From assembly GCA_965202585.1 (NCBI GenBank), contig OZ241830.1:33046001-33110000 (forward strand): a stretch of DNA of 64,000 nucleotides, written 5' to 3'. The notes under the pieces are model-generated. The model was not told the origin of the DNA. It saw nothing but the letters and a program-made list of their open reading frames with translations, and searched no databases. How positions within the stretch are numbered: the first letter of the stretch is position 1; each line of letters starts with the position of its first letter. Source of the stretch: Thalia democratica. Lineage: Eukaryota. This document shows positions 1 to 64,000 of the stretch, piece by piece. The position numbers were made by a program, and so were the translations under genes.

Positions 1-123
1 GTTGAATTTATTACTTTTGTTAAGTTCTTATTTATAAATAGTAAGATATAAACTTAATTCGCAAAAAATAAGTCTTAAATAACTACGAAAAAAATTGTTA
101 AAAAAACATGTTTAATCTAACAG

Positions 124-3100
124 ATCAATGAAATAGAAATAGAAGACGTGAAGGCAAACACACATTACCAAATCAATGTCAGACCTTTTAACTCAGTTGG
201 TAATGGACCAATTTCAGAAACACTAACAGTTGATACTCCACCAGGTATAAAGCAAAAGATGTATAAACTCAAGAATCTATTACTATTAAAATATGAACTA
301 AGTTTTCATTATAAACTTCTTTTTTAACCAAACTACTATTAATATTAATAATATTAATAAACTACTAATTCTAAAATAATATTTAATACTCTTATAAAAA
401 TAAACTTTTATGTGTACTAAACTTTAATTTTAATGATAGTGCACGGAGTGATATCGGTGGCTGAGGACAAGATCGAGTTGAAGCAGACAGACGGTAAACT
501 GAAGTTAAAAATACTGAGGGAAGGTGAAAATAGGGGTAGGGTTGTTGTGCCTTGGATGGTTAAAACAACATTGCCGAAATCTGCTTACAAAGTTAGTGAT
601 ACATGCAATTGATAACTAAAATTATAATTTACTATAATATTGTTTTGTTCTTTAACTGTTATGTTTTTAATAAGTTATAAATATAAAACAAACGTCTAAA
701 AAAATTTCAAGAAAAAAAAAAGGATTTAAAAAAAAAATGATAACAAAATATTTTTTTTACTAGAATTCATTAAATATTTGAAGTATGACTTTTTTTCGCA
801 GAACTTTAGCGGTCATGAAACTTTCAAGGACGGCGAAAAAGAGAGCACAATTAAGTTTGATTTACCCAGCAATCCTCAAAATAACGAAAAAGAAGACTTC
901 AGGTAAAATCTGAATAAAGAGTTAATGTATGTTTAAACAACTAATCAACTTTGCGTCTTGCATCAAAATCATAACTAGTTGTTTTTTAGCTATAACTCAA
1001 GCTCCCTAATGATATCTGTTTTAGTAATGTAAAATAAGTTTCTTAAATAAATCTTTAAACATCAATTCAGCATCATACTGGGTCAACCCACCGGCGGCTC
1101 GGTCCTCTCAGAAAAGGCCGAGTGTCACGTCATAGTCACGCACGACATCCAGCCCGGAAAAATACAATTCCACAAACCCTCGTACGAGTTCAACCAGACA
1201 GATGTGGAGGTCGTTGTGAAGGTGGTGAGGTCGGTGAACTGCAGCGGAAAGGTCAGGGTTCCGTGGAGGGCCATTGTTGAGGACGATCAGTTTTCTCCCT
1301 ACATGGAAATCGGGGGTCACGAGACCTTCAAGAGCGGCGAGGAAGAATCTCACATCAAAATCAAGATTCCACAGGTGAGGATCGTTTAACCTTCTAAAAT
1401 ATATTTATTACAAGTTTTTCTACAACTAAAACAAGCTTTACCTTTAAAGAAATAAATGAATATAGTTAAAACTTTATTGCATTCGCTTGATTATAAAGAT
1501 TTTCAGTATTCATTTTTTAATGCTGTTTTTGATTACTTTAGTAAACCTTAAGGTTTAGCAGTTCTGTGAGTAAAAGTAAAAACAGCACAAAATACTTTTA
1601 AAATTTTACAGGATCCGCGCCCTGTCCTCAAGGACAATTTTAAGATCATCTTGATGAAGCCAAAACCTGATAGCAGCATCATTGACGCAGATTGCAGTTG
1701 TGACGTCACAGTTGTGAACGACATAACACCGGCAGTCATTGAAATGCTGGAGGAGGATGTTAAGGTGAAGCAGTCGGATGGAGAACTGTCATTACACGTG
1801 CTCAGGAGCGAGGAACTGAAGGGAAGGATCGTGGTTCCGTGGAAGATCTTGCCGGAAAGCGACGACTCCGTTTACATGAACGTCACAGGTAATGAAAACT
1901 TATTTATAATAAACACTTAAAAAAGTTTGAGCAACTAGCTGTTGTTAATCATCAATATTTTGATTTGCTTAATATACATGTCTGTGATTATGTTTTTACA
2001 TTCAAAATTTTATTTTTCAATTTCATTAGAGACTTGTATGATTTGATAAGTCTGCTAAAGTTATAATACATAAAGTTTAATACATAATTTTTAATATAAC
2101 ATAGTTAAACTTTTTTTTTTTTGCATAGATTACAGATGGTTAACAAAATAAATATTACAGGTGAAGAGACATTGGAAGACGACGAAGAGAGATCAACGAT
2201 TGAAATCCAACTTCCTCAACTGCCTCTGTCCAACACAGAAGAAACTGTTTCTGTTGTGTTGGACGAACCGTACGGTGCTCCCGGAAAACTGGGCAACAAG
2301 AGAAGTTGCATCGTTACTATCAGACACGATAAAGGTTTGCTGAAAGTGATACTGTTTTACTACTTGACTCAGACTTTGATTTTACTTAGATGTAACTTAT
2401 GATTTTTTTTTACTGTACACAATGAAAGTTCTAAAATATGTTCAAAACAAAGTTCATATGATATCAAAAATCACTTTTTATCAGTATCAAAAAAGCAAAA
2501 CGTAATTTTCTAAAAACTAAAAATACATTTTAATTGCATCTGTAGCTTTTGCGCACCTTATAGTTATACCCAAAAGTTTTAAACATAAAACCTAAAAGTG
2601 TCTTTAGTAGCTTTAATATAAATTCAATAAAAAACTCACAGGAGAGGGAGTCATTGAAATGGAGAAGGCGCAGGTCACGTGCAAGAGTTCAGACGAGGAG
2701 GTCGTGGTTGTGGTGTTGAGAAAAGAAGGAAGAGGTTTCGCCAATGAGGTTGACTGGACCGCTGCTGATGGCAGCGCTAAAATCGGTGAAAACTATGGAC
2801 TCAACAAAGGTATGTAATTGAGGACTATCATTTTGACTCAAAGCTACATTCACGTTTTTGTATCAAACTTGTAATGTTACAACTAACAGTTAGTAAAACT
2901 GTAGATGTGTTTAGAATACTGAACTGCTGAAATATAAAAAAAAATGTTAAAACATTTACATTACCAAACTTAAGTAGATAATAGTTTTTTTTTATACTCC
3001 CATCTGCTACTAAAACTAAAAAATAAATGTTTTGTTATTTTGTTGTGAATAAAAAAAATATTATCAGGAGTGGTGAGCTTCAAAGCTGGAGAAGCTTCGA

Positions 3101-3235
3101 GCGAAATCAGGATCCCTATTACTAACGATCCATCGGGAGTTGAGAGAGACTTTGTTGTTAGTTTAGGCGAAGTTGGTGGCAGAGATGTTGCTGGAGAGAT
3201 CATGTCGACGAAAGTAACCATCTCTAATGAAGCAT
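124..3235 (+). CDS. Super-repeat unit 0 (FN3 second half + 4 Calx-beta)
   Basis: Exons B 124-244, C 440-591, D 802-902, E+5'F 1071-1374, 3'F 1612-1888, G 2161-2334, H 2642-2809, I 3068-3235. Confidence 0.9.
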
Positions 3236-6200
3236 GTAAGCATTTGAATCTTATCTCAACTTTGTAATTAAAACAACTTTTTGTACAAAATCTATTATTC
3301 AAATATTTTATAGATAATATATCAAAATTTACAATTTATAAATTTACCTAGTTTTTTAAAATAAAAACAATCGATTAGTTTGTTCAAATTTTCTAATAAT
3401 TTCCAACAGTGCTTCCAGGAGCTGTCAGTAACTTGGAAGGTGAACTCGCCAGTCCTTCATCCATACAAGTCAAGTGGGCCGAACCCGAAGAAGGGGGCCC
3501 CATTGACGGGTACAAAATAATATACTGGAAACCCAACCAAGACCCTAAAGTTATTCCGGTAGACAAAGATGTGAGTGTTATATATTAGCTTTGTTGAACC
3601 CAATGTTTGCTACACTGAAAGGATAAAAAAAGGATAGTTTAACATAATGTTGAATTAAACTGTAAAAAAAACAATAAATGTATTTAAGCTACTACTTTAC
3701 TTAAAACTTTTTTTTTTCAATTTAGACAAGCTAAAGCTTTCTGTTACTGACACTTCATTTTCCTTAAGTCTTAAACTTAAGTCTTAATCGTTTGTATCTT
3801 CGAAGTAACTCAAAAGTAAATTTTGAACGAGTCTAAGCTAACATTTTTACCATCAACTTATGAATTAGGTGACCCAAGGTGTAATCGAAAACTTGGACCC
3901 ATTGGTTCCTTACAAAATCAAAGTGGTTGCCACGAACAGTGTTGGTGATGGTCCTCCGTCTAAAACCTCATCTGTCGAAACTCCTGGAAGTTAGTATATG
4001 CAGTAATTTCTTATAAAGTTTTGGACTTGTTATAATATAAGTAGTTGTTTTACTTAAACTATAAAAATGATATAATGCAGATTATATTACAACTATTTTC
4101 ACAAAATACTTGAGATAGAACTGACTGTGTATTAAAATATGAAAGTAGAGTAAATGAAACATTATGGTAATGTAAAAATAAAAATAAGATAACGATAATA
4201 TATTATTTATAACAATTTGCTTGTAGCAGTAACATTCGAAAACTGTTATGCGATATTTAAGCTTTTAAATAAATAATGTTTAGCAACTTTGAGTAAACTT
4301 TAAGCTATAAGCTTAAGCATAACTTAGTTGTAATTGGTAAAAGTTTATTTTATTTTCACAGTACCCGGAATGTTTGAGTTTGAAAACAATGAGACTGCTG
4401 TTAATCAAAGCGATAAGAAGCTTGTAGTGAAAGTAGTGAGAAAGGACGGTAAGAATGGAAGAGTAATTGTTCCGTGGAGTACTTGTGGTTGCGAGGAGGA
4501 TTCTTATTATAAGGTAATTAATTATTTTATTAGCAAATAGTAAGTATAAAAAATCAACCTAAAAAAATTATATTCCATTCCAGTTAAGCTAATAGTTTTT
4601 GATTTATTTTAAGTAAAAATTATACTTAAACTCGAAAGTAAAAACTGTTACTTAAACTGAGTTTTAAAACAATGGAATTTACGTTTGAAATTATTTTATT
4701 ATAACTTTTTTTAATTTCCAGGACTTAAATGATCAAGAAACATTTAAGAATGAAGAATTAGACAGTCACATTGAAATAGATCTACCAACAAAACCTCAGT
4801 CGAATGATAAAGATTCTTTTGTGTTAGTTATCATTAAGTTTTGCCAGGTGTAATTCTTATTATGACGCATTTAAAAAAAAAAATGCTATAAATATTAGTA
4901 GAAGCTTGTGGCTAAAATTTTGTATAATATTCAAGTAACATTAACAGTATGTTAAAGGATAATTAAGTAATACTTAATCTACAGTATAAAACTGGGTCAA
5001 CCTTCTGGTGGAGCAAGTTTGGGTGAAAATGTTGAATGTCGAATCACAGTTACCAACGATATTTTGCCGGGAAAAATTTATTTTGCCTCACCGACAGTAT
5101 CAGCTAAACAAACTGATGAAGAAATTGTTGTGAAAATAATAAGAAGCCAATACACTGAAGGTAAAAATAGCTTAAAAAACTATTTGATTAAATTCATTCA
5201 TTTCGATATTCATATAGGAATGTAGTTTACTAAAATAAGTATACATAATAAAAAAAAAACAGACAAAGTAAAAGTTGGGTGGAAAACAGTCTGCAAAGAC
5301 GAGAACTCTCCGTTCGCAAACATTTCCGGAGTGGAGACATTCGAAGAAGATGAGGACGAATCCCACATCGAGATAAAAAATCCCCAGGAAGCCAGAAACG
5401 AAACAAAAGATAATTTCGACATCGTGCTTAGTGATCCGAAACCTTCGACTTCTGTTGTCGACAAAAACAACAAGTGCAGCGTCACCGTCGATAATGACGT
5501 CATAGAAGCTGTGCTGCAAATGACGAAGGATAATGTTAAGGCGAAGCAGAGTGATGAGAAAGTAGTCGTTCCGGTTGAGAGGACAGACCAGTTGAAGGGA
5601 AAAGTTACTGTTCCGTGGAAGATCCAACCTGTGAGCTCAGACTCCGTTTACATGAACATAGGAGGTTTGTTAATTTCTAACAAGAACTTTAGTTGTTAAT
5701 ATATAAGGTTGAGGTGTTTTAACATTAAATTTGACTTTAAAATATTATATTAACAAGTTAAGTGAAAACATAAGTTATACTAGTTTTTGGGACTGTAGAT
5801 TTTAGTTTTTGACTACTCTGAGTACAGTCAAGCTTTAAATTACTGTTTTTAATAGTTTTTTTTGTTGTCTATCTTAAACAGAACAACAAAATGTTTTTTT
5901 TTTTTTCTACAGGCGAACTTAAATTAGACGATGATGAGAAAGAAGGAGAAATTGTCATTGAAATTCCTCAACTTCCGCTGTCGAACACAGAAGAAACGGT
6001 GACTGTTGTTCTTGAACAACCATACGGTGTTCCTGCTAAATTAGGAAAGAACAACAGCTGCAAGATGTCCATCACACACGACAAAGGTCAGTTTTATTAT
6101 ATAATTATTCAAATGATTGGAAAATTTCAGAACGAAAAACATCAAAAAATATTTCAATTACACGTTTATAGAATATTTAAAACTAAATTGTGCTAATTAT

Positions 6201-9200
6201 ATTACCAATTTAATATTTTTTGATGACTATTATAAGTTTTATAATATTTTAACTAAGTTTAGAAATAATTATTTGTAGCTTGATGCTAATTCAACTAAAA
6301 AATATTTGTACTCAATGCAGGAAAAGGAATAGTCGAGATGGGATCTTCACAAGTAACTTGTTCAAGCGAAGACGATGAAGCTCACATTTCAGTTATCAGA
6401 AAATTTGCATGCGCTTTTGCAGCTCAAGTTCACTGGTCAGCTACTGATGGTGACGCTTTATTGCAGCAGCATTACGACATGAAATCGGGAGTTCTCAATT
6501 TCAAAGCTGGTGAGTCTCAGGCCAATATAAAGATCCCGATCTTGAACGACCCCAGTGGCAAGACGCGTCATTTCACCGTGTTTATCGATGACGTAATTGG
6601 TAGGGACAAGAAAGGAGAAAAGCTGGAAACAAAAGTGGTTGTTGCCAACAAAGCAGGTTATTGTTGTTCTTTAATTTAAACCATCTTTTTTTTTTCGTTC
6701 AAGTAGATTAAGTAAAGCAAATTTCATTTCTTAAAGGTAAATATACTAACAGCTTGTCAAACTTAAAAAAAGATAGTAAAAAAACTAACCTGTTTAAACT
6801 TGTAACTACTTATTTTTTGTAGTTGAATTTGCATCAGGGTACTACTAATATTTTCAAACAGTCCTCCCTGGAAAAGTGAAAGACTTGTCGGCCGAGTTGG
6901 AATCCCCCACATCGATACACGTGGCATGGAAGAAGCCGGAGGAGGGTGGTCCGATTACTGGGTACAAATTTATGTATTGGGACAGACCCGAGGAAATCAT
7001 CGCTGCTAATGTCGACCATGATGTATGTTTATATAATTTTTTTTGAGCTCTATACTTATCAAATTATTTTCACGACCTTTATAAGTAACTCTTTAAGAAA
7101 CAGTTTGTTGATGAAAACCTGATTTTAATATTTTTTTTATTAACTCATTGTAAGAATTTAACTAATTAAAAAGTTTTATTTTATTTTAAGTATGCCTACA
7201 CATAAGTATAAGTAGTACACATTCCTGAAATAAATAAACCAGTTCAGCTCAACGATACTTTTCTGTTTTTCTGATAGTTTAGGAATATCAAGGTTCAAAT
7301 TGTGTCTAATTGAAAAGTTTCAGATTAACAAACCAGTTTAACAAGAGTAGTTTTGTAGAAGTAGTTTTCACGAATAGTTGTGCTAAACTGTTTTTTTTTC
7401 ACAAAACTTAAATTTTAATTTAAAAAAGAAATGTACTACAAAGTATAAATTTAATTTTGTTTGCGATAATGTTATAAAGAAAAATAATAATGCCATTAAA
7501 ATTTCAGGTGAACGAAATGATAATAGAGCACTTGGAGCCGATGGTAAAGTACAACATGAAAGTTGTACCTTTCAATGAAGTAGGCGATGGCCCAGATTCT
7601 AAAGTCGTCTCTGTCGAAACTTCACCAAGTAAATACATTTTCCGTTAAGTTTAACTAGTTAAACGATGATATCTACATTAATTCATCGTAATAATCAATT
7701 GAAAAAAAAAATATTACTTATTTATCATAAAACATTATAACTGATTTATGTTAAACCAACTTTTACTAACTCTGCAAAAATATTTTTACTTAAAAGTTTA
7801 AGTTAAAATATTCTAAGTGCTAGAGACCAATTAAATACCCTAAACCGTGCAACCTTTTAAGCTCGCACATGATATTTTTTAGTACCTGGTGTAATTAGTC
7901 ACGAGAAACCAGAGGCTTCTGTCAAGCAAAGTGATAAGAAGCTGGTGTTGAAACTGACCAGAGATTCAGGTGTTAATGGTCGGGTTATTGTACCTTGGAA
8001 ATTGTGTGCTTGCAATGATGATTCGCCTTACAAGGTAATATTAATCATAAAATACTGTAATTTTTGCGTATATAGTGAAGGACGTTCTACATAAGTGTGT
8101 ATTAAAGTAGAAATATTAGATATTACATATATAAACAAATATACAGCAAATTATTTCTTATATAAAATCTAAAGTATTAACTGTAAAATAAAATGAAGGC
8201 ATAGTCATAGTAAAACAAAGTAGTTATCAAAGTAACATAAATATATATATTTTTAAATTAGCAAGGTTTATAAGCAAGATAAACAATTCTAGGAAATGGA
8301 AGGTCAGGAAACATTCAAAGACGGTGAAATTGAAAGTCACATTGAAATTGAACTTTCTGAAACTCCACAAAAATCAGACTCTGAAACATTCACGTGAGTT
8401 TGATCAACTAATGTACAAATTCGTTATTCGTTATTTTTCAACAAAGCAAAACTTGGAAGTTTAAATTCATAATAGCAAAAAAGTTTCTATAGCATAAATA
8501 GACATAATGGTACTTTTATATAATCGAAACTGTAAGTTACAATTCCATTTTTTTTTTTTTTCAAAAAAATTATTTAGCTTTTTAATATAAGTAGAAAAAA
8601 CACTGCAATAACTTTTCAGCGTTACTTTGGGTCAACCTTCTGGTGGAGCAAGTTTGGGTGAAAATGTTGAATGTCGAATCACAGTTACCAACGATATTTT
8701 GCCGGGAAAAATTGATTTTGCTTCACCGACAATATCAGCGAAACAAACTGATGAAGAAATTGTTGTGAAAATATTAAGAAGCCAATACACTGAAGGTAAC
8801 TATAAATAGCACAGAATTAAAGCTAAACATTACTTAAGATAGAAAAGTATGGAATTTGATTTATCTGCCAGGAGGTTTTAGTAAAGAAACTTTAAACATA
8901 AACACTTATACTTTAATAAATTAGTAGTAAAAATTAAAAAAAAGTAACATTACCAGTTAACTTTTTTTTACACAGACAAAGTAAAAGTAGCGTGGAAGGT
9001 GGTTTCAAAAGACCCCGACTCCCCGTTCGCCGGCCTTTCTGGAGTTGAGACTTTCGACGAGGGCGAGGAGGAATCCCACATCGAAATCGACGTGCCCCAG
9101 GACCCGCGTGACGTCACAAAGGATTTGTTCGACATTGTGCTCAGCGACCCGAAACCTTCCACTTCCGTCGTGGAGAAAAACAACAAGTGCCAAGTCACAG

Positions 9201-12200
9201 TCGACAATGACGTCATAGAAGCTGTTGTCAACCTGGACAAGGACGAGGTTGACGCGAAGCAGTCAGACGGGAAGATCGAGCTGACGGTCAGGAGGAGCGA
9301 GCAGTTGCAAGGAAACGTTGTAGTTCCGTGGAAGGTTCTTCCAAGCAGCTCCGACTCTGTTTACACCAATCTTTCAGGTATCTTAAAATTTAAACTATCT
9401 AAACATCTTTAAACTTTAACATCTAAACTTTTGAGCGGTTCGTTTTAAAATCACTACAGAGTGTTTACAACTAGTGTACAAAGAGCAACTTAAAAAATTG
9501 TATTTAATTCTTTAAATAAAAGTTTTATAATTATTATAATTGTAAAAATCTTAATCAGGTGATGTAAAGCTCAAAGAAGGTGAAGATGAAGGTTTGATAA
9601 AAATAAAACTTCCACAAGTAGCTTTGTTAGACGAAGAAGAAAAGGTCACAGTCGTCATAGAAGAACCCCACGGTAGCCCATCTAAACTAGGGCCAGAAAG
9701 AAGTTGCCTAGTAACCATCAGGCACGACAGGGGAGAAGGAATAATCGAGATGGGATCTCCACAAGTAACTTGTTCAAGCGAAGACGATGAAGCTCACATA
9801 TCAGTGATCAGAAAGTTTGCATGCGCTTTTGCAGCTCAAGTTCAGTGGTCGGCTGCTGATGGTGACGCAATATTGAACGAGCATTACGACACACAAACTG
9901 GTGTCCTTAAGTTCAAAGCTGGAGAGGCACAGAAGCTTATCAAGATTCCGCTTCTCAATGACCCAAGCGGTAAGACGCGCTTCTTTACCGTTTCAATCGA
10001 TGACGTAATTGGCAGGGACACGAAAGGGGAAAGTCTGACCACTAAAGTCGTTGTCGCAAACAAAGCAGGTAATTGGTAAAAGTGTTGAGTTTGTTTTGAA
10101 TATTAAATTTTTTTTGTATTGGTTTTTAGAAATTAGTAGTACGTTTTGTGAATAATGTTTGGTTATATTTTTTAATTTTTCATAGTTCTTCCTGGAAAAG
10201 TGAAATCCCTGAAAGGAGAGTTAGAAGGACCATCAGTAATAAACGTGAAATGGGAGAAACCTGAACAAGGTGGGCCCATTGACGGATACAAAGTTATTTT
10301 CTGGGACAAACCTGGAGATGAGAAGACTGTATCCGTAGATCCTGATGTTAGTTTTTGTTGTACCACAAACGCCATTGATAGTTTTATATTTAAGTTATTA
10401 GGAAATATATTTAAGTAATCAAACTAACATATTACTCTTTGAAAACATACATTTCCGAGAACTTTCAAGCCTAAGTAGATACTTCTAAACTAATTTAAAC
10501 TATAACTTTAATTTTAATTATAATTCTTTTATAAGTACTTTAAATAATCTTCTAAATTTTAATTCAAACAAATATTGACAATGTGAAACAACTTTTAAGG
10601 TTGAAGAAATGAACATAGATAATGTCGAACCTTTGACAAAATACAACATCAAAGTTGTTCCGTTCAACAATGTCGGAGATGGTCCATCGTCTAAAGCAGT
10701 CTCAGTAGAAACTCCTGGAAGTCAGTCTATCTAACTTTCATTTATTACTAGTATAAATTTCTATCACACCAAACTACTTGAGATCATAATAAAATAATAT
10801 CTACAAAAATATAAATTTTACTTACTTTTCTTTGTATACAACACAGTTTACATCATATATTAAAACTCAGTTCCGGGATCGGTTCAGTTCGAGAACTACT
10901 TGAAAGAAGTGGGTCAGACAGATAAGAAGCTGGTCATCAAGTTGGTAAGAAGCAGTGGCAAAAATGGTAGGATTGTTGTTCCGTGGTCAGTGTCAAAATG
11001 CGATGATGGATCCGGTTTCAAGGTAAATTTACTTTTAGTAGTATGAAATTTGTCTTATAAAGTAATTGACTTTTAAAGTCATAACAACAACTGATTTTTT
11101 TGTATCTTTTATTCTATTTAAGAGTAATTTCGAAAAGTATACCTATTTGTTCACTAATTGTTAACTTAATTTAAAAGAATATTTAATATGCTTATAACTA
11201 AACACTTTATAGGACTTGAACGGACAAGAAACTTTCAGAAACGGAGAAACAGAAAGTCACATTGAAATAGAACTACCAGAGGAGCCCCAGTCAGCTGATA
11301 ACGAAACATTTGTGTAAGTTTACACTTTTAACTATAAATTCGACATTTTAACGTAAACTAATGTTGAAACTCGCATGAGTGAGCAAAATTTATGTACGCT
11401 TAAGTATGTCTTTAAATTTATAAACTAATAATGTTAGCCTGTTTATATAACTATGTAGTTTAAAAAAAAACATTTGTGACAAAATAAAAAAGCAAAGTGT
11501 AATGCACATGTAAGTTCGAACAAAACATCACAGCATAACCCTCGGAGAGCCATCGGGAGGAGCCAGTTTGGGAGACAACACTGAATGCAAGGTGGTTGTT
11601 ACTTACGACGTGCTTCCTGGTCTGGTTGATTTCGTAAAATCTTCTGTGAATGCCAAACAGACCGATAAGGAAATCGTTGTTGCTCTGAAAAGAACTCAGT
11701 ATAAACAAGGTAATTTTGAATAATTTATTTTTGTTTTCATTATTTTTTCAATTTTTTTTTTTACAAAAACTGTTGCTAGCTTTTTTCACACAAGTTGAAA
11801 TAACTAAGTAATCACCTAGCTTAGTTTTGAAACTAAATGCTTTTTTAAAAATAAAATGATTTGTCAGTTTATTATGATATTCTAGTTTTGCTAACTAAAA
11901 AACCTTGTTAACAAAACAGACAAAGTAAAAGTTGGGTGGAAAACAGTCTGCAAAGACGAGAACTCTCCGTTCGCAAACATTTCCGGAGTGGAGACGTTCG
12001 AAGAAGATGAGGACGAATCCCACATCGAGATAAAAATTCCCCAGGAAGCACGTGACATCAGCAAGGACGTTTTTGACGTCATGCTCATTGACCCGAAGTC
12101 ACCCACCGCCACTGTCAAGAAGAACAACAAGTGCGTTGTGCAAGTGCAGAACGACGTCGTTCAGAGCTTGATTAGCATGGACGATGACGAGGTTGGTGCG

Positions 12201-15200
12201 AATCAGACTGACGGGAAAGTTGAGCTGAAACTGACGAGGAACGATGGAACGAAAGGAAAAGTCGTGGTGCCTTGGAAAGTGCTGCCTGACAGTCCTGATT
12301 CAGTGTATGCCAATATTGGAGGTGACTGCTTAGAAAAATATCAAGATATTTTATATTACTTTTAAGATATGTAATAGTTATTCTTAGTTTTAACGTTTAA
12401 TACTTTAAACAATATTGAAGTTTTACATGTTTGATTCAAGTCTAAGCAAATGTTACTGTAAGTCTAAGTAAAATAAGATTAATATTAAATTGAAATTACC
12501 TTGATTTATGATCTTGTTAGTTTTCAGCTAAGTAACAATAACATTTCTTAAATTTACAAATGCAAATAAATACTAGGTGAAAGTGTATTTGATGATGGTG
12601 ACTCTACAACTGTCATCAACTTCGAATTACCACAAACTGCACTTGCTAACCTAGAAGAAAAAGTCACAGTTGCTTTGGAAGAACCCCACGGTAGCCCTGC
12701 TAAACTGGGGCCAGACAGAAGTTGCCTAGTAACCATTAGACATGACAGGGGAGAAGGAATAGTCGAGATGGGTTCTCCTCAAGTAACTTGTTCGAGCGAA
12801 GACGATGAAGCTCACATATCAGTGATCAGAAAGTTTGCATGCGCTTTTGCAGCTCAAGTTCAATGGTCGGCTGCTGATGGTGACGCTGAATTTGGAAAAC
12901 ACTACAACCTAAATAAAGGTGAGAAAAAAAAAGCGTTGTAAACATGTTTTATTTTAATATTCTATAGCTAAACTAAAGTAAGACAATAATTATTTAAAAG
13001 CTTAAGCTTTAATACTTTTAAAATATGAAACTTTGTTTTATGCTTACCTTTAAAAAAATAGTTATATTAATTTAGATTTTTTGTAGCCTTTTATATACTA
13101 GTCTTTGTACATAAATTTAAAGAAGCTGTTATAGTTCTTACTTAATCGTATATTCATTTTCTTAAGGTGTTGTAAAAATGAAACCGGGAGAGTCGAAGAA
13201 AAGGATAAGAATACCTCTTTTGAACGATCCGAGCGGAAAGACAAGAAACTTCAGCGTTTCAATTAAAGAAGTGACTGGAAGGGACTCGAAAGGAGATTTG
13301 CTAACTACTAAAGTTGTTGTTGCTAACAAAGCAAGTAAGTAACTTTTTAAAACACCTTTTGTATCTTTTTCTTATTGAATAAGAAATGCATAAAGACTGA
13401 TTATTTTATTCTTTTTACAACAATTTTTTTGTTTCACATTTTGTTTGTAAAATAAAATTTTTATTTGAATATTAGTAAAATTTATTGCTAATTGTTGTTT
13501 TGTCTCTTTTTCACAGTCCTCCCTGGAAAGGTAGATGACATTGAGGCTGAATTGAACGGACCATCAGCAATAAATGTTAGTTGGAAGAAACCTGAAGAAG
13601 GAGGTCCTGTCGACGGATACAAAATATTATATTGGGACAAACCTGAAAGTGTCGAGACTGCTGAAGTCGATAAAGATGTAAGTTTTTTTGCTTTTCAAAC
13701 TTATTTTTTATTTTTCTTCTAAATTTTTTTTTGTTCTGTTACTATTATTTCCTTAAAAACATAACATTTTAGTAATCGCTTCTTATAAATGCATAAAACT
13801 TTCATAATAATTATACTTAACAATAGAAACTTATTAATTCAAATGTAATGTTATTATATATAAACCATATTGTAAAAAGAGCAAAAATGTTACAGACTGA
13901 GACTTATGCTGTTGAAGACTTGAAGCCGTTGACGAAATACAACATTAAAGTTTTGCCGTTCAACGACGTTGGAGACGGTCCTTCGTCTAAAGTGGTCTCT
14001 GTTGAAACACCGGGAAGTAAGTAGCTCAAAAAAAAAAACAGTTTTTAAAAATTATAAACAGAATTTTAAATCGAAACTTTCCAGAGATTTGCTCAATAAT
14101 TAGCTAAATACTTAAATTGATTTAAAGTGATATTTTTAATCATATTTATATCTACAGGAGCAGGAACAGTGTCTTTTGACAACAGTGACGTTACAGTTCA
14201 TCAGACAGACAAGGATGTGATTGTGAAGTTGGTGAGGAGAAATGGCGAAAACGGAAGAGTGGTTGTTCCGTGGTCCGTTTGTTCTTGTGACGAGAATTCA
14301 ATTTACAAGGTTATTTGAAAAATGCAAATAAAGTACAACATTGATTGACTAAATGTTTTTTCTTGTTGCATAAATTTGGATTTACTAAAGTTGTTTTAAA
14401 CTTATAAGTTTATTAGGACTTAAATGGTCAAGAAACATTCAAAGACGGCGAAAATGACAGCCACATTGAAATTGAACTTCCAAAAGAGCCTCAAGATTCT
14501 GACAGAGAAAGTTTCATGTTAGTTAACTAACAAGCAAACTAGTCTGTTGAAAATTTAATAAATAAAAACATGTTTTTTTTTTCAGAATAAAACTGGGACA
14601 ACCTTCTGGTGGGGCAAGTGTAGACGAGAATGATCAATGTTCGATTACTGTTCTCAATGATGTGCCATGCGGAAGAATCAACTTCAAAAAACCGAAGATA
14701 ACTGTAAAGCAAACTAGAAAACACATGTTCATCACCATTAAGCGAACAGACTACACTAATGGTAATTATTAAACTAAATGATTTTTTAATTGGTATATTA
14801 TAAAAAAGTACATTTAAAAATTTTTAAGACAAAAAAAAATATTTTACTAAGATTTAGTTAAATAGAAAAAAATATTAAAGCTAACTTAAATTATTGTTTT
14901 TGGTTATTCATAAGCATTAAATCTTAGTATTCTACATTTAAGTTTGCAAAAGAGATAAAAAAAGTTAAACGTACATTTATTTTTAGACAAAGTAAAAGTT
15001 CCATGGCAAACGATCTGCCAAGACACCACTTCCCCGTTCGCTAACCTGAGCGGAGTGGAAACTTTTGAGAAAGGAGAAGAGGAATCCAACATCGAGATCA
15101 AGATTCCTCAGGATCCTCGTGACGTTACAAAAGACAAGTTTGATGTCATACTGGGCGACCCGAAGCCTTCCACTTCGCAGGTACCGAAAAAGAACAAGTG

Positions 15201-18200
15201 CAACGTCACTATTGAAAATGACGTCATACCGTCGGTGATCAACGTCGACCTCGACGAGTTGGAAGTGGTTCAGAGCGACGGCAGCTTCGAGGTTCCGGTG
15301 AGGAGGACGGAACAGAAGAAGGGAAAAGTGGTGGTCCCGTGGAAGGTGGTGCCGAAGAGCTCAGATTCCGTGTACGCCAACATTGCCGGTTAGTGAGAAT
15401 GTTCTGACAAGTTGTTTGAGAAGATTAAGACTTTTTAGATAAAAAACTATGCTTGATTAACCTTTCATTACATAGGGTAAAAATCACTTTAGTAGTATAT
15501 TTTTACTGAAAACAATTGTAAATTATTAAATAATGAGTTTTGTTTTTGTTTAAAGCACAACTTAAAGTGATCATATTACTCAAAAATTTTCAATACAAAT
15601 TTTATCTATGCTTCAAGTTGAAGAAAAAACCACGAGCTAAAATTTATTTTGATATCTCACACAGGGGAAGTCATCTTGCAAGGAGGTGAGGTAGACGGTT
15701 TGATTAAAGTTGAGCTTCCTCAGGCAGCTCTATCAAACACCGATGAAAATGTCAGTGTTATATTAGAAGAACCGCATGGAAGCCCATCTAAACTTGGACC
15801 CGACAGAAACTGCTTTGTTACCATAAGACACGATAGAGGTAAGTCTTGTTATATTTGTATAGTATGTATGCATTTAATAATTTTCATAAGTATTTATTTT
15901 CTAACATGTTTTTTTATTTAAGCATGTAGTTTTTAGGTTTGTAATTTTTTATTTAAACTGCAGGAGAAGGAATAGTCGAGATGGGATCTCCACAAGTAAC
16001 TTGTTCAAGCGAAGACGATGAAGCTCACATATCAGTAATCAGAAAAGTTGCATGCGCTTTTGCAGCTCATGTTCAATGGTCAACTACTGATGCTGACGCA
16101 GCTATACAACAACAATCTGGGTCTTTACAAGGTAGTTAATGTTTACTATATTAAGCTGCTTCTTAATACTCAATTTTTGTAAAGCTGCACATCTTTTTCT
16201 CGTTTTATTATTATATTTGTATTTTTTCTGTTATGTAACTGCATCTTTTGAAAAAAAAATCGTATTTACTTAATTTATATTTATTTATTCGATTAATGCT
16301 GATAATTGTTTTTGAATACCGAGAAACTATTGTAGGTACTCTGTCATTCAAACCCGGAGAGTCACACCAACTGATCAAGATTCCGCTATCGAACGACCCG
16401 AGTGGAAAGTCGCGTCACTTCACAGTATACCTTGATGACGTGTCAGGCCGTGACGTGATGGGCAAGAATGTCGAAACTAAAGTGACAGTTGCAAGTAAAG
16501 CAGGTTAGATTGAAAGCTGTTAAATAATAATTTTGTAAAGAATTCAATTTCTATTCCTTTATATAAACTATCGATAAATTTTTAGAATTGTTCAAAGTAT
16601 TTTTGTCATTGTTAAGTAACCTAAAAACTGTTTTAACATAATTAATATAAGTTTATACTCTAGCTTTTTTAAAGGAAAGGTACATCTTTTTAACGTTTAT
16701 CTCTTTGTCCTACAGTTCTCCCCGGTAAAGTAGATTACATTGAGGCTGAATTGAACGGACCATCAGCAATAAATGTTAGTTGGAAGAAACCTGAAGAAGG
16801 AGGTCCTGTCGACGGATACAAAATATTATACTGGGACAAACCTGAAAGTGTCAAGACTGCCGAAGTTGAAAAAGAAGTTAGTTTAAAAAAAATGTTTTTG
16901 TCAAATTCCTGTCCTTTTTTCTACTTTACTTTTACTTGAGATATAGTTAGTCGTTCAAATTTGTGTCAAGACTATTTAAGTAAAATTACTTATTTAATTT
17001 TTACTTAAATTAAACTAGATCAAAGATTTTATTATCATGGACTTAGAGCCCTTAGTAAAGTACAATGTCAAAGTCGTTCCATTTAACAACGTTGGAGATG
17101 GGCCATCATCTAAAACGGTATCAATTGAAACTCCTGGGTGTTAGTATACTTTTTAGAAAACTAAATAATACTAAGTTTGTAGTTTTAGCTAATAATGCTT
17201 ATAAACTAAGACTAATCAAATTGAATATGTCAAGTAATAGTATTGAATGTTTATTTAGAGCAGCAGATAATTTATTAAAAACTGTGCTTTACTGTTTTTA
17301 AAACTTAGAATAAAGACCTAAAAATTGAAATACTCTTGTACTTAATGTTTATTTCGCATTATAGTACCTGGTCAAGTGAGCTTCAAAGACGCAGAAATAA
17401 GCATAATTCAGAGTATTAAGAAGCTGAAGATACCTGTAAACCGAAGAAACGGTAAGAATGGTAGAATTCTTGTACCGTGGAGCATTGAAAACAGCTCAGA
17501 AGATTCTCCTTACAAGGTAGTTAGATAATTTAAACTGAACTGAAAATTAAAATTGTTTCTACTTCCCATTAAGAAGCCTACTGGTGTTATCAAGTTATTT
17601 TCAGTACAATATGCTAACTAATGCTCTGTAATTATAAAATTACTGAAAACAATATTTTTTCAGAATCTGAGCGGCCAAGAGACGTTTAAAGATGGTGAAT
17701 TAGTCAGCCATATCGAAATTGATCTGCTTACAGAACCAGTCGCTAACAACAATGAAGCTTTCACGTACGTTTATAGGATTTTTACAACTATAGTACAAAT
17801 TCTCACAAAACTGTAAAAATAAAAAAGTTCTTAAATGATATATGATCTCTACTTGTGATGAACATAAAAAATGGTTTATTAACATACAAAATGGTGACAA
17901 ATATTTTTTTTGCAGCAAGTTTTATAAATATAAAAATAAGTTTATTTATAATTTATTCTGCAGTATCACTCTCGGAGAACCTTCTGGTGGAGCAAGTTTA
18001 GGTGAAAATGTTGAATGTCGAATTACAGTTACCAACGATATTTTGCCAGGAAAAATTGATTTTGCCTCACCAACAGTATGTGCTATACAAACTGATAAGA
18101 AGCTCGAAATTAAATTGATCAGAAGCCAATACTTAGAAGGTAAAATTAAACATGAACTACTAATGACTTAAATTTAAGATTTTTTTAAACTAGAAGTCTT

Positions 18201-21200
18201 ATTATATTTTAACTTTTATACTTATATTGTAGAATTCAATTTCGACAGATAGTTTTTAGAATTTTATCAAACTTAAGCTGTTATTAATGCATAAAAATAA
18301 AATTGGTCAAGTTTTTGAATACCAACCATTTCAGGCAAAGTGAAAGTGGCTTGGAAAACAGTGTGTAGCTCGGAAGACAACCCGTTCTATGGCCTAAGCG
18401 GTGTTGAGACCTTCAAGGACAACGAGGAAGACTCCACCATCGAGATCAAGATTCCTCAGGACACCCGTGACGTCACTAAAGATCACTTTGACGTCGTTCT
18501 CGGCGAGCCAAGACCTTCTACGGCAACCGTGGACAAGAACAACAAATGTCAAGTGGTTGTGGAGAACGATTTGATACCGGCGATCGTCAGCTTGGAGAGT
18601 GATGAGCAGGAAGCGAAACAGAGCGATGGTAAGATCGAGTTGGTTGTTGCCAGGACAGAACAGTTAGGAGGGAAAGTTGTTGTTCCGTGGAAGGTGCTTC
18701 CGACAAGTTCAGACTCCGTATACGTTAACATCGGCGGTAAGTCACATTTGAAGATCTGTTTCGACCAAATAAGTGGTACTAAACTGTTTCACTGCAAAAA
18801 TCTATTAAAAATTATAAAATTTATATTTTGCAATTTTTTTATAATTCTTAACTTATTTGGTTAACAAAGTTAACATATTAACCGAAAACTTAAATAATAG
18901 TAATTTTAGTAACTTTATTTGAAGTATCAAATACAATGCTTCATTAAAAAAGAGCTGAATTAGAAAATTAAAAAGAAATAATTAAGGTGAGGTAAAACTT
19001 GACGACGGTGACAAAGATGGAAAGATCAAAATCGACCTGCCCCAGCTTCCACTCTCAAATACTGAGGAAAAGGTCACAGTTGCTTTGGAAGAACCCCACG
19101 GTAGCCCTGCTAAATTGGGGTCAGACAGAAGTTGCCTAGTAACCATCAGGCACGACAGGGGAGAAGGAATAATCGAGATGGGTTCTCCTCAAGTAACTTG
19201 TTCGAGCGAAGACGATGAAGCTCACATATCAGTGATCAGAAAAATTGCATGCGCTTTTGCAGCTCAAGTTCAATGGTCAGCTACTGATGGTGACGCTGAA
19301 TTTGGGAAACATTACAATCTAAAAGAAGGTAAATAAAAGATAATTTCAAAGTGTAAGATCATACGTCCATTTTTTTTTCTTAAGCCACTTTTTTCTATAT
19401 TATTAAATGTCTTAAATGTTTTTAAAAACCATTCATCAAAGTTCATGAATGTTTCAAAAGTAAACTGTTAAAATACTTTTAGTACATAACGCTCAACTAT
19501 CTTTTTTAGGATCACTAAGATTCAAACCAGGCGAGGCGGAAAGTGTGATAAAGATACCTCTTTTGAATGATCCAACTGGAAAAGACAGGAAGTTCTCAGT
19601 GAAGCTCGCAGACGTAAAAGGACGAGACAAAATGGGAGAAATTACATCTTCTATTGTTAACGTTGCAAATAAAGCTTGTAAGTTTTAAATGCTACTAATA
19701 ATTAAAAAAAACTTTTAATTAAAATATAGTAAAAAGTATACTAAAGGGCTTTGTAACTTGTTAAAAGTTATTACTTGTAAAGAAAGTATTTGAAATTTAA
19801 TATTTTACTGCGTTTAATCAACGTATAAATTAACAGTTGAACCATTGAAGTTTGTTAGAAACTTTATGTTTAACAACATTTTTTTGTAAAACAAAAACAT
19901 ATACTCAGTTTTCAAATTTACAAACATCTGTGCAGTGCTACCAGGAAGATTAACAGTACTGGAGGCAGCATTGGACGGACCATCATCTATCCACGTGAGC
20001 TGGCAGGAACCATCGGAAGGAGGTCCAATTGAAGGATACAATATTTGCTACTGGAGCAGCCCGGATAACGTCACTGACATCCCTGTTGATAATGACGTAA
20101 GTGCTGATTTTTATACTTGTTGTGAGGTTTTGGTTAATAGTAATACTAACTACACTTTCTAAGCAGCTTATATTTTAATACATAGTTGCAACATATGCAG
20201 ATGAAAGTTACTATACTTTAAACTAAAGCGCTTTGATTTCTTTCTTTTTAAAATGTTTTAAAAAATTAAGACTTGAGTTTTATTTTTTATCTATTTATAT
20301 TATAGACAAATAAGGGTAGTAGTAAAGTAAAATAACTTATTTTAATCTCATAAAGCCCAGTATATTAATAGCGATATAGTATACTGTTGAATATTTTTTG
20401 CATTGAATTATGCAAAAATTGCTTCATAAAATTGAACAAAAAAGTTATGCTTAACAGTATTTAACTTTTTATGTCGATACAACCAATATATTATAACTTC
20501 ATACTGTAATAAACGTTTATTAATTAAATTATACAGGTAAATGAAGTTATAATAGAGCATCTTGATCCATTAACTCAGTACAATATTAAAGTTGTTCCAT
20601 TCAATAGTGTTGGAGACGGACCATCTTCAAAAACTGTTTCAATTGAAACTCCTGGAAGTTAGTTTGATATTTAAATAAGAAAACAAGTATTTTAAAATGT
20701 GTTTATATCATGTTTATTTGAAGCATTAAATAAAAGTTCTAAAATATTAAAAAACCTGTTTATTATTTCAGACATAAATCGCTTAATTTTGTTTTTAAGA
20801 AACTAATATAAAAAACCAATAATTAGATAAAATAGCAAACTTTTATGATTTCAAACAAATGTACTAAAATTAAAACCGATTTTTAAAATCTTCATATTTC
20901 TAACAGTACCGGGAGAAGTTTTGTTTGAAGAAAACGACAAATCCGTAGATCAAAGCTCAAAGAACCTTGTACTCAAGTTGGTCAGAGAAAACGGCAAAAA
21001 CGGAAGAATTGTCGTTCCGTGGTCCATATTCTCATGCCCAGACAATTCTCCTTACAAAGTATGATTTATGCTCGTCCAAAAACTGATTGTTTTTAGGTAC
21101 AATTTTTTAATAACTAATATTTTCAGGGTCTTCACGGACAAGAAACGTTTAAAGACGGTGAAACAGAAAGTCATATTGAAATTGAGTTGCCAGAAGAACC

Positions 21201-24200
21201 TCAGAGTTCTGTTGATGAAAATTTCGTGTAAGTAATCTGCTGTTAAGTTTTGTAACTGATATATAAATATAAGCTTGATATACATTAATGTTAAAAATAA
21301 AACAATTATTTTCCAAGTTTATTGCCATATGGTTACTATAGGTGTAACTTTTAATAATCCTTGGTATAGTACTTTCGTATATATTTACTATCTAAAAAAA
21401 AATCTTTAGCGTAACTTTGGGTCAACCTTCTGGTGGAGCAAGTTTAGGTGAAAATGTTGAATGTCGAATTACAGTTACCAACGATATTTTGCCGGGAAAA
21501 ATTGATTTCGCTTCACCGACAGTATCTGCTAAACAAACTGATGAAGAAATTGTTGTTAAGATATTAAGAAGCCATTACACTGAAGGTAACTTAAAAATTA
21601 TATTTGGACGACTTATTAGTTTGAGTATATATTGTTCTTTCTGAAATTATTTTAGATATAACAGTTTTGAAATGAAAATGTACCAAAAGCTTAATTACGT
21701 ACAATTAAACATTGAGAGATTTCGTTTCAACAAATAATAAAATTACAGACAAAGCAAAGGTCGGATGGAAGACGGCCTGCAAAGACCCATCCTCTCCATT
21801 CGCCAACCTCAGCGGAGTGGAAACGTTTGAGAAGGGAGACGAAAAATCCCACATCGAGATCAAAATCCCGCAGGACGCCAGGGGTGTGACCAGGGACTTT
21901 TTCGAAATATTCCTGGACGAACCCACGCCATCTACTAACATTTTGGGCAAAAACAAGAAGTGCCGTGTCACAGTAAGCAATGACGTTATTCCAGCAGTGG
22001 TCGTTTGTGAGGAGAAGGAGATGGAGGTGAAGCAGAGCGAGGAGAAAGTGAAGATTCCTGTAAGGAGAAAGGAGCAGAGCAAGGGAAAAGTGGTGGTTCC
22101 GTGGAAGGTGCTGCCGGAGAGCTCCGATTCCGTTTACATGAACATAAACGGTGTGTTCATAAAATAGAAAAATTTAGAATTAAGAATTAATTTATTTATT
22201 TTAAGTATTGCTGACTATGTATAAAGTATTTTAAATTTTACTTTAATTTCAAACAAGTAGTACAACCAGTTTATTTTACAAAACTGTATTATATGAAAAA
22301 AGTTTATGAATTTACAATCAATTACTAACTTTCAATATATCAACAGGAACTGTCAAGTTTGACGATGGCGAGGAAAAAGCCGACATCGAGTTGGTTCTTC
22401 CTCAATTCCCATTGACAGAGTTGGAAGAACAAGTAACATTAGCTTTGGACGAGCCAACAGGAGCTCCGGCTAAACTGGGATCCGAAAGAAGCTGCTTGAT
22501 AACTGTCAAACACGACAAAGGTACAAAAAGTATTTCTTAGAAGCAAAAAAAAGAAGTGTTGCACAAGTTTAAAAAGCATGACTTACGTAAAATAACTTTT
22601 TTGTAAAGAATTTTTTGCAATTAAACGCCTTAAAACAGTTACAACTTTTTAAAAGGCTAGTCCTAATATTATGATACTTTAGGTCAAGGAATTGTCGAGA
22701 TGGGATCTCCTCAAGTAACTTGTTCAAGCGAAGACGATGAAGCTCATATTTCAGTGATCAGAAAAATTGCATGCGCTTTTGCAGCTCAAGTTCATTGGTC
22801 AGCTGCTGATGGTGACGCTGAATTTGGAAAACATTACAATCTTAAAGAAGGTAAAATCACCGTTCACAGCTTTTTAATTTTATTTACTTGAAACAGTTTA
22901 AAAAATCACTTTTGAAGTACAAGTGTAAAACCAGCTCATTTTGCAGGTGTGATAAAGTTCAAACCTAGAGAGTCTCAGACCTTCATTAAAATTCCGCTCT
23001 TGAACGATCCAAGCGGAAAGAACCGTCATTTTAACATCAGCCTTGGTAAGGTAGAAGGTAGAGATACACTTGGTAAACTGACAACGAGTAAAGTGATCGT
23101 TGCTAACAAAGCCAGTAAGTTTTTGTACATTTATAACACCTCTGTTCTTTTTAGTTATATTTTTTGTATAACATGTAGCAATTACCTATGAATAAAAGCT
23201 TTTACTATGGCCTTATTTATTATAGAGGTATAAATGAAATTGGTTTAATCACTTTTTTACGTAGCTAATTGAATTCCTATACTACATAAAATATTAACAA
23301 ACCACATCTTGTAGTAAAACAGCTTGTTTATTTGCGTATACTATATAACTAAAGTAGAATTTCAAGTTTCACAATTACAAATTCAAAGCGAACTTCTTTT
23401 ACAGTGCTACCCGGCAAGCTGAAGGGTATTGAAGCTGAGCTTGAAGGACCGTCTTCTGTGCACGTCAGCTGGGAAGGACCGGATAAGAATGAAGGAGGAC
23501 CAATTAAGGGGTACAAGATCATGTACTGGGACAAACCAGAGTCAACTGAAACCATACCTGTTGGAAGCGATGTTAGTTTGAATTTATCATTTTTCTTAAT
23601 TCAAATTAAGTCAACTAGTTTTGTGTTTTAAACGTATAGCTATTTCACTACTATTTTGTGTTAATCCTTTCCAATACCAATTTAAAAAACAATAATTAAA
23701 AATTATTCCACATTGTTTATAGCAAACTTTTTTCAGATTTGTGACGCAATAATTGAAAATTTGGACCCAATTACTCGCTACCACATTCGCTTGGTACCTT
23801 TTAACGATGTTGGTGAGGGAGTTCCGAGCAAAATTGTTTCAATCAAAACTCCTGGAGGTAAAAACTTACTAAAATTTTAACACTTTTATTTAATACGTTC
23901 CAATAACCAGTATAAAATCTTTAAAATCTAAGAAAGTTAAGTGAACAGAAATATTTTTCTAACTATTTTTTTTTAATTTAGTACCTGGTGAGTTTGTGTT
24001 TGCCGAAAAAGATATGGAAGTTAAACAATCAGACAACCACGTGACAGTCAAATTGTTACGTCATAGTGGCAATAACGGAAGAGTTGTTGTGCCATGGTCG
24101 GTTAGCTCTTGTAGCAGAAATTCCATCTACGAGGTAACTTAGATATTTTTTTAACAACTCTGTAAGCTTTAAAATATTATTTTATTCTGAGAACCTTTTA

Positions 24201-27200
24201 TTTTTTCATATTATTTCAAGAATGTTTTACGTATTGTATGTAAGTTATATACTCTTAATAAATATTAACTAATTTTATAAATTAACTTCAATAAAATATT
24301 TTATTTTGAAGAAAAATACAAAATTTAAATTTTCGCTTAGTAATAATTATGCATAATTAATATAGGACTTGAGCGGTCAAGAAACATTTAGAGACGGCGA
24401 GCTTGAAAGCCACATTGAAATCGAACTTCCAGAAGAACCGCAGGACAGTACTCAAGAGATGTTTGTGTAAGTAAAACAAGTTTCAATACGTTTCAAATGT
24501 ATTTACACGATTATTATTGTTTGAACAAGTATTGAGCAACTAGTTTGTTGAAAAGTTAAGATTTAAAAAATAATTTATAATTCAATACATTAGGTTGACT
24601 CTCGGAGAACCTTCTGGTGGAGCAAGTTTGGGTGAAAATGTTGAATGTCGAATCACAGTTACCAACGACATTTTGCCGGGAAAAATTGATTTTGCTTCAC
24701 CGACAGTATCAGCTAAACAAACTGATGAAGAAATTGTTATCCAACTAGTCAGAAGTCAGCTTCTTGCAGGTAAGAAATAGTTTTATAACTACCATTTTAA
24801 AATTAATTGTTTGCTTTTCAACAACTACGTTTAAAAAATAAAACTGAAAGTTTTCTTTGAAGTTGTTAGTAAACTAAAAATGTTTGTATGGCTTTTAAAC
24901 TGTGTTTTGCATAAACTATCAAATATGTAGACGTATTGTATGTAACTATACTTAAAAAAAGTTTTGTTAATCTAATACTTTTATTGACAAATATTTCTTA
25001 AAATAAACTAAACTTTTTTAGTTAAATAGTTTTATTTTTATCAGGAAAAGTAAAAGTGCCGTGGAAAGTGAAATGCAGAGACCCGAAATCTCCGTACGCT
25101 AACCTTTCAGGGGTGGAAACTTTCTCGGACGGGGAAGAAACCTCACACATTCACATCACCGTTCCCCAGGAACCCCGTGACGTCACAAAAGACAAGTTCG
25201 ACGTCATACTCGAGGAACCAAGGCCTCCCGTTGCTATGGTTGCTAGGAGCAACAGGTTTGGAGTTTTTGTAAACTTTGCACAAGCTTTTAATCAGTCTGC
25301 CAATGTCTTGCAGATTTAAATGAATATCATTTATGTTAAGACCAAATATATTTTATAGCGACAGTAATCTTTATATATTTTACAAATTATTGATAAGAAG
25401 GAGGTTATTGTCTAAAATATTTAGATAGCTCACCAAGTATTCTTTTATAGTTTATTAAAATTACAACTAATAACAGGTGCTCAGTGACTGTAACCAATGA
25501 CGTCATTCCTTCCGTTATCAACCTGATGGTGGACGAGGCTTCAGCCGATCAGAGCCAAGGAAAGATTGAACTTCCAATCAGGAGAAGCGAACAATTGAAG
25601 GGAAAAGTCGTGGTCCCGTGGAAGGTTCTTCCGGGAAGCTCAGATTCCGTTTACACCAACCTCACTGGTCAGTTTGAAGTATTAGAATATTTAAGTATCG
25701 GAGTGTTTAATATTTTTAAACTTCTTAGGTAGTTTTTGTTTTGTCATTTAAGCAAGCATGAATTAGCCTAGTTTCACTAAGTGATAATATCTTATGTCTT
25801 AAAGCTAAAATTAATGACTAATATTGAATAAAACTAATTTGTTTAATCGTTTTTATATATTTAACAAGTTTGTATAATCAATAAATAACAACACAACAGG
25901 CGATGTCGTGTTAGACGACGGTGAAGGCGATGGATCAATTGAGATAAATCTACCTCAGCTGCCGATGAGTGAGAAGAGCGAAATTGTGAGTGTTGTGTTG
26001 GACGAACCTTACGGAACTCCATCCAAGCTGGGAATGGCAAGAAGCTGCCTGCTCACTGTTAATCACGATCGTGGTACGTTTAAGAACGAGAATGGGTAAA
26101 ACAGTTTTGTTGTTAAATAAAAATTTTCTGGCCAAAATTGAAACGAAAGTAGTAAACAACGATAAATCAAAGCTCCAAAACATTTTTAAAAGCTATTCTC
26201 GGTATAATATTTTAATAAGAGTTAAAGTAACGTGTATTCATCACAACGTTACAAAGTTAATATTTAATACAACATTTTTTTTTTTGAAATTAGATGAATT
26301 AGGTAGTAAATTATTTTCCATTATTTGTTTGCAAACAATCAACTCTGTAAATAGGTGAGGGAGTGTTCGAGGTACAATCGGAGCAAGTGACGTGTCCGAG
26401 CGAGGAAGGAGAAGCTGTCGTGGTGGTATTGAGAAAATCAGGATCCTCCTTCCCAGCTCAAGTCACGTGGGTTGCTGAGGATGGCGATGCCGTGTTCAAA
26501 CAGCACTACAATGAAAACAATGGTAACTTATAAATATGTACTACTAAAACATAATTTTTACTACTTTTTAGGTAAACAAGCTTTAGAAAAAAAAAACAAT
26601 TGAACTGATACTGTTGTTTTTATATTAGTTACCTATAAAAGACATTTTTCTAAAATGTTTTTAAACAATAGTTAGTTTATAAGTCTAAATCAGCTGTTGT
26701 CTAGTACGTTTTAACTTTATTTTTATCTAGTTTTCAAATAACTTTATACTTATGCTGTGAACCTTAATAACTTCACAGGAACATTGAAGTTCAGAGCAGG
26801 AGAGTCGAGGAGGATCATCAAGATACCTCTGTTGAACGATCCGAGTGGAAAGAATAGATACTTCAATGTGAAGCTTGCAGGTTGCGAGGGCAGAGACGTC
26901 ATCGGTGATAAATCCACTTCTAAGGTCATCGTGGCCAACAAAGCTGGTTTGTTTCTTTTCAGTTTATGACTTTTTTTTTTTCCTTTTGCAAAAAGAAAAA
27001 ATCAGGTTAGAGCTTTTTTTTCGCTGTCGTTTGTCAAAAACTTGATCCTATAAACCATATTAACAAAACATAACTAGCCTATACAAAATTTACAGTACTT
27101 CCCGGCAAAGTCAACAAGTTCGACGCTGCCCTGGCTTCACTGTCATCCGTCCACTTGAAATGGGACGCCCCCGAGAAAGGCGGTCCGGTCGGCGGTTACA

Positions 27201-30200
27201 ACGTCATGTACTGGCTCGATTCTGATGATGTACAGAACTTCAAAGTCAACAAGAACGTTAGTTGATGCTTGTTTTTATAAAGTTAGTAGTTTAAAGTGAA
27301 TCTCGTTAACAGTCAAACAAAATAAAAATGTTGTACAGAAAATAAGTAATGAGCGCAGTACGTACAAGTAATTTTTTATTGCAGAATTGTTTGTAAAACT
27401 ACGTCAAACCTTACAATTGATTTAAAGCGAAAGTTAATCTTTAAAAACAATTATTCAGCAAAAAATACTTGTTTATTTAACTCAATAAAAATTTTAATTT
27501 ACAAAAAGTTCATTTACGTTAGGTGAAAGAAGCAATGATCGAAGATTTGGAGCCACTCAAGAAGTACAAATTCAAAGTGCAGGCTTACAATGATGTAGGA
27601 GACGGTATTGCTTCAAAAGTAATCGACATCAAAACACCTGCTGGTAAATTGTTTTTTAATATAAACCAATATTTTATACATCAATCAAAATATGATAAAA
27701 AACTGTTTTATGTTTTCAACTAGAATACTTTCATAGTAGTATTTTATTGAAATTTTTTACAGCAAAAGGTTCGATAAAAACATGTTTTAATTTAAAATTT
27801 TGCTCATTTGTTTCTTAAACAATCATTTGTTTACAGTACCGGGACAAGTGATGTTTAAGAACAACGTGGAAGGAACCAATCAGAGTGATGAAAGACTGAA
27901 GATAAAACTTGTGAGAAAATCAGGACTAAACGGTCGCATTATAGTGCCATGGTCCGTCACATCTGCTGATGATGATTCCATATATAAGGTATCAAATTAA
28001 TTTGTAGTTTTGCTCAAATTTTTAAACAAAAACTGTTGTGTTTTTGATGTTTTCGAAAATAAACTGCATACTAATTTACATATCTTTTAAATTGGTGAAG
28101 TAATTTGGTTTACATTTTCTTTTTCATATACGTAAAATACAAACAGGACTTGCACGGTAATGAGACGTTTAAAGACGAGGAAGATGACAGCCACATTGAA
28201 ATTGATCTGCCGAAACTGCCACAACTGAAAGGAAAAGAACATTTCACGTTAGTACCAACTTAAATACATTATAAACAAGATTTATTTGCTTAACAATTTT
28301 GCTTGTACAGAATCAGTCTTGGTGAGCCTTCGGGTGGAGCTAGTTTGGGTGAAAATGTCGAATGCCGAGTAACAGTGACAAATGACATTCTGCTCGGAAG
28401 AATTTACTTCGAAGACAACACTATGAAGGTTCAACAGACGAAGGAAGAAATAAAAATACAGTTGAACAGAAATCAGTTCACTAAAGGTATTTAAAGTTAA
28501 CTTAGTGAATTTGAAAATTTTGTAAACAAACGTGTTTTCAAGTTTAAAATACCTTGTGCTCTATATTAGTCTGATTTAGTTAACATTAAAATAACTGGTA
28601 TTATAAGTTAAATTAAGATTAAAATAATTTAAATTCAAACAAGCTAAAGACAATACCTTTTAAACGTTTAGTAAAGCAAGCATAGTATGTTTTCACAAAG
28701 AGTTTTTATATTATACTTTCCATCCAGACAAAGTGAAAGTGGGATGGAGGACTGTCTGCAAAGACTCCAGCTCCCCGTTCGCCGACCTCAGCGGAGTTGA
28801 GACCTTTGAAAAGGGTGAAGAGGAATCCAACATCGAGATCAAGATCCCTCAAGATCCACGCGACGTGCAATACGACATGTTCGACGTCATACTGGAAGAT
28901 TGTAAGCCTATGACGTCACAGGTGGACAAAAACAACAAGTGTTTGGTCACCATTGAGAATGACGTCATACCGGCGGTGGTGAACCTTGAGGTTAGTGAGT
29001 TGAAGGTGGTGCAATCAGATAAGGAGGTTGAGCTGCCTATAAGTAGAAACGACCAGCTCAAGGGAGAAATTGTGGTGCCGTGGAAGGTGCTGCCGAAGAG
29101 CGCGGACTCGATCTACGCCAACATTTACGGTTTGTGATATAGTTGTTTTGTTGTTAACCAAATAAGTTTTGTTGTTTACAACTGATAAGCTGTAAGTATA
29201 CCTTTTGCATTTTCAAATGACCAATACAATATAAAACGAGAGCACAAAACTAAAATAAGAACATGTTAACTTAAGTAATAAAACACTTCTCTAAAACAGG
29301 TGAAACCAAGTTTGTTGATGGTCAGAGCGAAGAAGTTATCAACTTGAAACTTCCACAATTCCCTCTTCTCAACAAGAACGAAGTGGTATCAGTTGTCATA
29401 GAAACCCCATCCGGCTCATTGGCCCAACTCGGACAGAGAAGAAGCTGCTTGATGGATATCAGACACGATAAAGGTGAAATCTTAAACTTAAACCCAAATA
29501 AAAAACTACGTCTTAACATATTTACTTTATTTAACTATTAAACATTTCCAACTAACAAGCTATTGCTAATTTAAACACAACGGAGTAATAACGTAGAAAA
29601 ACAAATTTTAATAAGCAAAGTTTTTGAATAAATATTTTTCGACTGACGCACAAATTGTATGCTAATTAACAAAGAAAGGGAAACTTAATTACCTCAGTAA
29701 AGCAACAAATATAAACTTTTTACTAAAAACAACTTATGACGTCACAGGCGAGGGAACGATCGAGATGCTGACGGATCAGGTCACGTGTTCGCCACAAGAT
29801 GGAGACGAACAGGTGCAGATCGGAGTGGTGAGAAAATCGGCTTCCGCGTTTGCAACCGACGTTTACTGGTCGGCTCACGACGGTGATGCGGTGCACGGTA
29901 AACACTACAACAACAAGAAAGGTAAGTTGTTTGTTATAGAAGAGGGGGGTTAGTTAATACTTTCTAACTGTATCAATAATAAAAATAGATACGTAAACTA
30001 GGGTTGATGAATTATTTGTAAATGCAAAAAATATAAAAACAAAAGTTTTAAGTCTTTACTCTTTGTGTATTGACTGGGGTTGTAAGCATAAAGGGTAGCT
30101 TGAGAATTGTGAAAATCATTAGCATAATTTGGCAAATCATTTGCATATTTGCTGAGTCATCAACTTTTTTAAAGCTTTTTTAATTTATATCCTTATACCT

Positions 30201-33200
30201 AGCCAACCTTAACCAAAAACATTAAAAATAAACCAGATAGTAAAGTTTTAATGATTCAAATCCATAAAATCATGAAAAAAATCTTTTTTGCAGACTCAGA
30301 AAATATGATTAGCTACACTTTGCTAATGATTTGCACAACTCTCAAGCTACCCAGCATAACACTCTTATTATAAAAAGACAAGTAATGGCTTTATTTAACT
30401 TTAAGGGTATTAAGTTCAAGCTTGTGGTCTTCTAATACTTAAGTAAAAAACTAACTCTAACAAAAAAACTAAAGTTGACATATTTAATCTAAAATATGTA
30501 ACTCTTAAAACGTCACAACTAAATCAGTTTATTTACTAATAAAACATTTCAGGTGTGTTGAGGTTCAAACCAGGCGAATCTACTAGCTTCATCAACGTCA
30601 CTCTCGTCAACGACCCAAGCGGTAAAACGAGGTACTTCACATTGACGCTCGATGACGTCAGAGGCAGGGATGACGTAGGAAAGCTGACGTCGTGCAAGGT
30701 CGTCGTCGCAAACAAAGCATGTAAGTTTCAGTACTTATTTTTATTTATAACTATGTTTACGAAAATTTCTCAAGTTTTTAAATCAATAATTTGAAAAAAA
30801 AAAACTTTATCCGGCTAATGAAATATATGTTTTTAGAAAATTTAAAATCTTAAGTAATAGCTTTTAAAAAAACTTTCTTAGTAGAAATAAATGCTAAAAA
30901 TTGTTAAAGTGCTGCAATACTGAGATTATTTTTTCAAATAGAATAGTATACACGATTAGTTATTAAATAAAATATTGTTTACAGTGCTTCCGGGACCGTT
31001 GCAGAAATTCACAGCAGATTTGCGTGGAACTTCCGACATCGAAGTTAACTGGACAGAGCCAGCTAGTGGTGGGCCCACTGACGGGTACAAGGTAATGTAC
31101 TGGGTGAAACCTGAAGATGTCAGCTCAATTTCGGTTGATAAAGACGTATGTTTGCTTTGTATTGAATTGCTTGATTAGTGTTAAATATTATATTAGAAGT
31201 TTAAAAGTTTTTCAATAGATAAGTTGTTGATAAACTTTTGTACTTTTAATCAAATGATAATCTAAAAACAAGAGTTTTGGTTTATATAACACTTATCTTT
31301 TAATATGTATTTTAGATCAATCAAGCAACGATCGAGGGTCTTGAGCCGCTCACAACTTACAAAGTACAAGTGCAACCTTATAACAACGTTGGTGAAGGTC
31401 CTGCTTCTAAAGTTATCGAAATTGAAACACCTGCTAGTATGTCGGACTTTATGTTATTTTTATTTTATGTTTTAGATGCATTCATCAAGTTTTATTTACC
31501 TCTGAAATTAATATAACTTAAACTTATGTAATAAAATATTTTTCATTAAAATATTATAAGCAAGTTTAGGATATTAAAATAAATTTTCACTTTGAATGTT
31601 ATTTATTTTTTCTTGTTAAGTTAAAAACTCTTAACAAAACTTTTTTTTTCTTTTCAGTTCCCGGTGAAATTTCATTTGAAACCACTGATGTCAATATCAA
31701 TCAGAGTGAGAAGCAACTGGTTCTCAAATTGGTTCGTAAGAATGGTTCTAATGGTAGAGTTGTTGCACCATGGTCCATTTCTCCAGATGAGTCGAATTCG
31801 CCTTACAAAGTATGCACTGTTCACGTGATTTTGTCTACTTTTGATTTTTACAACTTATTGAGCCCTTACTATGTACTTCTTTTACTTGAAACGTGAATAT
31901 TGTAGTTACCAGTTTTACTTATACATTTACAATACTACATGAGAAGTGTATTTTAATTTTTTTTTGTCTTCTGTAACGTTACTAAAAAAAAATTCTTGTA
32001 CACAGGACCTTTACGGCCACGAAACATTCCACGACGGGGAGCTAGAGAGCCACATAGAAATAGACTTGCCCTCATTGCCACAAGAAGGAACTCAAGCTAG
32101 TTTTACGTTAGTTTAAGTATACTTCTAAACAGGACTAAATTTTTTAAGTTATAAAGTATATCTAGGTATATAGGTTGAAGATAAATAAGTATATCATTTG
32201 TTTTTTTGTATAGTAAATGCTGGACTACTACACTTATAAGTAGTAAACAATATTAAAAAATAGTATTTAGTGTATTAGTTTTAAAACTTTAAAAATTTGT
32301 AGTGTGCATTTGGGCAAACCATCCGGAGGTTCGACACTAGGAAGCGCTAACGAGTGCTATGTAAATATTTCCAACGATATACTGCAGGGCAAGATCAAGT
32401 TCGAAAAATCTTCAGTAGTCGTCGAACAAACACAGGCTGTAGCAAAACTCACACTCAAGCGAAGCCTTTACATTTCTGGTTAGTTCGCTGGTAAATTTTT
32501 TATTTGATTAAAACACCTAAAACTAAAGTCATCGTATACTTTGAGGTTGCAATCACACTCTTAAGATTATTAATCCAATTTCAAACTTTAACTTAGAGTG
32601 TATAAAAGTTTATACATAGATATACCAAAATCCTACTAAATTATTATATTTAAGCAAAAAAACCTATTAAATGCAGACAAAGTGAAGGTGGCTTGGACGA
32701 CTGTGTGTAAAGACCAGAACTCGCCGTTTGCCAACCTCAGCGGAGTTGAGACCTTCGAGAAGGGAGAAGAGGAATCTAACATCGAGATCAAGGTTCCTCA
32801 GGATCCACGTGACGTCACGAAAGACAAGTTTGACGTCATACTGGGTGATCCGAAACCTTCCACTTCGATAGTGGACAAGAACAACAAGTGCAGCGTGACG
32901 GTGGAGAATGACGTCATACCGGCGGTGGTTTCCCTCGATGAAGAACAGATTGAGGTGACGCAGAGCGACAAGACGGTGGAGATCAGCGTGGTAAGAAGCG
33001 TGCAGAAGAAGGGAAAGATCGTGGTTCCGTGGAAGATTTTACCGGAGAGCCCCGACTCCGTGTACCTCAACATATCAGGTTTGACGTCAGGGTTTTTGTT
33101 TGTAAATCTAATATCATTTTTCTTAATTGCCTCTAAACCTATGTGTTTAGCTAAAGTTACATCAGTTTTTCTGTACAATGATAGGTTTTGATTATCAAAA

Positions 33201-36200
33201 AATCTATATGATTATATGATAATAACCGAAAAAAAAAAGGTTTAATTTTACTCCATCCTATATGAAACTAACCACGACTACAGGTGAAGCGGTGCTTGAA
33301 AGCGGTGAGGATAGCGGAATAATCAAAATAAAACTTCCGCAATTCCCACTTTCAAACGAGGAGGAAACAGTATCGGTTGTAATTGATGAGCCAAGCGGTG
33401 TTCCAGCAAAACTCGGATCACAAAGAAGCTGCATAATGACCGTCAAACACGACAGAGGTATTATTAAGTAACAACAGTATTTAAATATTGAAAAATTATA
33501 GTGTATATTCCATCAACAAAAGTATAAAGGTTAAGGTTAAACAAGCTAATGTATGCTAATGTATATGGTAGTTCATCTAAAACAAATCAATAAAAACAGT
33601 AATTTTTAGCTAATAAAGAAAGACTAAAACAAATTAAGATTTAGGTGTTCGCTATTTATCACTATAAAACATTTCAAACAGGTGAGGGAACGATCGAGAT
33701 GTTATCGGAGCAAGTGACGTCATCATCCGAAGACGGGGAAGTTTTCGTTCCAGTGGTGAGAAAGATGGGAAGCAGTTTTCCCGCCAAAATCACCTGGTCA
33801 TGCGTGGATGGCGACGCTGTCTTCGGTGATCACTACAACCTGAACGAAGGTAACTGTAAAAATTCAATCTATGTTTTTTCTGTATTTAAAAATGTGTTAA
33901 CTACTTTATTTAAAGTAAAAGTGAACAATCATATTAAATATGTAACAAACTTAGGTGAAACAAGTTAGAAACTTCGCTTTTTTGTATTAACAATTTATTT
34001 TTTCTTTAACTTTTCAATATAAGTTACTTTTTGCTTTATTTGCTTAAAATTTCAGTTGACTTAAACTCTTAGTAATTATGTTTTACAAATATGCATTGTA
34101 TATTCATATACTAAAATCACGTCAAATAATCCAGGCGTACTGAAGTTTAAGCCTGGCGAGTCGCAAGCAGTGATAAAGATCCCTCTGTTGAACGACCCCA
34201 GCGGCAAAAAGCGCCATTTTGTTGTGAATTTGGACGAAGTTGAGGGCAGAGACAATGTTGGAGACAGAACATCGAGCAAAGTTGTCGTTGCTAACAAAGC
34301 TAGTTAGTCGAGTGAAAAAATAATCTTTTGTATTATTTTATGAGTGCTAAAAAGTGATTAAGTGTTTTTGTACACTGTTCTAAACATTCTCTTCAATTAT
34401 TTCGCTTTCTTAAATGAGTAACTGTTACAATTCGTAGACAAATAGACTTTTAATTTTTAAGCATTATGTAACAAAGGAAAATAAATTGCTTATATTGAGT
34501 TTGCAAAACACTTGTAACTTTTTCCGAGGTAGTTTTTTACGATATCAATAGCAGATAATGTCCACAACTAATATGGTTTTTAGAACCTTCAAAAAAATTT
34601 AAGCCTAACTATTTCCCAAGACTAGTTGATTTCTTCCCAACAGTGTTACCGGGTGCAGTTGTTGATTTTGAGGCTGACTTGAGGGGACCTTCCTCAATTA
34701 TGATGAAATGGGGAATACCCGAAAACGGGGGTCCGATCCACGGGTATACCATCACTTATTGGGACAAACCTGAAAGTACCATAGAAGTCAACGTCGGAGA
34801 GGATGTTAGTGATAAAATAAATTAAATTATAATTAAGTCTAGTTGTTATATCAAAGAATTATTAAAATACTTTACATTCAAACACAAAAAGATTATGTTT
34901 GATAGGCTAATAATTACAAACTATTCAATCTAAAAGTTTTTTTTTAAGCTGGTAAAAAACTTGATTAATTAAATGTCTAACACTAACATTTTGGTTATTT
35001 TTAAAGTATATTTTTTACAGATCAACCAAGCATTGATAGAAGAATTGGAGCCACTGACAACTTACAAGATAAAACTTCAATCTTACAACGATGTAGGAGA
35101 CGGTCCATCTTCTAAGATCATCTTGATTGAAACGCCGCCAGGTTTTATATCTTGTTTTGACTTAGCTGCTGACACAATTACTTATGCTAATATAACAATA
35201 AAGTATAGCAAATACAAACTCCCATGAAATGTTATCTGTTGACAAAAAGGTTTTGGAAAAAACAAAAATATATTGCACTTAGTTTGCTGTCACATTTAAA
35301 CTTTAAGTTTTTTGTAGTGTGATAAATGATAGATAAAATGTTTAAACATACTGCTTTCACTTTAAATTAAACTCATCAGTACCGGGAGAAGTGGACTTCG
35401 ATGAGGCGATCGCGTCAGTGAAGCAGTCTGACAGGAAACTGGTACTTGAGCTGGTGAGGAGAAACGGATCCAACGGGAGAGTTGTTGTTCCGTGGCACGT
35501 GGAGACTGAGTTTGTTGATCTACCCTACGCTGTTAGTTGGAAGAAAAACTATACTCAAATTAATTATTAAAAATTTAATGGTTTGTCTGCATCTTCTTAA
35601 ACTTTATGTAAAAGTACTTATAACTTAATTTACAAGTTTTGTACTTGTTTCGCAATATTTGATTCTTCATATGGTTAAATATGTTTTTCTTTTAGGAGCT
35701 AAGTGGACATGAAACGTTTAAGGACGGAGAACAAGTTAGCCACATTGAAATTGACTTGCCGGAAACTCCTCAAGAAAGCACAAGAGATGTTTTCAAGTTT
35801 GTATTTTTATTATTGTTGTATACTTATTATTTCTAATAGTCTTATCATTTATATAATTTTAATATAAATGTAAACCCAAATCAAAGTTAATTGCCGACGG
35901 TTTGGTGTTTTTAAATCAAAATTTTAGATATCTATATGCGTCATAATAAGCGGTATACATATTAACTTTTATATTGAAACTTAATTGATCTCTCCCAAAA
36001 GTTAAATCTTATTAGTTTTAATTATCAATTTTTTAGTATCAAACTGGGTCAACCTTCTGGTGGAGCAAGTTTGGGTGAAAATGTTGAATGTCGAATTACA
36101 GTTACCAACGATGTTTTGCCGGGAAAAATTGATTTCGCTTCACCGGCAATATCTGCTAAACAAACTGATGAAGAAATTGTTGTGAAAATAATAAGAAGCC

Positions 36201-39200
36201 AATACACTGAAGGTTAAATTAATTCTAACTATTAAGAAAATAGCTAGATAAAGTACTTATAGTTCTATAACATTTAAAATAGGTTTAAACCTCCATAAAA
36301 ATTAATGTTTAAAATTGTTCAAACAGATAAAGTAAAAGTCGAATGGAAGACAGTTTGCAACGATCCAAACTCTCCATTTGCAAACATATCCGGAGTGGAG
36401 ACATTCGAAGAAGACGAAGAAAAGTCCCACATCGAAATAAAAATTCCCCAGGAAGCCAGAAACGTCACAAAAGACAATTTCGACATCGTGCTTAGTGATC
36501 CGAAACCTTCCACTTCTGTTGTCGACAAGAACAACAAGTGCAGTATAACTGTCGACAATGACGTCATAGAAGCTGTTATCTCGTTGGCTGAGGACAGCAT
36601 CAAGGCGAACCAGACGGACAAGAAGGTGGACTTGTTGCTGAAGAGGAAGAAGGAGCACAAGGGAAGGATCACTGTTCCGTGGAAGGCCATCCCGCAGAGC
36701 TCTGATTCCGTCTACGCCAATTTGTCAGGTTTGTAACTAAAAATAAAACTGTACAGTTTATTAAGTATCTTTTATAAATAGTGTGGAAAAACTTCTATAA
36801 AAAAAAGTAAACAAGCACATAAGTTTATTTTTACTTCTTTGAAATTACTGTAATCTATTCATTTTTAAAATTTTTGCTTTTGAAAACATAAACTTCATAA
36901 GTTTTTAAAGCAATTTTTTTATTGCTAAAGTACAAGTTCAATAGATTATTTTATTTTTTGCTACTACAGATAACAGCAACAAAAACACTAAAAATGTTTG
37001 TCTTTTATAGGTGAAGCAGTATTGAGAGACGGGGAGGAAAAAACGGTTATCGAGATGCCGTTACCAGAGGTACCTCTATCTAACGACGAGGAAATTATCC
37101 AGATAGTCCTCGATGATCCCTCCGGCGCTCCTGCTAAGTTGAGCGAAGACAGAAGCTGCTCCGTTCAAATCAGACACGATAAAGGTCTAGTATGATTATA
37201 AGAGTTAACAATAATAAAATTACTTTCTTATATGTTAGTGTTGAAAAATATTTTCAATAAGAACTATACATAGTTAGTTCATTACTTTATTATTGCTAAG
37301 TAGTAATGATAAATTAAGTCAGTCTTATATTTTTAATCACATTTTTCAAACTAAAAGCACTTAAAGTTGAATACAGTTTTAGAAGTTCATTAATTTTTTT
37401 ATACGATATGAAGTAAATATTAAAGCTAACCAAACATTATTATTCCAAATCACAAAAAATCTTTACACTAGTTCAATTTTTTTTAACCAATGAATTTTAC
37501 CACGACTTTATTTATTTAACAACATATAATTTTTTAACCAGGCGAGGGAGTTGTAGAGCTGCTGTCCAATCAGGTCACGTGTACAGCTGAGGATGGGGAA
37601 GTCCCTATTACGGTAGTGAGAAAGACAGGAAGCTCCTTCCCCGCCGAAGTCAACTGGTCGTGCAAGGATGGCGACGCTGAGTTCGGTAAACACTACAGTC
37701 TTAATGAAGGTTGGTGAAAATAGCTTGGTTCGAATGTATATTTCAGTTAAACAAACTCACTGTATTGTGCTTGGTAAAATGATTATTTTAAAATTATCTT
37801 GTAACCACAAAGCGTTACAAATTTAAGTAAAGTAATCGTAATTAACAAAATATAAAATATAAAGTTTTGTAACTGTGATCATAAAACAATTTAAATCTGT
37901 AAGTTAGGTAAGACTAACTTCTAATAAATATAAATTTATAAGTAGCTTTCTAACCTTTTTGATTATGTATAACATTTTTAATGAATAAAACACATTTTCA
38001 ACCAGGAGTTATCAAGTTCAAGTCAGGAGAATCTCACCAGGTGATCAGCATCCCGTTACTGAACGATCCTACAGGTATCACCAGGTCTTTCACACTGCAA
38101 TTGGATGATGTGGAGGGAAGAGACAAGATGGGACAAGTGAAGAGCTGCAAAGTTAAAGTGGCTAATCGCGCATGTTAGTATATATATATGGTTGTGAACT
38201 TTTCTCTAAACTAAAACATTAATAAAATCAAATATAAGGAGAGTATTTATAGTAAACTGATATACCTAAAGTGTTTTTTTTATTTTGTTTGTACTTTTCT
38301 CGTAAGCAATAACAAAACAAATGTTTTATTAGTGCTTATGCAAAAACACGAACATTAACAACGATTTATAAACTTCCATTACTATCAACAATTTAGTACT
38401 ACCCGGAAAACTGGAAAAGTTCGAGTCTGAACTGAGAGGACCTTCTACTATCAAGATCGAGTGGATGGCTTCCTCTAATGGCGGTCCCGTGCATGGTTAC
38501 AAGATCATGTACTGGGACTCCCCCGAATCGTTGATGACCATTCCCGTTGATAAAGATGTTAGTGTGAATGTTGATTTTGTAAATGATCAGTTTTGTATTA
38601 TTAAATATTTTAATAAGCTTTGTGTATTTAAATTTACGTTAAAGAGACAATCTTTTTTTTTGCAAAATAGGTCGGGCTAGCACTTGAATTTTTAGCAGTT
38701 TAATTTCCTGAATAGGATTTTTCCCTTTATTGTTCTGCTAAAATGAAATAATTTTGAGAAAGAATTAACTTATTTCTTTTAGCAATACATAGATCTTTGG
38801 AAGTTGAACTAAATTTTATAAAAAGTTTAATGCAAATATGTTGTACTAAACACTAACTTAAAACCGATCAAAAAATGTTGTATAATAATTATCGCAACGA
38901 TAATGTATCCTTATGCTAAAGGTGAACCAAGCCATCATTGAAGAATTGGACCCACTTGTGGTTTACAAAATAAAGATAGTTCCGTTCAATGATGTCGGTG
39001 ACGGTCCTGCTTCTAAAGTTTTGGAAGTTGAAACACCTGCCAGTAAGTTAAAATATTTATTACTACAAACTAGTTAAAGTTTACCACTCATATAAAAATT
39101 AAAATACGATCTGTTTTGTTTTAAATTTTTTTCTTAAGTATCATTAGATGTCGTTTTGAGTAATTAAAAATAATATTGTAACAGTTTAGAAAAATCAAAA

Positions 39201-42200
39201 GTCCTTGAATAAAAGCATATTTAACTTATTTCAATTTCTAGTACCCGGAAAAGTATCATTTGAGGAAGACAGCGCCACAGCTGTTCAAAGTGACAAGAAA
39301 CTGGTACTGAAGATTGTCAGATTGGAAGGATCGAACGGAAGAGTTGTTGTTCCTTGGTCGGCCGTATGCGATGACGAAGAATCTCCTTATAATGTATGTA
39401 TGAACTGGTATATTTTCATATAAAAAAAAGTTGTTTTAAGTTGAAATTGTAAAGAGATTAGAGATGTGAAAAAATGGCAAAATTAAAACACCTTAAAAAA
39501 TTTTTATTTTAAAGTTAGTTTTAGCGTTTATTCTTATAAAAACTTTAATATTATGAAGTGACTGTTTTATTTATTTTTTAACAAAATTCATCAGAATCTG
39601 AACGGACATGAAGTATTCAAAGATGGAGAAATTGACAGTCACATTGAAATTGAAATGCCAGATGTTCCTCAAAACACTTCAAAAGAATCATTCATGTTTG
39701 TTTCTTTTTACATTCCAAAAATCTTACTGATTGTTTTAAAATTTGATAGCGTTTTATATTTCTAATAATTAAAATTCGAGTTGAAAAACTAAAAATTAAT
39801 TTAAATTAAAACTTTTTTTTTAATATTTTAAACTACCGGACTTGTATTTTGTCGAAGTATTCATTTTAATTACCTTCTAAATGTTAAACAACATTGTTTC
39901 ATACTGTAATCTAGTAACTTTAAAGACAATTTACAACTAAAGTTTTTTTTTTCCAAACATTCAACATAGTGTCAATCACATACTCCTATCAGGATCACGC
40001 TCGGACAGCCCTCAGGAGGATCAACTTTGGGAGAAGTTGCCGAATGCAGAGTTTTCGTTACGCATGATGTACTTGCAGGTAAAATCGAGTTTGTCAAGAA
40101 CAATGTTGAGTCTCATCAGACCGCCAAGAAGATCAAAATACCCATCAAGAGGACTCAATTTACTAAAGGTTTTTAATTATGCCCATTACTTGTGAATTAA
40201 TGTTTTTTAAGCTAGTTAACAAAAAAATTGTAAAACATAAATTTCAATTAACTTTTTATATTGTTTTCAAATCAATAAACCTTGGAAAATATAAAAATAT
40301 TTTTTTATGACAATCATAAATGTTCACAATAGACAAGGTGAAAGTTGAATGGAAGTCGGAATGTAGAGAAGAAAACTCACCGTTCAGCAACCTTGGCGGA
40401 GTGGAAACTTTCGAGGAGGGTGAGGAGAAATCCACCATCGAGATTGCCATACCGCAAGATCCGCGCGGTATCGTCAGGGACACATTCTCCTTGATCTTGC
40501 TCAACCCAACCACATCCACTGCGGTCGTCGGCACCAACCACTCATGCAACGTCACAATCAATAATGACGTCATACCGGCAATGGTTTCCCTCGACTGCGA
40601 CGACGAGCTCGCGGTTGTACAGAGCGACAGCGTTGCCAGGGTGACGGTCGTTAGGGAGGAGCAGATGAAGGGAAGGGTGGTTGTTCCGTGGAAAGTTCTT
40701 CCGCGAAGCTTCGATTCCGTCTACGTCAATATTTCAGGTCGGTTATAGTTTTTGTTAAATTTTTTTTTTATTGTGCAATTATCTTCAGAGAATAAATAAA
40801 AAAAAATTTAACGGATAACTTTTGGTTAACATTATAAACATGGCGTATTCATGAATAAACTTATGATTTTATAATCAGGCGAAGTTGTGTTCAATAATGA
40901 CGAGAAGAAATCGGTCATCGAAGTTCCATTGCCACAGTTCCCGCTTTCAAACGAAGTTGAAACAGTCAGTTTGGTATTGGATGAACCGACAGGAGAAACT
41001 CCCGCCGAACTGGGCAATATGAGAAGCACCCTCTTGAATGTCAAACACGATAAGGGTGATTTAAAAGTTATAAACAACTTAAAAGTTCTAGTTTTGTACT
41101 ATATTGTAAGTAACAAGTGTCGATTTTAACAATTTTGAATAAAATCTTGCATAACATTCACCTTAACTACTTTAAACTAAACTTCTGAACAACTAGTTTT
41201 AAAATCTAAAACAAAATTAAAAAGCGTTCCCAATAAAGTTATTAAACTAAACTTTTTAACCACGATTAAGTTGGAGTTTTAAATTGAAATACAAAAACAT
41301 TTATGTCAATGTTAACAATGACTTATGAAAAAATGTTATAAATAAAAGCCTAAGAAGTATTTAAACGGCTTAAAACTCCCTTGAAAGACAGCAAATATTG
41401 CATTTTAGAAATAAGCAATGAATTAATTTTTCCCAACCAGGAGAGGGAGTAGTGGAGCTGCTGAGGGATCAGGTGACATGCGCAGGAGAAGACGGTGACG
41501 TAGAAGTTGTTGTTAGTAGGAAGCAGGGAAGAGCGTTCCCAGCTGAAATCACGTGGTACGCTCAAGACGGCAACGCTTTGTATGGAAAACATTACACTAC
41601 TAATCAAGGTAAAATAAGTGTTTATATATAACTTGTATATTTGATGTTTTGCGCTATACATCTTAAAGTATTATCCTTTTACTCTTTAAAATTAAAACTC
41701 TACTGATGTTTAAAAAATTTCCGATAAAATTATTATTTATTGAAAGTGTTTAACATTACCATACATTTTCATCATAAAAACTCGCTTTGAATAGGTAATT
41801 CAATCAAACAAACCTGACTAACTAAAAAACTTCCGAACGCAGGTACTGTAACAATGAAGGCGGGTGAATCGCAGGTTGCAATCAAAGTGGGACTTAAGAA
41901 CGATCCGACAGGAGTGACCAGGAACTTCACTGTACAGCTAAAGAGCGTGGAAGGGAGAGACAAGATGGGAAGCAAGAAATTGTGCAAAGTTAAAGTTGCC
42001 AACAGAGCTCGTGAGTGTATTTCAGTTTTAAAATTACCAAACGTTGCAGGAAAAAGTGCTTTAAATCTGTTATGAAAAATTATTTATAAAAAAGTTTTAA
42101 AAATAATTAATAAACATTCTCACTTCAGTACTACCTGGACCTGTTGATAGTTTCAAAGCAGAACTTTCTAGTGTGAATTCAGTATTAGTGGGATGGAAGG

Positions 42201-45200
42201 CACCAACTAAGGGAGGTCCAATCGACGGGTACAAGATCATTTATTACGCTGATTCCAAAGATCCAATCGTCAACGAAGTTCCGAAAGACGTTTGTTATGT
42301 TTATTATTTTTTATCTGTAATTTGACTGTTTATTAACAATGTTGTTAACACATTCGAAACAACTTTTTATACTTTTGTTGCATATGTTCACATTTTAAAG
42401 TTCTACAACAAGTAATATAAAAGTATATATTTTTAAACTTAAATCTATTTTTTATCATGACAATTATTTTAGGATGTTACTGGGCTTTTTTACTTCCTAT
42501 TATAAATATGCTAAGAATTTTTTGTACTTGGTCAACTTTTTATTTGTAAACGTATTACCAATATTCTTATATTGTTGTCATTCTCTTGTACAGGTAAACG
42601 GAGCGGAGATCACGGATCTTGAACCTTTAGTGAGCTACCACGTGATGGTGCAAGCTTATAACGATGTAGGGGACGGCCCATCTGTGAAACCCGTTGTACT
42701 TGAAACACCAGCAGGTCGGTTATGTACAAAGTGTTTTCAATATTGTTATTAAAGAGATTACATTTAAAACGTTAACATTAAAAACTTGATTTTAACTTTT
42801 CTAAAAGGATTTCTTATTTTATTATACTTGAAAAGGTTGTTATTTTCTTACCACCAAAATCTGGTAGAAATTAAAATATTTAATTCATAGATTATTATTT
42901 AAAACGATTTACAAAAATAAATTTTTTTACAGACATATTTGTTTGTCTAGCTAGTACATATCTTTAACTTTATTAGCTTTAGCAATATAGTAGTCAGCTT
43001 TAGTGCTACATAAATTAAAGGTAAAAGTATACTGTACTTTAATGAAAACGTTGTACTTTCATTTAAATATTAACTTTGTCAATACAGTACCGGGAGTAGT
43101 GCATGTAACCAAGAAGGAGATCTTCATAAACCAGACTAAGAAGAAGTTTGTGTTAAAACTTAGGAGAAAGGACGGTAGCAATGGAAGGATAGTGGTGCCT
43201 TGGAGTGTCAAGTCTGAAAATGAGAATTCTCCTTACCAAGTACGTTGTTGTTTTTTAAAGCAGTTAACATTTTATAATTATATAATCATTATTAATTCTA
43301 AATAAAAATTTTATAATAAGTATAGTATTAAGTAAGGTATTTTTTAGACATAACCAACAAGTTTTTACAATAAACGTATAACAATTTTAATATATATTTC
43401 TTTAAACTCATTATTTACTTTATTCAAAGGACTTGCGCGGACACGAGCACTTTAAGGATGGAGAAATGGAAAGTCACATTGAGTTTGGACTACCTAAACT
43501 ACCACAAAGCACAAAACAAGACGAGTTTATGTAAGTTTGAACTTCACAAAAGAACTTAAAAATAAATTTAGTCTTTAATTCAAATAACTTATAATAATTC
43601 TAAAACATAATGTATAGAAATAACTTTTTAACTTTTATACAGTATTTTTTTTATTACTTATTGTAATATAAACTGCAGTAATACTTTACCGAAAAAGTTA
43701 TACTAAGTTTTTTTTTAATTTTTAAGACCACGAAATCTTTTTTGAAGAAACGTAAAATTTTGAACAATAAAGATCAAAAAATTACATCATAATAAGTGCA
43801 AACGCAATTAAACTTTCATCTTTCTTAATTAATTATGTGAAAAAATTTAAATTTTTGAAGTATTTACTTTCAAAATTTAAATAATTTCATTTACTTTCAA
43901 AACAGCATCACACTGGGCGAACCATCAGGGGGCGCGAGTTTGGGTGAGGAAGTGGAATGCAAGGTTACTGTTAGCAACGACATTCTCGCGGGCAAAATCG
44001 ATTTCGATAGAAACCAGTTGAATGTCTACCAATCATCCAAGAACATCAACATCAAGCTGAAGAGAACCCAGTTTACTAAAGGTATTTAATATAAAAAACT
44101 CTTTAACTACTATTTGAATTACATTTAAAATACAACTGCTTTTGTTACAACTTTATCGCTTGTTTTATACATTTAATATATAAAATGAAGATTAACAGAA
44201 ATAAGATTAGTTTAATGTAAATATTTTAGTATTATCAACTAAATAAAATAAATTTTTAAATCATAAAAAATAATTAAGATTTCACACTAAAAACTCTGTA
44301 CGTATTACGCTGTATAAACATTGATAACAAAAATTGGTCAACAAGTCTTCAAATTTAAAAGAATATTAGTAAACACAAAACTTTTTATCACTTAACAGAC
44401 AAGGTGAAGGTGGGATGGAAGACAGTGACGTCGGACGAGACATCCCCGTTCAACAACTTGAAAGGAGTGGAGACGTTCGAAGAAGGAGACAAGACGTCTA
44501 CAATCGAGATACCAATCAGCCAGGAACCTCGTGATGTCAACAAGGACAAGTTCCAAGTTGTTCTCGATCAACCGCAACCTCATACATCCGTCGTTGATGA
44601 GAATAACCAGATACAGGTTTGATAATTAATCAGTCATATTGAATAATAAGATCCATAACTATAAAAAGTATGAACGAAAATAAATGCAGATTAGGTTTTC
44701 GCTTTAAGAACTTTTGTAATTTTCACAAATTCACTTTTTAAATTACAAAAGCATACGTTAGTGGAAAAAAGGTTTAATAAACAACACAATAGAGGTAATT
44801 TTAAACCGTGCAGAAGATTACATAAAGTAACTATAATACAAAATACTGAACATGAAACAAGTAAATTTAAAAGGTAATTGTTGACAACGACGTGATACCT
44901 GCGGTGGTCGCGATGAAGAAGAGCGAAGTGGAGGTCCAACAAGGAGAAGGAAGACTGAAGCTGGAGGTAAAGAGAAGCAAGCAGAAGAAGGGAGATGTAA
45001 CGGTGCCGTGGAAAGTGGTGCCCAAGAGCAACGATTCCGTTTACATGAACATTTCAGGTTAGTAAGAATGTTTGTATATGATTAGCAAAACTAAGTTAAG
45101 TTCGATCAAACATTGTAAGTTCTTTAAAAGTGTTAATTACCTTTAAAGAATACTTTTCTTTGGTTATATATTTTTTTTATATTACACGTACATGTATTTA

Positions 45201-48200
45201 CACTTACTATGTTATCAAATTTGGTTTGTTTTAGTTTAAACTATTTAAAATTTTACATAGAATCTGTGTATAACAATTAATAAAATTTATTGTTATTCAG
45301 GTGAACTGATACTGAAGAACGGTCAAAGCGAAGGACTCATCATAGTAGAGTTGCCTCAGGTGCCACTATCAAACGAGAAGGAAGTTATTGTGGTTGCTCT
45401 TGAGAATCCTACCAGCGGAGTTGCTAAGATTGGAAGTGTCGGAAGCTGCAATGTTACTGTCAATCATAACAACGGTAGACTTATATTGAAACATTTATAA
45501 AACATTAATTACACTAATTAAATTTAATGGTTTTGTTTGCTGTCTTTAAACTTAAGTATTAATTCTTTATCCTCATTAAATTTAATTGTATTTAGTTTTG
45601 AATAAGTCTTTCTAAGACTTAAATTTTTTGACAATTGTTAAAAAAACTGAACTGTCTATTAACGCAACATTCCAATACTAAAATACCAAAAGTTTAAACA
45701 TTTTAAAATATTTATCAACCACAACTCACAGGCGAGGGAGTAGTTGAAATGGCATCATCGAAAATAACAGCGTCATCAGACGACGGTGACGTCACAGTGA
45801 GAATGGTGAGGAGAATGGGAGGCGCTTTCCCGGCTGAAGTCAATTGGTCGGCTAAAGACGGTGATGCGCTGTTCGGCGAACATTACGACCTTAGTTCAGG
45901 TTTGTGTAGGAATTTATTTTAAAGTATCGATGCATATAAAGCTTGGTTTTGTTTTTAGGTCACAGCAATTAAGAAATATCAAAAAACAAGATTTTATGTT
46001 CAAGTTAAAAGTTTTATTTTGTTCTTAGTATCGTTGATAAGAAGAACAACTTATATATACTACCTCACCGGCTTAAACTTAAAATCAATAAAAAGTTAAT
46101 AATTATTAAACTTATGAATTCTCAACAGGAACAATCCGGTTCAAGTCGGGTGAGACGACAGCTGATATTTCAATTCCTCTATTGAACGATCCGAGCGGAG
46201 GAAAGAGGAGTTTTTCAGTTACAATTGATGAAGTTAGGGGAAGAGACCGTGTCGGAGACAAATCCACATCGAAGATAATCGTTGCCAACCAAGCCAGTGA
46301 GTTTTGAAATTTTATATAAAAAAGAAAAGCCTTAACATCAATGTGTTATACGTAGAGCATAAAATACTTTAAACATTAAAAAAAAAGTTTAGTTTGATAA
46401 GTATCTGAACTAAGTTTAAACTTTTCTTCTATAACTTTAATCATATGTAAAAAGCTCTTTTAAATTTATAATGATTTTTTTAGTAAATTAGGTTTAATAA
46501 TACACACAATTTGTCTTCCACAGTGCTACCAAGTTCAATCACGAACGTGGAGGCGGAACTGACGGACGCAAGGACGATCATCGTGAAATGGGAGGACACT
46601 GTGAAGGGAGGACCAACCGACGGGTACAAGGTCACTGTGTGGGACAGCTCAAATAAGGCGCAGACTATCAACGTGTCAAGTGATGTCAGTTTGAATATTT
46701 GCTTGGAAATATTTTCTTTTGGATATGAACGATAATAAAAAAACACGATTTATATGATCTAAATATTTTTGGGAACAACTATAATAGAATGGTAAAGAAT
46801 CGCTGAAATATAAACATAGTTATCGTACAACCTTTAATAACCTTTTTTGTATCTTATAACACTTAATAGTAATTTGGACTGTTCTTATAATACAGGTCGA
46901 CCAAGTGGTTATCCAGGACTTGGTACCACTCGCCCAATACCAGATAATGGTCCAACCTTACAACGAGGTTGGAGACGGTCCCGCTTCTAAAAAGATCACT
47001 ATCGAAACACCAGCTGGTAAGTTTAATACAAGTATTAAGTCTTGAAGTTTGCTGTCATGAAGGAATAACTCAAATTGAGTTTTTTGTTAATAATTTTTTT
47101 TTTGTTAAGTCTATAGACAATACAAAAGTTATAGTTTAAAAAATTTTCAAAAAATAAGGAAAGTGAAGCGATCAAAATATAAGCAGTATTATTATTTACA
47201 AATTGTCCTTAAAATTTAATGAACTTGTATTTTAATGTGCCTATTAGAAAAACCTACAACTTGATATTCAACACAGTTCCGGGTACAATTGGATTCGCTA
47301 AGGAGAAAGTGCAAGTAAAACAGACTGAAAAGAAACTTGTGTTGAAATTAGTAAGAAGATGTGGATCTAACGGAAGAATTGTTGTACCCTGGGCGATCAA
47401 GTCTGATGTTGATAGCTCTGTTTATAAGGTAAATTAAGTTGTCTACATAAGTAAGAGAGTTATAAAGTTTTTAAGAATACTTATTTATCAGTGAAGCATA
47501 AAAACCAACTAAAAAAGTCAATATTTTTTTTATTATTTGCGACGAAGTACCTAACTGTCTTTTTATACGTATTCGGTTTTTAGAACTTTACTTTCTTTAG
47601 AAAAGCTTTAGAAAACACTACTAAAATTATAAGTTTAATATAGTTAATAGAATATAAATTATATAAAAACTAAACAGGATATGCACGGTCATGAGACATT
47701 CAAAGACGGTGAAAAAGAAAGTCACATCAACATTGACTTGCCAAGATCGCCACAAAAGAGCGAGAAAGAAAACTTTATGTTAGTAGATGCTTAGCAATCA
47801 AACTAAACATTTATATTTACAACTAAATAATTAAATAAAAATTACGAAAATAGTGTTTGAAATTTTTCACCAAAGTAATAACTTAGTTTATTTTCTGACT
47901 AAAAATACAGTTTTATTTTATTGAAAAACAAACAGCGTCACTCTCGGTCAACCGTCGGGCGGTTCGACGCTGAATGACGTCACGGAATGTCACGTGACAG
48001 TAAGTCATGACGTCATGTGCGGAAAAGTTGAGTTTGACAAGAACGTGGTGAAAGTTGTGCAGACGGACGGTGAGATCAGCATTCCGATAAAGAGAAGCTT
48101 CTACACCGAAGGTATATTTACTACTTAACAATTAGAACTTTGCTAAAAATTTAAGGTTGTTATTTTTTAGTTCTGCCAGATAAACCATTTTAGTATTGTA

Positions 48201-51200
48201 AAACTATAATAAAACTAAACTATTTTAAACTTAATACTAAACTTTTAAGTTGTTTAACACATGTGTCACAGACCTTAAGCATAAAGTCTTATGCGATATT
48301 GAACTAATGTTTCAAGTCGGTATTAAAAATTATAATGATTTAATGTAAAGTATAAAAATAAAGTAAAAATATTTACTCTATTAAAACAAGTTATTTGAAA
48401 TTTGTTTAAGATTTAAACTTTTATACAACTACTTTTTCTTTACTTAGCGTTTTTTATCTTTTTAATTGTTATAAGAAATATTATTGTTTGTAATTGTAGC
48501 TTCATAGCAATTTGTTTTAGTTTAATAAAAACCACAACTGTTTCATACATATAAAAATTCTACACACAGTTACATTTTCTTTTCCCAACTTAATGAAAGT
48601 TGCGAAATTTCAAAGCGCGCTCAAACTTTCAAAAGCCACTTGAAACACAACAAAGAACATATTATAGGTAAGGTGAAAATCCCGTGGAAAACAATAGTCG
48701 GCGACGACCAAGCAGATTCTCCATACGCCAACCTCAGCGGCATTGAGACGTTTGAGGATGGAGAAAAGAGCTCGCACATAGAAGTGAAGATTCCTCAGTT
48801 ACCACGCGACTGCAAGCAGGATCTTTTCGAAGTTGTGCTTAGTAATCCTTCAAGTGATGTGGTGCAAGTCGATGACGGGGAGAAATGCTCCGTCGTTGTT
48901 AAAAATAACATTGGTTCGTACTTAATTACTTTAAATAACCTTTTCTTATTATAAATTTCATAATATAAAATTGTAAAAAAAAAAATGTTTTGGTTTTGTA
49001 TTAGTCTGATTGTACTATCGGGTATTTTTTTTAGTGTACAACTGTTGATCATTAAATCTTAAGAAAATCTTATATAATAAAGCTTTTTTACAGCAAACGC
49101 CAAACTGTCGTTCACTGAAACAACGAGAGAAGTGAACCAGAGCGAGGGAAGAGTGCAGCTGGTAGTGAGGAGAGAAGAGCAGATGAGAGGAGAAATTATC
49201 CTTCCGTGGAAGATTGTTCCACAGAGTCCCGACTCCGTGTACGTTGGAATGAGAGGTTTGAAATTATTTCAAGAACTCAATTTGTTTTTATTTTTATTTT
49301 TAGTATCTGTTTTACCTTTAAAGCTTGAATAAGCTATGTAATCACAAGTTGTACACTTATACTTAAAAAAATTGTACTCAAGTTAACTAAAAAACAAAAT
49401 GAAATTCTGAAAACAACACAGGAGAAACGATAATGAAGGACGGTAATGACGAGGGAATTGTCACTGTTGCCCTGCCGCAATTACCGCTTCCAGACCAGCA
49501 CGAGACAATTGTGGTCATCATGGACCATCCACAAGGAGCTCCAGCAGTCCTTGCTGATGAATGCATATCTACCATCACCGTCAGAAACGACCTCGGTATG
49601 TGTTCAAAATTTTTGTGACGTAGTAAATATAGGAATGATTGGTGATTATTTTTTTCAATTAAATATTTAATAGTATTTTAAAACATTATTTTCTCTTTTA
49701 ACTTTATCAATTTTGTTTATTAAAGTTTTTAAAAACATATTGCTCTTTTTACTTATTAAAGTTAGTTAAAAAGAAACAGTCTCGGCAATGCTTGTATAAA
49801 TAAACTTTTTATCCTTAACTTCATAGGCGAGGGAGTGATCGAGATGAAGAGCAACGAAGTGAATGGAAGCAGCAGAGATGGCGAAGCTAACGTGACTTTG
49901 TTGAGGAAAATAGCTGACGAGTTTGCAGCTACTGTTAGTTGGTCGGCTCAGAATGGAAGCGCATTGTACAAAACTCATTACACTCTCAATCAAGGTTAGA
50001 AAGTGTGAAAGTGTTAGAAATAATAGAGCTGGTAGTTGTTAAGTTTAAAAGCTTATATACTACATAAAGTACTTAGCCTACTTAAAGATAACTGTTTAAA
50101 TGTTTATCTATTTATTGCAAACTGTAAATAAATAAAAACTTTTAATTATACTTTTAATCTAAAAGGTTATCATAAATTTTTGCTTCTTATACATTTTATA
50201 AAAAAAGAGATTTAAAAAATTAATAGAAATAAAAAAAAGTTATAAGTTATTTTTTGTATGATAATTTTTTTTATTAATTAATTTAAGCATTTAATTGATT
50301 CTTATTTTTACCTATAACGTATTCATAGATTATTTTTTGATTTTAAGTTTGAATACTAAGTACTAATGTGATCAAATTTGTATGCAAAAAGGTGTTGTCA
50401 AGTTCAAGCCTGGTGAGAAGGAAAGGAGAATTACAATTCCATTGCTGAACGACCCGTCTGCCCAATCACGTGATTTTTACGTCACAATCGACAGTGTGGA
50501 AGGAAGAGACCAGAAAGGAGAAAAGACTAAATGCAAGGTGGTAGTCAGCAATGAAGCAGGTTAGATGATATTTTTTTTACATGACTGTTTATAAAAAATA
50601 AACCTAAAACTATAATAGTATTTTGTTTGTAAAAAATAAAATACAACTTTTTATGTATTAGTATTTCTTCAACAGCTATGTATGTTATGCAAAGTAGACA
50701 CACTATTACTTTCTAACTAAACATCAAAGTTTCAACATATTTTTTCGGCTTAGAGTTTTGGAAATTTGAATTTTAAAAATATTCTATTAATTTTCTTAAT
50801 CAAGACACATTTTTGTTTATGTTTTAATATAGTTTGTTAATGAATACAGTTACAGATGTAAAGCAATATATCCTAGTTAGCATTTTTTCAAGTAGTATTT
50901 TTTTAATTATAAATCAATATAATTAACTTCACCACAGTACCACCATCGGCTGTAAGCGATTTGTTTGTGAGCGTGCTGAACGAGAGAAGCGTCATGGTGA
51001 CGTGGAACGCCGCGGATGACGTCATACCCGTCACCGGTTACGTCATTAGCTACTGGAAGGAGTCGTCGAGGAGCGAAGTTGAAACAATCATCATTCCTCC
51101 CGAGGTTTGAACATGTTTTATAAACTATCTATTTTATTACTGTTATAACATATTTTGTATAAAAAATCACAAGCCTGTGTTTACGTTCTTATAAACAATG

Positions 51201-54200
51201 CAGGCGGAACAAGCAAGTTTGGAAGGATTGGAGCCCAACACATCTTATCACTTCAATGTTCGTGCGACCAATGATGCTGGAGAGTCCATTCCATCAGAAA
51301 CAATTGATGTTGAAACCCCGCCAGGTTTTTAAAAATATATGTTTTTACTTTTTTTAACTTGAGATGCTTTAATTGAGAATTTTGGATAATTATCTATACT
51401 TATTTTGTTCAAAATTTAAAAACATTTTTTTTTAAATATTTTTATGCAAAAAATGGAATTAAAACTAGTCTGTTTCAAAATTAATATATTAAAAAAAACT
51501 ATAAAAACATACATCTAAATATGCTATTGACAATAATAAAACAGTAATAAAAAATACTTTCTTACCAACAGAACTTGGAGTGATATCTGTTGCACTGAAA
51601 TCTGCAGCGTGCAAGCAGAGCGACGGCAAGATCAAGGTGAAAGTGTTGAGGGAAGTGCTCACTAGGGGTCGCGTCGTCGTGCCTTGGAGCATTACGTGCC
51701 CCGACGCCACTTCTCCCTACAAGGACCTTCACGGTCTGGAGACGTTCAAGGACGGCGAGGGAGAAAGTCACATTGAGATCGAGCTTATGGAAGAACCGAG
51801 AGCGACAACTAGCGACGGATTCATGTTTAAATTTTTTATAATTTTTCATTTTACCTTAGTTTATATTGAAGATCATACTTTCTTTAGAATATTTTTCTTC
51901 GGCCTTTTTAAGTAATAAAGAATTATGTGACGAACTATAACTTATTTTTGAAATTTTGATTATCAGTTTTGGGCATACTAATTTTAGTTTGGTTTATTAA
52001 AGCCGTTTCATTTTGATAAGTGTGAAGTATTTATTCCTTTATTAACAATTAAACTGAAAGTAAAGCATAACAAACTTAATAAAATCGCATCATATTTCAC
52101 AGCATCAAGCTGGGTCAGCCCACTGGAAGCGCTCTCCTGTCAACCGACAACTCGACGTGTCACGTGACCATTCAAAACGACATCAAGCCAGGACTAATAT
52201 CCTTCAAAGAAACAAGTATCAAGTTCGACCAATCGTCGAAGGACAAGATCGTGCTAAAGGTGCTCAGAAGCGAACCGCGCAAGGGCAAGGTCCAAGTTCC
52301 GTGGAGCGTGACGAGCCACACTCAGGATTCCCCCTACCAGAAACTCAACGGCGTTGAGACGTTTGAGGACGGCGAGAAGGACTCGCACATCGAGATAGAC
52401 GTGCACAAGCTGCCGAGGAACGCGGTGGTCGACAAGCTGGCGGTGGTGCTGGGCAAGCCGAAGTCGGCGAACGCAGTGTTGGATGACAAGTTGAGCAGGT
52501 GCGACATCACCATCAACAATAACATTGGTTGGTTTTTGTTTTAGTTTTTTTTTTTTTGATTGCTGAAAACTTTAAGGAATAGTTGATTTGTTTAAAAATG
52601 ATCGTCTCATTATAAAATAGTTACAAGAAAAGTTTTATGTGGTTGATTAAAATAAAATTAAATTAAAATTTCTGTACAAATTCAAATAAAAGTCACTTTA
52701 AAACTACTTTCATATTTTTAACTAAAATACTGATTTAGTTTTAGTACTTATATTAAGTGTAGTATACATTCTGTTCTATTCAAATACAAATTTATGAATG
52801 CATATTTGTTTTATTTGTAGCACCGGGAATAGTCGAGTTGGTGCCAATCAAAGATGAAGTTCGTCAATCAGACGGAAAAGTTCAGGTGAAAGTAACAAGA
52901 ACCACAAGAACAATTGGAACTTGCTCCGTGCCGTGGAAAATAATTACCAAGTCTAATGACTCTGTATACACCAACCTGAATGGTTAATATTTGTTGTAGT
53001 GAATTTTATTTTCTAAACTAAACAGTAACTTTTGTTGCAACATTTTTTGAGACAACTTTAAAATGAAAAAACAATTAATGAAAAAAATCCTTATACAGGC
53101 AACTAATGTATTTTATAGTTAACATAGATTCGAACATAAAAAGGCAATAAGCTATCAGTAAAAACACAATACTTTAAAACTACAAGCTCTCTGTTCAATA
53201 AGAAATACTTTCCGCTAACAGGCACACTCGTCATCGACGACGGTAAGGACCAGGCCACGGTCGACGTCCCACTACCAAGAACGGCCTTGCCAAACCAGCA
53301 CGAGGAAATCAACTTGGTCATCAACGAGCCGTTCCCGCGCGACCAGTTCAAACTGGGCAAGGTGACGTCATGCGGCATTGACGTCACGCACGACGTGGGA
53401 GAGGGAGTGGTTGAGATGTTCGCCGACGAGATCAGCTGCCCGACGGTGGAGAACGTCGAGGCCAACGTGAGAGTGCTGAGGAAGATTGCTAGCTCGTTCG
53501 CTGCAGAGGTTCAGTGGGTGGCGGTTGATAAGGACGCTGTGTTCAACAAGCATTACAGAGCTAACAAAGGTTAGAAAATAAGTGATGCTCATTTTAAATA
53601 GCTTTTTTTTTTAATAGAAACTAGCTTGAAATTAAAAACTCAGTTATTAATTTTTAGTTACATTAATTAATTATACTAATTTCATTAATCTTTTTTTTTC
53701 TTAAGAAAAATATAAGTTTATAAACTGTGCATAATTTTGTTTACTATGTCTCGATAAACTTCAACAAACTTGAAGCAACGAAAAAAAAATTGTTCTAGCA
53801 GTTTAACCACTAACTAGTAAAACTTTTTAAACATTTGATTCAGGCACAATCAAGATGAAGGCGGGAGAGTCGGAAGCGAGCATCAAGATCCCACTCGTCA
53901 ACGATCCATCGGGAACATCCAGGCACTTCGTGGTGAAACTTGTTAAAGTTGTGGGAAGAGATCAGATGGGAGACAAGACGAATTGTAAAGTTAACATCGT
54001 CAACAAAGCCAGTAAGTTGCTCGAAAGAGTCTATAGGGTTCAAATATACTAAATATAATAAATTTAATTTAAAAATTGTTTCTTTATATTCAATACGTAC
54101 ATGAACTGTAGATTGTTAGGTGGTTGCTGTTAAATAGTTCTGTAAGACTTACTCACTTTCCGTAAATGTTATTTAACTTTAAGTTTTTTAGCAGTTGATC

Positions 54201-57200
54201 AAAGTAGCTCTTAAGATAGTTCTAAGCTTTTAGTATTTAAAAAAAGTTGTTAATAAAATTACTTTAAAGTATTTTTCAACTAATTGTTTCTTTTAACGTA
54301 AAGATAATTACCAAAACTAAAACATTCCTAACTATTTAAATTTAACACAGTGCCACCGAAAGAAGTGAGCAAATTTGAAGCGAAACTGACTGCTCCGACC
54401 ACAATCAGGTCAACTTGGACGGCACCCAAGTCAGGAGGAGGAGTCGAAAGTTACAGGGTCAGCTACTGGAAGGCGCCTAATAAAGTTAAAACAATGGAAA
54501 TACCGCAAAATGTAAGATTGCTTTGTAAACACTAATATTTTCACAAAAAAAATTATTAGAAGATTATAAAAATAAAATTTTATACGCACTTAGAAACTTA
54601 TTTTTGGTAAAAAAAGTAGTCAAAGAAACTATTTTTTAATAATCTCAACAAAAAAATATTTTTTTTATCTTTTAAAAACTATTAGGTGCAAGAAGCGATT
54701 TTGGAAGACTTGGAAGCAAACACTCAGTATTCAGTAAATGTGAGAGCATGCAATCAGGCCGGAGTTGGTGAAGCAAGCAAAACAATAAATGTACAAACTC
54801 AACCAGGTTTGTATAAAAAAAATATTAACAGCTCTTTGAATTATATTATAGATTAATTTAATATCTTACACATTTATAAATTCTAAATATGCATTCATTA
54901 GTCTTGCACAGTTAAGATAACTTAATACTTCCCAATTTTCTACTTTATAGACTAGTTGCTGTTATTCATAGTAGTCTTTCAAATTACAACTATAGAGATA
55001 TAGATAAGCAAATAAATATTTTTACACTCTTAATGTATGTTTTTGTTTTTTTTTTATTTAACAGGTAATAACTAAATATTCTTGTTTATGTTTGTAAAAC
55101 TTTAGTCTTAAAACTGTAGACCGTATTATACAGAAAGTATAACAATCTATTACAGATCTAGCAATTTCATACCAAGCTCTGCAGAGAGTCAAGGCAAGCG
55201 AAAAGAAGGCAAACTTCAAACTGACCAGGAACAGGAGCACTTTCAGAGAGACGGTCATATGGAACATTGTCAAGCAAGTGAAGAAATCCTCAACAAAATC
55301 AACTGGATCCATGCTTAGCTCTGCCTCTAGGTAGAAAAAAAATTAGTGCAGTCAAATACAAGTGTTTTTGAAAAATTAAGCATAAATCATACTTCGACTT
55401 TGAAATCCTTTGAAAGCTGACTTTAAACTGTACTATATTTTACTCATTTTTATTAAGCCTTATTAAGTATTTTTAAGTTTTCTTTGTGTTTATGAAAAAT
55501 CTTACTATGTATTAATTAATACGGTAGTTTATAGGTTGTTTTAGAAATTGCTGTAAAAAAATATTACATATAGTGAAAACCTTAAGTTTATATAAACATA
55601 ACAGAAAACTGCTATAGTTTTCAGTTAAAACATAAATAAATGTCTAATAAACCAAATTCCACAGTACATTGTCGATAATGTCGAGTAGTGATGATGAGCA
55701 GCAACAACAGACTTTCACAAAAACTTCAGGAATGCTTGGTACCAAGAAAGTTACCCACGTCACAAAGGGGGTTATTGAGTTTCCTGAGAAATCTGATCAG
55801 GTCAGCATAACATACTACTATTTAGCTAAATTTAATTCAAAACTATAAATGTCTATGTAACCATAATAAGAAGTATTTCGCTCATAGTAAGTTTACTAAA
55901 ATTGTATAAAACCTCATGGAGGTTATATTCTTTTTTTTTTACAACAAGGATTATTACAGTTTTAGAAAACACCAGTACAATGAAAATATTTATAAAACTA
56001 CTACCTGTACTAACTTATCGAAATACTTTCAGGTAATCATCGAATTCCCACTCCCTCAACGAATGAAGCACTCTTCCTCAATCTACCACCTGATAGTGAG
56101 GAGAAAGGCGAAGAAGGAAGAGACAGAAGAAATGGTTGAAAGGGAAAGCCCCTTGGTTAATGCCGAGTTACATGTCATCAATGATTGTGGTAAGATTTTT
56201 ATTTCATTTTTGCTACGGAAAATAACTTTAAGTTTTACATCATTTAGCTCATAGTCTTTTTTGTCATTATTTATGAGAATTTGAAAACTCGTCGTAAAAT
56301 CATAAAGTTTATGAGTTATTTTTTATGTTATTAAGAGTTACATATTTCGGTGTAAAAAAACACTTTGTAGAATTTATTTTTAATTAAAAAGCTTTTTTTT
56401 TGTAACTTACAACAAACCTTACTTTACACAGTTGACAACTAAAAACAAGTTATTCAAACAACAACATATTATCACAGGATACCCAGGACGAGTGAAGAAG
56501 CCGATAGTGAGCACGGAAGTTCCAGGAGAAATGACGGTTAATTGGGAGCAGCCGGAAGAGGGAGGTCCCGTGGAAGGATATAAAATTATTGCCAGGACTA
56601 AAGGTTAAACATAGTTTAATGTTTGATAAAAATATACCGAAAGGATAAAATACTTTATGTTTAAAGTCCAAAAAAAGTTTTGTTACACTGTGCAAAAAAA
56701 ATTAGTTGAATATAATTATGTATAAACTAAATAAAAGATAGTATAAAATGTTAGTAATAAATAAAGTTTGTCTCCTTAAATTCAAACAAGTTGAGAACTA
56801 TTTGTGTTCAATTTAGAACCTAAATTATATACATCTATATAAACTAAATATCTAAAACAAAGCACAATTACAGGACAAAAGGATATTATTCAGCGAGTTA
56901 GCAAAGGAGTGTACACATACACGTTTACACAGCTGACTTCATCGACCCAGTATGACGTCACAATATACGCTTACAATCACGTTGGCGAGGCGAGAGCGTC
57001 AAAGACTGTACATTACACCACACAAGAAGGTAATATAAGGATTCTTAATACGTTTTAACTCTGCTTTTTATGTATGGTGTTTGTTTTTAGTTTGTGTAAG
57101 TTAGTTACACTTATTTTTGTCAACGACAACTGTTTTTATTATTCAAAATTGAACTTATAAAAAAGTATTAGTTTGCTATAGCTGTTTGCAAACCTTTTTT

Positions 57201-60200
57201 GCTCAAACTTTCTACAGACTTTATTAATTTTGTCGATATGCAACAGAGACGATCACGGTAGTGAGGAAGTACGAGCAGGCGACCAAGCACTCATCTGAGA
57301 GATACTTCTCGTACAAGAGGAGTGACAAGGTAGCGTTGATACCGCTCAACAGAGGGTTCAGCAAGGGAGACGTTCAGTTGACGTGGCACGCCAGGATGAG
57401 AAGGAGGAAGGAAGAAGGAGAAGAAAGCTCAGAAGATGACGATCAAACCGATATTGGGGTAAAAGCATTTAAATCTTAATGAAAACATTTTTAAGAAAAG
57501 TTAAATAAACTTGAATTATTTTTTTTATTGCCAGCATGAACTTAAACCTGATCAAACAACTTTATTTTTAGAAATTACTTAGTACTTGAACAAGAATTTT
57601 ATTAGCTTTTTTTACTACTGAATGTTTTTTGCTTAAACAAAACGACTTTTTTCTTCAAGTCTAATGATGGAGACTGGGCGACCGGAACAGTTCAATTCAA
57701 GGACGGCCAATCTACAGCCGAAGTGAAGATACCGTTGGAAGACGTTCCTACTACGGACGAGAAGTTCAGAAGCTCCTTCTACATCTACGTCGTCGATCAG
57801 AAGAAAAAGAAGAGAATGACAACAGTCAAGTGCGACTTTATCGATGACAGGAGTTAGTGCTTGAATGTTTGCTGTGGAAATGTTAATTAAATTAGCGTTG
57901 TGCTTTTTCACTGTTTTTCTGTGAAAGTCTTTTTTGCAGTGATAACAATTACCATGATAAAACAGGTTTAAAACAGTTTTAACTCACGTTTTAGCTTTGT
58001 TTCAGTGTTCTGAATTTTTATTAACCTTTAAATACGTCATTTAGTGTCAACGACACTAGAAGACTGTTACAAAATTTGAATCCAGCAGACGGAATGCCTA
58101 TTTAAGTATTTTGTTAATACTTTTTAACTATTTTTTTCCAGCATTCGGGGAAGTTGGCTTCAGCCAGCCCACTTACGTCCTGCGCGCCGGAGTGGCGAAA
58201 TCAGCCGAGAGGTTCGCGTTGATACTCAAGCGGGAGAAAGGAAGCGACGGTGACGTCACTATATCATGGAAGGCGCGGAACGATGATTTCGCCGACTTGC
58301 TGTTGAAAGCAACCTCAATGGAGGGCGAAGTTAAATTGAGGGAGGGAGAGAAGAGCGCCTCGTTGTGGCTGCACCTGTGCGAGGGGTGGCGCGATTTGTT
58401 GAAAGAGGTTAACGTAGGGGTCGATCTGGTGAAGGCTTCGGGTGGAGCTTCACTGAATACGGAGAAAATGACGAGCACAGTTTCACTTGTTCCTGGTGAG
58501 AAGTTTGATTGGTTGAAACTTTCTTTTCGCTTCCTTTCTAATCTCTTCTCTTTATTCTTTATTTTCAAAATTTGATTTGTCTTCTGGAATTTATATGACT
58601 ATCTCATCTACCATTCTCTACTTATCTACGTTCTAATAAAAAACTCTATTCAGTGTTTCGTTTGAAGATTATTTTACTTTCGCTAGATTTTATTTAACTT
58701 CTAGTTATTTTTTGTACTTGAACTCATGTAATTTTTCTTTCTTTGTTTCAATTGTAACCTTTTTTTCAACTATTATTTTCAGACAGGTTTTTGTTCTTCT
58801 TTATTTATACCTTTTTTTTTTAATTAATGTAGAACATAGTTATGTTTTAAAATATAATTTTTTTTGTTTTAAAATCAAATTAATTCACAAGTAAACATTA
58901 TAATAAACCATGCAAAATTATTTATAGCGGAAAGAGGTGTGCTTCAGGTTCACCCAAGAAAGGTCAAATTGAAGTGGCCGCTTGTTGAAAGAAGCATGAA
59001 GTTTGAAGTTGAAAGACTCGAGGGCTGCCACGGATCGGCCAAATTCGCGTGGAACATTGAGAAGGGAGAAAAGTCCAAGGAGGACATTATCGGGTATTTC
59101 CCGACCAAGCAGGGCGAGTTTGAAATGAGGTCGGGAGAGAAGAAGGGCAAGTTCTCCTTACCTTTATCCAAGGAAAGCGAGGGACCTGCTTCGGAAGCGC
59201 TTGCTGACCTCAGGATCGTCGCCATGACGAAGGGGGTGCAGGTTCACCCGGACAGCTCCAAGGTAAGGATGCGGCTGGTCGCCGAGAGGGGAGTGATGGT
59301 GGTGAGACCGACTTCAGAGAGGGTCGAGTGCCCGAAGAAGGACGGGTTCGTCACTTTCTACGTGGACAGGCAGCAGGGCGCGTACGGGAAGGCGTACAGC
59401 AGGTGGAAGGTGGAGACTGGGGACGAGAGGCTGACCAGGCAGATGTTCAGCAAGATGGAGGGAGACTTGCACATGAGCAACGCGGAGAGCACCGCCACGC
59501 TGAAGATCCCCGTGAAGACGCCGACAGAGTACCAAGTGAAAGACGTCAGGATCAAGCTGACGTTACTGCCGCTGACTCCAGGAGTGAGCGTGAAGAGCGG
59601 AGGAGAGTCTACGTCCTGCGAGGTGCAGATGGTCTTACCCGAGAAGAAGGACAAGATCCAGTTCGCTTCTGAGAATCTTAACGTGGTGACGTTGGGCATG
59701 AAGCAGATCAGAGTGCCAATAGTGAGGGAAGGTAGTCTGAAGGGCGACGCGTACGCGGTGTTCACATTGTCAGGAGAAGGGGAGAAAGTGGTGATGACGC
59801 ACGACAGAAGGGTGAGGTTCAAGAACAGAGAGGCGACGGCAACAGCCGACATCATGCTCAGAAAGGACGCCAAGTTCAGGGATGCGCAGAAGTTGAAGCT
59901 GACCTTAAACAGCGCTAGCGGAGCCGAACTGGGCCTAAGAAAGGAGATTCTTCTAAACCTGCAGCCCAACGACGACTCGCCACCGTTCGAGCTCAGACTT
60001 GGAAACTCTCCGGACGACGTCCAGGTACCGATGAAGTTCGACGCCAGGAAGGTCAGTCAGATCATGATCCCGATCACCAGAGACGGCGACCTCAGCGAGG
60101 ACTTTGAGGGGTACGTGACGACGAGGTCGGTGACCGCCGTGGACGGCAGCCACTACGAGGGCGTGGAGAGAAAGCGGGTGCTGATCAGGAAGGGGGAGAG

Positions 60201-63200
60201 GACGACGTACGTGGTTATCAAGGTGATCAAAACCAAGTATACCAAGACGATGCACTTTGATCTTCACTTGACGGCCACCAAAAAGACGTACAAGTGGAAC
60301 AAGACCATGAAGATACACCTCCTACCTACAGAGAGACCGGCTACTAGGTTGCTGATGCCCAAGCCGAGCGCTATTGAGGTTGACGAGGCGGGCAACAGGG
60401 TCGTTGTCGACATCGGCAGGAGGGGAAGCGGTGAGATCAACGCCGAGTACGAGACGGTGGACGGTTCGGCCAAGTCCGGGGTGGACTACGAGCACTTGCA
60501 GGGCACTTTCAAGATGACCGAGGACCAGGAAGTTGCCAGGTTGGTGGTTCCCCTGATAGCCGGGGTGAGAAGAAACGTCGAGAAGAACTTCCAGCTGGTT
60601 GTGAGGGACGACCTGGCCGAAGACGAAGCGACGATTCTCCTTCCAGCGTGGGACCCCGCCAACGAGGTCGTCTACCCCGACGTGCTGACGGTGTCGGCCA
60701 AGAAGAGCGACACGGCAATATTGCTGATAAAGCGCAAGAACCCAGACGACAGGGAACTGGACCTCGTGATACCGTACAGGACTTTTGACGGCAGCGCCAA
60801 GTCCGACATCAACTACGTGGACACCAGAGACGAAGTGGTGATCGGCAAGGGCGACGTCGAAGCGCAGATAGAAATTCCCCTATTGCACGGCAAGAACAGG
60901 AGAATAATCACCTTCTTCGTGCTTCTTGGCACCTACAAGAAGCACCGGGTACAGATCGACCTCGCCCCTGTTCGCAAGGACGGACCCGGGGTTTTGGGAT
61001 TCCCCGTGGCGCAACTGGATGTCGCAATGGACAACATGGAGCCCGGGGTGGACGTCGTTAGGGTGCCGGTGGTGCGAAGGAACGGCGTCAAGGGCCAGGT
61101 TTCGGTGGACTTTTACACTAGGGACAACACTGCCGTGGCTGAAGAGCATTACCGCGAGAAATCCGGTCAGGTTGTGTTCGACGACGGCGAGCAGAGAAAG
61201 TACGTGGAAGTTGACTTGATAGAAGGAGCCGACTACAAGAAGGACCGCAGTTTCACCGTGGAGCTTGGAGTCACGGAAGGAGGAGCCGATCTTGGATCGA
61301 AGTACGAGATAGAGGTGCGATTGAACGCCGCACTGGACCCGACCCAACCCGGCGTTCTGGGCTTCGACTCGCCTCGGGTGCCTTTCACGTCGCAGTACCT
61401 GAGCGACCACAACCGGGAAGCCATCATCGTGTACGTGCCGGTGCGGAGGACGATCGGGTACAAGGGAGATGTGTCGGTGGACTACTTCACCAGGGACAAC
61501 ACGGCGGTGGCCGGCAGGCACTACGAGGAGAGCGAGGGCCAGCTGGAGTTCGGGCCGACGGAGACGCTGAAGAGGATCGAGATCATGATCCTGCCGGGGG
61601 CGCACTTCGACAAGAACTACTCGTTCAGCGTGGAGTTGGGAGCGGCTTACGGCGGCGCGGAGATCGGAACTTACGAGACGGAGGTCGTCTTGACCCCGCT
61701 GCAGAGGAGAAGGAGATCGGAGGACAGCATGTCTTCGTCCGACGACCCTTCGTCCTCTTCGAGCTCGTCTTCGTCGAGTTCTTCTTCGGATTCGGATGAC
61801 GAGGACAGCGTGTTCAAGAGGAACCAGAAATTGAGGAAGAGAAGCAGGAAGATAAAAACCATAATAACCACCAGGACCAAAACGATAAGGAAGACCACCA
61901 AGCAGCATAAGAAGCTTTCGAGTCGAGGTATGTTTTATTTAATTCTTGTTTTTTTTTAATTTTTAGTTAAAATATATTTGTGTAGCTAAGCGGTGGTTAT
62001 TTAGTTGGTGTTATGGTGTAAATATCATAAAAAATATCGGTGTATTGTATATCGGTGATAAAACGAACATTAAGTTTTTTAAAGGTGTTAAAATCATACA
62101 AAGTACTTTTTTGCACAAATGAACCACTTGCAGCGCAAGAGAGCGCCGGCGAAGTGGGTTGCACCCGCGACGGGGTCAAAGTCGAGCTGGGTAGCAAACA
62201 CGTGGACGTGCCCATACTCAGAACTGAAGGCAGCAAGGGCGCCGTCTCGGTCGAGTGGTTCGTGCGTGAGGACACGGCGATAGAAGGAACTGATTTCAGG
62301 GAGTGTCAGGGGGTGGCGTACTTTGCCGACGGGCAGACGAAGTCGATGGCTAGGGTCGATTTGGTGCACAGTTCGAACTTGGACGGGGACCAGGAGAGGA
62401 GGTTCATACTGGAGCTGGGCAACACCGACGGGGGTTGCACCCTCGGTTGCTACGAGACCAGCGTGACTATTTACAGGCCCCAAGGTAGTTTACTTCGTGG
62501 ACAAGGGTTTTTCCCTATGATTAGTTAGAAATTCTCTTTTTGTAGAAATTTTCTAAATAATCAATAATATTTTTACAGGATAACTTCTCTGGTGGCAATT
62601 CCTTTCAAAAATTAATTTGACTAACAAAATCTTTTTTTAATTACTAACTGCATGCCTATAGCTAAAAGCTGCTTGTTTTTGTTTTGTGTTTTTATGCATG
62701 GTAATTGCTAAATATTTTCAATAGTTTAGAAGTATGCAACTTGTAATTATATAGGTCTACTTAACATAAATTTAAAAATAAACAAAACTTATGACATTTT
62801 AATAAGCTTATAACTTCTTTAAACTTAAATATACTCCTACTAACACATCAAGTAATGAAACTGGATTCAAGATAGAAATAAGGGTGGGTGATAAAACAAT
62901 TTAAACTAGGCATGATTAGGCTTAAAAGAGCAAGGCAAAGCTAACAGTTATAACAAAATTTAAACAGGCAAAGCTTATAATATGTTGAATATTTTCACTC
63001 TTTTAGACTTTAAATTTTTATTGAAATTAATACATAAAAAAGTAAATTGGTTACTGGATAATTAATTACTTACAAGAGTTTTATTTATTTGAGCTAAAAT
63101 TACTTTTTTTTAAAAGAAGCATGCAAGTAATATTGTAAAAAATTGTTAAGTTTGAACATTTTTTTTGTACTTTGTTACAATTTCTAAAACTTTTCTAAAC

Positions 63201-64000
63201 TAAAAATAAAACATTTAGTTTAAATCTTAATACTTAGAAAAAATAAAATGTTTGTTTGTCAAACACTAAAAGTTTTACAAAGCTACCCGAAAAGTTTATT
63301 TGAAATCTACATAAATTTTCAGAGTATAAATAGCTATTAAGTAAAGTTTTCGAAATGTTATTAATGTTAAGTATTAAACATATCTTAAAACATTTTAATT
63401 AATATTTTAGTACCTGTTGTTGCCCCACAAAACGTCAGAGTTCAAGCTGGAAGTTCTTCAAGTCTCAAAATTACATGGTTGAGTCAGGAAGCTAAAATTA
63501 TCGAATATGTTGTAAGTTTTATGCTGAAAATATCTAAAACTAAGTTGATGGATTTAAATAGTATTTTAACATCAAATATGCTTTTTATCTAAACTTTGTC
63601 CAATTCTAATTATAAAAATTACTGTTACAAGTTCGCTCAATTTAGTGTAAAATGATGCATATATGTATTGAATTTTTAAAATACTTTTCACTCTGTATAA
63701 AGTTTATTCGTAAAACAAACATAATATATTTCAATAAAAACAATTTGTTGTAAAAGTTTCAACTTTCTTTTTTACTCTAAAAAATCAAAAAAATTGTGCT
63801 AAAACTTATATTTAATCGCCAGGTGGCGTACAGACGCACTGGAGAATCGAGCAACCAGCTGGTGAAGAGAAAAGTGCCCTCATCCGAGACGTCCTACGTC
63901 ATAGAGGGGTTGAAGGCTAATAGTAGCTACATCGTGGTGGTGACGGCGGTTGCCGAGGGCGGCCACAGGATGTCGTCGCAGATCGTCACTTGCAAGACTT
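124..64000 (+). CDS. Giant multi-exon Calx-beta/FN3 super-repeat protein (internal part, about 9,880 aa in window, 5' and 3' ends outside)
   Basis: 144 exons with GT..AG boundaries. Phases chain without a stop or frameshift from 124 to 64000 (about 29,650 coding nt). FN3 signature (W..P..GGP..GY.I.YW; L.P...Y...V..fN.VG.GP.S) and Calx-beta signature (V.R..G..G.V.V.W...DG.A..G..Y....G.L.F..GE....I.I) recur throughout. The + strand ORF-track fragments are pieces of these exons. Confidence 0.93.
3410..6656 (+). CDS. Super-repeat unit 1
   Basis: A 3410-3570, B 3869-3989, C 4362-4513, D 4722-4822, E 4985-5160, F 5263-5664, G 5913-6086, fused H+I 6321-6656. Confidence 0.92.
6862..10068 (+). CDS. 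Super-repeat unit 2
   Basis: A 6862-7022, B 7508-7628, C 7883-8034, D 8293-8393, E 8620-8795, F 8976-9377, fused G+H+I 9559-10068. Confidence 0.92.
10186..13334 (+). CDS. Super-repeat unit 3
   Basis: A 10186-10346, B 10600-10720, C 10871-11022, D 11213-11313, E 11534-11709, F 11920-12321, fused G+H 12577-12918, I 13167-13334. Confidence 0.92.
13517..16503 (+). CDS. Super-repeat unit 4
   Basis: A 13517-13677, B 13896-14016, C 14158-14309, D 14417-14517, E 14586-14761, F 14987-15388, G 15665-15838, H 15964-16131, I 16336-16503. Confidence 0.92.
16716..19677 (+). CDS. Super-repeat unit 5
   Basis: A 16716-16876, B 17019-17139, C 17365-17516, D 17664-17764, E 17964-18139, F 18335-18736, fused G+H 18987-19328, I 19510-19677. 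Confidence 0.92.
19936..23114 (+). CDS. Super-repeat unit 6
   Basis: A 19936-20096, B 20537-20657, C 20907-21058, D 21127-21227, E 21410-21585, F 21749-22150, G 22347-22520, H 22683-22850, I 22947-23114. Confidence 0.92.
23405..26946 (+). CDS. Super-repeat unit 7
   Basis: A 23405-23571, B 23737-23857, C 23982-24133, D 24366-24466, E 24594-24769, F split 25045-25255 + 25477-25667, G 25900-26073, H 26355-26522, I 26779-26946. Confidence 0.92.
27096..30720 (+). CDS. Super-repeat unit 8
   Basis: A 27096-27256, B 27523-27643, C 27837-27988, D 28147-28247, E 28311-28486, F 28728-29129, G 29300-29473, H 29748-29921, I 30553-30720. Confidence 0.92.
30093..30352. mobile_element. MITE (non-autonomous DNA transposon), 260 bp, in the H-I intron of unit 8
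   Basis: Imperfect TIRs of about 60-66 bp: left 30093-30158 GGGTAGCTTGAGAATTGTGAAAATCATTAGCA..., right 30293-30352 whose reverse complement reads GGGTAGCTTGAGAGTTGTGCAAATCATTAGCA... (30 of the first 32 nt identical). Flanks AGCATAAA (30085-30092) and AGCATAAC (30353-30360) look like an 8-bp TSD with one mismatch. No coding capacity. Confidence 0.85.
30985..34302 (+). CDS. Super-repeat unit 9
   Basis: A 30985-31145, B 31316-31436, C 31658-31809, D 32006-32106, E 32303-32478, F 32677-33078, G 33284-33457, H 33682-33849, I 34135-34302. Confidence 0.92.
34644..38173 (+). CDS. Super-repeat unit 10
   Basis: A 34644-34804, B 35021-35141, C 35380-35531, D 35696-35796, E 36037-36212, F 36327-36728, G 37011-37184, H 37542-37709, I 38006-38173. 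Confidence 0.92.
38397..42010 (+). CDS. Super-repeat unit 11
   Basis: A 38397-38557, B 38922-39042, C 39242-39393, D 39595-39695, E 39993-40168, F 40333-40737, G 40879-41055, H 41441-41608, I 41843-42010. Confidence 0.92.
42129..46296 (+). CDS. Super-repeat unit 12
   Basis: A 42129-42289, B 42594-42714, C 43088-43239, D 43430-43530, E 43906-44081, F split 44399-44616 + 44874-45057, G 45301-45474, H 45732-45899, I 46129-46296. Confidence 0.92.
46524..50559 (+). CDS. Super-repeat unit 13
   Basis: A 46524-46684, B 46896-47016, C 47277-47428, D 47678-47778, E 47936-48111, F split 48668-48913 + 49094-49255, G 49422-49595, H 49827-49994, I 50392-50559. Confidence 0.91.
50938..54011 (+). CDS. Super-repeat unit 14 (divergent edge unit)
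   Basis: A 50938-51104, B 51204-51324, fused C+D 51572-51824, fused E+5'F 52103-52527, 3'F 52821-52982, fused G+H 53222-53569, I 53844-54011. Confidence 0.91.
54351..54806 (+). CDS. Last array-type FN3 domain
   Basis: Exons 54351-54511 (..PPKEVSKFEAKLTAPTTIRSTW..) and 54686-54806 (VQEAILEDLEANTQYSVNVRACNQAGVGEAS..). Same lengths as A and B. Confidence 0.9.
55156..56189 (+). CDS. Divergent Calx-beta-like domain with a long Ser/Thr/Lys-rich insert
   Basis: Exons 55156-55330 (ends phase 2), 55665-55800 (ends phase 0), 56033-56189 (ends phase 1). Phases chain. Retains R..W and G.IEF...S....I.FP elements. Confidence 0.75.
56478..57029 (+). CDS. FN3 domain
   Basis: Exons 56478-56603 (YPGRVKKP..VNWEQPEEGGPVEGYKII) and 56874-57029 (..YTFTQLTSSTQYDVTIYAYNHVGE..). 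Confidence 0.88.
57247..57852 (+). CDS. Divergent Calx-beta-like domain with charged insert
   Basis: Exons 57247-57458 (..IPLNRGFSKGDVQLTWHARMRRRKEEGEESSEDDD..) and 57660-57852 (..GTVQFKDGQSTAEVKIPL..). Confidence 0.8.
58142..58495 (+). CDS. Calx-beta domain exon
   Basis: FGEVGFSQPTY..LKREKGSDGDVTISW..EGEVKLREGEKSASL..GGASL. Phase 1-1, 354 nt. Confidence 0.88.
58928..61927 (+). CDS. 3,000-nt exon: about 8 tandem divergent Calx-beta-like domains plus a Ser/Asp tract and a Lys/Arg/Thr tract
   Basis: Acceptor tttatag at 58921-58927, donor gtatgt at 61928. Open frame equals ORF 58939-61959. Canonical motifs include TVDGSAKSGVDY, TFDGSAKSDINY and TRDNTAVA..HY..SGQVVFDDGE. Confidence 0.92.
61717..61809 (+). 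repeat. Coding low-complexity poly-Ser/Asp tract
   Basis: SEDSMSSSDDPSSSSSSSSSSSSSDSDDEDS, encoded by mixed TCN/AGY codons, so not a simple microsatellite. Confidence 0.9.
62134..62484 (+). CDS. Calx-beta domain exon
   Basis: ..VDVPILRTEGSKGAVSVEWFVREDTAIEGTDFRECQGVAYFADGQT..RFILELGNTDGGCTLG. Phase 1-1, 351 nt. Confidence 0.9.
63411..64000 (+). CDS. FN3 domain (runs off the window)
   Basis: Exons 63411-63511 (PVVAPQNVRVQAGSSSSLKITW..) and 63823 to beyond 64000 (VAYRRTGE..YVIEGLKANSSYIVVVTAV..). Confidence 0.87.

Follow-up and report, generated by a model that had tools for sequence, protein, structure and literature searches.

A predicted megadalton chain of FN3 and Calx-beta super-repeats, probably from the cytoplasmic tail of a giant beta4-type integrin

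Gene structure

The window, a 64-kb stretch of Thalia democratica DNA, is an internal piece of one animal protein-coding gene on the + strand. In the predicted model, 144 exons, all flanked by AG and GT, are joined into a stop-free reading frame of 9,884 codons (29,653 nt), and 287 of 287 splice dinucleotides are intact, which bears out the continuous spliced frame of about 9,880 aa put forward in the initial annotation. The 143 predicted introns are 63-926 nt long (median 226), and the GC content is 46% in exons versus 22% in introns. The product encoded in the window has a mass of 1,087 kDa (about 1.09 MDa) and a pI of 5.1, as computed from this model. A mass above 1 MDa had been correctly anticipated, although the accompanying term "titin-scale" was generous, titin being a protein of about 3-4 MDa.

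The gene model is computational throughout: exon lengths were first recovered with a self-trained exon finder, nine exon classes were placed back on the window by tblastn, and the last 10 kb was curated by hand. The tblastn mapping places 130 exons, each bounded by an AG acceptor and a GT donor, in 124-54011; their 8,077 stop-free codons make up one partial unit (124-3235) followed by 14 full units, which are 541-548 aa long. The introns between units (117-378 nt) are as short as those within units, leaving no space for separate genes. The window opens in the middle of a domain at an acceptor site, and the gene thus certainly runs on upstream. No TM-like segment is found in the 9,884 aa.

The super-repeat array

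The repeated unit consists of an FN3 domain followed by four Calx-beta-type domains, C1-C4, and is canonically encoded by nine exons with recurring lengths of 161, 121, 152, 101, 176, 402, 174, 168 and 168 nt, the sum of which is 1,623 nt, or 541 codons. The 15 super-repeats of about 541 aa that had been proposed are recovered as one partial and 14 complete units. All unit borders are in phase 1, and the domain envelopes abut without a linker in an HMM scan of the spliced protein. C1, C2 and C3 are closely related to one another, and C4 is a more canonical Calx-beta.

All units lie on the + strand and are placed by the tblastn exon map. Super-repeat 0 (124..3235) is represented by eight exons for the second half of its FN3 and C1-C4; the first FN3 exon falls before the window start, and its frame runs into the next unit. 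Super-repeat 1 (3410..6656, 541 aa), which is also delineated by the HMM scan, has exons 7 and 8 fused (6321-6656), and super-repeat 2 (6862..10068, 541 aa) has exons 6, 7 and 8 fused into one (9559-10068), which gives 50.1 bits with Pfam Calx-beta. A fusion of exons 6 and 7 is present in super-repeats 3 (10186..13334; fused exon 12577-12918) and 5 (16716..19677; 18987-19328), and the canonical nine exons are kept in super-repeats 4 (13517..16503) and 6 (19936..23114), each of these four units being 541 aa long. Super-repeat 7 (23405..26946, 543 aa) has an additional intron (25255/25477) within its 402-nt exon, and the exon finder detects it too. Super-repeats 8 (27096..30720, 543 aa), 9 (30985..34302, 541 aa), 10 (34644..38173, 541 aa) and 11 (38397..42010, 543 aa) follow. 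Extra introns that the exon finder likewise detects are present in super-repeat 12 (42129..46296, 541 aa; 44616/44874) and, at the C2/C3 border, in super-repeat 13 (46524..50559, 543 aa; 48913/49094). Super-repeat 14 (50938..54011, 548 aa), with exons 2 and 3 and exons 6 and 7 fused, is the most divergent unit; positions 4-104 of the Pfam Calx-beta profile are matched on 52104-52526.

The distal region

The array is followed by a unique, non-repeated region (54351-64000) with 12 Calx-like domains, three FN3 domains and an acidic poly-Ser/basic linker, again on the + strand. It begins with an FN3 domain on two exons (54351..54806), assigned by the tblastn exon map and the HMM scan, and continues with a Calx-like domain on three exons (55156..56189) that carries a Ser-rich inserted loop and is recognized by position and motif only; its 55330/55665 junction has an alternative that is equally in frame (55277 joined to about 55699-55711). 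The second distal FN3 (56478..57029, 94 aa) is encoded by exons 56478-56603 and 56874-57029, on both of which Pfam fn3 is matched, and its intron is shifted relative to that of the unit FN3. Two Calx-like domains on exons 57247-57458, 57660-57852 and 58142-58495 (57247..58495) weakly match the C4 and C1 unit HMMs (E 1.8e-4 and 4.7e-7). These three distal Calx-like domains have no Pfam match.

A single 3,000-nt exon of 57% GC (58928..61927) encodes eight consecutive beta-sandwiches, as modelled by AlphaFold2 (pLDDT 74), at least four of which are Pfam Calx-beta domains. A disordered acidic poly-Ser segment and then a Lys/Arg-rich segment lie at about 61700-61927, and the splice sites of the exon are conserved in a related locus, L001. 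When the eight-domain model was searched with Foldseek (PDB, AlphaFold DB clusters) and in the ESM Atlas, only generic multi-beta-sandwich or Calx proteins were retrieved. A 342-aa antisense ORF (60880-61908) has no family match and is taken as a composition artefact. Bacterial transfer of the exon was also considered, since it is GC-richer and its closest database protein is labelled Planctomycetota, and was rejected: the 3,140-bp contig with that label has the same AG acceptor and phase-1 GT donor, with stops beyond them, which identifies it as an animal exon mis-binned into a MAG. Another database protein, P0186 (22% identity), is truly bacterial and has only the domain type in common.

The last Calx-beta of the window (62134..62484; Pfam 33.3 bits) has NCX CBDs and the integrin beta4 Calx as its PDB matches, the latter over the full length. 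The same separate Calx exon follows the big exon in three related loci (L002, L003 and L006). The final FN3 (63411..64000), from the HMM scan and curated exons 63411-63511 and 63823-64000+, runs past the window end.

Domain families

The HMM scan of the spliced protein finds 18 FN3 domains and 60 Calx domains in the units, to which the distal region adds 12 Calx-like domains, eight in the 3-kb exon (AlphaFold2) and four on neighbouring exons. The total of 18 FN3 and about 72 Calx-like domains, about 90 beta-sandwiches, is the one initially estimated, and it is reproduced by the HMM scan, Pfam on single exons and AlphaFold2. FN3 and Calx-type HMM matches account for the whole spliced protein. 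On single exons both families exceed their curated cut-offs (Calx-beta PF03160, 27 bits; fn3 PF00041, 25 bits): Calx-beta reaches 50.1 bits on 9555-10076, 150.4 bits over four stretches of the 3-kb exon and 33.3 bits on 62031-62525, and fn3 reaches 30.6 bits on a half-domain exon (3400-3585) and 25.1 bits on 56876-57028. In the PDB, only FN3 structures are matched by a profile built from 13 N-half FN3 exons. C1-C3 reach the Calx-beta cut-off only in part; in profile-profile comparisons they are tied to C4 at 90-97% probability and also to NCX CBD2, and the four non-FN3 domains of the unit are mutually homologous at 90-99.9%.

The acidic calcium-binding cluster of NCX CBD1/CBD2 is absent from the unit consensus, and there is no DDD cluster in C1-C4. 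In alignments to NCX, the DDD..EED stretch corresponds to NDPS-GKT in C4 and to HSSNLDGD in the last Calx, and the position of the DDD/E cluster is taken by LNDPSGK in C4 and by LPxxPQ-type sequences in C1-C3. The cluster is replaced in all four classes; C1-C4 look like structural rather than calcium-sensing modules, as in integrin beta4. An acidic calcium cluster is not a requirement for membership of the Calx-beta family.

Neither EAR/PTX, CSPG, wreath nor GAIN/7TM domains are found in the 9,884 aa by Pfam on the exons tested or by the HMM scan, and neither Ig, kinase nor PEVK is found in the window protein by Pfam or the HMM scan. There is about one conserved Cys per Calx domain, and N-glycosylation sequons number 68 in 9,884 aa versus about 58 expected from composition (a hand estimate). 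The linkers are acidic poly-Ser and Lys/Arg-rich. Such features, as far as they favour a cytoplasmic location, are soft.

Evolution and expression of the array

Protein identity between units is 39-67%, and neighbouring units show a dN/dS of 0.11-0.25 with dS >1. This degree of identity, together with the low dN/dS, indicates that the units are old and under selection; by sequence comparison, the copies are shown to have diverged under purifying selection after tandem amplification. Related loci in two other animal species keep the distal region and have exactly one FN3+4-Calx unit in the same place, preceded by an FN3-free, uninterrupted Calx array. The distal order is the same in L002/L004, L003 and L006/L007, where the unit has the same exon breaks. 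Since the related loci of two other species have one unit, the 15-fold array looks lineage-specific and would not be ancient as an array. Super-repeat 14 is nearest to the single unit of the other species in a tree in which support is weak.

Individual unit exons are found in marine metagenome contigs at 84-97% identity. A profile of the 402-nt exon retrieves from metagenome proteins only genomic single-exon ORFs, none of which truly spans a junction. Relatives in protein searches are unannotated exon ORFs only, and a length-matched search gave no annotated full-length relative. Among the 150 best representatives no integrin motif or family is present, the two motif matches being bacterial.

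Expression is supported indirectly. Run X4 (47 Mb) contains a fraction of 0.80 of the 31-mers from 58928-61927, which is exon throughout, and only 0.25 of those from 3400-9400, where 0.39 of the words are exonic. Two marine metatranscriptome runs contain 0.21-0.22 of the same big exon, and a transcript-catalogue fragment, P0103, matches its end.

Relationship to integrin beta4

Integrin tails are normally about 50 residues long; that of beta4, with about 1,000 residues, is the exception and builds hemidesmosomes. The window ends with a Calx domain (62134-62484) and then an FN3 domain (63411-64000+), which is the order of the beta4 cytoplasmic tail. The second FN3 of the window's own gene falls beyond the window end, as would a connecting segment, FnIII-3,4 and residues for plectin/BP230 binding; an integrin beta ectodomain (PSI, beta-I with MIDAS, hybrid, EGF repeats) and its single TM segment would likewise be situated outside the window, on the N-terminal side. 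L002 has the same succession of Calx and FN3, and in L003 the next exon encodes an FN3-FN3 pair that is aligned with 1QG3, the structure of integrin beta4 FnIII-1,2, in one stretch spanning the junction of the two domains (E 2e-15, 60 bits); two LAR-type phosphatase chains rank higher by summing several stretches of at most about 28 bits. The cytoplasmic order Calx-beta, FnIII-1, FnIII-2 is accordingly found, with FnIII-2 seen in the related loci. The best PDB match of the C4 domain of super-repeat 2 is the integrin beta4 Calx 3FQ4, and the remaining PDB matches of the Calx domains are the cytoplasmic Calx of NCX. The unit FN3 is also generically similar to FN3 domains of LAR, neogenin and DCC. 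For the beta4 orthologue of Ciona, Calx-like ORFs have been described on the 3' side of the gene, and its tail was left undetermined (PMC1145181).

Taken together, it is probable from these sequence comparisons that the window is part of the cytoplasmic tail of a giant beta4-type integrin and forms a long rod or tether, the link to integrin drawing on C-terminal similarity and on one 2005 paper (PMC1145181). The fuller proposal, an integrin beta of >10,000 residues whose Calx-beta/FN3 tail of about half a micrometre arose when a five-domain module present once in relatives was amplified 15-fold in this lineage, stands at about an even chance.

A free-standing giant cytoplasmic scaffold, which would have its own transcript and merely have Calx-beta/FN3 modules in common with integrin beta4, is a less probable reading that nevertheless deserves some weight. 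Tunicates use trans-splicing, and their operons permit tightly packed separate genes, so that an upstream integrin gene and the array gene could be separate transcripts. Neither an integrin ectodomain nor TM is seen in the window or along the roughly 30 kb that precede the unit in a related contig (ERZ25067576 ctg10113), where only Calx exons and transposon insertions were met and no gene start, and the relatives known from unannotated exon ORFs only are likewise compatible with a scaffold. However, the gene certainly continues upstream of the window, as its mid-domain start at an acceptor site shows, and an unbroken Calx array precedes the unit in the related loci. It is moreover beta4 that has this C-terminal order of modules and that provides the best PDB matches for C4 and for the related FN3 pair, and the Ciona beta4 orthologue has Calx-like ORFs downstream (PMC1145181).

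It is rather improbable that the product is a giant matrix or adhesion protein, secreted or on the cell surface, whose Calx-beta array is extracellular in the manner of VLGR1/ADGRV1, FRAS/FREM or the sponge aggregation factor, even though the largest known Calx-beta arrays, such as the 35 domains of VLGR1, are extracellular, ectodomains often contain FN3, and that of the unit is similar to the FN3 of LAR, DCC and neogenin. The 29 Calx-beta domains of the sponge aggregation factor MAFp4 are extracellular as well (PMC11670116). Nevertheless, the companion domains of such proteins (EAR/PTX, CSPG, wreath, GAIN/7TM) are absent from the 9,884 aa, sequons seem not to be enriched (68 versus about 58, hand-estimated), and about one conserved Cys per Calx does not suggest a disulphide pattern; among solved structures the closest are without exception cytoplasmic Calx domains, the linkers consist of acidic poly-Ser and basic stretches, and the distal FN3 pair is beta4-like. 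That the locus is not one working gene is hardly credible: repeat arrays are prone to mis-assembly, but an assembler cannot collapse or inflate units that differ by 33-61% in protein with dS >1, the 9,884 codons are stop-free with 287 of 287 splice dinucleotides intact and a dN/dS of 0.11-0.25, the between-unit introns are as short as those within units, and single unit exons recur in marine metagenome contigs at 84-97% identity.

In a giant beta4-type integrin, the single Calx-beta that lies between the membrane and the FnIII-1,2 pair in vertebrates would have become a chain of more than 70 domains, about 0.35-0.4 um long if extended. Such a chain might serve as a tether or spacer that is long and rather stiff, a mechanical role suggested purely by its architecture. 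The distal FN3 pairs of vertebrate beta4 bind plakins and intermediate filaments; the tether may set the beta4-like FN3 pairs far from the membrane, or link an adhesion site to deep cytoskeleton. Because all unit borders are in phase 1, whole units could be skipped, and length might be tuned in this way.

If the integrin assignment is true, no known integrin would come near this one in size and no known Calx-beta array would be as large; an adhesion receptor would here have a new means of extending deep into a cell, or across it, and its tail would be a natural periodic intracellular rod for the study of force transmission. Integrin or not, the protein has twice as many Calx-beta domains as the previous record holder and is a clear-cut example of a module amplified recently, for which intron losses and gains are dated. 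It also brings to light a family of large animal exons that is present in public databases only in unannotated form, one of them mislabelled as bacterial.

Comparison with known systems

The periodic 1+4 architecture, for which no described example had been known at the outset, has no match in literature searches or among annotated proteins in large protein searches. The super-repeats of the titin A-band (Ig/FN3) are similar in their fixed tandem multi-domain pattern and in forming a linker-free beta-sandwich chain on the MDa scale, which suggests a rod or ruler. In contrast to titin, the chain contains Calx-beta instead of Ig and neither kinase nor PEVK, is about one third of titin in size, and has nothing that ties it to muscle or the sarcomere; the likeness would be a functional analogy only. 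The earlier idea of a fixed-period beta-sandwich filament like titin is thus a fair structural inference as regards the periodic, linker-free chain, but this chain is probably an expanded beta4-type tail rather than a free-standing titin analogue, and the ruler, tether or spring put forward with it would be a hypothetical function.

ADGRV1/VLGR1, FRAS1/FREM and MAFp4 likewise have long Calx-beta arrays, although theirs are extracellular, contain no FN3 at a fixed period, and are accompanied by signature domains (7TM/GAIN/EAR, CSPG, wreath) that are not found here. CBD1-CBD2 of the Na+/Ca2+ exchanger, which are cytoplasmic, are as a tandem pair the best-scoring solved relatives of the distal Calx domains (E 1e-19), whereas the window encodes no membrane transport domains and its unit domains have other residues in place of the acidic calcium-binding cluster.

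With integrin beta4 the window protein has in common a Calx-beta followed by FN3 in the cytoplasmic order, a C4 domain nearest to 3FQ4, and the absence of the NCX acidic cluster, which the beta4 Calx is reported to lack as well (Alonso-Garcia 2009). The vertebrate tail has one Calx-beta and four FN3 domains in about 1,000 residues, whereas the part of a longer gene considered here encodes 9,884 residues with 18 FN3 and about 72 Calx-like domains, arranged around a 15-fold five-domain super-repeat. A tail ten times as long as that of beta4 would bear on how the beta4 tail originated: the vertebrate form may be a trimmed version, or the form in the window a runaway expansion.

Gene model and domain organization

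The + strand of the window (33% GC, no N) is rich in short open segments, the translations of which repeat every 3.2-4.4 kb. With a small self-trained exon finder, nine exon lengths were seen to recur, 161, 121, 152, 101, 176, 402, 174, 168 and 168 nt; together they make up 541 codons (1,623 nt). Each exon class was projected onto the window by tblastn and the borders were then checked, giving 130 exons in 124-54011, all flanked by AG acceptor and GT donor sites, which join by predicted splicing into 8,077 stop-free codons. The initial annotation had described 15 super-repeats of about 541 aa in one continuous frame of about 9,880 aa, and both statements hold: the array consists of 14 complete units of 541-548 aa preceded by one that is whole except for its first exon, and the full predicted model, in which the exons of the last 10 kb were curated by phase and splice-site inspection, has 144 exons, 29,653 nt and 9,884 codons with no stop. 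Its 143 introns measure 63-926 nt, 92 of them being in phase 1, and GC content is 46% in exons versus 22% in introns. At junction 55330/55665, an alternative keeps the frame just as well. The inter-unit introns (117-378 nt) are no longer than the intra-unit ones, so that the array has no space for separate genes. The predicted product is of 1,087 kDa with a pI of 5.1, and no TM-like segment was found within its 9,884 aa.

Matches of single exons to Pfam fn3 and Calx-beta exceed the curated cut-offs, and the domain order of each unit is FN3, C1, C2, C3, C4. By hhalign, C1, C2 and C3 are closely related paralogues (probability 99.6-99.9%) and C4 is more distant from them (90-97%); among the unit domain classes, C4 gives the best Pfam Calx-beta match. 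Neighbouring domain envelopes abut without linkers. The exchanger-type calcium-binding acidic cluster is replaced in all four Calx classes. The distal region (54351-64000) consists of an FN3, a Calx-like domain carrying a Ser-rich loop, an FN3, two Calx-like domains, a 3,000-nt exon (58928-61927), a Calx-beta exon and an FN3 that continues past the window end. The 3-kb exon is modeled by AlphaFold2 as eight beta-sandwiches (pLDDT 74, from an alignment of five relatives) with a disordered tail of poly-Ser/Asp and then Lys/Arg. The totals, 18 FN3 and about 72 Calx-type domains, are those claimed earlier, three of the distal Calx-type domains being without a Pfam match. Inside the GC-rich 3-kb exon, a 342-aa antisense ORF with an ATG start (60880-61908, - strand) has no family match and most likely is an artefact of composition.

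Divergence and origin of the units

Identity between units is 39-67%, the N-terminal ones being the most alike and unit 14 the most divergent. Between neighbouring units dN/dS is 0.11-0.25 and dS is above 1; therefore, the copies are old and under purifying selection. Introns have been lost in the fused exons 6321-6656, 9559-10068, 12577-12918, 18987-19328, 51572-51824 and 53222-53569 (+ strand, exon model). Units 2, 3, 5 and 14 are all without the exon 6/7 intron, and the 7/8 intron is missing from unit 2 as well, which suggests gene conversion between the paralogous units or repeated loss in them. On the same strand, five units have an additional intron within the 402-nt exon (1374/1612, 25255/25477, 44616/44874, 48913/49094 and 52527/52821) at four different offsets, 128, 211, 218 and 246 nt. 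The last of these, common to units 13 and 14, coincides with the C2/C3 domain border and is also present in two related loci of other species (L004 and L006); it may be ancestral and lost in the other units, and the other three look like gains.

Three loci of other species (L002/L004, L003 and L006/L007) keep the distal order FN3, Calx, FN3, Calx, Calx, big Calx exon, Calx exon, FN3-FN3. In two of the three, one complete C1-C2-C3-C4-FN3 unit lies directly upstream of the distal region, with the same exon breaks as in the window and 40-46% identity to its units. Farther upstream in both species, over 10 kb and about 30 kb, only FN3-free Calx exons are found. A tree built from concatenated C1-C4 pairs the two foreign units as sisters (support 0.999). 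The pair attaches beside unit 14 of the window with weak support (0.37), units 13 and 0 come next, and units 1-12 make up the remainder. The simplest reading of these sequences, moderately supported with both foreign genes seen in part, is that one ancestral unit gave rise to the 15 copies by amplification in the window's lineage.

Some upstream Calx exons of the foreign loci carry exchanger-type acidic clusters. Proximal Calx exons with DDDEEDKKF and IIDNDEFDDS clusters occur at L010 2087-2254 and L011 about 19200-19630 (reverse strand), stretches of the related gene upstream. Clusters of this type are lacking in the window's unit domains, and calcium binding may be limited to the membrane-near part of the tail. 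In another species, introns of the related gene's Calx array contain two insertions (L008 3570-5800 and L010 1-1679, contig ERZ25067576 ctg10113), one with antisense ORFs of 442 and 268 aa that match no Pfam family, the other with a sense-strand hAT-type transposase ORF (DUF4371 / FAM200-ZBED5-like).

Database relatives and expression

The closest database protein to the 3-kb exon, 61% identical over the full exon length, is labeled as from a Planctomycetota MAG. The contig (GenBank JBCBFD010000320.1, 3,140 bp, 64% GC), equivalent to window 58928-61927 and with its protein entered under the name of a bacterial Calx-beta protein, has the same acceptor (ttgcag|CGGAA) and phase-1 GT donor as the window's exon, which identifies it as a mis-binned animal exon. 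It is a contamination of public MAG GCA_038528015.1. When 1.8 billion representatives were searched exhaustively without a profile, more exon ORFs turned up on AT-rich unannotated contigs; no annotated eukaryotic relative was found in the searches including these representatives, and FN3 or integrin features were absent from all database matches examined. A truly bacterial 2,895-aa protein (L005 4388-13075, ENA ERZ23498394 scaffold_4303), neighboured by recJ, homoserine dehydrogenase and similar genes, is 22% identical to the animal big exon and shares with it Calx-beta and a faint DUF4843-like signature; only the domain type is in common, and no transfer is claimed.

Run X4, which has only 47 Mb and belongs to the study that also supplied the DNA runs matching best, contains 0.80 of the 31-mers sampled from the pure exon 58928-61927 and only 0.25 of those from 3400-9400, where the exonic share of words is 0.39. 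This indirect pattern is as expected of an RNA library, and a 47-Mb genomic library could not produce it. Two marine metatranscriptome runs each contain 0.21-0.22 of the big exon, and its end is matched by a transcript-catalogue fragment.

Probable relation to integrin beta4 and proposed function

The window probably encodes the amplified central part of a beta4-type integrin's cytoplasmic tail. The best solved match of C4 is the integrin beta4 Calx structure (E 1.3e-4). The last domains of the window are Calx-FN3, and in L003 the exon after Calx-FN3 spans an FN3-FN3 junction and matches integrin beta4 FnIII-1,2 (1QG3) with E 2e-15 in one 60-bit stretch; two LAR-type phosphatase chains rank above 1QG3 with scores that are sums of several stretches, each of at most about 28 bits. 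Ewan et al. (2005; PMC1145181) reported a beta4 orthologue in Ciona, the tail of which could not be determined, with Calx-like ORFs on the 3' side of the gene. C2/C3 match CBD2 of the Na/Ca exchanger NCX, and the distal Calx domains match NCX CBD1-CBD2 (E 1e-19). The solved relatives of the window's Calx domains are all cytoplasmic. A free-standing cytoplasmic scaffold is unlikely, and an extracellular adhesion protein is less likely still. That the array is an artefact or dead is scarcely credible.

The part of the chain encoded in the window, about 90 beta-sandwiches without linkers at 4-4.5 nm per domain, would alone form a rod of roughly 0.35-0.4 um. Because the unit domains are without calcium sites, the chain would play a structural role as spacer or tether and not that of a sensor, and it would keep the distal, beta4-like FN3 pairs at a long distance from the membrane. 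The poly-Ser/acidic and basic linkers may serve as regulatory hinges, and unit skipping would be possible since the unit borders are uniformly in phase 1.

In the open literature and among the annotated proteins searched, neither the [FN3 + 4 Calx-beta] super-repeat nor any protein exceeding 35 Calx-beta domains was found described, as the initial annotation had supposed. Collectively, the domains and the probable family are already known, and what appears new is the [FN3 + 4 Calx-beta] super-repeat and a Calx-beta number above 35.

Follow-up and report, generated by a model that had tools for sequence, protein, structure and literature searches.

A tandem array of five-domain units in one gene

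Across most of the window (the whole 64,000-nucleotide stretch of DNA analysed here), 15 tandem units were resolved by cyclic protein-to-genome spliced alignment, using our own code and unit 6 as the reference. Each unit encodes four Calx-beta domains and one FN3 domain, and Pfam matches to Calx-beta (PF03160) and fn3 (PF00041) fall within the exons. The exon set of a unit comprises B (121 nt), C (152 nt), D (101 nt), E (176 nt), F (402 nt), G (174 nt), H (168 nt), I (168 nt) and J (161–167 nt). One border, J/B at 16876/17019, was set by hand to a gttagt donor. Exon borders are common to the base and intron phases are identical across all 15 units, an agreement that tandem duplication would explain. 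The array holds 131 introns with a median length of 224 nt, every one of them GT-AG (131/131), and introns go on downstream of it. Spliced together, the exons of the 15 units read as one open frame of 24,514 nt that contains no stop codon. That is, 1.6 kb per unit stays free of stops, compared with an intron GC content of 22%, and such joined open frames are far beyond chance. GC3 increases with exon length, from 36% to 77%.

The closest PDB sequence matches are the CBD domains of NCX1 and the Calx-beta domain of integrin beta-4; for entry 3fq4, the outcome was a weak Calx-beta match only, which does not discriminate for a gene of the integrin beta-4 type. Tandem Repeats Finder did not detect the array (its period is too long). 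Exon-by-exon protein word-index searches returned only short fragments of ORFs in Tara metagenomes, none of them an annotated relative, and JGI metagenome contigs scanned for a 22-nt invariant word of exon H gave no match.

Missing and extra introns

The first-pass annotation had claimed that the units share exon borders to the nucleotide and differ in their introns. Our alignment reproduces this pattern, with 14 unit-states deviating from the standard unit (nine introns missing and five extra; see the table). Every absence listed earlier was recovered: E/F in units 0 and 14, C/D in unit 14, G/H in units 2, 3, 5 and 14, and H/I in units 1 and 2. Two adjacent introns are gone from unit 2, and three from unit 14, the last unit, where they are not adjacent to each other. 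Fused exons are exact sums of single exons, as had been said of most of them (510 = 174+168+168; 253 = 152+101), and align codon for codon with the separate exons. Exact removal of the intron with the flanking codons unchanged, a feature of precise loss through spliced cDNA (the RT-mediated recombination model), is seen in these fused exons.

The five extra introns all interrupt exon F. Their assignment to units 0, 7, 12 and 13/14 stands, as do the positions after F nucleotides 211 and 218; the site given as about 125 is corrected to 128, and that given as about 240 to 246 (unit 13) and 249 (unit 14). The split F exons total 402–411 nt and can be aligned with unsplit F codon by codon, so that the extra introns amount to pure insertions.

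Main features of the array, with positions in the window and the evidence for each
Feature	Positions	Strand	Details and evidence
15-unit array	124–54806	+	131 introns, all GT-AG; 16th B exon, 54686–54806; spliced alignment, Pfam, joined frame
Unit 6 (reference)	20537–23571	+	all nine canonical exons; spliced alignment; matching structure in related-species contig L007
Unit 6, exons B to F	B 20537–20657, C 20907–21058, D 21127–21227, E 21410–21585, F 21749–22150	+	
Unit 6, exons G to J	G 22347–22520, H 22683–22850, I 22947–23114, J 23405–23571	+	
Unit 0, fused E+F'	1071–1374	+	304 nt (176+128), E/F absent; spliced alignment; 304-nt exon also in related-species L011
Unit 1, fused H+I	6321–6656	+	336 nt (168+168); spliced alignment; 336-nt exon also in L001, L002, L003
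Unit 2, fused G+H+I	9559–10068	+	510 nt (174+168+168); spliced alignment; G+H contiguous in L001 too
Unit 3, fused G+H	12577–12918	+	342 nt (174+168); spliced alignment
Unit 5, fused G+H	18987–19328	+	342 nt (174+168); spliced alignment
Unit 14, fused C+D	51572–51824	+	253 nt (152+101); alignment; RNA contiguous, joints 51324/51572 and 51824/52103 confirmed
Unit 14, fused E+F'	52103–52527	+	176+249 nt; alignment; RNA contig spans former E/F site 52279; organism B DNA contiguous 52096–52501
Unit 14, fused G+H	53222–53569	+	348 nt; alignment; RNA contigs contiguous over 53221–53567
Unit 0, extra intron	1375–1611	+	after F nt 128, phase 0, 237 nt, 24% GC; alignment; at same place in L011
Unit 7, extra intron	25256–25476	+	after F nt 211, phase 2, 221 nt, F split 211+191, AACAG|GT flanks at both ends; alignment; L007 orthologue
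Unit 12, extra intron	44617–44873	+	after F nt 218, phase 0, 257 nt, F split 218+184; alignment
Unit 13, extra intron	48914–49093	+	after F nt 246, phase 1, F split 246+162, Calx-2/Calx-3 boundary; alignment; spliced out in RNA of X1, X2, X6
Unit 14, extra intron	52528–52820	+	after F nt 249, phase 1, aligned column as in unit 13; alignment; RNA loose ends
Exon E patch	4993–5164	+	91–95% among units 1, 2, 6, 10 (8628–8797, 21418–21589, 36045–36214), 81–86% to units 5, 7; self-comparison
Exon H patch	6321–6460	+	first ~140 nt of H, 90–96% among units 1–6; self-blastn, windowed identities
G/H junction tract	9635–9868	+	92–94% identical to 12653–12928 (unit 3) and 19064–19338 (unit 5); self-blastn, windowed identities

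RNA contigs from three runs (X1, X2 and X6) were compared with the region 48600–54100, which corresponds to units 13–14. All 12 predicted introns of this region are covered, 10 as GT..AG joints and two as loose-end junctions, and both extra introns are included. At 52820, the loose ends in X1, X2 and X6 read the end of F'. The RNA reads straight through the fused C+D, E+F' and G+H exons of unit 14. For units 0–12, support comes from open frames, alignment and cross-species conservation.

The comparison with related taxa proposed earlier was carried out with Tara Oceans metagenome contigs of a related species, from several samples, in which exons are 90.7% identical and introns about 65%. In these contigs, the intron states of units 0, 1, 2, 6, 7 and 8 are identical to those of the window; the orthologue of the unit 7 extra intron (in L007) is 216 nt long and 73% identical. 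In independent DNA from organism B, the same fused exons recur, and the unit 13 site is interrupted by an intervening sequence. Among the states that could be compared, no differences in presence or absence were found between taxa, and hence no before-and-after pair. Every testable state is therefore fixed, and the turnover is old rather than ongoing (i.e. it is not a live polymorphism). The claim of precise loss or gain is thus supported by sequence, by RNA contigs (units 13–14) and by DNA from related taxa.

Exchange between units and the history of the array

Background identity between units is 50–65%, and patches within them reach 90–96%. Besides the patches in the table, exon H as a whole is 81–94% identical among units 1–6, and exon J is 93% identical between units 3 and 4. 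Some tracts reach 10–40 nt into introns and others run through a whole intron; in particular, the similarity of units 1 and 10 continues from E through the E/F intron and F (4983–5651 vs 36035–36715, 79%). In exon H of the related species, paralogues are 3 nt apart compared with 5–8 nt to orthologues, although these counts are small. Exon F behaves in the opposite way, with orthologues 41–59 nt apart and paralogues 128–140 nt. Altogether, these identities show that non-allelic gene conversion is active among the units.

The G/H junction is the most telling case. The high-identity H tract crosses this junction only in the intronless units 2, 3 and 5, where it begins ~97 nt 5' of the junction and the flanking 5' part of G is only 50–59% identical. 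In units 1, 4 and 6, which have kept the G/H intron, the tract begins exactly at the first base of H. Because the 92–94% tract common to units 2, 3 and 5 crosses the intronless junction, the absence in these three non-adjacent units represents one loss, spread by conversion.

Counted this way, the 14 deviating unit-states correspond to roughly 9–10 events. The H/I absence shared by units 1 and 2 probably goes back to a single event. A phylogeny of the units is star-like and unrooted; its best-supported split places units 0 and 14 together on one side (87/94 for DNA, 93/94 for protein), so that E/F absence amounts to a single change on the tree. The split may, however, be a product of long-branch attraction. 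The direction of this change is set by the root. The E/F intron may be a gain that was amplified 13-fold.

We consider the following history likely as a whole: amplification of a module, followed by loss, gain and copying of introns. A nine-exon module of ~3.6 kb (four Calx-beta domains and one FN3 domain) would have been tandemly amplified to at least 15 copies in one giant gene. Introns would then have been deleted exactly: C/D and G/H in unit 14, G/H one further time in the lineage of units 2, 3 and 5, H/I once for units 1–2, and possibly E/F in units 0 and 14. Other introns would have been inserted into the long exon F without altering the coding sequence, at F128 (unit 0), F211 (unit 7) and F218 (unit 12). 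In addition, non-allelic conversion at the DNA level homogenizes short patches (exons E, H and J), and has brought the G/H junction without its intron to three units that are not neighbours. For the deletions, we weakly prefer recombination, either with spliced cDNA or with a neighbouring unit that already lacked the intron, to deletion through microhomology; no observation separates cDNA-based from genomic deletion.

There is a substantial possibility, somewhat short of an even chance, that the mosaic is in part inherited heterogeneity. Under this alternative, the array grew from an inner unit and the outer units 0, 13 and 14 keep older structures. An ancestral E+F stretch of 578 nt without the E/F intron would have been split separately in the ancestor of units 1–13 (at E/F), in unit 0 (at F128) and in units 13/14 (at the boundary of Calx-2 and Calx-3), or else the boundary intron was ancestral and was lost in the core. 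The split between units 0/14 and the rest fits this alternative, as does the fact that E+F is uninterrupted in none of the 15 units. Furthermore, when the four domains are aligned, the unit 13/14 intron lies at column 0 in phase 1, as do the boundary introns B/C, G/H and I/J, while the E/F intron (column 36) is not matched in the other domains. The introns of units 13 and 14 also share the junction motif AATAACATTG|CA. Judging from its place at a domain boundary and its usual phase, the unit 13/14 intron may be ancestral. On the other hand, unit 13 groups with unit 12 and not with unit 14 in the protein tree (97/95), though the test does not reject a clade of units 13 and 14 (p-AU 0.27), and other parts of the gene tolerate long exons (510 nt and 3,021 nt). 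Inherited heterogeneity also leaves several states without an account: the G/H absence of units 2, 3 and 5, the H/I absence of units 1 and 2, the missing C/D intron of unit 14, and the extra introns of units 7 and 12.

A further reading, which we regard as rather unlikely, combines several of these elements. Intron absence would spread between units by conversion that is still running in two species, and the independent splitting of E+F at three places would be compensatory intron relocation where the length or composition of exons is constrained. The increase in GC3 (36% to 77%) would then be a record of the age of the fusions.

It is improbable that the single-unit introns (units 0, 7 and 12) are copies of a mobile intron-generating element, such as an introner or MITE, inserted in exon F. 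Three independent insertions within 220 nt, each at an AG|G(T) site, are what such an element might leave, and the unit 7 intron is flanked by a 7-nt direct repeat, AACAGGT. (Gained introns in Daphnia reportedly carry short flanking direct repeats.) Against this, the splice consensus already predicts AG|GT repeats, no inverted repeats were noticed at the termini, and the five extra introns show no significant similarity to each other or to the 64-kb window, where blast searches gave low-complexity matches only.

Some Drosophila introns arose by tandem duplication of an exon segment containing AGGT (PMC2891723; review PMC3443670). The extra introns resemble these in being pure insertions at AG|G(T), and the ends of the unit 7 intron match the adjoining exon best of all 131 introns (22/40 in-register matches). 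This resemblance is weak, extending over ~20 nt per end. The same end-similarity test could not distinguish the introns of units 0, 12, 13 and 14 from background, and Smith–Waterman scores for the AGGT duplication model were not significant. A small tandem duplication around the AACAG|GT site may have left a faint trace in the unit 7 intron. The gains in units 7 and 12 are independent, given that a clade of the two is rejected (p-AU 0.011) and that each split F totals 402 nt. Intron sliding between F211 and F218 was also considered and rejected: both splits total exactly 402 nt and are colinear with the unsplit exon, and the two units are not sisters.

Errors of annotation are very unlikely to have produced the mosaic, with fused exons that are in truth spliced internally or extra introns that are retained. 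The RNA examined comes from units 13–14, and the other deviating units lie among units 0–12. Yet neither outcome, both of which the first-pass annotation had set against its own reading, was found in the RNA of units 13–14, which shows the opposite. Moreover, the fused exons, aligned codon for codon, contain nothing extra that splicing could take out, a frame continued through any of the extra introns soon meets stops, and a species whose introns are only about 65% identical has kept both the exon lengths and the extra introns. Least probable of all is an assembly artefact (cDNA contamination, or mis-joined or collapsed repeats): patches of 92–96% identity can mislead assemblers, and metagenome contig L006 is indeed a unit 3/unit 2 hybrid that switches inside one, but the same fused exons with normal flanking introns recur in independent contigs of several Tara samples and in organism B, and the window has no runs of N.

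Relation to known systems

The locus is a clean new example of known intron turnover and involves no new mechanism; its value is that of a well-resolved example and possible test bed, not of a surprise. With 15 copies of nine homologous intron sites, it offers 135 comparisons within one transcript, one expression level and one chromatin context, a setting that removes most confounders of intron studies between genes. The insertions cluster in the longest exon. In addition, the locus is direct evidence that gene conversion can spread one loss, so that the number of parallel losses in a repeat family may be overestimated.

Fibrillar collagen genes have a family of 54-bp exons along with exons of 108 and 162 bp, classically read as precise intron loss between repeats. 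Both have repeated units in one gene and some exons that are exact sums of unit exons. Here, however, the unit has nine exons and five domains, there are gains as well as losses, and one intronless junction has demonstrably been copied between units. Nebulin super-repeats are likewise multi-domain, multi-exon blocks duplicated many times with the same exon pattern per block (PMC1553488). That pattern is reported as uniform, whereas the one described here is broken, traceably, in 10 of the 15 units.

Tunicates, especially Oikopleura, show rapid intron turnover, and reverse transcription with recombination has been proposed for the losses (review PMC4122922, citing Denoeud et al. 2010). The present locus, with introns specific to single units and introns lost from others in a tunicate genome, recalls that turnover. 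The present introns differ in being all GT-AG (131/131) and of normal size (median 224 nt), and the differences lie between paralogous units of one gene, not between species. Recently gained introns are also reported for Daphnia (PMC4202315). Finally, the patches of near-identity, and within-species paralogues closer than orthologues, resemble concerted evolution by non-allelic conversion in tandem gene arrays; the difference is that the exchange seen here runs between exons of one transcript unit and takes the intron-absence state along.

The array and its deviating introns

The window, a stretch of AT-rich animal DNA (33% GC), carries on its forward strand a long run of short open segments coding for Calx-beta and FN3 domains. 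The units were delimited with a purpose-written cyclic protein-to-genome aligner that models GT/GC..AG introns explicitly in three phases; its first reference was a hand-built unit and its second the spliced unit 6, a canonical one. The array comprises 15 tandem copies (units 0 to 14) of a module with exons B (121 nt), C (152), D (101), E (176), F (402), G (174), H (168), I (168) and J (161-167), and intron phases 1, 0, 2, 1, 1, 1, 1, 1 and 0. All 131 array introns are GT-AG (median length 224 nt; 22% GC compared to 46% in exons), and the coding sequence is stop-free over its joined length of 24,514 nt. A unit codes for four Calx-beta domains plus one FN3 domain; judged within the window, we can only say that the predicted product is a giant protein of Calx-beta/FN3 repeats. 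The 16th B exon is followed by FN3 and Calx-beta exons of a different build (in 54686-58900); aligner models for 54975-55809 were unreliable and were left out. Donor third bases in the 131 introns (245-54685) give GTA 64, GTT 50, GTG 10 and GTC 7, that is, T in 50/131, and the top hexamer is GTTAGT.

Coordinates of the array, neighbouring exons and compared tracts (window positions unless a contig is named)
Feature	Position	Strand	Remark
Array, 15 tandem units	124-54806	+	Spliced alignment
16th B exon	54686-54806	+	Past unit 14, where the regular module ends
Intronless exon, 3,021 nt	58939-61959		GC3 77%; 56% GC vs 22% in introns; Calx-beta matches at no fewer than (at least) four stretches
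Exon H tracts compared	6321-6460, 9733-9870, 22683-22820; L001:241-350, L001:3459-3568, L007:1011-1120		Concerted evolution

The first-pass annotation had described a mosaic of intron presence and absence among these units, and spliced alignment matched it to the base: the intron between E and F (E/F) is missing from units 0 and 14, C/D from unit 14, G/H from units 2, 3, 5 and 14, and H/I from units 1 and 2. The fused exons (canonical exons without the intervening intron), first described as mostly exact sums, are exact sums (253, 336, 342 and 510 nt), unit 14 departing from this solely by in-frame indels. Extra introns in exon F, originally put at about nt 125, 211, 218 and 240, lie after nt 128 (unit 0), 211 (unit 7), 218 (unit 12) and 246 or 249 (units 13 and 14, respectively, in one common aligned column). 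The tally over 135 canonical sites is nine absences and five additions. Unit-specific insertions all fall within the first 218 nt of exon F, the longest exon, and the E+F stretch (578 nt) is interrupted in every unit. Split F exons total 402-411 nt and are colinear with unsplit F, so the extra introns are insertions; intronised coding sequence and slid introns are both ruled out.

The same states in RNA and in other taxa

RNA read mapping covered 48600-54100 (units 13-14), chosen as the stretch richest in deviating states. The sources were marine metatranscriptomes (two runs, X1 and X2) and a run of the source organism (X6) that is RNA-like, with zero intron depth and spliced contigs. GT..AG joints were recovered for 10/12 predicted introns, including the unit 13 extra intron, whose reported joint (48911 to 49093, one letter between) equals the predicted 48913|49094 junction plus a synonymous T>C change. 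The extra intron and the I/J intron of unit 14 are backed by loose ends reading the adjoining exon; no joint is listed for the former because 52502-52673 was masked as a repeat in the read mapping. In unit 14, RNA contigs are unbroken in C+D and in G+H, and also across the site of the missing E/F intron. Contigs, joints and loose ends together show that the fused exons of unit 14 are not spliced internally and that the extra introns of units 13-14 are removed, as the first-pass reading implied.

DNA reads from a second organism (run X5; exons ~97% identical to the window) show the same fused exons within 48600-54100 and, where unit 13 has its extra intron, an intervening sequence that has diverged. 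Tara Oceans metagenome contigs were traced from ORF fragments found by three word-index protein searches and then aligned. Three of them (L001, L007, L011), from one sample, belong to a related species, with exons 90.7% and introns ~65% identical to the window; 18/18 compared exons are equal in length. Here unit 0 has E fused to F' (the part of F before the extra intron) together with the intron after nt 128, unit 1 has H+I fused, unit 2 has G+H fused, unit 7 has the intron after nt 211 (216 nt, 73% identical), and units 6 and 8 are fully canonical. The comparison of orthologous loci returned the same states in X5 and in a few related-species contigs (units 0, 1, 2, 6, 7, 8), with zero presence/absence differences between taxa at comparable states. 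Since these states recur in RNA and in independent DNA, the mosaic is neither a modelling nor an assembly artefact, and it is older than the split of the compared taxa.

Number, polarity and copying of the changes

The 14 deviating unit-states are accounted for by about 9-10 events. Units 1 and 2 have raised identity over the entire H+I (82%) and their clade is not rejected (p-AU 0.47), from which H/I was probably lost once. A clade of units 7 and 12 is rejected (p-AU 0.011), so their introns, after nt 211 and 218, were separate insertions. In the unit tree, the split with the best support (87/94 DNA, 93/94 protein) puts units 0 and 14 together, and on it the E/F absence would be one change; that tree has no root and is star-like, and these two longest branches may group together artefactually. 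E/F may have been gained in the ancestor of units 1-13 and amplified with the unit, or lost in units 0 and 14.

For polarity, 60 Calx-beta domains were aligned and the introns mapped onto the alignment. F/G and H/I occupy a common column (60) in phase 1; the C/D intron, in phase 0, is placed three codons further upstream. Each of the domain boundaries B/C, G/H and I/J has an intron in phase 1. In the other domains of this alignment no counterpart was found for E/F (column 36) or for the single-unit introns (columns 80, 111, 114). The unit 13/14 intron sits exactly at the Calx-2/Calx-3 boundary, in phase 1, and both units have the junction motif AATAACATTG|CA; this intron may thus date from the ancestral module, as a boundary intron since lost from the core, or may have been gained once and be common to the neighbours.

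The units are old (50-65% block-wise identity; terminal branch lengths 0.3-1.1 substitutions per site) and contain patches of near-identity in exon E (91-95% among units 1, 2, 6, 10), exon H (81-94% among units 1-6) and exon J (93%, unit 3 vs unit 4). In self-blast, some shared tracts reach 10-40 nt into introns, and the similarity of units 1 and 10 spans the entire E/F intron, so the exchange takes place between copies in the genome. Units 1, 2 and 6 of the related species have H tracts that are 3 nt apart as paralogues vs 5-8 nt from their window orthologues, whereas in exon F orthologues are 41-59 nt and paralogues 128-140 nt apart; conversion thus went on after speciation, although the H counts are small. 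Exon E shows equal paralogue and orthologue distances.

At the G/H junction, units 2, 3 and 5, all intronless, are the only ones whose high-identity tract continues upstream into G, for ~97 nt (86-94%); where the intron is retained, in units 1, 4 and 6, the tract starts with the first base of H. Had the intron been lost three times independently, G would not have been homogenised in the intronless copies alone; one intronless junction was copied among units 2, 3 and 5. Another Tara contig, L006 (1-904), is a hybrid: 1-480 matches unit 3 (F end, F/G intron, G; 91-98%) and 540-904 matches unit 2 (3' half of H, fused I, beginning of the following intron; 95-100%), with the switch inside a tract common to both. 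Either the assembler created a chimera or this is a genuine recombinant unit, which would bring the H/I loss into a unit 3 context.

Mechanism, precedents and codon composition

Loss via cDNA would fit the exactness of the losses and the double loss in unit 2. Genomic deletion is equally allowed, through AG|G splice-consensus microhomology at both intron ends. With one intronless copy in place, conversion would be enough to spread the absence. The five extra introns are ordinary AT-rich sequence (20-25% GC), without similarity to one another or to the rest of the 64-kb window, and Smith-Waterman scores for an AGGT tandem-duplication model were not significant. The unit 7 intron, flanked on both sides by AACAG|GT, has ends that match the adjoining exons in-register at 22/40 positions (z about 3, the highest of 131 introns), a hint only that it may stem from such a duplication.

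Among repeated units, exact fusion of exons is a classical finding, as in the 54-bp exons of collagen. Nebulin has multi-exon super-repeats whose exon pattern is fixed (PMC1553488). Tunicates show high intron turnover (PMC4122922), and proposed routes of intron gain have been reviewed (PMC3443670, PMC2891723). All components of the mosaic are individually known; our literature search found no description of an intron mosaic among one gene's internal repeats with conversion-copied loss. The mosaic is well supported and can be used as a test bed for intron turnover.

GC3 in the gene climbs with exon length, from ~36% at 101-121 nt through 43-45% at 150-180 nt to 65% in exon F (~400 nt). In GC3, the fused exons resemble long exons in units 14 and 0 (61-81%) and short ones in units 1, 2, 3 and 5 (20-52%); the latter fusions may be younger, or their GC3 may have been repeatedly reset by conversion.
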